NCBI GenBank assembly: GCA_964565945.1
Contig: CAZMGY010000018.1
Coordinates: 39,297-71,296, forward strand
DNA from: an uncultured bacterium
Lineage (GTDB): Bacteria; GCA-001730085
DNA length: 32,000 nt
Reading direction: 5' to 3'
Part shown: positions 1-32,000 of the stretch, piece after piece
How positions within the stretch are numbered: the stretch's first letter is position 1
How the letters are laid out: every line of letters starts with the position of its first letter
Position numbers and translations under genes: made by a program
The notes under the pieces: generated by a model
Database searches by the model: none
What the model was told of the DNA's origin: nothing
The model's input: only the letters and a program-made list of their open reading frames with translations

Positions 1-890
1 TGAATCCGCGCACCCAGTTGTAAAAACCTGTTTTGAAAGCTTCCAACATATGAGACAATCCAAATTTTTTCTCACGCTGAGTTAACTTGCCTTGATGAGA
101 GCGCATAATAACATCGTAAAGCTTGGAATTTATATCCCCTTCGACAGCCACCTGATTTTGTTTTAAAACACGTAAACGACGCAAAACTTCTTTGCTCATA
201 TCACTGGCATTGATGGTATTTTTACCTGATATTCTCTTGGCGCCATCCAATGTAAGAACACGGTCAAAATCTTCTTTGCGATATTGGGTGGTGACCAATG
301 CATGCTCGACAGCTTTACCCATAGAATCATAGATGTAATCGTTGAATTCCTCTAGGGCCGTACGGTTTCCGTACATATCAAATTTTGAATTAAGCTTATG
401 AGTCACTTGTTCAAAAAGATTGTATTTAAAATCAAATTCCGAAGACGCCTCAACCAAGAATTTACCAGTCAATTCTCGTCCTTCCAAATCAAGCATCGCA
501 GTCCCATCTTCATAGGCGCGTACACGGTAATTATAGATATATTGTTCACGACCTTTGAGACGGCCTGTTAGTTCATCATAGATGTTAGCACTCTCCTCTT
601 CTTTGGTTAAACCTTGAATCGTATATCGTTTTTGCGCAACATCATAAAGAAAATTGGTTCCTGTTTGTGTCATTTTGTTGGACTGGCGTCCATCGGTATA
701 ATAGGTGTAATGCGTAGCTAAGGCACGTCGAGTAGCCATATTATTCGTATCGGGATACTCCCATCGACGATCACTTAAAAGACGACCATCTTCACGATAC
801 ACACGGTCAAAAGTTGTGGTTTGTTTTTTCGATAAATAATCAATTTCGTGACTATGACTAAGGCGCAGGTTATCGTTGTATCCCATAATG
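1..890 (-). repeat. YD-type repeat block 5, continuing beyond the window edge.
   Basis: Translated motifs: RVYREDGRLLSDRRWEY, HYTYYTDGRQSN, NIYDELTGRLKGREQY, AYEDGTAMLDLEGRELTG, KFDMYGNRTALEEFNDYIYDSMGKAV. Confidence 0.6.
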
Positions 891-3800
891 CGCTTGGTAT
901 TCTCGCTTTGAGAAAAGCCATTTAAGAGAGCGTCCTGATCGATCACGAGCGTATCACCATCCAGTCTTTTAGGCAACTTACCATTGAGAAGATTTGTGCT
1001 ACGATTTTTTTGATATTCTTGTTTGGTAACATGAATCGGCATACCACGGTAATCGAATTTCTCAAAATGTTGCACAGATAACCTTGTATTTCCTTTTAAA
1101 TGAATGGCAGAAAAAAACCCTTCCATAGCGGCCACACGTTTATGAGAATTAGAAATCCTGGCATAATCTAAGCTGGCAATGTTAAGTTCGTAAGGACCAA
1201 TAATCGAAACGAGGGCTTGGAATTTGTTTGCAATTAGCACCAAAGCCGTATTGGCATTTTTAATAGCGTCTTCAGGCACGGTTAAGGCCTCTTCATTGAT
1301 CATTTTAGCTAAAACATTGGCTTCCTCCGTCGATAAAACGCCATTTTTGTTACGATCGGATAAGGCTAAACGAAATTCGGCTAACACATCGACCACTTGA
1401 GGTTGTTCTTTGACAATTCGTTGCATAATCTTAATTTTGTCGACATCAAGACTTTGTTGAACCGGAATACCAGTAGGATTGCTTGCCGACACAGGATTCA
1501 ATTTATTAATGATTAGCTCTAAAGTGATTTCGGGGCGAATGACAAAGCCTTGAGCAGCGCGATCTCTAAGGTTATAAATGTAATTACCAAACAAGCTATC
1601 CAAAAAGGCATTTTTGTCAGCGTTGCTCAAACCATCAAACGTCATCATCCATGCGCTAAAAGCCGCTTTCACACCCTGAACTTCAGGATAATCTTGACCA
1701 GTGAGAATACCACGAATATTTTGAAGATCTTGAGCTGTGGCATTATTAACTGCTTTAAGGGTTCTTTGCAGGTCTTTTAAACGAACAGCAAAGCGATCTA
1801 ACTGCCCTTGCTTAGGATTGGTGTAATCAGAGCTAATCAAAAAGTACTTCTCAAGGATTTTTCGTGCTTTCTGAACTTTCCAGGTAACCACTTGCATATC
1901 GTCATGAGAAGTTTTACCTAAATCTGTTCCTTGCGCTAAAAACTTTGTTTTATAAATATCTAAATAAGCACCCTCGTTCATAACCATTACGTATTCATTA
2001 ACTTTTCTTTTAAAGCGATAGTCTAGGCTGTTTTTGCTGTAACTCAATGTTTTCCATAGAGCATCTTCGACATCATCCGCAAAGTCGAGCTTGGCTTTAA
2101 ATTCTGCTTCAGTATCATCTAAAGCATCTGCACTCCAGGTGGTGTAGGGCAAATCCATATCATAAAAATCAATCAAACCAGCTGGAAGCAAGTGCTTAAG
2201 TGGACTTACACCCACAGGTAATTCATTAGAGCCACTGTTCAAATTAAGACGAATTTCTTTAACACTATTATCGTAAAAAAATTCTTTGACTGTGGTTTCT
2301 GTCAACGCGTAGTTGTTTTCTCCAAATCGATACTTGGATGTCGTTGCGGAGTCCCAAGTGACCTGACCATCATTGTCATATGTCCGTTGACTTTTGATTT
2401 GCGTTTCATCCTTGTAATACGCACCACCTTCTAAAGGCACATCCTTTAACTGACCCCATTTGTCATATTTTCTAGATAATGATGTCGACGAAGTAACAAG
2501 GCCGGTGTTGTCACCACCAGTTTGAGTTGCCTGGTCATAGTCTTCGTAATAAAAGGCATAGTAGAGCACCTTACCAGTTGTTCCTGTCACTTGACCCGCT
2601 TCGTTCTTAATAGCTTCTAGAAAAATACCATCCAATACGGTTCCATCTGCACGTTTGAGCCCAATGGTTTGATCTGGACGAATAAAATAACTGACTTGAC
2701 CATCCTTAATCATATATTTGCCAATCTGTGCTGGGGGTTCTATCTCTGTCTTTGCTAAAATAGAACCCCCAGCCACACTAAAAGCGTCATCTAAGTGCAA
2801 TACAATGGGATTGCTGGCTTCATCTTTAAGAGTCAATTGATCAACATCAAACCGATCTTCACGAACCTCTAGAACATTGGAACCAGTGTTATCATAACGG
2901 TAGTTACGCAAAATATTATGGACTTTATTTTTTTTAGCATAATCAGTTTTTTCAACCTTAATAAACTTCTTGCCATAAGAATTAGTTCCTTTTTCCATGC
3001 TAGCCAACAAATTACCATTGGCATCATAGGCCCTTTCTTGAATAACATAGTTCTTATAAAAAATATTCATTTGACTCGATGTGCGACTTAAACCTAGAGC
3101 ATTGCTATGCTCGGGATCACTTGAAAATTCTGGAATCGTAAAATCGAGCTTGTCTTTGTCGATAGCAAACCACATCACATTATCGGTGCGACTACCGTTA
3201 TCCACACGGTCTTCACGTTTTTTAATAAGGCGTCCATTTTGATCATATCCCATATTCCATGTATATTTGAGAGATACATTCCCTTTAGAATCAAAATTCT
3301 TGGTGTTTTCAGCAATTTTTTGTCCCAAACGGTTGTATTCGATACCTGAATAATGGGTTTGGCTAACCGCATCACCCTTATCAACAAAGTCATTGAAAGA
3401 CACTAGTCGACCATCGCGATCATAAAGCATATCGTTGCGAATTAGGGATTGCGCTACACCCCCTACTTTTTCTTCTTTTTCGATCGAAATATTTTGCCCT
3501 AGTGTGTTATAAATCATTTTTTTCACGAAAGTAGAAAAAGACTTCGCAGAGCTATTGTATCCATTCTCACGGTAACTGGTGATACGTCCCAATAAATCGT
3601 ACTGAGTATCTTTACGAATGGTTTCGATGCGAATATTAGGTGCCGAACTATCACTCACTAACTCAAAGTAACCAAGATTTTGTCCAGCTGTGTTGTAGTT
3701 AATATTTGATCGTGAACTATAAATGGTTTTATTGAGTGGATTATTAAACGAATCGCGACCTTGCTCATAATTGACTTCGTTATAGGCTGTGTTGCGTCCT

Positions 3801-6800
3801 GATGAATCATAAGTTAAAGCTTGCCATATACGTGTTTTGTTCAAATCGGGTGCATCTGTCGAGCGTGTGATCTCTTCGAAGGATTGTGTGCGTCCAGCGA
3901 CATCGTAGCGCATATTTTGGCGTTGTGTCACAGTTAGTTTTTCAAGCAACGAGGCATCTACTTTAAGGTATTTTTTGCTTGAGCGATCATAATCAAGATT
4001 TTGACGAATAATGTTAAAAATACTTCCTTTATAATGCGCAAACGTATCAGTTAAAGTCATTTTTGTAAAATTCGAAAGCTCCTCAAAAGCATTAAGAACT
4101 TTTCGTTCACCATTAATGTAGCCATTGTTTTCTAATTCGGTCCAAAGCATTGCTTTTTGTGCGACTGTCAAATCAAGCGCATCAAAAACGGATGCATCAA
4201 GTTTACCTTTAAATTCAGCGTTCAAATAGTTAAGATATTCGGTCACAACACTGCGTTGATTAGAAGAAATAGTTGCTTTTTGATGCTTGCTGATATCTTG
4301 ATAAACAAACTTAAGTCCGTCTTTATAAATAATACCTCCGTTAACAAGGTTTGTTAATTCTATTTTCGAGAATTTAAACAAATTGACCTCATATTGTTTA
4401 ATAATCACACTTTTTTGCTCAGAAACGTCCTGATAGGCCTCGACGCGTCCTAAAGCATCATAAGTCATGCCAGTTCTTAAGGTTAAAACATCTAAATCAG
4501 GCTTGTCGTCGCTGTTGGTACGCTCTCGATAGCCCGTTAGCTGTCCACCCCAGTTATAAATCATATCTGATCTTTGCACCAAAGTCCGTTGTTTAGGCGA
4601 CTGCGAATTATACTGTTCTTCGATATAGGAACTATTCTGACCCAGGGCATTGTAGACCATGTTGCTACGAATATGGGTTTCTTTGCTATCAAACTCTAGA
4701 CCAACACCTAGTTTATGGTTCACATCAACGTATCCCAAGGTTTTGCTTTCTTCGTTGTAAATGATATTGATTCGCGTATTCATTTCTAAGATATAAGCAT
4801 CATTGGCCACAAATTCAGGAACTTTTTGACCATAGGCATCACGAACAAAATCTCCTGAACTATGTGTTTTCTTGAAAAAGATATCTGGTCCAAGTTGAGA
4901 ATGCCAACGTCCATAAACAATTTTGCGTGTCTCTGGATCCGCTGAATCATAGTAATAAACTGGATAAGATAGAGAATCTGTTCTTGTTGCATTGATGCTT
5001 GCCATCGAACCATCAGCTAAGTAAAGCTGTGCACCCTTTTCATCCTTAAGGTTCAAAACTCCAAGAACTTCTTTCATAACAATATTATGATCAGTGTCTT
5101 TATACAATTTAAGACCATTAATTACTTCGACCGTCAAATCTCTAGGATCAAACTCTGCTTGTCCAGACTCGCTGAATTCACCGTTATAAGTGAATAAATC
5201 TACATCTGTGTCTAACAAATCGCCGTAAATAGCTTCTTTAAGCACATTGTTTTCGATGTAGTACAGATCCTCACTTTGATCATTCTTAAGAATCTGATCT
5301 TCACGATAATAATCAAAATAGTAAGGCTGATTGCGATCATATTGATCTTCGCTATAGGTTTTGAACTCTCCCGTTTGCAAAGGGTTACCATCGGCATCAA
5401 TATTGTAAGGATTGTTGTTGGTTTGATCTTGATACGAAGCCATCTGCCCCAATGAGTTATAGGTAACAAAACGTCTTTTTGTTTCTTTGTAGTTATTTAG
5501 CAATCCTTTAATTTGATCTTTTTTATATTGAAATTTTTGGAACAACAGAACGTTCTGAATGTTAGCTGCCGACAATCTGCTTCCGCTATCGTTGATGTAA
5601 AGATCCGACGCCATTAGCTTTTGACGTGTTAAAGGATCTGGAGAATCATAGATATGTTGAGAAAAAGATTGTGCAAAGCTTAATTTTTTTTGAACCGCAT
5701 ATAATCCTTTGAGAATCTCTCCATCTTTGCCATAAAGAGTCTGCGCTTTGCCAAAAACATCATAAAGTTTTTGAGCTGGATCCCACATGTAATAACCTTC
5801 TTCTTCGGTCATAACACGCTCAAATGAGGATGAAGATGCAATAGCATCCATAATGGCCTGCTTCATTTCTTCCACTGATTGATAAGTTCCGTTTGGGTAG
5901 CTGTCCAAAAGTAATTGATTAAGGTCATAAAATACGCCATCAACTTTGATACGGCCCATTTTGAAAATCACACCTTGGCTCACTTGTGTTGTTTTGAGCT
6001 TAATCCGATCTGTGATTTGGCCCAATTCATCTTCAATTTCAAGCACCTCACCCTTAATCAGTTTAGCTTTTTTCTCCGCCGTATAAGTATCCCAGTTGGC
6101 CGGAAGCTCATACAATTGTTCCACTTCATTCGTAAATTCACCCCCTTCGTGAATCAGATCATCATAGGCAATTTGTTGACCAAAACGGTTGTAACGTGTG
6201 TTAGTTCGCTCGGTTGTTGTTATCTGTTGAGTTTGATCGTTTTTAACAAACTGCACATAACCAAGAACATAGCCTTGTGAATCGTAAGTTGTACCCTTAC
6301 GAACAGTATGAGTGAGTTCGTTGATAGTCAAAGGCTTGCTCACTGTTTGTAGGTTTAAATTTTTACTAACACCGCCTCGCATAACTCTTAATGTTTTTTG
6401 CTCTAACAAAAGTTTTTTCTCATCTGGGGTTAAATCATCAAAGGAAAGAGAGCCATCTTCAGAAATGTTTTCGTAGTCATATAAGCTTTGCTGAACAGTA
6501 CCATCATCCGTTTTACGGTTGGTTTCGGTGTAAGAAACTTCTTGACCAAAACCGTTGTAACGAATCATTTGTTTTTCTTTACGCTGAATCGTTGCATCCA
6601 CTTTGTTGTTCGAAATCTCGGTGAAGCTCTCAATTTGACCAAAAGAGTTATAGCTAACATTTTCACGGCGTGTAAAATTCTTTTCTTGAATTTTTTTCTT
6701 AATCGACTTACGAATATAGCCCATATAAACACTGCTTGTTTCGATATATTTATCAATGAACTTAACAATAACACCATCATTGGCAGGTTCTGAAGGATCC

Positions 6801-9800
6801 TTTTTAATCAAAAAGTCTAATTCTGAACCTATCGAAGCTTCGACAGAACTCGAAGCTGAAGCTAAAGATTGCAAACGGCTAACGGTGTTTTGATAACGAG
6901 TGAATAATATATTCATTTCTTGATCACTAGCGAGTTCTCGACGTTTGTAGTTAGCTTCAATGCCTTTTAACTTTAGGTCTGGTTTTGCACCAAGCACTTC
7001 GGGAGAATCCACGGCTCCAATCCAATCGGTATGATGTTGGTTGATCGACTGAGCAAGTGTTCGAATATTATCGTTCAATTGCATTGAATCTAGGGACAGA
7101 TTCATCACGGACAATTCCTTGGCAAAATAATCTGCAATAGAATCCGAGCTAAGCTCCAAAATGGCTTTAGATTTTGTCAAACATTCTGTGATATCACCAT
7201 CAACCTTGCTAGACGACTCAGTGAGCAAACGGTTACGCTGTTGGTAAATCGAATCTGAACTCGGTTTATTCGATTCTGTGTAAGGCTCATAATTATTCGT
7301 TTCATCATCGTCAGTCATGATGTACAGCTTAACAAAGTTATTGTGTGCGGTTGGCAACATGTCGGTGTAATCATCATTAACATAATTATGAACCTCCTTT
7401 TTAATATTATTGGTAACATTTGTTTTAATAGCTTCGACAGCTGCACGAATCTTCATAGATGCAATGTATCTTTCCTGATCATTAGAAGCGCTTTGATGCG
7501 CATTCAAAAGACTTCTCCAATTATAAGTACCTGTCGATGCCCCAATGCTCAAGGTTCCATGATTTAAGGTCAGCACTGCTAATTGCGCATTGGTTAATGA
7601 AGTTAAATCAGCAATACTCACATGATCTAATTGATTAACAAGGGTTAAGCGATTAGCAGCCGTTGGTGATGCCAAATAGGCATTCACGCTGGCATTGAAC
7701 TGCCCGCGGGTCACATTTTGATTTTGATCAATCGCATTAAGACCACTTTCGATAAGACCACTTCTGATACGTTGAGATTCTTCGGAATAAATGGCATTGA
7801 ACAAGGATGTATCATCATAATTCTTGTTAGTATAAGTGCGATCGCCATTAAATCGTGACCAACCCGCCTTATCGATAATATTATTAAATGCGAATGTTCC
7901 TGCCCCTGCATCATCGTACTGTCTAAGACCAAAAAAGTCTCCACGTGTTTCCCAATAATCATAGGCATCTGAAAAATACTGATCGTTAACATGCGTCCTA
8001 ATTCCGTTAACAATAGAACCCTGCCCCATTGAACCAAGAGTGTTGTTGGAGAGTGTATTATCAAAGGCAGTTTCGTAGTAAGTGCGATAGTCGGCCAAAT
8101 CTACATTTCCCCGATTAATACGATCCTGAGCAGCATTACGAGCCCTGCTTATAAGGTCATAACGTTGAAGTTCCTCAGAGATAAAATTATTCACAATGGC
8201 AATGTTGGAAAAATTGTCCGCCACTTGAGTTGCTCCATAAGCTGATGCATGCTCCACTTGCTCAATAAAAGTATGAATATCATTGGCTTCAGGAGCAGCG
8301 CTCGTGTAATTGTAAAGGTTTTCTGTTACTCCAGCCTTTGTACTTGCACGTGATGCAGAAATATCCCCTTGAGGAGCAGGTGTAACAACCCGATCGGTGA
8401 TCAAAGATCCCATAAGGGCTTCGAGGCTTTGATCTCTTGCTTGACCATCAGCTAAGTAGGAATCATTGGTTTTTACATTCATTTGATTTGTGATGAACTG
8501 ATTCGTAACATCCCGAATGGCCGTAAATTTAGCACGCGCATTATTACGATTCGCAATCGCTGTATCCGCAGCTATTTTTTGTGATCCAACAAGTGCTTCA
8601 TCGGCAGAAACACCTTTAACGGCCATTTCTTTCAGAAGACTCATATTGGCTTTGATCGATTCTATGATCAAACCAGCAAAATCACGTATTTGATTGGCCG
8701 CTGCACGTCGAGATTGTTGCAAAGTGGTCGAACCTGAGTTATTGTCCATAATCGTTTGCGCAGCATCGTAAAGTCCTTTGTAGTCCACATAAGCATCGTT
8801 TTCTTCTTTGATTTTAAGAGCATTAATAATTCTTTGTTTCGATACACTGGCAATCGCTCGAGAAATATGAAAACCAGGTTTTGTTTGAAATGATGCAGGT
8901 CGATTTCCATAAGGTGAAAAGGCAGGTACTTGAAAATCAGCAGGATTGGGTGTAGCGTAGTTGGGATCATAGATATCAAGAATGCTATCGGCTTGATTTG
9001 CAAAATGAGTCGCAAATCCAGTTGCGTTTAAAACTCGTAAACGAGCAAGCTGAGTATCAATCACATCTTTCAAAGCTTTATCAGCATCTCCCGCATCCGC
9101 ATTGTAATTATTCTGAATCAAAGGCTTGTAAGCAGGAATGGCTTTATCAATATTGTTAATGATCCAATCACTATGACCATTCATTGATTCTGTCACATCC
9201 ATGATGCCAGAGGTATGAAGTAAGACCTTCTTGCGAAATGCAGTTTGAATATCATCATAAGAATCGTTTTGCTCATCAAATGCCAGGATCATTAAAACGG
9301 CATTTTTTTTCTGAATATCATCAGCAGTAACAGCATCTTGATACATTTGACGCAAATTATAGGTTTGTGTATCTGATGCAAGTTTTTCTTGAAAAATAAA
9401 ATGGGTTGGTAAATCAGACAGATTCGGACTTGTCGATGGATCGGCATCTTCGATGCTCACCATCGTGGCAGAACGGTCTAAATCCACAAGTGTAAGATTA
9501 TTCACTAAATTGCTTAAAAAAGATTTGTACTCGCCATCGGGAAGATCTGTGTAATTAACGTGTGCCCTTGTAAGATTGAAGTTATCCCTGTCAGGATCTT
9601 CCCCATCCAAGTAAGCTCGTAAGAAGAGTTTCGCATGATTGATTAAATTAGAGGCATTCATATGAATATCTTGAACCCAAACCTCTTCCAAGTCAGTAAT
9701 ATTGTCATCGGGAATCCCAGAGCGAACCTCTTGTGAAATAATTTTGACAATGTCTTGCGCTTCTCGACGAACTAAGGCGGCTTGGACTTGTTTTTTGGCC

Positions 9801-12800
9801 TCACCATAGCTCAAATTTGGTACTGAATCATAGTCAATGGTTCCTTCGAAAGCTTGTGCTGCATTGTATTGATCGACCGCAAATCCACGTAAAAGTGTAT
9901 CGCGAATATTAAAATTTGGTGTGAAATAGTTGATTTGAATATTGTAATCATTAACGGGTAGTCCTCCATCAATAAATGCATTAAACTCTGTATTTCCTAC
10001 GCTTTCATAGGCACGCGTTTGATAGTTGACTGTTTCGAACAAGCTGTCATTGAACAAGTTTGTCGTTCTCTCATAGCTTCGCGCATAATCACCTGCAACC
10101 AGTGTGTCTAGATCGGTAGGAAAAAGATTTTGATTGCTAGATCTCAACGTCGCAGTCACATTTTGTGTTGGATCGTTAAAGACCCTAATAGCCGCATCTT
10201 TGAAAGATTGTAAAAACACATTGGTTGCAGCCATCGCGTCAGCCTTAACCCCAGCATCCATGCCTTCGAACATATTGAAAACATCATGCAAATTAGCTCC
10301 TGCAGCAATTCGGTTGAAGGAGTGATCGCGCAATCTATCTGTTTGGGTGCGAATAGCGCTCATTTGCTCCACTTGAGAATCCATGTTGGCATGCATATCA
10401 GCATATTTTTTAAAAAAAGTGGCAATCATTTGTTCATAGTAACCAGCCAACACCTCCATGCGTTTAATGCCATACGAATACACATCATGCTTAATACGAT
10501 AGGCAACATAATCCGCTGTCGGAGGAGAAGCACTCACTGCAGACAAAGCAGATAAAGCCGCTGTCATTTCTGTGGACGCATTTTGAAGAGTTGTGTTCGT
10601 TGCGTTGGTTTTATCGTAATCATTAGCATTCAATGTTGCAAACACATCTGGTGTAAAATATTCATAAACAGCGTTAGATGGAGTGGATAAATCTAGGTTT
10701 TTAACTTTTTTAATGGTCGGATTAGCCCATTTTTGCAATTGAATGATCAACGCTGTGTTTTGAGAACGCGCAGAAAATGTTACACCAGCCGCCTTATTAC
10801 GCAATAAATCCATCTCTTCGTCTAACAAACGATCAATATCTGCAAAAAGACTCCCCATAGGCTCAAGCAGTTCGTACTTCATCATTTGCACCTTATGCTC
10901 TTCGACCAAACGGCTTAAACCTGTTTGCTGATTGATAATGTCTTGAATTTGATCATTACTGATTTGATTAATCCGGCTTATGTATTGATTATTTTCGCTT
11001 TGAACTGTGTGTAACGCATCGATATGTTGCTGCAATTCATATTGACGCTCAGCATAACGGTTTCTTTTGGTTTTTTCAGCATGATACTTACTCATAATGA
11101 TTTGTAAGTTTTCACGCATATTATTAGATAAAGATGCCGAAATGGTGCGTTCAAAATGAAAGGCTTTATAGTAATGGATACCCTTAACTTCCTCCGTCGC
11201 AGTGACCATATCGCAGATGACTTTGGATCCCTGAAGCAATTTGTATTTTTGGACAGCCGAAAAGGAATCTATCAAACCACCTACTCGCCAAAAATTATTC
11301 CATTCGGCTTGCGTCATCGACGTTGGCACCTCAAATTGAGCCTTCCAATCATTGCGCAAACCAATAAATGTCTGCGAATCCGTCAATTGACCATGTTCCG
11401 CGAGACCAAAATATTCTTCCCAACGCTCTCTTTCTCCACTGTTAGCTGAGTCTTTATCGGGCAATAAAAAGGTATTGAGAGACACTTCTGATTTAGGTGC
11501 CAGCTGAAAGCTGCCTTGGACTGGAATTTGAACACGTGCAGCTCGGTCTCTTAATTCGGGTAAAGCAACACTGTGTGTTTGATCCCATAGATTAAGGATT
11601 TTGGTTTTGTCACTAACCGAATAGGCAAACTCTAGCAACTTAGATGCCAAAATGGTTCGTGTGGCTATATTCCACACAATATGGGTATCCTTATTCGGAT
11701 CAATTTTGATTAGGTTGTGGACAATCATTTGCTCGATCGTTGCATTCGATAACAAATACGCGCTGCCTAACTCTATACGTGTCATTTCACGAGCTGATTT
11801 TCCAAGAAGGATCAATTGTTCCTCGGATGTTAACGTATTGTAACCAAACGAAGGACTTAACCAAAAAGCCCTCCACTTGCTTTGATAACTAACCTCTTCT
11901 CCGTCTTCATGCACAACAAATTCGGCTTCAGTATCCCATCCTTCGGGAGCCTCAAATAAGCCTTCGAGTTCGTTACCAAACAGTTTTTCAGTGATTTCAA
12001 TCTTGGAAACAATTGCATTGATACGGTCGTTGATAAGAACTTTTTCTTCGAAGAGTTCGGCAATTCGCTCATCATCAACAGGCGATTCTAAGGTATTAAG
12101 CGTTAGATTGAGATTGGCCAAGGCACGACGTTCACTGGCTAGGTTTTCTTCCAAGCTCTTCTTATAGTTATTAATAACATTTTTCATAAGAGAGTTGGAA
12201 GGAATCGCAGATTTGTCAGGATTTTCTTCATTCTTGGCCTGAACGATGTTGTAAATCACTTCGCGCATCACATTGCGTGTTTCTTCGCTTAATTCACCCG
12301 ATTCTTCCAATAATTCGGAAATAATACGATACTCAGAACCCGAAGGAATCTCGATTTTCGTTTTTGTGATTACTTTTTCCTTTTGGTTATTCTTAAGTAC
12401 CGCAAAAATAACTGCTTTTTGATCAGCTCTTTCATCAAGGGTAAATTCAACGGCTTCTTTCATTTGCAAAAATTTAGTTAACAATAAACCCTGAGCTAAC
12501 AAATAACCTTTGGCCTCCAATTCATCCCAAAGCTGTTGTGAATTAAGTCCTAAAGCATCTAAGTCATTCAAACCAATCACATCATTTTTTTTATTTTTCA
12601 AAAAGTTATAAATTTCTTCAGTATGCTCCGAGAAAGGTGCTTTAAGGTTAAGATCTTGATGGCGCAACAAACGGTTCATTTTATCGGTGTAAACCCCAAC
12701 ATTTTTGATGTAATTTTTTGCCACTAAATCAGCCCACATGGCTTTTTTCTCAGCATTTGTCCCCGTAACGGTCGAAAAGTCCTCCATCGAGATCAAGCCC

Positions 12801-15800
12801 CGAGACATCGCCAACACATCCGATTTTTTAAAGCGATTCATCATCGAAGACGAGGCCACAGAAAATTTGATTGTTTCTTCTCCCAGAACTACAGAGCCCC
12901 CACTCAACACAAGTGCTTGCTGTTCTTCGTTAAGCTGGCTGAAACCATAGTGATCACTATTCCAAAAAGCATCCCACTTGGAACGATAATCCACGTCGGC
13001 GCCATCTTCATTCACGGTATAAGACGTTTCCCAACCTGTTGGAATGCGGAAAAATGTTCCTAACTCTTCACTTGTGCTACCAATTTTGTAATCTTCTTGA
13101 TCATACTCGAGTTCTTGGCCAAAGCTGTTATAAGCGATGTTATAACGAACCGTAATCTCTTTCATATTAGGAGATGCGTTTTTAACCCGAGATTCCTGAT
13201 ACGTCAAAAGCTTACCAAACTTATTGTACTGAATGTTTGTCCGTTCAGAGTGTGTCACGTCATCCACATCAAAGGCAGTTTCGTAATCAACAACAAAGTC
13301 ATCTTGGATCGCATTGATCATGCCCGTGGTAAAATCTTTATCATCAATAAGACTGTCTTGATTGAGGTCGAAGCGAGCCCATAACGCAGGATTCACATTA
13401 GCTAGAAACTCATAAAGCATTAATTTCTTAATCAAGCTCAAGTCATAATCAAATTCATTCAACGTTCTAGCTCCAAATAGTCTGCGGAAACGAACTTCTC
13501 CCAAAGCTTGCTTCATATCTTTAACCGAAATAATTTCTTTGTCTGGAAAGTATCTTCCGTACTCCACGGCGCCTAATGCCTCAATAGCTTGCGAGCGTGT
13601 GACTTCTGTGGCAAATCCAAACAAACGGGTGTAATGGTTGTAGCCAAGATCTTGAGTTACTTTTTGAGCAAGCTTAACAAAATCATCAACCGAAAAGGTC
13701 GAAGCCGTTTCAAGCTTTTCGATGATCGATAACAGATAATTTTTTAGGGATTGGCCAGTTAAAGAATACTTTTGAATCGTTTGACCTTGTTTTTGTGATT
13801 TTTCAATGTATTGTTTTTCGCGACCAAAAACATCATAATAAATTCGTTTTTTCTCTTTGATGGTGATCGAATCTGGCGATGATGTGCTCACACTGCTCTC
13901 TTTAGTGTATCTTTCCTGGCCTAGTTTATTATAGATCGTGTCGTTACGATGGACAATATCAGTCACATCAATCCGGGCTTCGCTCAATACCGACTTGGAT
14001 TTGATCTCGACCACAGCATCTCCCTTCTCATCTTTTAAACCAGTGCGAATGGTTGTATTATCATCAGCTGTAATGGCCTTTAAAAGGGCATTCAAATCTT
14101 TTATATCTGATTCCTTAATGGTCAAAAGACCATCTTTCTCCAAAAAGAAATGTTGCTCTGGTATCAACTGGGTTTTGACATCTTGAGTTGGAGTTTTGTA
14201 ACGCATAACTTGAGCTTGTCCAATACGACGCGAAGCAATTGAACGTTTTTTAAGTAGTCCCGTTGTGTCATAGTGCATATCTCTCACATAATCGATGGTC
14301 AATAAATCAGGCTTACTGAGATTTTTTTTGGTTTCGGTATAACCGATAAGCTGAGACAAATCATTATAGGTGGCTCCAATCCGTGTATTAAATTCTCGTG
14401 TGTCAATCACCTCTTGCAACTGAATACCTTTGCGAGAGGCTAAAACACCCCCCGCAGCAAGAGAATCCACAAAACTGACGCGTGCCTGTTGAGAATTACT
14501 CCATAGCTGAACAACAAAATCAATGTTTTTCTCGCTGTAATCAAACTGATTCAGTTTAGAGCGCAATTCGCTTTCTGATGTCACATTCCAATGAAAAAGG
14601 TCCTTATTGCTGGGATCGCTAACAAGAACCTGTTGTTCAACCGAATTGAGTGATGCTAGCAAGCTTGCATCCTCAAATGAAGCTCTTCCAATTTGACTTC
14701 CTAACAATTCAGTGAAGCCTGTGGCCTGAGCATGAGGCATTTGATCAAGCTCATTCTTGGTATAATAACGTAAGTTTCCAGTAGCTTTAGCCACAACAGA
14801 CTTAACCTGATCACCATCGACATAAAGCGCTTGATCTTGAGCGCTCATTTCGTTCCACTCCTCTTGAGTCATATAGAAAGATGTAAGACCTGTATGGTCA
14901 TCATTAATATCTACTTTGTGAAGCAATTGCAACAGAGAAACTTTTTGGGGTGTACCATAGGCCTTTTTCTTCTCAAAATCCAAATTCGCCCACTCTGACT
15001 CCGAGAAAAAATCAAAAGTTCCTGGAGAATCGTTTTTTTCACTCATCACCAAAACGCTGCCATTTTGCAAAATTCGTTGAAACGATGAATCTTGATCATT
15101 GACTTTTTCAAGTTCATCTCTTAAGGAATTATAAAAGATTTCTGTAACTTGATAGCGATCAAAATAAGTCGTTATATCTAAAGAATTTCTAGCATAAGGC
15201 AAAGCTGAACCTTCAACGCGAATAAGCTGATGAGCCGTCCCTGCAATAGTAACACTTTGCCCAAACAAAAGCCGTTCTTTATCTTCAGATGCTAAACCAT
15301 CAAACACACCACCTTTGATCCAAAAGGTACTCCAGTTACCTTGAACCCTCGATGCGCGCATATCGAAGGCCGCCTGCCACGCACTACGATCGCGATCAAA
15401 GCCTGTTTTCAAATCGTTAACAGCGACTTGATTATAGTTGGCAAAACCAAAAAAGCGCTTTGTTTGCCCATGCTTTGTTTTCGATTCCAAAAATCCTTTT
15501 TCTTGGCCCTCTCCTGTGTAAAAAATCGATTTACGCTCGACATGTGTTTCAACCCCTTGGTTATCTGTTACATCTTCGACATAGCTTTCAACTTGAACAT
15601 TGGAGTTATAAGTCGTTTTTCGACGTAAAATTGTGGTCGTATCGTTGATCTCGATGCTATCATTCACATAACCTAAAGTGAACGCTCCCAAATCATAATC
15701 GTCAAAAAAAGAGCCTATGTTCCTCACATAGGTGTTCAGCAAGTCTCCATCATTGGGGAAAAAAGTTTCGTTTTGAGCCACGGTGGCAATATTATCTGCA

Positions 15801-16696
15801 TTATCTGCTAAAGCAGCCAATACAGCAACTCTTTGCGTTCCGCTCAAATTTGTATCAATCAGATTTTTGAACCAGCTTAAGGCCTGTGAACGGATATCCA
15901 CAGCTTCGTCATGATAAATTTTAGCAATATATTCCTGAGTTAACAGGGCTTTGAGCCATGCATTATTTTCAACAATTTCCCTATTAACGCGTTCAACAGT
16001 GCTGACACCCTTTTTTTGGACTGTTTGACGATACGAATTCTGGCGGTCAAATTTTTCATATGTGATATCTGTCATTACTGTGATTGTCGTTAAATCGGGC
16101 TGAGCTGTTGAGCGTTTAATTTCATCATAGGCATTAATATTGCCCGTTTCGTTGTATTGAGTATTGGTGCGCAATAATCCTTCTTGAATGTCTTGCAACA
16201 CCTTATTATCCAACTGATCATAGGCCAATCGATGCGTAACATCGAGATACTCAAACGTTTGACCAAGACGATTGTACTCAATAGCACTTCTCGAAACACG
16301 TTCTGATTTTTCAAGGCTCTGAGTTTGCCCTTTAATCGTTTGTGAGCCTTTAACATTTTCGAATTGGGTGTAACCCGTCATTTGCTCAAATTGATTATAA
16401 GTGATATGGCTACGTGTTTTGCTGGTTTCAGAGCTACCTTTAGCTGCTATTTTGCTACTTTCACGATAAGCGACTTCTTGATTCAAATCATTACGTACAA
16501 TCGAAAAGCGGGATGTGCTGTTAATGTTGTTCAGTACATTTGTTTGTTGATAGCTCACCCCTGCGCTAGTCAATAAGTCCAAATCATTTTGATCGATCAC
16601 CTCATCTTTGTTTAAATCAAAATGTTTATCATAAGCGCGACGTTGCTCAATCATGTCTTTGATCATCATTTCGGATTCATAATAGTTGAAGTTCAT
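1..16696 (-). CDS. Giant secreted YD/RHS-type repeat protein, distal part. The 3' end lies beyond the window. 5,565 codons from ATG 16696; the frame is open from 16753. Most likely the same gene as 16784-22390.
   Basis: Hand translation of the minus frame with codon first bases at coordinates = 1 mod 3 shows no stop from 16753 down to position 2. I re-verified the 60-nt lines starting 16681, 14041, 13321, 13021, 12961, 12001, 11881, 10981, 10021, 9001, 8041, 6001, 4021, 2041, 1321 and 1. Dozens of YD-type repeats are present, e.g. NDMLYDRDGRLVSF (~3420), TGMTYDALGRVEAY (~4450), ENVSYNSFGQIESF (~6650). Every track ORF in this span is short and in another frame. Confidence 0.85.
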   Translation of the reverse strand, partial: MNFNYYESEMMIKDMIEQRRAYDKHFDLNKDEVIDQNDLDLLTSAGVSYQQTNVLNNINSTSRFSIVRNDLNQEVAYRESSKIAAKGSSETSKTRSHITYNQFEQMTGYTQFENVKGSQTIKGQTQSLEKSERVSRSAIEYNRLGQTFEYLDVTHRLAYDQLDNKVLQDIQEGLLRTNTQYNETGNINAYDEIKRSTAQPDLTTITVMTDITYEKFDRQNSYRQTVQKKGVSTVERVNREIVENNAWLKALLTQEYIAKIYHDEAVDIRSQALSWFKNLIDTNLSGTQRVAVLAALADNADNIATVAQNETFFPNDGDLLNTYVRNIGSFFDDYDLGAFTLGYVNDSIEINDTTTILRRKTTYNSNVQVESYVEDVTDNQGVETHVERKSIFYTGEGQEKGFLESKTKHGQTKRFFGFANYNQVAVNDLKTGFDRDRSAWQAAFDMRASRVQGNWSTFWIKGGVFDGLASEDKERLLFGQSVTIAGTAHQLIRVEGSALPYARNSLDITTYFDRYQVTEIFYNSLRDELEKVNDQDSSFQRILQNGSVLVMSEKNDSPGTFDFFSESEWANLDFEKKKAYGTPQKVSLLQLLHKVDINDDHTGLTSFYMTQEEWNEMSAQDQALYVDGDQVKSVVAKATGNLRYYTKNELDQMPHAQATGFTELLGSQIGRASFEDASLLASLNSVEQQVLVSDPSNKDLFHWNVTSESELRSKLNQFDYSEKNIDFVVQLWSNSQQARVSFVDSLAAGGVLASRKGIQLQEVIDTREFNTRIGATYNDLSQLIGYTETKKNLSKPDLLTIDYVRDMHYDTTGLLKKRSIASRRIGQAQVMRYKTPTQDVKTQLIPEQHFFLEKDGLLTIKESDIKDLNALLKAITADDNTTIRTGLKDEKGDAVVEIKSKSVLSEARIDVTDIVHRNDTIYNKLGQERYTKESSVSTSSPDSITIKEKKRIYYDVFGREKQYIEKSQKQGQTIQKYSLTGQSLKNYLLSIIEKLETASTFSVDDFVKLAQKVTQDLGYNHYTRLFGFATEVTRSQAIEALGAVEYGRYFPDKEIISVKDMKQALGEVRFRRLFGARTLNEFDYDLSLIKKLMLYEFLANVNPALWARFDLNQDSLIDDKDFTTGMINAIQDDFVVDYETAFDVDDVTHSERTNIQYNKFGKLLTYQESRVKNASPNMKEITVRYNIAYNSFGQELEYDQEDYKIGSTSEELGTFFRIPTGWETSYTVNEDGADVDYRSKWDAFWNSDHYGFSQLNEEQQALVLSGGSVVLGEETIKFSVASSSMMNRFKKSDVLAMSRGLISMEDFSTVTGTNAEKKAMWADLVAKNYIKNVGVYTDKMNRLLRHQDLNLKAPFSEHTEEIYNFLKNKKNDVIGLNDLDALGLNSQQLWDELEAKGYLLAQGLLLTKFLQMKEAVEFTLDERADQKAVIFAVLKNNQKEKVITKTKIEIPSGSEYRIISELLEESGELSEETRNVMREVIYNIVQAKNEENPDKSAIPSNSLMKNVINNYKKSLEENLASERRALANLNLTLNTLESPVDDERIAELFEEKVLINDRINAIVSKIEITEKLFGNELEGLFEAPEGWDTEAEFVVHEDGEEVSYQSKWRAFWLSPSFGYNTLTSEEQLILLGKSAREMTRIELGSAYLLSNATIEQMIVHNLIKIDPNKDTHIVWNIATRTILASKLLEFAYSVSDKTKILNLWDQTHSVALPELRDRAARVQIPVQGSFQLAPKSEVSLNTFLLPDKDSANSGERERWEEYFGLAEHGQLTDSQTFIGLRNDWKAQFEVPTSMTQAEWNNFWRVGGLIDSFSAVQKYKLLQGSKVICDMVTATEEVKGIHYYKAFHFERTISASLSNNMRENLQIIMSKYHAEKTKRNRYAERQYELQQHIDALHTVQSENNQYISRINQISNDQIQDIINQQTGLSRLVEEHKVQMMKYELLEPMGSLFADIDRLLDEEMDLLRNKAAGVTFSARSQNTALIIQLQKWANPTIKKVKNLDLSTPSNAVYEYFTPDVFATLNANDYDKTNATNTTLQNASTEMTAALSALSAVSASPPTADYVAYRIKHDVYSYGIKRMEVLAGYYEQMIATFFKKYADMHANMDSQVEQMSAIRTQTDRLRDHSFNRIAAGANLHDVFNMFEGMDAGVKADAMAATNVFLQSFKDAAIRVFNDPTQNVTATLRSSNQNLFPTDLDTLVAGDYARSYERTTNLFNDSLFETVNYQTRAYESVGNTEFNAFIDGGLPVNDYNIQINYFTPNFNIRDTLLRGFAVDQYNAAQAFEGTIDYDSVPNLSYGEAKKQVQAALVRREAQDIVKIISQEVRSGIPDDNITDLEEVWVQDIHMNASNLINHAKLFLRAYLDGEDPDRDNFNLTRAHVNYTDLPDGEYKSFLSNLVNNLTLVDLDRSATMVSIEDADPSTSPNLSDLPTHFIFQEKLASDTQTYNLRQMYQDAVTADDIQKKNAVLMILAFDEQNDSYDDIQTAFRKKVLLHTSGIMDVTESMNGHSDWIINNIDKAIPAYKPLIQNNYNADAGDADKALKDVIDTQLARLRVLNATGFATHFANQADSILDIYDPNYATPNPADFQVPAFSPYGNRPASFQTKPGFHISRAIASVSKQRIINALKIKEENDAYVDYKGLYDAAQTIMDNNSGSTTLQQSRRAAANQIRDFAGLIIESIKANMSLLKEMAVKGVSADEALVGSQKIAADTAIANRNNARAKFTAIRDVTNQFITNQMNVKTNDSYLADGQARDQSLEALMGSLITDRVVTPAPQGDISASRASTKAGVTENLYNYTSAAPEANDIHTFIEQVEHASAYGATQVADNFSNIAIVNNFISEELQRYDLISRARNAAQDRINRGNVDLADYRTYYETAFDNTLSNNTLGSMGQGSIVNGIRTHVNDQYFSDAYDYWETRGDFFGLRQYDDAGAGTFAFNNIIDKAGWSRFNGDRTYTNKNYDDTSLFNAIYSEESQRIRSGLIESGLNAIDQNQNVTRGQFNASVNAYLASPTAANRLTLVNQLDHVSIADLTSLTNAQLAVLTLNHGTLSIGASTGTYNWRSLLNAHQSASNDQERYIASMKIRAAVEAIKTNVTNNIKKEVHNYVNDDYTDMLPTAHNNFVKLYIMTDDDETNNYEPYTESNKPSSDSIYQQRNRLLTESSSKVDGDITECLTKSKAILELSSDSIADYFAKELSVMNLSLDSMQLNDNIRTLAQSINQHHTDWIGAVDSPEVLGAKPDLKLKGIEANYKRRELASDQEMNILFTRYQNTVSRLQSLASASSSVEASIGSELDFLIKKDPSEPANDGVIVKFIDKYIETSSVYMGYIRKSIKKKIQEKNFTRRENVSYNSFGQIESFTEISNNKVDATIQRKEKQMIRYNGFGQEVSYTETNRKTDDGTVQQSLYDYENISEDGSLSFDDLTPDEKKLLLEQKTLRVMRGGVSKNLNLQTVSKPLTINELTHTVRKGTTYDSQGYVLGYVQFVKNDQTQQITTTERTNTRYNRFGQQIAYDDLIHEGGEFTNEVEQLYELPANWDTYTAEKKAKLIKGEVLEIEDELGQITDRIKLKTTQVSQGVIFKMGRIKVDGVFYDLNQLLLDSYPNGTYQSVEEMKQAIMDAIASSSSFERVMTEEEGYYMWDPAQKLYDVFGKAQTLYGKDGEILKGLYAVQKKLSFAQSFSQHIYDSPDPLTRQKLMASDLYINDSGSRLSAANIQNVLLFQKFQYKKDQIKGLLNNYKETKRRFVTYNSLGQMASYQDQTNNNPYNIDADGNPLQTGEFKTYSEDQYDRNQPYYFDYYREDQILKNDQSEDLYYIENNVLKEAIYGDLLDTDVDLFTYNGEFSESGQAEFDPRDLTVEVINGLKLYKDTDHNIVMKEVLGVLNLKDEKGAQLYLADGSMASINATRTDSLSYPVYYYDSADPETRKIVYGRWHSQLGPDIFFKKTHSSGDFVRDAYGQKVPEFVANDAYILEMNTRINIIYNEESKTLGYVDVNHKLGVGLEFDSKETHIRSNMVYNALGQNSSYIEEQYNSQSPKQRTLVQRSDMIYNWGGQLTGYRERTNSDDKPDLDVLTLRTGMTYDALGRVEAYQDVSEQKSVIIKQYEVNLFKFSKIELTNLVNGGIIYKDGLKFVYQDISKHQKATISSNQRSVVTEYLNYLNAEFKGKLDASVFDALDLTVAQKAMLWTELENNGYINGERKVLNAFEELSNFTKMTLTDTFAHYKGSIFNIIRQNLDYDRSSKKYLKVDASLLEKLTVTQRQNMRYDVAGRTQSFEEITRSTDAPDLNKTRIWQALTYDSSGRNTAYNEVNYEQGRDSFNNPLNKTIYSSRSNINYNTAGQNLGYFELVSDSSAPNIRIETIRKDTQYDLLGRITSYRENGYNSSAKSFSTFVKKMIYNTLGQNISIEKEEKVGGVAQSLIRNDMLYDRDGRLVSFNDFVDKGDAVSQTHYSGIEYNRLGQKIAENTKNFDSKGNVSLKYTWNMGYDQNGRLIKKREDRVDNGSRTDNVMWFAIDKDKLDFTIPEFSSDPEHSNALGLSRTSSQMNIFYKNYVIQERAYDANGNLLASMEKGTNSYGKKFIKVEKTDYAKKNKVHNILRNYRYDNTGSNVLEVREDRFDVDQLTLKDEASNPIVLHLDDAFSVAGGSILAKTEIEPPAQIGKYMIKDGQVSYFIRPDQTIGLKRADGTVLDGIFLEAIKNEAGQVTGTTGKVLYYAFYYEDYDQATQTGGDNTGLVTSSTSLSRKYDKWGQLKDVPLEGGAYYKDETQIKSQRTYDNDGQVTWDSATTSKYRFGENNYALTETTVKEFFYDNSVKEIRLNLNSGSNELPVGVSPLKHLLPAGLIDFYDMDLPYTTWSADALDDTEAEFKAKLDFADDVEDALWKTLSYSKNSLDYRFKRKVNEYVMVMNEGAYLDIYKTKFLAQGTDLGKTSHDDMQVVTWKVQKARKILEKYFLISSDYTNPKQGQLDRFAVRLKDLQRTLKAVNNATAQDLQNIRGILTGQDYPEVQGVKAAFSAWMMTFDGLSNADKNAFLDSLFGNYIYNLRDRAAQGFVIRPEITLELIINKLNPVSASNPTGIPVQQSLDVDKIKIMQRIVKEQPQVVDVLAEFRLALSDRNKNGVLSTEEANVLAKMINEEALTVPEDAIKNANTALVLIANKFQALVSIIGPYELNIASLDYARISNSHKRVAAMEGFFSAIHLKGNTRLSVQHFEKFDYRGMPIHVTKQEYQKNRSTNLLNGKLPKRLDGDTLVIDQDALLNGFSQSENTKRIMGYNDNLRLSHSHEIDYLSKKQTTTFDRVYREDGRLLSDRRWEYPDTNNMATRRALATHYTYYTDGRQSNKMTQTGTNFLYDVAQKRYTIQGLTKEEESANIYDELTGRLKGREQYIYNYRVRAYEDGTAMLDLEGRELTGKFLVEASSEFDFKYNLFEQVTHKLNSKFDMYGNRTALEEFNDYIYDSMGKAVEHALVTTQYRKEDFDRVLTLDGAKRISGKNTINASDMSKEVLRRLRVLKQNQVAVEGDINSKLYDVIMRSHQGKLTQREKKFGLSHMLEAFKTGFYNWVRGF
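2330..6690 (-). repeat. YD/YN-G-Q repeat block 4, the densest and most regular, with inserts at ~5500-6080 and ~3960-4400.
   Basis: Translated motifs: ENVSYNSFGQIESF, MIRYNGFGQEVSY, TRYNRFGQQIAY, FVTYNSLGQMASY, NMVYNALGQNSSY, DMIYNWGGQLTGYRERTNSDDKPDL, GMTYDALGRVEAY, NMRYDVAGRTQSFEEITRSTDAPDL, ALTYDSSGRNTAY, NINYNTAGQNLGY, DTQYDLLGRITSY, DMLYDRDGRLVSF, GIEYNRLGQKIA, NMGYDQNGRLI, RAYDANGNLL, YRYDNTGSNV, RTYDNDGQVTW. Confidence 0.75.
11780..11950 (-). repeat. Trp-rich module, copy 2, 1,101 nt downstream of copy 1 in the coding direction.
   Basis: Hand-verified translation: FEAPEGWDTEAEFVVHEDGEEVSYQSKWRAFWLSPSFGYNTLTSEEQLILLGKS. It aligns position for position with copy 1. Confidence 0.7.
12880..13050 (-). 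repeat. Trp-rich module, copy 1 (P-x-G-W-E-T...EDG..V.Y.SKW.AFW...G...L..E.Q).
   Basis: Hand-verified translation: FRIPTGWETSYTVNEDGADVDYRSKWDAFWNSDHYGFSQLNEEQQALVLSGGS. Confidence 0.7.
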
Positions 16697-16700
16697 ATCA
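13090..16700 (-). repeat. YD/YN-G-Q repeat block 3, interrupted by non-repeat stretches.
   Basis: Translated motifs: SAIEYNRLGQTFEY, TQYNETGNINAYDEIKRSTAQPDL, GATYNDLSQLIGYTETKKNLSKPDL, RDMHYDTTGLL, DTIYNKLGQERY, RIYYDVFGREKQY, NIQYNKFGKLLTYQE, IAYNSFGQELEY. Confidence 0.65.
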
Positions 16701-16753
16701 GTCAGAGAGCTTCCCAGCTCAACGTCACGTTCATCATAAGAAAACTTCAAACC

Positions 16754-16812
16754 ATCAAGATAAACACCCTCCCAGGTTTTTAGCTTAACACTTGTTCCCA
16801 AAGCAACACCAT
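16754..16812 (-). other. Local frame disruption inside the giant gene: two in-frame stops bridged by an open +1 frame.
   Basis: The main frame reads ...KVDTSDGVAFGNKC*AKNLGGCLS*WFEVSYDERD, with TAA at 16786-16784 and TGA at 16756-16754. The frame with codon first bases = 0 mod 3 is open from 16821 to 16705. It reads LGTSVKLKTWEGVYLDGLKF, which joins DGVA and SYDERDVELG smoothly. The shift points coincide with a T4 run (plus-strand A4, 16799-16802) and the AAGTTTCT stretch near 16739-16745. Confidence 0.8.
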
Positions 16813-19800
16813 CAGAAGTATCTACTTTTAAATTCGCCAAATTTTTAGGATCAAAATTAAACGTTGGATTTGGCACATAAACTTTCTTAATAGCTTCCCA
16901 GACACGATCTTTGTCACTACGCCGCATCGAGCCAAGAGCCTCATAAAATGAGTCGCGATCATTGCCCAACTTGGTCACGGTCACTTGCGTAGGGCTCTCT
17001 TGATCTTCAACAACCAATCCTTGATCCAACAACACTTGCAAGCGATTGCCTAAAAGATCTTTACTGATACGTCCGTCATTATTGATTGCGCGAATAATCT
17101 GATTCATGTCGGTCAATTCCTCACGAGACGTGCTTGAATCAGAGGTCAGAGTATAAACCTGGGTTACATTTGATTCTTCATCCCAAATTCTATTGTCGGT
17201 GTACTTACGTTCCCAACGATTAATGGTATCTACAGCACCTGGAACACTGTGTAAATTGGTATCTTCAACAAAGCTTTTCAGACGAAATTGATCATCGTAT
17301 TTCATATCATAGCGAAGGGTTCGGCTTTTTTTATCAGGGCTGTCCGAGCGTTGAGTTGTGTCTTCGTAAGACAAAATAAGACCCGTCGAAACTTGCTGAA
17401 TTTTAGCATGGGCATCAATGTAATCAACCTTTTTGTAAGTAATATTTTTTCTTTCGCTGATTTGACGCGAACGCCGCTCACCGCCTAAAACATTTAAGCT
17501 AAAAACCATATTTTCCGTGATTGAACCAGGAAGAACATTTTGTGCACCCAAATTTCCATAAGGACCGTTAACACCAAAGAAGAACTCTAGGATTAAATCA
17601 TTGACGGCTTGTTGGCTCACAGCATCTGGCTCGACCGCCTCACGTTCTTTAAGCGCACGATAAATCTTTTGAGCCAGTTTTTGACGTGGAGCATTAATAT
17701 CATCTTTAGCCATTAGGAAATCACTGCTCTTAAATACGTCTTGCCCTGATTTGATCTGATTAATCATGGTAACAGTTTCATTTTGATCGAAGTTTTTTGT
17801 TAAATGTTCTCCCAAAAAGATTTTATGCGTTAAGGCAATTTTAGCATTGACTGGAATCGTATCGATCTTTACGTCGCGACCATTAAGGGAACCAATGGCT
17901 ACTCCGTCCACGTCGGGTGTTTGTGATACCTGAGAATTCTCTCCAAAAAAGTAATCAAGAATTTTATTATTTACAGAATGAACAGTGATTTCACCATTGT
18001 TGCGGGGATCCCCATCTTCGAGATTTACCAAATCGTTGTAAATGTCACTAGCCAAAACCTTAAGCGCGTGATCTTTATCCTTAAGATAATAAAAATCATA
18101 TTGTCCAAAGACCTTAGTACTATTAAGCAATGATACAGCTAATTGTTGCAGAGCAGCACCTTCATAAGCTACATATTCATCCGCTTCCCCCATTTTTTCT
18201 GTGATTTCTTCGTAAGACAACATCCTCCCATCGGCATCATAGTTTCCAGACCAATCGACAATCGTATCAATCGCTTGCTGACCATTGTTATCATATTTGC
18301 GGGTGATTTTATGCTCATTGATCCGTAAGCTACGAACTTTTTCGTATTCGGTTTCAATCACAGTGATTTTCTTAGGAAAGCTTACATCAATTCCCTTAGA
18401 ATGATTGTCATGTTCCATATCAAACTCAGCTTCTTTGGAGAAGATCTTGTTGCCGCGAGAATTATATTGGCCTGACCAGCGAAAAGTTTTGTTCTCTTTA
18501 AGCTCACCTGTCGATTTATAAGTAATGTCCCCTCGATAAAATTCTTTTTCCTTGCGATCTTTTTTCTTTGCACCTTCAAGATAGGTGTAAGCACCTTGCC
18601 ACTTTTCATAACGTTCACCATTCACCGTGTTCATACCAGTCTCATAAGAACCTAGGGTTTTTCCATCACTGTTATAAGGGTATTTTGTCACAATTAAATC
18701 ATCACGACTCAAACCACTAGGTCGAAGAATAGCTAAATTAACTGTGCTGAGATCAAAATCTTTGGTGATTAAAATGGCTTGATTATTACTATCTAGAATT
18801 GGCTTAATAATACCCTCACGATTTTTGTATTCTAGGATGTTGGAAGCATTCCATTTGATGTCGACAAATTCCTTGCCTTCGTTCTTTTTGTAGGATTTAT
18901 AGCTTAATTCTAGGTCATTATTGTCGTAAGAAATGTCACGACGTTTCTCAACAGAGGTTCCTTGAATTTGACCAGAAATCAATTCACGATCATATTCCAA
19001 TGAACGATCAGCTGCATCATACTTCATATTCTTCATTCTCGTGATGTTCAATACCCCATCAGTCACGGTGCGTTCGGTGTAAGATTCTGTTCTTTTCAAA
19101 GTATCGTATTTCATATCAAAACGATGCGTCTGGGTGCTGTGGCCATTAGAGATGTTTTTCGAGAAATATTCTTTGCGATTGTCATCATGATCATAATAAA
19201 TTGCCTGCATTTCCATGTTGTACTCAGATCCTTCAGCATTCACGCCCTCTTCTTGATAGGCATATAGGCGCTTTTTTTTGTCATAAACCATGTTTGTTTT
19301 TTTGCTATAGGTTTCATTCACAATCGGATGCTCAATTCCTTTGGTCTCTTTTATTTTAACGATGCTTCCAGTCAAACGTTGGTCAGCGTTATAACCAAGA
19401 TTTGACGTTTCTGTCATAGATTCGCTGTATGATGCAACTTTACTCTTGTCTTTCACATCACGGTGGGTTACTTTGCGATAATCGGTGTAATTAAATAACT
19501 GCCCTTTAACCAAACGCACATCGGACTCTAAGTGACCCTCTTTAATCAAGTTTTCGTTACTATAAGAATCTAGCTCACTCGCATCGCGGTAAGATTCAGA
19601 AACCATGTCTTTGATCAATTCACCGCGCTGACCTTCACCTTTAATAATCCAACTTTTACTCTGTTCCGTTTCGGTGTTGTACTTAAGCAAGTTAAAATCC
19701 CTTTCCAATTCACCATAAACAGAACCTCCCCAAGTTTGATAGCTAACAGATTCGACACCCACTTTATGTTTTTCCAAGTCTTTGGCCGTTAAAACATAAC

Positions 19801-22390
19801 CCAAATCATTCAAAGCATCGAAATAAAGGTCACTTTTGTTCGTCAAAAAATCGTTATAATCGGCTAAATCACTTGCAATATCGTAGGATGGCAACTGCTG
19901 ATGAAGTCCCTGCGATGTCCAGTAAACAAGCAACTCTTCAGGACTTTGCACGATCGAGTTCCAAATATCTTCCGTAACCTTAAGTTCGGCTTTTTGATAA
20001 AGACGACTTTTATACTCCATAAATTTTTCATTTAAAAATCTTTCGATATCTACATTAAAATAATCACGAATGAATTTATTCGACATTTTGCTCATATTGG
20101 CATTGCCATTGCGCACAATGCTCAAGAGATCGACATCGGGATAACTCTTATCCAACGACGTTTCTAAGCCTGAAAAACGAAGTAAATTATTCCACAACTC
20201 ATCTTTAACGATAGTGATTTCGGAATCATCGCCTTGCAAATCATTTTGCAAAATAAGATGGTCATTCAATACCTTGGTTAACCCTGCCTTAAAATTAGTT
20301 AAGGCTTTTATCATTAACTGTTTTTCTTCACGATAGTTGTCGTAACGCAAAGCTGTCATTTTATCTGTGATTGTTTGGCTATAGTTACGAAATGTCTCGG
20401 CATCATCACCAGATAAGGCTGGCCACTGGGATGTCTCACCAAACACAAACTCGATAATTTCGTTAGCATCTTCGAAATTGACATTCGGTGCATCGGCATC
20501 GATCCGTTGACTTTCAATCACGGGCTTGGCCAATTCTTGTAAAGCAAGGTCAACGTACTCCATATACGAGTTATCTCCTTTATCTCTGTTATTGATAAAA
20601 AGACCTGTATTTTTAAAAATACGCGTTAAAATATCAATGTCGGAGGCACTTAAAACACCTTTGATTTCAAGATAGGATAGCTTTGAATCCACATCCTTAA
20701 GGCTATTCCATACTTTATCTGTCTTGGATCGAATAAGACTTAAAAGATTGTCTTGCGGATTGTAGAACTTATTATGATGCTTGATTGTTTTTTTGTTGTA
20801 CGAACGAATATTATCGCGATAATCGTAAGTAGCATCATAATAAATCGATTCTTCATCCGTTAGCTCATTATTCTCATCAATTTCATACTTATACACTTTA
20901 TATTTGGTTATATTCCCATTAACATACTCTGTTTCGAAGCTTGCTGTCTCCAAGATGCGGAATAATCCTCGACGATAAACAGCAAATTCAGGAGCTACTT
21001 TAAAATAACTATAACCCTCTAAAGATTTAAATTTTTCTGTGATAACTCCAGCTTCTGTGAGATAATTGCGTTTGATCAAATCATTCCAAATATCTTTGTT
21101 TTTGTAAGGGATGTGAGATAAATCAATAACGTCTTGACGATTATGTGGATCCCAAAGTCCCCATTTTTCGACTTTGGTGGCTTCTTGATTGCTATATGTT
21201 GTTTTCCTGTAAGACAATACATCACCCTTTTGAGTGTAAGCAATTTGCTTGTCATAACTCATCGCGGCGTCCCAAATTATCAAGGTTTCCTCGCCATCAC
21301 TAGCTTTCGTATGTTCACGGTAAGACACAAGCTTGTCATTGGCTTCCGTTTTACTTTCAAAAAAGTAATTCGCTTCCCAGGTAATATCTTCAACTTTACC
21401 TGAATAATCGACAACTTTCTTTTTATAACCCAAGAGGTTTTTGTATTCGTCGTATGATTGCCCTGTTTTAGAAAAAGAACGCCAATCTGTTGTTGTTACA
21501 CGTCCTTGTTCGTCAGTGATTTTTTCAAAATAGCTTAATAGGTTGTTCTCATCATCATACGTAGAATTATTCCACTCTTTAACTCGTGGATTATTGCCAT
21601 AAATATCAAAAGTAGTTTCTCTATAAGCCAAAATATTCTTAGCGTCATCATACTCCAAACCTTCCCAAACCGTTCTTTTGGTGTTACCAAATTCATCGGT
21701 TTCATCACGTTGGTAATAGATGATGTTTTCTGAATCATCGTATTTAGCGTCTTTCCACTCAACGGTTTTTTCGGGACCATATTCCAAAACACCCTCAGGG
21801 TTTTCTTCGGATTTGCGGCGATATTCCTGGCGAGTTGTTTCAAAATAATAGGCCATAGGCGCTTCAGGATCGTTGTTGTCAATATACTGAAAATCGACAT
21901 TACGACGAGTCCACCGATCGTACTTATCGACCTGAGGTTCATTTTCGATTTTCATCACATGGCCATGCGAAGTGGTTACAATGCTGCCATCCTTTTTGGG
22001 CGTAATGGTTACTCCCAAGAAATCCATAGCTTTTTTAGTGGTTGCAAGAACTTGCTGGATTTCTTGTTGAAAGATTTGAACACGGTTGAGATCACTAAAG
22101 ACTTTCTTAAGCATTTTGCCGTGTAGCTCTTTTTGGGCATTAAGGGTGGGATCGTAAAGACTTTTACCTTCGAGAAGGTTTTTCTGTTTAGAGATTTCGG
22201 TTTGGTTTTGCTGGGCGAGCAACTGATCAAGGGTCATAACCCCAGATTGCTGTTTAACGTTCTGAATAGCGGATTGTTGAGCAAAAGCAAGTGAAACATC
22301 CATAGATGTTGCAATAAAAAGTTGCACAGTTAGACAACTAACCACTCGAACATATTTTTTTAATGGTCCCGCAAAAATGTCTAATATCAC
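16784..22390 (-). CDS. Giant secreted YD/RHS-type repeat protein, proximal part (1,868 sense codons, GTG start, TAA at 16786-16784).
   Basis: GTG at 22390 lies 6 nt downstream of AGGAG (22401-22397), and an in-frame TAG sits at 22402-22400. The N-terminus reads (M)ILDIFAGPLKKYVRVVSCLTVQLFIATSMDVSLAFA/QQ. I translated every codon by hand from 22390 to 16787 and found no stop. YD repeats include RKYDNNGQQAIDTIVDWSGNYDADGRMLSYEE (~18190-18300). This ORF is absent from the supplied track. Confidence 0.85.
16790..19760 (-). repeat. YD-type repeat block 2, with a non-repeat insert at ~17300-18120.
   Basis: Translated motifs: NMVYDKKKRLYAYQEEG, MKYDAADRSLEYDRE, ISYDNNDLELSY, KYPYNSDGKTLGSYE, RKYDNNGQQ...NYDADGRMLSYEE, TLRYDMKYDDQFRL. 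Confidence 0.65.
20760..21990 (-). repeat. YD-type degenerate repeat block 1 (protein level).
   Basis: Translated motifs: LEYDDAKNILAYRETTFDIYGNNPRVKEW, STYDDENNLLSYFEK, AMSYDKQIAYTQKGDVLSYRK, IYYDATYDYRDNIRSY. Confidence 0.6.
22280..22390 (-). other. Predicted Sec signal peptide of the giant protein (residues 1-37, cleavage after AFA).
   Basis: A basic n-region (KKYVR) is followed by a hydrophobic h-region (VVSCLTVQLFIATSM) and an A-x-A-type c-region (SLAFA|QQ). Confidence 0.6.
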
Positions 22391-22453
22391 AGCCCTCTCC
22401 TAAACTTCGGGTAAGTTTGTTTCCCCAAACACAGCAAGCTCACTACGCCAGAA

Positions 22454-22485
22454 CTTATATAACATTTGTAGCAAATATTTTGCAA
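22454..22485 (-). promoter_or_regulatory. Candidate sigma70-type promoter for the giant gene.
   Basis: The minus strand reads TTGCAA (22485-22480), an 18-nt spacer, then TATATA (22461-22456), about 65 nt upstream of GTG 22390. An inverted repeat GCAAA-TAT-TTTGC overlaps the -35 element. The background is AT-rich, so a chance match is plausible. Confidence 0.3.
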
Positions 22486-22825
22486 ATCCATCTACAATGA
22501 AATAATTCATAAATTAAAATAAAGATCATTTATAAATTAAATAAGTGTAATGATTTATTTATAAATTAGATTATAATTAAGATATTTGGATCGAAATAGC
22601 AAGGAGTGAAATGAAATTTTAATGATATTATTGTTTACAAAAAATTTAATTAACTTAAAAAACATAAGCTAAATTAGACCATTTGCTCGAAATTACGCTA
22701 CGGCATCCTTAGGAATTCTTAAAGGAGCTGTTTAACATTATATGTTATATTTTCAATAGAAATGATCTTTGTGATAAAATTAAGAATAATCGTTTTGAAA
22801 TATCATTAAGGCTTGGAAGTTACTC

Positions 22826-23434
22826 ATGTTGAAACAATGGATTCGCAAAACTATCATTGGTGTGCTCTGTATTGGAACAATACCCCTCGGGGCTCAAGTA
22901 ACCACAGGTAACAAAGCTCCTAATTTCACCTTAAGCGATGCGAAAGGGCAAAGCCATCAGCTTTCCGACTTTAAGGGTAAAATTGTGGTCTTGGAGTGGA
23001 TCAACTACGACTGCCCTTTTGTTAAAAAACATTACAACACAGGACACATGCAACATCTGCAACGCACATTCACCGAACAAGGTATCATTTGGTTAAGTAT
23101 CAATTCCTCAGCACCTGGCAAACAAGGTCATTTTGACCCCATCACCCTAGCCAAACGAATGGAAAAAACCAAAGTCAATCCTAGTGCCTATCTTTTGGAT
23201 AACGATGGCAAGGTTGGTCGCATGTACAATGCCAAGACAACCCCCCATATGTACATTATCAACAAAAAAGGCACACTAGTATACCAGGGTGCCATTGATG
23301 ATGATCCAGGTGTTTGGGGCAGCGATCCTTACCGTTCCAAGAATTTTGTGCGCATTGTGCTCGATGCCATCATGCACGGACGGCCTTCACCAGTAAAAGA
23401 AACTCCAGCCTATGGTTGTTCGGTGAAATATTAA
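22826..23434 (+). CDS. Secreted thioredoxin-fold protein (redoxin / AhpC-TSA-like family).
   Basis: Track ORF of 202 aa. It has an N-terminal signal-like segment (KTIIGVLCIGTIPLGAQV), a thioredoxin-fold core (FKGKIVVLEWINYDCPFVKKHY) and a C-terminal YGCSVKY. GGAAG lies upstream of the ATG. Confidence 0.8.
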   Translation: MLKQWIRKTIIGVLCIGTIPLGAQVTTGNKAPNFTLSDAKGQSHQLSDFKGKIVVLEWINYDCPFVKKHYNTGHMQHLQRTFTEQGIIWLSINSSAPGKQGHFDPITLAKRMEKTKVNPSAYLLDNDGKVGRMYNAKTTPHMYIINKKGTLVYQGAIDDDPGVWGSDPYRSKNFVRIVLDAIMHGRPSPVKETPAYGCSVKY

Positions 23435-23503
23435 AATGCAAGAAGTCCGAATTTAAAAACTGCTGCATATACCCTTTGAGACAGATTCAGCGAAACAATA
23501 CCC

Positions 23504-24253
23504 TTAGGCTTTTGCTTTGCCCTGATTGGCCACCGCCTCCATCGCTTTTTTCACTTCCTCAGGATCACCTAAGTAGTAGCTACGAATGGGTGTCAAATCA
23601 TCATTAAGCTCATACACCAATGGCATGGCCGTCGGAATGTTAAGGCCAATAATATCTTCGTCCAAAATGTTATCCAAGTGTTTTACCAATGCCCGCAAAC
23701 TATTGCCATGAGCCACAATAATCACATTTTCCCCCTCTTGCGCCCTAGGAACAATTTCTTGTTCCCAGTAAGGAAGAAAGCGCTCCACAGTATCTTTAAG
23801 GCACTCCGACAGAGGTAAATCGGAATCATTCAAATTTTTGTAACGACGATCATGCCCAGGGTAGCGCTCATCATTTTTTTCGAGCGCCATAGGTGGCGTA
23901 TTGTAGCTACGACGCCAAATAAGAACTTGCTCATCGCCGTATTGGACAGCGGTTTCAGCTTTGTTAAGCCCCTGCAAAGCACCATAGTGACGTTCATTCA
24001 GATGCCAATCGCGAATCACAGGAATCCATTGTTGATCCATCTCATCCAAAATCGACCATAGGGTTTTAATCGCTCGTTTCAACACCGAGGTGTAGGCAAT
24101 GTCAAATTTAAAACCCGCTTCTTTCAGATATTGTCCCGCTGACTTAGCCTCGTCTTTGCCTTTGTCAGAAAGATCCACGTCGCACCAACCAGTGAATTTA
24201 TTCTCTTTATTCCACAAACTTTCGCCATGACGGACCAAAACCACTTTCTTCAT
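23504..24253 (-). CDS. gpmA: 2,3-bisphosphoglycerate-dependent phosphoglycerate mutase.
   Basis: 249 aa. The N-terminal [18 protein letters not shown] catalytic-His motif, the later AHGNSLRAL motif and the length are typical of dPGM. Confidence 0.93.
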
Positions 24254-24263
24254 TCAATTCTCC

Positions 24264-24725
24264 TTAAAGTTTAATCATTTCGGGATGCAAGCACCAATTC
24301 AAATACCATTGTCCTGCAATTTGTTCGAGAGCCACAATAGTTCCAGGTCGATAATGGACCATATCCTTTGATCGACCAGTTAACAGATGTGATACAAATT
24401 TGTCGACAAAGGGCAAATGAGAAACCAGCAAGAGGCTCTTGCGTTCTTCTTGGACCAATGTTGTCAAAACATCGACATCGCTCTCGGGTTTCAAATCGCC
24501 ATGCTCAAGCATGGGACCATCAAATCCAAGCTGATTCTGCATAATCTGAGCCGTTTGAACTGCTCGTTTAAGCGGACTATGCCAAATCATTTCGCAATTA
24601 ACCAAGTCCCGTGCACAAAACTCCCCCAACCGCGCCACACTAGCTTGACCATAGCCCGTCAGCAATCGTTCGGAATCACCATTATTATGAGCCACTTCGC
24701 CATGCCTCATAACATAAATTTTCAT
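24264..24725 (-). CDS. sixA: Phosphohistidine phosphatase SixA-like protein (histidine phosphatase superfamily).
   Basis: 153 aa. It carries the MRHGEV (RHG) motif and a later LVSHLPF motif, and its size is typical of SixA. It ends 10 nt upstream of gpmA. Confidence 0.75.
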   Translation of the reverse strand: MKIYVMRHGEVAHNNGDSERLLTGYGQASVARLGEFCARDLVNCEMIWHSPLKRAVQTAQIMQNQLGFDGPMLEHGDLKPESDVDVLTTLVQEERKSLLLVSHLPFVDKFVSHLLTGRSKDMVHYRPGTIVALEQIAGQWYLNWCLHPEMIKL

Positions 24726-24829
24726 AACGAGTACCCTTCTATACAGGTTTCAATTTAAATGTCCAAGGTCGAGGTCAGGCTGCTTAACGCAACTATCCAA
24801 AGATGACCTTCAAAATTCATTATATTTTA

Positions 24830-25948
24830 TTACATAATATCTGTCATTATTTTTTTAAAACACTCGATGTCCTCCATGCTATGCCCTGAGCTAAGAGACA
24901 ATCGCAAACATTCCTTACCTTTGGACACTGTGGGAAAGCGCATCGCCGGCACATAATAACCCTTGTCCCACAAGTCTTGAGACACTTTTTGGACAGCCGC
25001 ATTGCCAGGAATAAACACCGGTATCACAGGCGAACAGCCCTCTAATTCACCGATTAAGCGCCAAAGCTTATCTCGCGCTTGACTAGCATGACGCGCCAAA
25101 TCAATGGCGCTAAGCAATCCACCCACTAAGGGCAAAGCCAAGCCTGTGCTATAAATACTCGTTCGCCCTCGATTAAGAACACAATCAATCACTTCGTGCG
25201 AAGACAACACCGCACCGCCAGCCACCCCTATAGCCTTACCCAAGCTCACCACACGCACATCCACCTCATTCGAACAGCCTTGCTGGACAACCCACCCTTC
25301 CCCAGAATCTCCAAACACACCTAGCGCATGTGCTTCATCGACAATTATCCGAAACGCATAGTTTTTCTTGAGCTTAACTATATCCTTAATTGGAGAACAA
25401 TCTCCTTCCATGCTAAAGAGCGATTCGGTGATCACCCACAGCATTTGCCCCTTGCGATAATAACGTTTCAGACACTGCTCTAGATGATCACAGTCGTTAT
25501 GACGAAAAATCTTATAACTTGCCTGTGACAATTTGACCGCATCAATCAAACTGGCATGACAAGAACGATCGAGCAAAACCAAATCCTCGGGTTTAACCAA
25601 AGACGAAATAGCTGCTAAATTGGCCATATAACCAGTGTTGCACAGTAGCGCGCGCTCGGCTTTAAGCCAGTCCGTAAGTTTGTTTTCCACCTGTTCGTGC
25701 AAGGTGAAATTACCACAGACATAACGCGAAGCCTGAGCACCCACACCAAAAATCTCGGAGGTATCTTTAACTGCCCGAATCACCCGAGGATGCTGCGCCA
25801 AATTAAGATAATTATTAGATCCAAAGTTCAAATAGGACCGTCCTTCACAAACAAAGCGAACACCGTCGATGGCTTCGATCACCCTCATCTGACGGTACAA
25901 ACCCTCCTCTTGCAAAGCCTGAAGTATCGTTTCCTCGCGGAGGGTCAT
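24830..25948 (-). CDS. bioF: Alpha-oxoamine synthase family PLP enzyme, most similar to 8-amino-7-oxononanoate synthase (BioF).
   Basis: The track ORF is 24830-26167. The first 73 codons overlap the SDR gene and look non-coding. ATG 25948 is preceded by AGGAGAGGAAGA and gives 372 aa starting MTLREETILQ. Motifs: FGSNNYLNL, SMEGDCSPI, VDEAHALGVFG, SLGKAIGVAGGAV (PLP lysine), IYSTG. Confidence 0.7.
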   Translation of the reverse strand: MTLREETILQALQEEGLYRQMRVIEAIDGVRFVCEGRSYLNFGSNNYLNLAQHPRVIRAVKDTSEIFGVGAQASRYVCGNFTLHEQVENKLTDWLKAERALLCNTGYMANLAAISSLVKPEDLVLLDRSCHASLIDAVKLSQASYKIFRHNDCDHLEQCLKRYYRKGQMLWVITESLFSMEGDCSPIKDIVKLKKNYAFRIIVDEAHALGVFGDSGEGWVVQQGCSNEVDVRVVSLGKAIGVAGGAVLSSHEVIDCVLNRGRTSIYSTGLALPLVGGLLSAIDLARHASQARDKLWRLIGELEGCSPVIPVFIPGNAAVQKVSQDLWDKGYYVPAMRFPTVSKGKECLRLSLSSGHSMEDIECFKKIMTDIM

Positions 25949-26096
25949 CTTATTCTTCCTCTCCTGGCTGACACACAGAAGAAAAAATCGATGAACGCTG
26001 CGCCATCCTATCAATGGTTCGATCGAGCAAAGTTTTGAGCAAGCCTCCTCTCGTTGTTTCCACTTCGGGAAGTTCCAGCATCGTTTTAAATTCCTT

Positions 26097-26825
26097 TCAA
26101 TTGTTGAGAATGCGACTGTCCAAAACAAATAATTGCCCCGACACATGCCTCCATTGAGATATATCATAAATCGCCTGAGTGATTTCGTCGAGAGGGCTCA
26201 AGCAGCCCAATGTGTTCTGGCAACAAAAATCGTTAATGAGTTCTTCGCTCAAATGACCTGTCATGTCAGTGAGCATAAAACCTGGCGCCACAGCATTAAC
26301 ACGTACACCTCGCACCCCCCACTCTTTGGCCAAATCACGACTTAGACCAAGCATAGCCCCTTTGCTTAATCCATAAGCGCTCAAACCTACTCCTCCCGAA
26401 ACAGCTTGATGCGAAACAATATTGATCATATGCCCCCTGCCTAATGCGGACATACGCTCTGCGACCCTGCAGGCCAATACTCCAGTGTGCCTCAGATTAA
26501 TATCTAACAGATCATTCAATTGATCTTCGCTCGAGCGAGAGGTTAAAGCACTGTAAGAAACGCCAGCATTATTGATCCAAATATCTGGACAAGGATAACG
26601 CAAAGATTCCTGCCAAAAGGCCTCCAGCAAATCCATCTTTCTTAGATCCATGTGCATGCACTGCGCATGACCCAACCTTGTAAGATCAGCCAAAGCCTCT
26701 TCATGCGCTGTATCAATCGTACACTGCGATACGATCACATTATAGTCATAACGCAGATAAGTCTGGGCCAGTCGAAGCCCCAAACCACGCAGGCCACCTG
26801 TGATCATCACGCTCGGCCGCGCCAT
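26097..26825 (-). CDS. Short-chain dehydrogenase/reductase (FabG-like).
   Basis: 242 aa. It has the N-terminal ITGGLRGLG nucleotide-binding motif, NNAGV, and the catalytic YGLSKGA (YxxxK). It starts 1 nt after the ribE stop. Confidence 0.85.
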   Translation of the reverse strand: MARPSVMITGGLRGLGLRLAQTYLRYDYNVIVSQCTIDTAHEEALADLTRLGHAQCMHMDLRKMDLLEAFWQESLRYPCPDIWINNAGVSYSALTSRSSEDQLNDLLDINLRHTGVLACRVAERMSALGRGHMINIVSHQAVSGGVGLSAYGLSKGAMLGLSRDLAKEWGVRGVRVNAVAPGFMLTDMTGHLSEELINDFCCQNTLGCLSPLDEITQAIYDISQWRHVSGQLFVLDSRILNN

Positions 26826-26826
26826 A

Positions 26827-27429
26827 TCAGGATTCTCGATGTTTCAAATAAGACAAGACATATTTGCCCAAATAATCAAACTCAATATTAATCGGGTCGC
26901 CCACCTCTTTCTCTTTCAAATTGGTGTGACTGAGCGTATGAGGAATAATTGCTACTTCCAGCGACTGCCGATCGCAATTGACAATTGTTAAACTAATTCC
27001 ATCCAAAGCCACCGAACCTTTGGAGAGAACATGCGCCGCCCAATCCTCAGAAAACCCAATCTTAAGATGATAACTTCCATCCACTTGCATGATCGCTTCG
27101 ACCTGACCCAAACAATCCACATGTCCAGCGCAAATATGACCATCCAAACGAGCCTGAATCGACAAAGCGCGCTCCAAATTAACAGTCGCCCCTTGCTGCA
27201 AAGACCCCAGACTCGTGACAGCCAAAGTTGTATCAATCACATCGAAACTAAGCGTATCGCGACCTTGGTCAACCACTGTAAGGCAAACACCATTAACAGC
27301 CACACTATCCCCTTTGCAAACATCCGACCACGCCGAATTCTTGTGAACAGTCAAATGCATCACGGCCCCATCTTGATTCATCTGGGCAATTGTTCCTACC
27401 GCTTCAATCAAGCCGCTAAACATGAGCAC
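26827..27429 (-). CDS. ribE: Riboflavin synthase alpha chain.
   Basis: 200 aa. MFSGLIEAVG from the third codon matches the usual MFTGI-type N-terminus, so the start may be ATG 27423. There are two lumazine-binding repeats. It overlaps the ribD 3' end. Confidence 0.93.
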   Translation of the reverse strand: MLMFSGLIEAVGTIAQMNQDGAVMHLTVHKNSAWSDVCKGDSVAVNGVCLTVVDQGRDTLSFDVIDTTLAVTSLGSLQQGATVNLERALSIQARLDGHICAGHVDCLGQVEAIMQVDGSYHLKIGFSEDWAAHVLSKGSVALDGISLTIVNCDRQSLEVAIIPHTLSHTNLKEKEVGDPINIEFDYLGKYVLSYLKHRES

Positions 27430-28510
27430 TATCCCTTTCTATATAACCACGAATCATCATATCCTCGTCCATACGTTGATGCAGCACGCCCTTTAAACGA
27501 AGAGCTTTTTGCACCGATGTTGGCGCAGTTTGAACTGTGGGCAGCCATAAAGGCCCCTCGCCTAATATTATGGGAGCGACATATAAACACACTTCATCGA
27601 CAAAATCTGCATTCCAAAAGGCTACGTGCGTCTGACCTCCTCCTTCGACCAAGAGATGGATGATCTCACGTCGATGCAGTTCCCGCATTAGTTCAGCCAA
27701 ACATTTCTCGCGCGAGGTATAGACCCATTCCTGAACGCCTTTATCTTTCAGATCAGCACTAAGAATAGGCTTATCGACCACCAATAGAGTTTGCTCAGCA
27801 TGCTCCGTCAACAAATGATGGCTTTCAGGAAGTTCGCCCCCCGAAAACAAAACAATGCGCAGAGGCACCTTGAGGGTATTATTTTCGCTACGGGCAGTGA
27901 GACGAGGATTATCCTTTCGAAATGTTTCGGCACCCACCAAAACTGCGTCCATTTGACGACGCAAACAATGCGCAGAACGACGTGCTTTTTTGCCAGTGAT
28001 CCACTGCGAGTGCCCATTAGCGCAAGCAATGCGACCATCCAAACTCACTCCAGCCTTTAAGGTCACCCATGGGCGCTGATCCAGTGTGAATCTACAAAAA
28101 GGGGCAATCAAGGCCTCGCACTCATGCTGCAACACTCCAGCATAATACTCAATCCCCTTGGCTTCCAAGAGGTTTTGTGCTCGCGAACCATTAGCCTCAG
28201 ATGGATCAGTGGCTCCAACAAATACGCGTTTAATACCCATTTGGTAGATTGATTCGGTGCAAGCTCCAGTTCGCCCCTGTGTGGAACAAGGCTCAAGCGT
28301 AACATACAAATCAGCGCCAACCGGTGATTCACTGCAATTGGACAAAGCATCTATTTCGGCATGAGGTTTACCCGCAGCACGATGATAACCTTGTCCGATG
28401 ATGCGTCCATCCTTCACCACCAGTGCTCCTACAGGAGGATTCGGTCGTGTTGATCCTAAGCCTTTGCGAGCAAGTTTAACCGCTCTTTGCATAAAATCTT
28501 GATACGCCAT
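27416..28510 (-). CDS. ribD: Bifunctional diaminohydroxyphosphoribosylaminopyrimidine deaminase / 5-amino-6-(5-phosphoribosylamino)uracil reductase.
   Basis: 364 aa. It has the deaminase zinc motifs HAEIDAL and EPCSTQGRTGAC, plus a C-terminal reductase domain. Confidence 0.93.
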   Translation of the reverse strand: MAYQDFMQRAVKLARKGLGSTRPNPPVGALVVKDGRIIGQGYHRAAGKPHAEIDALSNCSESPVGADLYVTLEPCSTQGRTGACTESIYQMGIKRVFVGATDPSEANGSRAQNLLEAKGIEYYAGVLQHECEALIAPFCRFTLDQRPWVTLKAGVSLDGRIACANGHSQWITGKKARRSAHCLRRQMDAVLVGAETFRKDNPRLTARSENNTLKVPLRIVLFSGGELPESHHLLTEHAEQTLLVVDKPILSADLKDKGVQEWVYTSREKCLAELMRELHRREIIHLLVEGGGQTHVAFWNADFVDEVCLYVAPIILGEGPLWLPTVQTAPTSVQKALRLKGVLHQRMDEDMMIRGYIERDSAHV

Positions 28511-28515
28511 TCCCT

Positions 28516-29415
28516 TTATTCCTCAAACAAGGCCTCAATAAAATCTTCACGGGAAAACGGCAAAAGATCATCCGCTTGTTCTCCCACACCAATGTAGCGC
28601 ACTGGTAAGTTCAATTCCTTAGAGATAGAAAAAATAAATCCACCTTTGGCCGAACTATCAAATTTGGCCAACAAAAGATCATCAATGCCAATATCTTTGC
28701 TAAACTGTCGAGCCTGCATCAAGCCATTGTTACCTGTGGTAGCATCCAAAATCAAACGGGTGCGAATGTGTTCCTCGGCTATATGTTTGGCAATGGTACG
28801 TTTCATTTTACCCATTTCGTCCATTAAATTCTTTTTAGTATGCAAACGCCCTGCGGTGTCAATGATAAGTAAATCTTTTTTCTGAGACTGCATTGCTTCG
28901 AGAGCTTCGTAAATCACTGCGGAAGGATCCGCACCTTCTTCTTTTTCTATCAAAGGAATTCCCAAGCGTTGCGACCATGTTCGCAATTGCTCAACTGCAG
29001 CCGCACGAAACGTATCCGCCGCAGCAATCATCACAGAATGTCCTTCATCCTGATATTTTTTGGCCAATTTAGCAATCGAGGTGGTTTTTCCCGAACCATT
29101 CACTCCTAAAACCAGCAAAACCTTAAACGATTTGTCTTCCTGCGCCTCTTCAGGCAAATAGTGCTTCATGCTCTCTCTTAAAAAGGCATAGACATCGTAG
29201 GTCGCCTCTTTCGAATCTTTCACTTTGTCTCGAATGGCATCAATCAATTCCATGGTGATGTCCACACCAACATCGGCTTTAATCAAAACTTCCTCAAGCT
29301 CTTCAAGCATATTTTCGTCAACGGTATGCTTGCTAAAAATCGACCTCACTTTGCGAGTTAACGACGACTGCGTCTTTTGCAAGCTCTTCTTAAAAAGGGA
29401 AACTAATCCAAACAT
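28516..29415 (-). CDS. ftsY: Signal recognition particle receptor FtsY (NG domain only, no acidic A domain).
   Basis: 299 aa. GTPase motifs are GVNGSGKTTSIAKLA, DTAGRLH and AKFDSSAKGG. Confidence 0.93.
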   Translation of the reverse strand: MFGLVSLFKKSLQKTQSSLTRKVRSIFSKHTVDENMLEELEEVLIKADVGVDITMELIDAIRDKVKDSKEATYDVYAFLRESMKHYLPEEAQEDKSFKVLLVLGVNGSGKTTSIAKLAKKYQDEGHSVMIAAADTFRAAAVEQLRTWSQRLGIPLIEKEEGADPSAVIYEALEAMQSQKKDLLIIDTAGRLHTKKNLMDEMGKMKRTIAKHIAEEHIRTRLILDATTGNNGLMQARQFSKDIGIDDLLLAKFDSSAKGGFIFSISKELNLPVRYIGVGEQADDLLPFSREDFIEALFEE

Positions 29416-29454
29416 ATTTGAGTCCTTTCCTTCATGATTTCCATGCGAAAAGGC

Positions 29455-29895
29455 TTAGCGGGTCTGCAATGCTCTCTTGTAAATGCGATCCAAAACACCA
29501 TTCACAAAGTGATGTGATTCCTGAGAGCCATATTTTTTGGCTACTTCAACAGCCTCATTCAGGGTTACTTGACTCGGAACATCATCCACATACAATATCT
29601 CAAACAAAGCCATTCGCATAATATTCTTATCGATCACTGAAATCTGCTCTAGATCCCAGTTGTCCAAATATTTGACAATCTTATCATCGAGCGAATCACG
29701 GTATTGCAACACACCTTTGACCAGGATTGCCGTAAAGTTTTGCACGTCCTTAAACAGTTGCTCACTGTAACTTTTTTTACGCAAAGCCCAATACTCATTC
29801 AGCACAGTCAACAAAAGACTTAAATCTTGCCGTTGCAAATCCATCTGATACAAAATCTCTAAAGCAAATTCACGAGATTTACGTCGAGGGCCCAT
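29455..29895 (-). CDS. nusB: Transcription antitermination factor NusB.
   Basis: 146 aa. It begins [14 protein letters not shown], is helical throughout, and holds the classical position after ribH. It overlaps the ribH 3' end by 17 nt. Confidence 0.88.
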   Translation of the reverse strand: MGPRRKSREFALEILYQMDLQRQDLSLLLTVLNEYWALRKKSYSEQLFKDVQNFTAILVKGVLQYRDSLDDKIVKYLDNWDLEQISVIDKNIMRMALFEILYVDDVPSQVTLNEAVEVAKKYGSQESHHFVNGVLDRIYKRALQTR

Positions 29896-30337
29896 GATGA
29901 CTGTCCTTTGGGATTTGAGTTAATACATCAATCATCTCTAAAGCACACAAAGCCGCCTCTTCCCCCTTGTTGCTCCCAGGCTCACAAGAACGTTGTTGGG
30001 CTTGCTCCAGTGTATCCGTTGTTAAAACGCCAAACACCACAGGTAATTGTTCATCGAGCGAAACGCGCATCAATCCAGCGGCGGTTTGTTCACAAATGTA
30101 ATCAAAATGCGGAGTATCGCCCCGAATCACCGCTCCCAAACAGATGACGGCAACGCAATCTTGTTTCTTGGCCAAAGCTTGGGCAACAACTGGTAACTCA
30201 TAAGCTCCAGGCACCCAATAGACCGTATAATCTTGATCGCTCAAACCATGTTGCTCAAGAGTCTGCACACAGCCCTGTAACAAACCATGAGTGATCATTT
30301 CATTAAAGCGACTCACCGCAATCGTTATTTGTTTCAT
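29879..30337 (-). CDS. ribH: 6,7-dimethyl-8-ribityllumazine synthase.
   Basis: 152 aa. Motifs are [28 protein letters not shown] and GVLT. Its start overlaps the ribBA stop (ATGA). Confidence 0.93.
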
Positions 30338-31563
30338 TCGTCTAACTCCAATAAGTGACCCATTTTTTCTTTTTTGGTCTTCAAATACTGTTTATTTTCA
30401 TCGGTGCCATCAACAATCAAAGGTATCCGATCGTGAATCGTAATGCCATAGCCCTTAAGACCCACCATCTTTTTAGGGTTGTTGGTTAATATTTTAATGT
30501 GCGTGGCACCTAAATCTTTAAGAATCTGGGCACCGATCCCATAATTGCGCATATCTGGCGGAAAGCCTAATTTCTGATTGGCCTCCACAGTGTCTAAACC
30601 TGAATCTTGCAAGGCATAGGCTTTCATTTTATTCACAAAGCCTATGCCCCGGCCTTCTTGACGCATATATAGGATTACGCCTCGCCCTTCCTTAACCACC
30701 GCGTGCATCGCAGCATCCAACTGACGCCCACAGTCACAGCGCTTGGAATGAAAAACATCCCCAGTTAAACACTCGGAATGCACACGAATGAGCAAAGGGT
30801 GCTCCTCGTTCACATCGGCAACATCACCATAGACCAAAGCCACATGACCTTTATGATCGGTTTTGGATTCATAGACGATCAGTTCAAAATCACCGTGTTC
30901 CGTCGGCAAGTTGGTGCTCACCTCACGTTCGACCAAAGATTCCTTTTCCAAACGATAACTGATTAGATCGGCAATGCTACATATGGTCAGATTATGCTCA
31001 TTGGCAAACGTTTTAAGATCGGGCAAGCGCGCCATCGTTCCGTCGGGATTAAGAATTTCGCACAAAACACCCGCAGGATAAAGATCTGCCAGGCGACACA
31101 CATCAACCACCGCTTCGGTGTGCCCAGCCCTGCGCAAAACACCATCTTCTTTAGCGCATAAAGGAAAAATATGGCCTGGTTTAGCAAAATCTTCTGATTG
31201 AGTTGCCTCATCAGTGAAAGCAAAAATGGTTTTGGAGCGATCCGAGGCCGAAATGCCCGTCGTCGTATCAGTCACATAATCCACCGACGTGTAAAAAGGC
31301 GTGCTCATCAGAGACGTGTTCTGCTGAACCATTGGTTCAATCTGAAGCTCATTCAATCGTTGCAGGGTGGTGGCTAGACAAATAAGACCACGGCCATGAG
31401 TCGCCATAAAATTGATGGCTTCGGGCGTAACAAATTCGGCGGCCATGATAAGATCACCTTCGTTTTCACGCTTTTCGTCATCGACAACAATAATCATTTC
31501 TCCACGTCGAATCGCAACAATGGCATCCTCGATAGGCAATAAAACACTCGGCTGTTGACTCAT
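30334..31563 (-). CDS. ribBA: Bifunctional 3,4-dihydroxy-2-butanone-4-phosphate synthase / GTP cyclohydrolase II.
   Basis: The track ORF extends to ATG 31575 (MRFEM...). ATG 31563 has a GAGG SD 8 nt upstream and gives [15 protein letters not shown]. Motifs: [20 protein letters not shown], and the GCH-II zinc site [15 protein letters not shown]. Confidence 0.93.
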
Positions 31564-31616
31564 TTCGAACCTCATTTGCTAAAGATCCCAGATCATCTAC
31601 TCCAGATGAAACAAAC

Positions 31617-31645
31617 ATTATAACTGATTTTTATGCTCTTGTCAG
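31617..31645 (-). promoter_or_regulatory. Sigma70-type promoter of the rib-nusB-ftsY cluster.
   Basis: The minus strand reads CTGACA (31645-31640), a 17-nt spacer, then a perfect TATAAT (31622-31617), about 50 nt upstream of the ribBA start. The short leader contains a hairpin, TCATCT-actcc-AGATGA (31593-31609). Confidence 0.5.
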
Positions 31646-31738
31646 CAGAGAAACATCGCCATTATCTTCGCTAGGTAAAAATTCCTATAATAAATTGATC
31701 CCCATTTTTATGACTCGCGCCATTCATTTGTTTTTTTC

Positions 31739-31767
31739 TTGACATTTTTATAGATTTTAAATATTGT
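31739..31767 (+). promoter_or_regulatory. Candidate promoter for the rightward partial ORF.
   Basis: TTGACA (31739-31744), a 17-nt spacer, then TATTGT (31762-31767), about 90 nt upstream of ATG 31855. Confidence 0.3.
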
Positions 31768-31854
31768 TTTCTCTCAAAGAGTCATTAGCAAGTTTTAGAC
31801 AGAATAGTAAAATTAGACGCAACTAAACCTAAACAGGAAAAAGGAGTCCGCAGG

Positions 31855-32000
31855 ATGAGTCATCCCCTAAGGTTACCATTCTTAGCTATTAATCTCGTCA
31901 TTTGCTTTTCTATTACTAACCTAATGGCCCTTGCGCCTTCCTCTCATTTGGCAAAAGTATCTCGCACAAGACCTATGGGTTCCATGGGCACAGGAAGCCT
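31855..32000 (+). CDS. 5' end of a secreted or membrane protein of unknown function (partial, runs off the window).
   Basis: AAGGAG (31841-31846) lies 8 nt upstream of ATG 31855. The frame is open to the window end. It reads MSHPLRLPFLAINLVICFSITNLMALAPSSHLAKVSRTRPMGSMGTGS, which is signal-peptide-like. Confidence 0.5.
   Translation, partial: MSHPLRLPFLAINLVICFSITNLMALAPSSHLAKVSRTRPMGSMGTGS

Follow-up and report, generated by a model that had tools for sequence, protein, structure and literature searches.

The window analysed here, a stretch of 32,000 nucleotides from an uncultured bacterium (GCA_964565945.1 CAZMGY010000018.1:39297-71296), is occupied over its left 22.4 kb by a single minus-strand gene that runs off the left edge, and over most of the remainder by housekeeping genes (Table 1). 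An AT-rich intergenic region separates the giant gene from a divergent ahpC-like gene on the plus strand. The minus strand further right encodes two His_Phos_1 proteins, an aminotransferase, an SDR protein, ribE, ribD, ftsY, nusB, ribH and ribBA, and these Pfam assignments agree with the preliminary description of this DNA, which had placed the giant beside core metabolic genes. The same gene order is seen in Logan contigs and, in part, in the relatives L107 and L105. No Rfam family, the FMN riboswitch included, matched anywhere in the window. FtsY is 72% identical to that of the "PVC group bacterium (ex Bugula neritina AB1)", with shared synteny, and the host is an uncultured bacterium of the PVC superphylum related to the Bugula-associated MAG AB1_div (described in PMC5041132). 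The gpmA product was uninformative as a taxon marker, its 73%–74% matches being spread over several phyla with no synteny. The organism recurs, nearly clonal, across 14 or more public sequencing runs.

Table 1. Features of the window, with amino-acid (aa) positions counted along the giant protein
Feature	Position (nt)	Strand	Basis or remark
5' 40% of the giant gene (codons 1–7463 of 18,624)	1–22390	-	ORF leaves the window at the left edge
Degenerate, shorter-period YD-like hairpins, final ~370 aa in the window (aa ~7090–7463)	2–1120	-	read by eye
EF-hand/dockerin-like loop, aa 7012–7024	1319–1357	-	regex only
Best-conserved hairpin block, aa ~6150–6400; 8–9 units with the Y[DN]xxG[RQ] turn	3191–3943	-	AF2 and conservation
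Central orphan region of ~2,000 aa, aa ~3150–5150	6941–12943	-	without family or L090 match
EF-hand/dockerin-like loop, aa 3008–3020	13331–13369	-	regex only
EF-hand/dockerin-like loop DLNKDEVIDQNDL, aa 1925–1937	16580–16618	-	regex only
N-terminal hairpin block, aa ~156–410; WxGxYDxxxxLxxYxExxxDxxGN variant	21161–21925	-	AF2 and conservation map
Signal-peptide-like N-terminus, aa 1–37; K11, K12, R15, hydrophobic 16–34, AFA/QQ	22280–22390	-	hydropathy
Start region: GTG 22388–22390, AGGAG Shine-Dalgarno 22397–22401, in-frame TAG 22400–22402	22388–22402	-	sequence
AT-rich divergent intergenic region between giant gene (-) and ahpC-like gene (+); presumed promoter region	22391–22825		sequence
Housekeeping right flank	22826–31575		Pfam

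Translation of the minus strand from position 22390 to base 2 yielded 7,463 codons with neither a stop nor an ambiguous base, whereas the remaining five frames over the same span contain 286–853 stops. The single open frame between GTG 22390 and the edge of the window, as read in the preliminary description, therefore survived re-translation; the 60-nt patch that had been excepted from it does not exist, the frame being open throughout. The supplied ORF track, from which the gene had been said to be missing, lists nothing of 150 aa or more in positions 1–22390 because it omits ORFs running off the window. The Shine-Dalgarno sequence and upstream in-frame stop reported earlier are both in place, AGGAG being separated from the GTG by a 6-nt spacer and the TAG lying three codons upstream. 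Among the Logan gene calls, one starts at GTG 22390 and others at GTG 22345, 15 codons downstream. Codon usage of the giant gene follows that of the neighbouring genes (r=0.82, versus 0.27 for an out-of-frame control).

At least 14 SRA runs yielded Logan assemblies, independent of one another, that carry the locus. Over positions 12826–31713, four of these contigs, each from a separate run, share 99.98%–99.995% identity with the window. A complete gene call of 18,624 aa is found inside the 70,832-bp Logan contig SRR30621489_1673, and a 59,974-bp contig gives 16,868 aa up to the point where the contig ends. The NCBI contig with the locus has 71,296 bp. The full gene is thus about 55.9 kb long, with 18,624 codons and a product of about 2.1 MDa, and the earlier figure of at least 7,463 codons was an understatement. 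Our protein-level analyses cover aa 1–7463; the other 11,161 codons (33.5 kb) lie outside the window. GTDB species representatives contain no exact match to a 56-mer taken at the edge of the window, a protein-based scan of JGI metagenomes for the leftward continuation found none, and word-indexed protein searches with aa 4464–7463 and aa 7164–7463 were equally negative. The giant did not retrieve itself in an exhaustive search either, and both it and its fragments are apparently absent from the word index. One might still ask whether the frame is an artefact: a wrong join or chimera in the assembly, a pseudogene in decay or an untranslated chance open frame. Three independent 59,974-bp contigs do end at the same point within the gene, and its GC3 (0.35) is below that of its neighbours (0.45). 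However, the absence of stops over 22.4 kb, the concordant gene calls and near-identity across assemblies, the complete call inside a longer contig, the native codon usage, the lack of any long DNA repeat inside the ORF, and the existence of homologues with conserved blocks and of a collinear orthologue effectively refute this reading. The gene is genuine and intact.

Within the window, the giant protein is acidic and nearly devoid of cysteine. The earlier count of three cysteines was exact: they are located at residues 19, 3726 and 5070, in the contexts then quoted (VVSCL, VICDM and ITECL), giving a content of 0.04% against 1.63% for the neighbouring proteins. The N-terminus had been described as signal-peptide-like, and hydropathy analysis bears this out: three basic residues precede the hydrophobic segment of aa 16–34, which is the sole Kyte-Doolittle window above 1.6 in 7,463 aa, and AFA/QQ follows at aa 35–39. 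By simple rules, this suggests a Sec-type signal. Family members with true N-termini have a similar hydrophobic segment there.

The abundance of YD-type motifs, counted by eye in the preliminary description, proved to be far above chance. In aa 1–7463, YD occurs 66 times versus 31 in shuffles, Y[DN]xx[GN] 38 versus 7.3 times, and Y[DN]xxG[RQK] 27 versus 0.44 times. An HMM of the hairpin derived from the family detects 37–41 units in the giant and 0–2 in shuffled sequences. These units, the hallmark of the family, are 29–32 residues long, with the consensus ..TTTERSDITYDSLGRLTSYTETTTD.., and carry a YDxxG(R/Q)L core. In the giant, successive motifs are most often 32 or 29 residues apart; the corresponding modes are 30 and 32 for the family (n=849) and 21 for E. 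coli RhsA. Detectable hairpins make up about 11%–16% of the sequence, a lower bound given that the HMM misses degenerate units, and are arranged in blocks of 2–9 units with large orphan inserts between them; the longest contiguous run has about nine units. Chunked BLAST puts the identity among internal repeats at about 30%, which marks them as old, and self-BLAST of the whole protein returned the trivial match only. The N-terminal block is conserved in up to 29 family proteins, and the block at aa ~6150–6400, with units of 29–32 aa, is matched by up to 65. At the window edge, hairpins such as FDRVYREDGRLLSDRRWEY and DYIYDSMGKAVEH escaped the HMM; within this segment, aa 7222–7376 match the orthologue on contig L090 (nt 20353–20781) in phmmer.

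Curated domain models recognised none of this. Pfam and NCBIfam searches with three pieces of about 2,500 aa returned no family of any kind at E≤0.01, and RHS_repeat did not match the repeat-rich 580 aa even at E≤10. The RHS-core model TIGR03696 had no match in aa 1–7463; PxxxxDPxGL and even DPxG are likewise absent from this part by a regex that does hit in RhsA. Sequence and profile searches of the PDB returned nothing, Rhs, Tc and teneurin chains included, and PHROGs had no match to the giant protein. A giant adhesin of the RTX, Bap or Ig-repeat type was considered as well; Pfam gave no Ig-like, cadherin or BIg match, and GGxGxD and LPxTG are absent from aa 1–7463 by regex. None of these searches identified a binding, enzymatic or toxin domain in the 7,463 aa. 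Structure prediction was more telling for two hairpin blocks, with over half of each AF2 model being of low confidence. In the model of aa ~6150–6400 (mbc70735d29e8), 18 strands of 10–15 aa are predicted at pLDDT 90–97, and RHS/YD shells account for each of its top eight Foldseek matches in the PDB (E 3.5e-7 to 3.6e-3, TM 0.1–0.2). The N-terminal block (m877751de9c25) has 15 long antiparallel strands at pLDDT 70–97 and best matches the Rhs effector Tse15 (6.7e-6), followed by YenB/YenC. As to the separate beta-cocoons that the preliminary description had suggested looking for, both blocks consist of long antiparallel hairpins, but their resemblance to Rhs, TcB/TcC and teneurin shells, although the best found, is local (TM 0.1–0.27). 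In hhalign, the YDxxGRL core aligns with residues 741–759 of E. coli RhsA at 94.7% probability over 19 columns only. In a viral structure library, MORN-repeat and tail-fibre proteins matched best (E 5e-6 to 1e-3). As to the RHS/YD identity first assigned to the protein, the YDxxGRL core and the local fold speak for it, whereas matches to the curated HMMs, the ~21-aa period and the RHS core motif are missing from the part seen. A lack of RHS/YD HMM hits is what the preliminary description had itself named as grounds for refuting its reading. The giant is partly built from a longer variant of the RHS/YD hairpin which curated models do not recognise.

Between the hairpin strips, a recurring small module (W..FW...LL.G), the EF-hand-like loops and very large lineage-specific inserts alternate. 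The three loops may bind calcium, judging from their sequence pattern. In the central orphan region, the hairpin HMM finds no unit between aa ~3250 and 5000, and Pfam, NCBIfam, PHROGs and the PDB gave no match; aa 3750–5000 are rich in Ala (10%–15%) and distinct in composition.

Exhaustive searching of 1.84 billion representatives returned 58 hits, with a best phmmer E of 4e-70, identities of 26%–37% and up to 25 matched stretches. Named members are "hypothetical proteins" of Elusimicrobiota (mostly) or Omnitrophota, and contig L090 carries a collinear diverged orthologue. These matches place the giant in a rare family of giant proteins that lacks annotation and occurs mainly in Elusimicrobiota MAGs. 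Members include MFH1258653.1 (7,965 aa), MBK8869822.1, MBI4397317.1 and HOW28884.1 from Elusimicrobiota and MBU1785274.1 from Omnitrophota. They share with the giant the 30–32-aa unit, the N-terminal hairpin variant, an LP..W...LL.G insert module, N-terminal signals and cysteine depletion. In contrast, they are much more repeat-dense and shorter (at most 7,965 aa, many partial); the giant is 2–10 times longer, with much larger orphan inserts. Complete relatives have a cluster of hydrophobic, TM-like segments near the C-terminus and a non-conserved tail. Pfam found nothing real in eight relatives; a lipase/PLA2-like reading of some tails by eye is at most tentative, as Pfam gave nothing real on six C-terminal tails. 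RHS_repeat is sub-threshold in 4 of 21 relatives (best E 0.0064). Two unannotated genes of about 730 aa in the relative L107 turned out to be unrelated to the giant.

Could the protein be an oversized but canonical Rhs/Tc polymorphic toxin, in which YD hairpins close into one or more beta-cocoons around a C-terminal or internal toxin that is cut free by an RHS-core aspartyl protease for delivery to a target cell? The best structural matches, the alignment to RhsA, the faint RHS_repeat signals in relatives, the polymorphic-toxin-like variability of the relatives' tails and the predicted signal peptide all fit this, and a core with its toxin could sit in the C-terminal 11,161 aa beyond the window. 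However, most of the protein in known TcB/TcC and Rhs structures is shell and only a small part is cargo, while in the giant the hairpins are a minority of the sequence. Their confinement to short blocks between large orphan inserts argues against closed cocoons, which are unlikely over the readable part; the multi-shell architecture proposed earlier is accordingly improbable for the part seen. Further against a toxin of this kind stand the missing HMM matches and DPxG, the longer period and the low global TM scores. The relatives' tails match no toxin family in Pfam, and no VgrG, PAAR, TcA, T6SS or immunity-like gene is present on the visible flank or beside the relatives L089 and L091. Taken together, we regard this explanation as unlikely.

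Giants of at least 10,000 aa have been reported to occur frequently in Elusimicrobiota and in further PVC phyla (bioRxiv 10.1101/2023.11.21.568195; PMC11573180), and an apparatus of predation or episymbiosis of the Omnitrophota type has to be weighed as well. It would be embedded in the membrane by many TM helices, its antiparallel beta-helix "tubules" and dockerin-like modules attaching to prey and digesting walls. A giant gene in a PVC-related lineage, the three EF-hand/dockerin-like loops, the one family member from Omnitrophota and the TM-like clusters of complete relatives point that way. Yet the N-terminal segment is the only hydrophobic one to pass the threshold in 7,463 aa, against about 22 TM helices on average in Omnitrophota giants of at least 10 kAA. 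Neither a SecA/DEAD helicase, CBM, dockerin nor glycoside-hydrolase domain was detected in this part, the visible flank lacks T2SS-like and sugar-transport genes, and the closest relative with a name, a bryozoan-associated MAG, is not known to be a predator. An apparatus of this type therefore appears distinctly improbable.

We thus favour, with somewhat more than even confidence, a genuine 55.9-kb gene for a Sec-exported, very long surface or extracellular contact structure with strips of long-period hairpins. Judged from its architecture alone, the giant is probably an extracellular contact fibre. In the putative model, Sec export would place the protein outside the cytoplasm as a very long contact fibre or scaffold, the hairpin strips would serve as rigid structural segments, and the inserts might bind another cell, host or prey, or act on it as effectors. 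Since relatives end in a hydrophobic cluster and a non-conserved tail, the C-terminal 60% of the giant may anchor it or carry an effector; an RHS core, toxin, TM segments or secretion signal may lie in this portion outside the window. A more far-reaching version is tentative: the giant and its relatives would represent a distinct structural class, in which a 30–32-aa RHS/YD offshoot forms, in place of a closed toxin cocoon, a modular, open beta-strip scaffold of multi-MDa, Sec-exported proteins that strings together many unrelated lineage-specific domains; in uncultured PVC/Elusimicrobiota bacteria, possibly animal-associated, it would act as a micrometre-scale contact or delivery organelle made from a single gene.

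If the favoured reading is true, a single gene of 56 kb, which takes up a considerable fraction of a small genome, specifies a 2-MDa structure outside the cell that lies beyond the reach of domain databases. Its hairpin keeps the YDxxGRL turn and local fold in a unit 50% longer, and since curated RHS/YD models miss this unit, RHS-like architecture may be under-counted in metagenomes. The giant also allows closed toxin cocoons to be tested against open hairpin strips, and supplies a data point outside Omnitrophota on the role of giant bacterial proteins. With at least 14 runs, there are already reads, transcripts and perhaps host material from which expression, full length and ecology can be studied. 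Giant genes are documented in these phyla and the size is no record; what makes the locus valuable is its family and its fold variant, and not length alone.

Compared with characterised RHS/YD shells (the Rhs effectors 8qja and Tse15 8uy4, TcB/TcC 6sup, 6h6e and 4igl, and the teneurins 9g2h and 6cmx), the giant shares the Y-D/N-x-x-G-R/Q-L turn, finds in these shells the top PDB match to the local fold of two separate blocks, and would share secretion, predicted from its N-terminus. It differs in matching none of PF05593 RHS_repeat, TIGR01643 and the RHS-core model; in its unit of 29–32 aa with strands of 10–15 residues, about 50% longer than the ~21 aa of E. coli RhsA; in poor global superposition; in being about 8–13 times larger than characterised members, its short hairpin blocks set between huge inserts; and in lacking an RHS core motif in aa 1–7463 and T6SS, TcA or immunity context on the visible flank. 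MORN-repeat and phage tail-fibre-like folds, which are elongated and made of antiparallel hairpin repeats with no closure into a shell, resemble the giant too, but no MORN or tail-fibre HMM matched it and RHS shells outrank any MORN protein among solved structures. Like the PVC giants (West-Roberts et al. 2023, 10.1101/2023.11.21.568195; an Omnitrophota preprint of 2026, 10.64898/2026.06.07.730766; Amaral & Devos 2024, PMC11573180), it is an ORF of more than 10,000 aa from an uncultured PVC-related bacterium, with few annotated domains, RHS-reminiscent antiparallel beta segments and dockerin-like loops. It is set apart from their descriptions by the absence from aa 1–7463 of internal TM helices and of SecA-DEAD, CBM and dockerin domains, and by a visible flank of housekeeping genes instead of the T2SS or sugar-transport genes beside Omnitrophota giants; at 18.6 kAA, it is far smaller than the record giants of 85,804 and 147,155 aa.

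On the minus strand of the window, a continuous reading frame runs from GTG 22390 to window base 2 and remains open there, comprising 7,463 codons with no stop and no ambiguous base. The 60-nt patch reported in the preliminary description, which had otherwise traced this frame correctly, does not exist. Across the same 22.4 kb, the five other frames contain 286–853 stops. The start at GTG 22390 is convincing: it is separated by 6 nt from an AGGAG Shine–Dalgarno sequence (22397-22401) and preceded, three codons earlier, by an in-frame TAG, both elements as previously described. Codon usage of this giant gene correlates with that of the neighbouring genes at r = 0.82, compared with 0.27 for an out-of-frame control. 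Its third-position GC (0.35; window 1-22390) is lower than that of the neighbours (0.45; 22826-31575) despite similar overall codon usage. No DNA repeat within the ORF is longer than one 31-nt match of 71 %. The gene is indeed absent from the supplied ORF track, for the mechanical reason that the ORF lister omits ORFs running off the window.

Through exact look-ups of the neighbouring proteins, the locus was recognised in at least 14 SRA runs assembled by Logan, and four aligned Logan contigs are 99.98–99.995 % identical to window 12826-31713. Such near-identical contigs from separate SRA runs rule out a one-off misassembly as the source of the giant. On the 70,832-bp contig SRR30621489_1673 the giant is called at 18,624 aa, ending about 5.6 kb short of the contig end. 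Thus, the window carries about 40 % of a gene of ~55.9 kb, the remaining 33.5 kb of which lies outside it, and the product would be ~2.1 MDa; the earlier estimate of at least 7,463 codons was right as to a giant but understated its size. On three further contigs (SRR12008129_6527, SRR19984991_30583 and SRR19987508_7085), each exactly 59,974 bp, the call for the giant reaches 16,868 aa, where the contig stops, while the same region was assembled through beyond this point in another sample. This pattern suggests that assemblies recurrently break ~50.6 kb into the gene, for example at a repeat, through strain variation or because coverage falls.

An exhaustive HMMER search, run with residues 5881-7080 on 1.84 billion representative proteins, yielded only 58 relatives, sharing 26–37 % identity. 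Many are very large, reaching 7,965 aa and up to 25 matched stretches with the giant. No real Pfam domain was detected in the scanned relatives, and all named ones, four of them from Elusimicrobiota MAGs and one from Omnitrophota, are "hypothetical protein". The family shares the hairpin-unit consensus SLGLTTTTERSDITYDSLGRLTSYTETTTDSG, derived from 1,213 units, of which the giant contains 37–41, compared with 0–2 in shuffled controls. The best-supported assignment is to a rare, unannotated family of long-hairpin proteins, whose conservation along the visible part of the giant is listed below.

Conservation of the visible 7,463 residues of the giant within its family
Feature	Position (aa)	Basis
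Family-conserved N-terminal part	50-450	conservation map
Region without family match	450-950	conservation map
Conserved hairpin block	about 1000-1200	conservation map
Region without family match	1200-1600	conservation map
Conserved hairpin block	about 1650-2300	conservation map
Conserved hairpin block	about 2650-3150	conservation map
Region without family match	3150-5150	conservation map
Conserved hairpin block	about 5200-5450	conservation map
Conserved hairpin block	about 5850-6450	conservation map
Region without family match	6500-7463	conservation map

No hairpin units occur between residues ~3250 and 5000, and residues 3750-5000 are Ala-rich. The hairpins that could be detected make up at least 11 % of the sequence seen, a minimum figure, as degenerate units around residues 7100-7463 were missed. 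Four W..FW modules recur, and three EF-hand/dockerin-like loops were identified by motif match. The sole hydrophobic segment is the N-terminal signal-like one. The only three cysteines, as counted before, are at residues 19, 3726 and 5070, giving a Cys content of 0.04 % versus 1.63 % in the neighbouring proteins.

The giant had been proposed to be a secreted YD/RHS-repeat protein, and the motif enrichment behind this proposal is borne out: YD occurs 66 times versus 31 expected, and Y[DN]xxG[RQK] 27 times versus 0.44 expected. However, the RHS_repeat, TIGR YD repeat and RHS core models gave no match at E <= 0.01, nor did any other model in a Pfam and NCBIfam scan of the 7,463 residues at this threshold; formal RHS/YD membership fails by the refuting condition that the preliminary description itself set, as no RHS/YD HMM hit was found. 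At E <= 10, RHS_repeat appeared sub-threshold in only 4 of 21 relatives and was absent from the giant's own segment. A regex search of residues 1-7463 found neither PxxxxDPxGL nor DPxG, the motif being found in E. coli RhsA as a positive control. A PHROGs search of the giant returned nothing, phmmer against all PDB sequences returned nothing at E <= 1 (and nothing for the repeat region at E <= 10), and the family profile retrieved no Rhs, Tc or teneurin chain. The spacing of the motifs differs too: it peaks at 29–32 residues in the giant, and the family (n = 849) has peaks at 30 and 32, compared with 21 in RhsA. Aligned against RhsA by hhalign, the family reaches 94.7 % probability, yet over just 19 columns that correspond to the YDxxGRL core.

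AlphaFold2 with family alignments yielded two independent confident blocks. The block at residues ~6150-6400 (pLDDT 90–97) is predicted to comprise 18 antiparallel strands of 10–15 residues, with 5-residue turns that would coincide with the YDxxG motifs; the other, at residues ~156-410, was modelled with pLDDT 70–97. In Foldseek searches of the PDB, the best eight matches of the former are all RHS/YD shells, led by the T6SS Rhs 8qja (3.5e-7) and including TcdB2-TccC3, teneurin-2 and the Yersinia BC component. The latter best matches the Rhs effector Tse15 (6.7e-6), followed by YenB/YenC, with beta-barrel porins interleaved. However, global TM-scores against RHS/YD shells are just 0.1–0.27, and a viral structure library gave MORN-repeat and tail-fibre proteins as best matches. 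Together, these structural comparisons indicate that the local fold of the modelled blocks is an RHS-like hairpin strip, none of them demonstrating closure into a cocoon. The RHS/YD interpretation is thus partly supported: the giant behaves like an RHS-type hairpin repeat in motif and local fold, but not in HMM match or repeat period.

These data bear on two readings of the whole protein. A canonical cocoon toxin may lie in the C-terminal part beyond the window, a reading compatible with the shell matches but not favoured by the missing HMM matches or the longer repeat period. The best-supported reading takes the giant for a putative contact fibre or scaffold that an uncultured PVC bacterium would export by the Sec route to act outside the cell. 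In complete relatives, an N-terminal signal is followed by hairpins, a TM-like cluster lies in the last quarter, and the tail is not conserved and has no Pfam match. By eye, the C-terminal ~400 residues of some relatives contain motifs recalling hydrolases, namely GHSxG-type in P0010 and P0013, DHSQG in P0003 and a phospholipase-A2-like YGNWGGRGWSG...HDYGY in P0028; they follow a Gly/Ala-rich hydrophobic cluster, in mutually dissimilar tails that have no Pfam match. Short peptides recur inside P0010 ('VIPAEAGIH/VIPAKAGIH...GNDG') and P0005 ('NVGQGFSLA'), resembling the translation products of dispersed DNA repeats that were inserted in frame.

A 57-kb ENA long-read contig (ERZ25070786 ctg147967l) carries at nt 1-28943 a same-strand run of unannotated, consecutive overlapping ORFs of 3594+, 96, 2980, 350, 343, 585, 345, 580 and 1604+ aa, none with a Pfam match. 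They are collinear with residues 501-7376 of the giant at 25–30 % identity, and probably represent one giant orthologue split by frameshift errors. By FtsY, the organism is nearest among named matches (72 %) to "PVC group bacterium (ex Bugula neritina AB1)"; this MAG is AB1_div, a genome near candidate division NPL-UPA2 (PMC5041132). Another relative reaches 83 %. The window and both relatives share the ribBA-ribH-nusB / ftsY-ribD-ribE-SDR-aminotransferase neighbourhood, past which the AB1_div locus diverges and has no giant gene.

Within this neighbourhood, ftsY and nusB are embedded in a riboflavin cluster, ribBA-ribH-nusB-ftsY-ribD-ribE (26827-31575, minus strand), an order that the closest relative (L107) retains and the Bugula MAG retains in part; an Rfam scan of the whole window gave no FMN riboswitch. 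A 210-aa ORF antisense to ribE/ribD (27031-27663, plus strand) is probably spurious. The longest aminotransferase ORF (445 aa; 24830-26167, minus strand) overlaps the upstream SDR gene (26097-26825, minus strand) by 71 nt, and its start is ambiguous because the Logan assemblies differ in their calls (either 438 aa, or 372 aa with a separate 43-aa ORF). Two adjacent gpmA-like histidine-phosphatase genes (23504-24725, minus strand), also paired in L107, comprise a full-length gene (249 aa) and a shorter one (153 aa), which matches just the first ~70 Pfam-model positions and may be a truncated duplicate. Between its aminotransferase and His_Phos genes, L107 (nt 7706-12126) encodes two paralogous signal-bearing proteins of 725 and 736 aa, 29 % identical, which have no Pfam domain, are absent from the window and proved unrelated to the giant on comparison.

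Unlike documented giants, the part of the giant seen has no internal TM helices and no SecA-DEAD, CBM or dockerin domains, and no T2SS context accompanies it in the window. Giant genes as such are already documented in exactly these phyla: proteins of at least 10,000 aa have been "frequently detected" in PVC groups including Elusimicrobiota (bioRxiv 10.1101/2023.11.21.568195), Elusimicrobiota are enriched in huge, still uncharacterised proteins (PMC11573180), and those of Omnitrophota reach 147,155 aa.

Follow-up and report, generated by a model that had tools for sequence, protein, structure and literature searches.

The window analysed here, a whole stretch of 32,000 nucleotides, carries on its minus strand the N-terminal part of a gene for an 18,624-residue protein, in which ~2,100 residues (ORF residues 3109-5227, window 13075-6719) are free of the YD-like units present on either side. 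This gap splits into ~620 residues of reused linker modules (3109-3729) and a unique core of ~1,500 residues (3730-5227). Because the unique residues match nothing known, the segment is treated as unexplained and not as a demonstrated new mechanism. The reading we favour, tentatively and at slightly less than an even chance, is that the segment is lineage-specific and helical and that it has a structural or interaction role, not an enzymatic one, in a giant protein exported to the cell surface.

The minus-strand frame is free of stop codons from window position 22399 to 2 (7,466 residues; 22.4 kb) and includes the following gene features.

2..22390, minus strand: giant gene, visible part (7,463 residues), with a GTG start at 22390 and an AGGAG ribosome-binding site upstream, continuing past the left end of the window
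22280..22390, minus strand: Sec-type signal peptide, MILDIFAGPLKKYVRVVSCLTVQLFIATSMDVSLAFA followed by QQ, with a basic n-region, a hydrophobic core and a cleavage site between AFA and QQ, read from the sequence

A complete gene call of 18,624 aa was obtained from an independent assembly (Logan contig SRR30621489_1673), and a second independent assembly gave a call of 16,868 aa that is ended by the contig edge and that also crosses and passes the gap. Window DNA was 99.98-100% identical to independent assembly DNA across an 18.2 kb overlap, a comparison that covers the first ~2,950 residues of the gene. Near-identical copies were carried by assemblies from more than 20 sequencing runs, which shows that both organism and giant gene are real and accessible. 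With the full gene at 18,624 residues, the original prediction was based on ~40% of the protein; protein-level searches likewise covered this N-terminal ~40%, the C-terminal ~11,000 residues (60%) lying outside the window. The protein is predicted to be Sec-exported and is almost cysteine-free: three Cys occur in the 7,466 visible residues, and the two outside the signal peptide (residues 3729 and 5073) fall at the start of the unique core and near its end. No hydrophobic segment (19-mer, KD > 1.5) and no later transmembrane segment were found in the visible residues beyond the signal peptide. HExxH, P-loop, DPxGL (DPxG[LWF]), RTX (GGxGxD) and LPxTG motifs were all absent from the visible ORF, in agreement with an earlier remark that the region holds no HExxH or nucleotide-binding loop. 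Searches of the visible protein returned no match in Pfam (three overlapping ORF pieces, E ≤ 0.01) or in NCBIfam (YD models, none at E ≤ 1), and no Pfam match is on record for the complete 18,624-aa gene call. As a side observation, RibBA had a best identity of 62%, with matches scattered across many phyla.

Repeat units were located with a profile HMM trained iteratively on the protein's own YD-like units. Across the visible 7,466 residues 36 units were found (~22% of the sequence; consensus x-R-x(4)-Y-[ND]-x-x-G-[QR]-x(3)-[YF]-x-E), grouped in 14 short clusters that are densest at residues 5872-5994 and 6148-6403 and are separated by inserts of ~110-600 residues, the largest gap being 2,120. 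Since the clusters are separated by many inserts, the gap at 3109-5227 is the largest of many. The original prediction had described an insert in an otherwise continuous RHS/YD shell, and this description did not hold: the units are sparse, no shell-closing continuous repeat array occurs in the visible residues, and the flanks fail the RHS/YD HMMs, with RHS_repeat (Pfam PF05593) reaching a best E of 0.87 (10.5 bits against a cut-off of 22 bits) in the densest YD-like block and TIGR01643 (NCBIfam YD repeat) giving no match to the visible protein at E ≤ 1. When the YD-like profile was searched against the PDB, the top match was the Rhs effector Tse15, at E = 0.06 only (KKIQYNELGQMISYTD being the Tse15 YD repeat), which is consistent with beta-hairpin flanks.

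The gap and its surroundings are delimited by the following features.

13076..13168, minus strand: last YD-like unit ahead of the gap, NMKEITVRYNIAYNSFGQELEYDQEDYKIGS (ORF residues 3078-3108; self-trained HMM i-E 2.3e-9)
13138-13091, minus strand: previously quoted peptide IAYNSFGQELEYDQED
11213..13075, minus strand: modular part of the gap (ORF residues 3109-3729; 621 residues), Glu- and Leu-rich
6719..11212, minus strand: unique orphan core (ORF residues 3730-5227; 1,498 aa)
8792..9049, minus strand: island with a detectable relative (ORF residues 4451-4536), with a Pro-rich loop between helices, ...IYDPNYATPNPADF...ISRAIASVSKQRIINALKIKEEND...
8704-8612, minus strand: previously quoted peptide beginning AAANQIRDF
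7808..8410, minus strand: helix-free sub-region (ORF residues 4664-4864; ~200 residues), coil by DSSP at model residues 515-715
7654-7556, minus strand: previously quoted peptide beginning NRLTLVNQLD
6587..6718, minus strand: first YD-like unit past the gap, YIRKSIKKKIQEKNFTRRENVSYNSFGQIESFTEISNNKVDATI (ORF residues 5228-5271; self-trained HMM i-E 8.2e-12)
6664-6623, minus strand: previously quoted peptide ENVSYNSFGQIESF

All four quoted peptides lie where they had been placed, in one minus-strand frame, and YD-type units stop and resume around ~2,100 residues as had been described, one unit ending at residue 3108 (window 13076) and the next starting at 5228 (window 6718). The units on either side of the gap alone share the hexapeptide YNSFGQ, the DNA identity there being 16/36. 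The Poisson probability of a gap of at least 2,120 residues is ~1e-3 over all gaps (mean unit spacing, 207 residues).

The first part of the gap is built from shared modules. Approximately 450 of its 621 residues (~73%) are linker modules, called helical, with copies elsewhere in the protein (tile-against-tile blastp, E from 1.7e-13 to 1e-3, with concurring iterated HMMs), as follows.

Residues 3112-3190, similar to 3477-3553
Residues 3177-3338, similar to 396-486 and 6038-6134
Residues 3531-3633, similar to 2568-2661
Residues 3663-3729, similar to 2316-2385

Residues 3109-3729 had no database homologue and no Pfam match. The description of the whole region as non-repeat and N/Q/A/D/S/T-rich accordingly applies to residues 3730-5227 (as N/A/D/S/T-rich) and fails for the Glu- and Leu-rich modular part.

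The unique core is acidic (net charge about -59; Ala 10.3%, Asn 8.7%, Asp 8.3%, Lys 4.3%, Trp 0.5%), rich in Ala, Asn, Asp, Ser and Thr, low in Pro and Gly, and ~30% hydrophobic or aromatic. Its amino acid composition is unlike that of the other inserts (chi-square p = 6e-10), yet its synonymous codon usage equals that found elsewhere in the gene (p = 0.35), indicating that it is not a recent foreign insertion. Sequence complexity was normal (3.7 bits per 40-residue window), and the charge-hydropathy margin was slightly positive, with 71-74% of 60-residue windows on the folded side, exceeding the YD blocks. No significant internal repeat (best E = 0.16) and no nucleotide tandem repeat were detected in residues 3730-5227, and blastp of the core against all other tiles of the protein showed no similarity.

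Searches for relatives were close to empty. The core had no family match in Pfam or NCBIfam, no match in the PHROGs, phage, plasmid, genome and metagenome sets, and no match to PDB sequences at E ≤ 10. An exhaustive HMMER search of 1.84 billion representative proteins returned a single relative, P0001, a 95-aa fragment from JGI metagenome 3300042717 (E = 1.5e-6; 33% identity to the core). Conservation was thus seen only in one ~85-residue island, the part matched by P0001. In the 1-kb source contig of this fragment, stop codons or frameshifts interrupt all frames. With no family matches, no PDB relatives, no significant internal repeats in residues 3730-5227 and one 95-residue relative, the gap stands as a candidate for undescribed domains, as originally proposed.

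Two models of the core were made with AlphaFold2 without an alignment (pLDDT 32-34, pTM 0.22-0.23; below 50 at nearly every residue). These low-confidence models consist of helix and coil with almost no strands, many helices being 25-55 residues long, and Foldseek searches with them gave no match. The earlier impression that the region looks helical is echoed by these two models only; when simple measures of propensity and hydrophobic moment were applied, core and YD blocks could not be told apart. Residues 4664-4864, free of helices in the model, are rich in Tyr, Phe, Gly, Asp and Asn and would be the candidate for a separate non-helical domain, if any such exists; this sub-region is a lead from a low-confidence AlphaFold2 model.

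Under the favoured reading, the protein is a mosaic in which short, non-canonical YD-like beta-hairpin clusters alternate with helical-looking inserts. The gap (window 6719-13075) is the largest of many non-YD inserts, its first 621 residues sharing the linker modules of other inserts and its remaining ~1,500 residues forming a lineage-specific acidic segment, probably folded and mainly alpha-helical to judge from the charge-hydropathy margins and the low-confidence models. Such a segment may have a non-enzymatic role, serving as an elongated stalk or a binding platform with a helical-bundle or alpha-solenoid-like architecture; it may protrude as a loop, with a YD-like hairpin cluster on each side, from a giant extracellular protein that is a fibre or resembles an adhesin.

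The absence of motifs and HMM matches is also compatible with a novel enzyme or toxin. The core is considered unlikely to hold novel domains, single or several, that have enzymatic or carbohydrate-binding activity and act on the surface of prey, host or matrix, residues 4664-4864 being one conceivable site. The ~200 residues without predicted helices and their Tyr/Phe/Gly/Asp/Asn-rich composition speak for such domains, as does the 85-residue island kept at 33% identity in an unrelated metagenome, and there is a precedent in predatory Omnitrophota, whose giant proteins are reported to conceal carbohydrate-active folds in unannotated stretches (bioRxiv 10.1101/2023.11.21.568195). HMMs, PDB and motifs gave it zero support, and the structural model is too poor to interpret. 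A broader proposal, equally doubtful, is that residues 3730-5227 constitute one or more new domains, unrelated to any known fold, that endow an undescribed class of giant YD-like mosaic exoproteins with their particular function (recognising a target or engaging a membrane, for instance), the 85-residue island being the functional site; this proposal would place the protein in a bacterial lineage without a close sequenced relative.

A flexible, mostly unstructured spacer whose sequence drifts freely would account for both the orphan status among 1.84 billion representatives and the low AlphaFold2 confidence, and the polar-rich composition and a pLDDT below 50 nearly throughout fit this explanation. 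Single-sequence runs, however, give low pLDDT for anything, and the normal complexity, the positive charge-hydropathy margin with most windows on the folded side, the hydrophobic and aromatic content, the low Pro and Gly and the long regular helices of the models argue against it; we regard a spacer of this kind as improbable, to about the same degree as a concealed enzyme.

It is quite unlikely that the core is a cargo or effector, either a toxin or a TcA/alpha-pore-forming-like helical pore or translocation device, carried or delivered by the YD-like parts in the way that toxins travel in RHS/Tc shells. The YD-like hairpin flanks with their top PDB match to an Rhs effector, the long helices in the low-confidence models and the placement of the two non-signal Cys residues would suit this role. 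Rhs toxins, however, sit at the protein C-terminus, whereas this segment lies at 17-28% of the protein length; the visible ORF has no DPxGL/RHS-core autoproteolysis motif; no TcA/VRP1, ClyA-family, toxin or pore-former match was found in Pfam or the PDB; and no hydrophobic helix (KD > 1.5) occurs outside the signal peptide. Its 1,500-2,100 residues also far exceed any cargo inside a YD shell, and among Tc and Rhs structures we know of no enclosed cargo near that size.

The original prediction named two findings that would overturn it, namely that the region consists of YD repeats diverged beyond easy recognition or of a common repeat array of the Ig-like or adhesin kind (Ig-like, cadherin, FN3 or RTX). 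Both are very improbable: very diverged YD-like units elsewhere in the protein do escape standard HMMs, but the self-trained HMM (--max, E ≤ 1000) returned zero domains from residues 3109-5227 alone against 16 domains (375 bits) from the equal-length flank 5228-7346, and there was no Pfam, NCBIfam or PHROGs repeat family, no significant internal periodicity in 3730-5227 and almost no strands in the models. An assembly artefact, chimera or decaying pseudogene segment, for which extreme length and orphan status are the sole arguments, is hardly credible given 22.4 kb free of stops, the same gene called independently (16,868 aa and 18,624 aa) through and past the stretch, near-complete DNA identity where comparable, and core codon usage indistinguishable from the remainder of the gene.

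Giant genes are uncommon in bacteria, and those without any recognisable domain are the minority among them. Canonical YD shells, too, can accommodate domains of another kind, the TcB beta-propeller being one example. The flanking YD-like units carry a hairpin motif resembling that of Rhs/YD-repeat proteins (T6SS Rhs effectors such as Tse15, TcB/TcC cocoons of Tc toxins, teneurins); unlike in those proteins, the Pfam RHS_repeat and NCBIfam YD models fail here, the units are sparse and non-continuous, and DPxGL and Rhs-core motifs are absent from the visible part. The protein is also more than 10 times the length of Tse15 (~1,600 aa), and its 2.1k-residue insert alone is bigger than a whole Rhs protein. 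The only detectable relatives of the YD-like blocks were P0002 and an upstream ORF on contig L088 (JGI metagenome 3300022693). P0002 (27% identity, E = 2e-13) shares the YD-like unit and an S-[SD]-x-A-P-[DN]-[LI] signature after the hairpin, and it likewise lacks a Pfam RHS match. In the 3.6k residues visible on L088 the units form a dense, near-continuous array with short inserts only, in contrast to the window protein, and the L088 proteins contain no counterpart of residues 3130-5210.

Giant proteins with RHS-like antiparallel beta-helix tubules and exterior alpha-helices have been described from Omnitrophota (West-Roberts et al., bioRxiv 10.1101/2023.11.21.568195), and ~15% of Omnitrophota proteins of at least 10,000 aa are reported to have no Pfam match (bioRxiv 10.64898/2026.06.07.730766). 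The present protein resembles them in that its gene exceeds 10,000 codons and is largely devoid of annotated domains, and probably in an alternation of RHS-like beta structure with helices. The Omnitrophota giants (Archaeovorin and Dockerin types) have numerous transmembrane regions and mostly a divergent SecA DEAD-like domain, whereas the visible 40% of this protein has a signal peptide only and no SecA or Pfam match; no sequence similarity to the Omnitrophota giant proteins was detected.

With one 95-residue relative among 1.84 billion proteins, the flagged region is the part of the protein most resistant to classification. The core offers no mechanism; at present it is useful mainly because its limits are well defined, which suits it to experiment or to structure prediction from deeper data. 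Should it turn out to be a folded module with a function, it would represent a new domain family and would show how scaffolds of YD-like hairpins are able to accommodate looped-out inserts of very large size.

The giant gene was read as a stop-free frame of 7,466 codons (window 2-22399, minus strand) that exits the window at its left end; it starts with GTG at 22390, with AGGAG six bases before. Residues were numbered by the ORF frame, in which the first base of residue i is window 22399-3(i-1) and the true protein number is i-3. On the longest contig retrieved (Logan SRR30621489_1673; 70,832 bp) the whole gene was called, with 18,624 residues, so the window shows the first 40% of the protein only; the Pfam record for that call is empty. 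On two 60-kb contigs the call breaks off with the contig after 16,868 residues. An exact 40-mer of the window end gave zero matches to metagenome contigs. The N-terminus, MILDIFAGPLKKYVRVVSCLTVQLFIATSMDVSLAFA/QQ, is a predicted Sec-type signal peptide; a lipoprotein signal (VVSC) was ruled out by the basic residues ahead of the Cys, and no second hydrophobic segment was found in the visible protein. There are three cysteines in the 7,466 residues, one of them inside the signal peptide.

The YD-free gap was mapped with a profile iterated from the protein's own YD-like units, which found 36 units in 14 clusters in the visible ORF. The unit that precedes the gap ends at residue 3108 (window 13076), and units resume at residue 5228 (window 6718). 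The profile, run unfiltered at E<=1000 on residues 3109-5227 alone, returned zero domains; the stretch of the same length that follows (5228-7346) returned 16. Under random scatter of the units a gap of such length has a probability of ~1e-3. The original prediction that YD motifs stop at ~13090 and resume at ~6650 is thus borne out, and the peptides quoted with it all lie at the positions given. It had named two findings that would count against novelty, diverged YD repeats and common Ig-like or adhesin repeats; both were looked for and the gap consists of neither. The gap is a real, intact, in-frame part of a giant Sec-exported, almost cysteine-free protein. A scan of the visible ORF for a handful of catalytic and sorting motifs (HExxH, P-loop, DPxGL, RTX nonapeptide, LPxTG) gave zero occurrences, gap included, in agreement with the earlier statement that neither HExxH nor an obvious nucleotide-binding loop is present.

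Models of Pfam and NCBIfam, the RHS/YD HMMs included, had zero matches anywhere in the ORF, and the densest YD-like block alone reached E=0.87 against RHS_repeat. The unit consensus is R-x4-Y-[ND]-x2-G-[QR]-x3-[YF]-x-E and frequently continues into S-[SD]-x-A-P-[DN]-[LI]. In the PDB the unit profile matched best to a YD repeat in Tse15, an Rhs effector, at no better than E=0.06. The units are YD-like by their consensus, but not demonstrable members of the family. They cover ~22% of the visible protein, and other unit-free stretches of ~110-600 residues (inserts) lie between clusters. As a premise, the YD shell is weak, given the lack of Pfam or NCBIfam matches, the sparse units and the many inserts. 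The sole database relative of the YD-like blocks was protein P0002, taken with its upstream ORF; both lie on a metagenome contig of 10.9 kb (L088; JGI 3300022693). P0002 is densely packed with the same unit, S-[SD]-x-A-P-[DN]-[LI] signature included. It likewise had zero Pfam hits, RHS_repeat among the models missed, and nothing core-like was found in P0002 or the upstream ORF. These seem to form a separate YD-like repeat family missed by current HMMs.

Tile-versus-tile comparison and iterated HMMs divided the gap in two. Residues 3109-3729 are largely built from modules with copies in other inserts, and are Glu- and Leu-rich as those inserts are.

Recurring modules within residues 3109-3729 (ORF residues)
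3112-3190: second copy at 3477-3553 (E=1.7e-13)
3177-3338: copies at 396-486 and 6038-6134
3531-3633: match at 2568-2661
3663-3729: match at 2316-2385 (E=1e-8)

About 30% of the gap is accordingly reused linker material and the remainder is orphan. The description of the whole region as a non-repeat core holds for residues 3730-5227 (the core; window 11212-6719), which have zero resemblance to any other part of the visible protein, and fails for 3109-3729. Within the core no internal repeat was significant (best E=0.16), and there were no nucleotide tandem repeats. Cys3729 (window 11213-11215) stands at the exact start of the core and Cys5073 (7181-7183) near its end; from their positions, a disulfide bracketing the core is conceivable.

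In composition the core stands apart from the other inserts (chi-square p=6e-10).

Amino acid composition of the core (residues 3730-5227) and of the other inserts
Ala: core 10.3%, other inserts 5.9%
Lys: core 4.3%, other inserts 7.3%
Glu: core 4.7%, other inserts 6.4%
Asn: core 8.7%, other inserts 6.5%

The core carries a net charge of about -59. Its synonymous codon usage is indistinguishable from that of the remaining giant-gene sequence (p=0.35), so it did not enter the gene recently as foreign DNA. The hexapeptide YNSFGQ occurs only in the two gap-flanking units (window 13091-13138 and 6623-6664), where the DNA is identical at 16 of 36 positions and the Ser codon families differ, so that the two units bear no sign of a recent duplication at an insertion event; the common hexapeptide is either convergent or the trace of an old relationship. 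The idea of a recent insertion that duplicated its YNSFGQ flanks was ruled out by this low DNA identity taken together with the gene-like codon usage. The giant gene as a whole is unlike the adjacent housekeeping genes (window 23504-31575) in GC3 (0.34-0.36 vs 0.45) and in synonymous codon usage (p=3e-20), which could reflect horizontal origin or the codon usage of low expression.

Relatives of the gap were sought at several depths. A word-indexed search of 5.8 billion proteins gave zero matches to core residues 3730-5230 and zero homologues of residues 3100-3800. Exhaustive HMMER of residues 3900-5099 against 1.84 billion representatives gave a single match, a 95-residue fragment (JGI metagenome 3300042717) that aligns to residues 4451-4536 (the conserved island) with 33% identity and E=1.5e-6; its contig is 1 kb long, has stop codons or frameshifts in all frames and carries no YD-like units. 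Pfam gave zero families with the ORF in three overlapping pieces and noise only with seven shorter pieces at E<=10 (RHS_repeat at E=0.87, RDV-p3, DUF6477); NCBIfam at E<=1 gave sub-threshold noise only (e.g. RadA, frr, FevR), and PHROGs nothing above noise. Against the PDB, phmmer with the whole gap and two tiles (E<=10) and the conserved-island profile each returned zero matches. Collection scans of genome and viral contigs with the core, a search of metagenome contigs with the conserved-island alignment, and tblastn against phages and plasmids all returned zero relatives. The core's sole relative is thus without YD units and the sole relative of the YD-like blocks is without the core. These sparse data point towards conservation of the core independently of the YD blocks, as had been proposed for checking; one relative each way fits, and the evidence is thin because both are fragments.

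Structure was predicted with AlphaFold2 from single sequences without alignment, in two 1,151-residue tiles (3100-4250 and 4150-5300) spanning the whole gap. The models were unusable as such (mean pLDDT 32.3 and 33.6; pTM 0.23 and 0.22). Their secondary structure was helix, with many helices of 25-55 residues, and coil, with almost no strands; residues 4664-4864 (~200) were free of helices. Foldseek of both models against the PDB gave generic helical repeats (best E 1.7 and 2.5, TM <0.1), to which no weight was given. The recommended structural check therefore assigned no fold, and the earlier impression that the region looks helical is plausible, not established, because the models failed and the Foldseek matches were insignificant. 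Hydrophobic-moment and Chou-Fasman contrasts gave no discrimination. A flagellin- or axial-protein-like helical domain, prompted by the composition and by "NMSLLKEMAVKG", was without Pfam or PDB support, and a TcA-like module was likewise without support.

At 23.5-31.6 kb the window carries ordinary bacterial housekeeping genes (ribBA, ribH, nusB, ftsY, ribD, ribE, a short-chain dehydrogenase, an aminotransferase and two histidine phosphatases).

Genes adjoining the giant gene
22826-23434, strand opposite to the giant gene: peroxiredoxin gene, between the giant gene and the housekeeping genes
23504-24253 and 24264-24725, minus strand: two tandem histidine-phosphatase genes

The upstream histidine phosphatase (153 residues) covers only positions 1-69 of the 194 of the Pfam profile, and since the match is confined to this N-terminal third it is probably a truncated paralogue. 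The 249-residue phosphatase adjoining the giant gene recurs on 23 contigs from independent sequencing-run assemblies, of which the six retrieved are 99.98-100% identical to the window across their overlaps. Only two sites vary between sequencing runs within the initial 8.8 kb of the giant gene (window 17939 and 19559; E1487D and a synonymous change at S947), and the population is nearly clonal. RibBA has a best identity of 62%, to genomes spread over many phyla, and the housekeeping proteins fall in 90%-identity clusters of 1-3 members each. The riboflavin operon (window 26827-31575, minus strand) is interrupted by nusB and ftsY, in the order ribBA-ribH-nusB-ftsY-ribD-ribE; neither an FMN riboswitch nor any other Rfam family reached its gathering score within the window. 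Nearly all retrieved independent assemblies begin ~35-175 bp upstream of ribBA (window ~31713), and one locus (L096) ~500 bp further, which points to a repeat, or a junction that varies between strains, immediately upstream of ribBA. The aminotransferase ORF (24830-26167, minus strand; 445 residues as listed) shares 70 bases with the upstream dehydrogenase gene; in most independent calls it begins later (372 residues, with a 43-residue ORF between), and one gives 438 residues.

Canonical YD shells carry inserted domains. By analogy with these, and because of the long predicted helices, the export signal, the lack of transmembrane segments and a composition typical of exported surface proteins, we tentatively favour, at slightly less than even odds, a reading in which the orphan part would fold, mostly into alpha-helices, and serve without enzymatic activity as a stalk or interaction platform. 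It would loop out from between two clusters of YD-like hairpins in an extracellular protein of fibre or adhesin-like type. It is unlikely that the orphan part is instead a novel enzymatic or binding domain, for which residues 4664-4864 or the conserved island would be the foremost candidates. A disordered spacer is similarly improbable, as the core has normal sequence complexity and 71-74% of its windows fall on the folded side of the charge-hydropathy test. An effector or pore-forming module is a slimmer prospect, with size, position and the lack of hydrophobic helices against it. Diverged repeats are very improbable after the empty profile search, and an artefactual gap even more so.

The closest described counterparts are Rhs/YD proteins and the giant proteins of Omnitrophota, which are largely unannotated. 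The giant protein fails the sequence tests of Rhs membership. The Omnitrophota giants are predicted to form RHS-like antiparallel beta-helix tubules with helices outside (bioRxiv 10.1101/2023.11.21.568195), and ~15% of Omnitrophota proteins of at least 10,000 residues are reported to be without any Pfam hit (bioRxiv 10.64898/2026.06.07.730766); the transmembrane segments and SecA-like domains of those giants are absent from the visible part of this protein. It is of the giant exported repeat-mosaic type with lineage-specific inserts, plus an orphan segment. Nothing so far indicates a new mechanism; the orphan segment is well delimited and strikingly isolated in sequence space.
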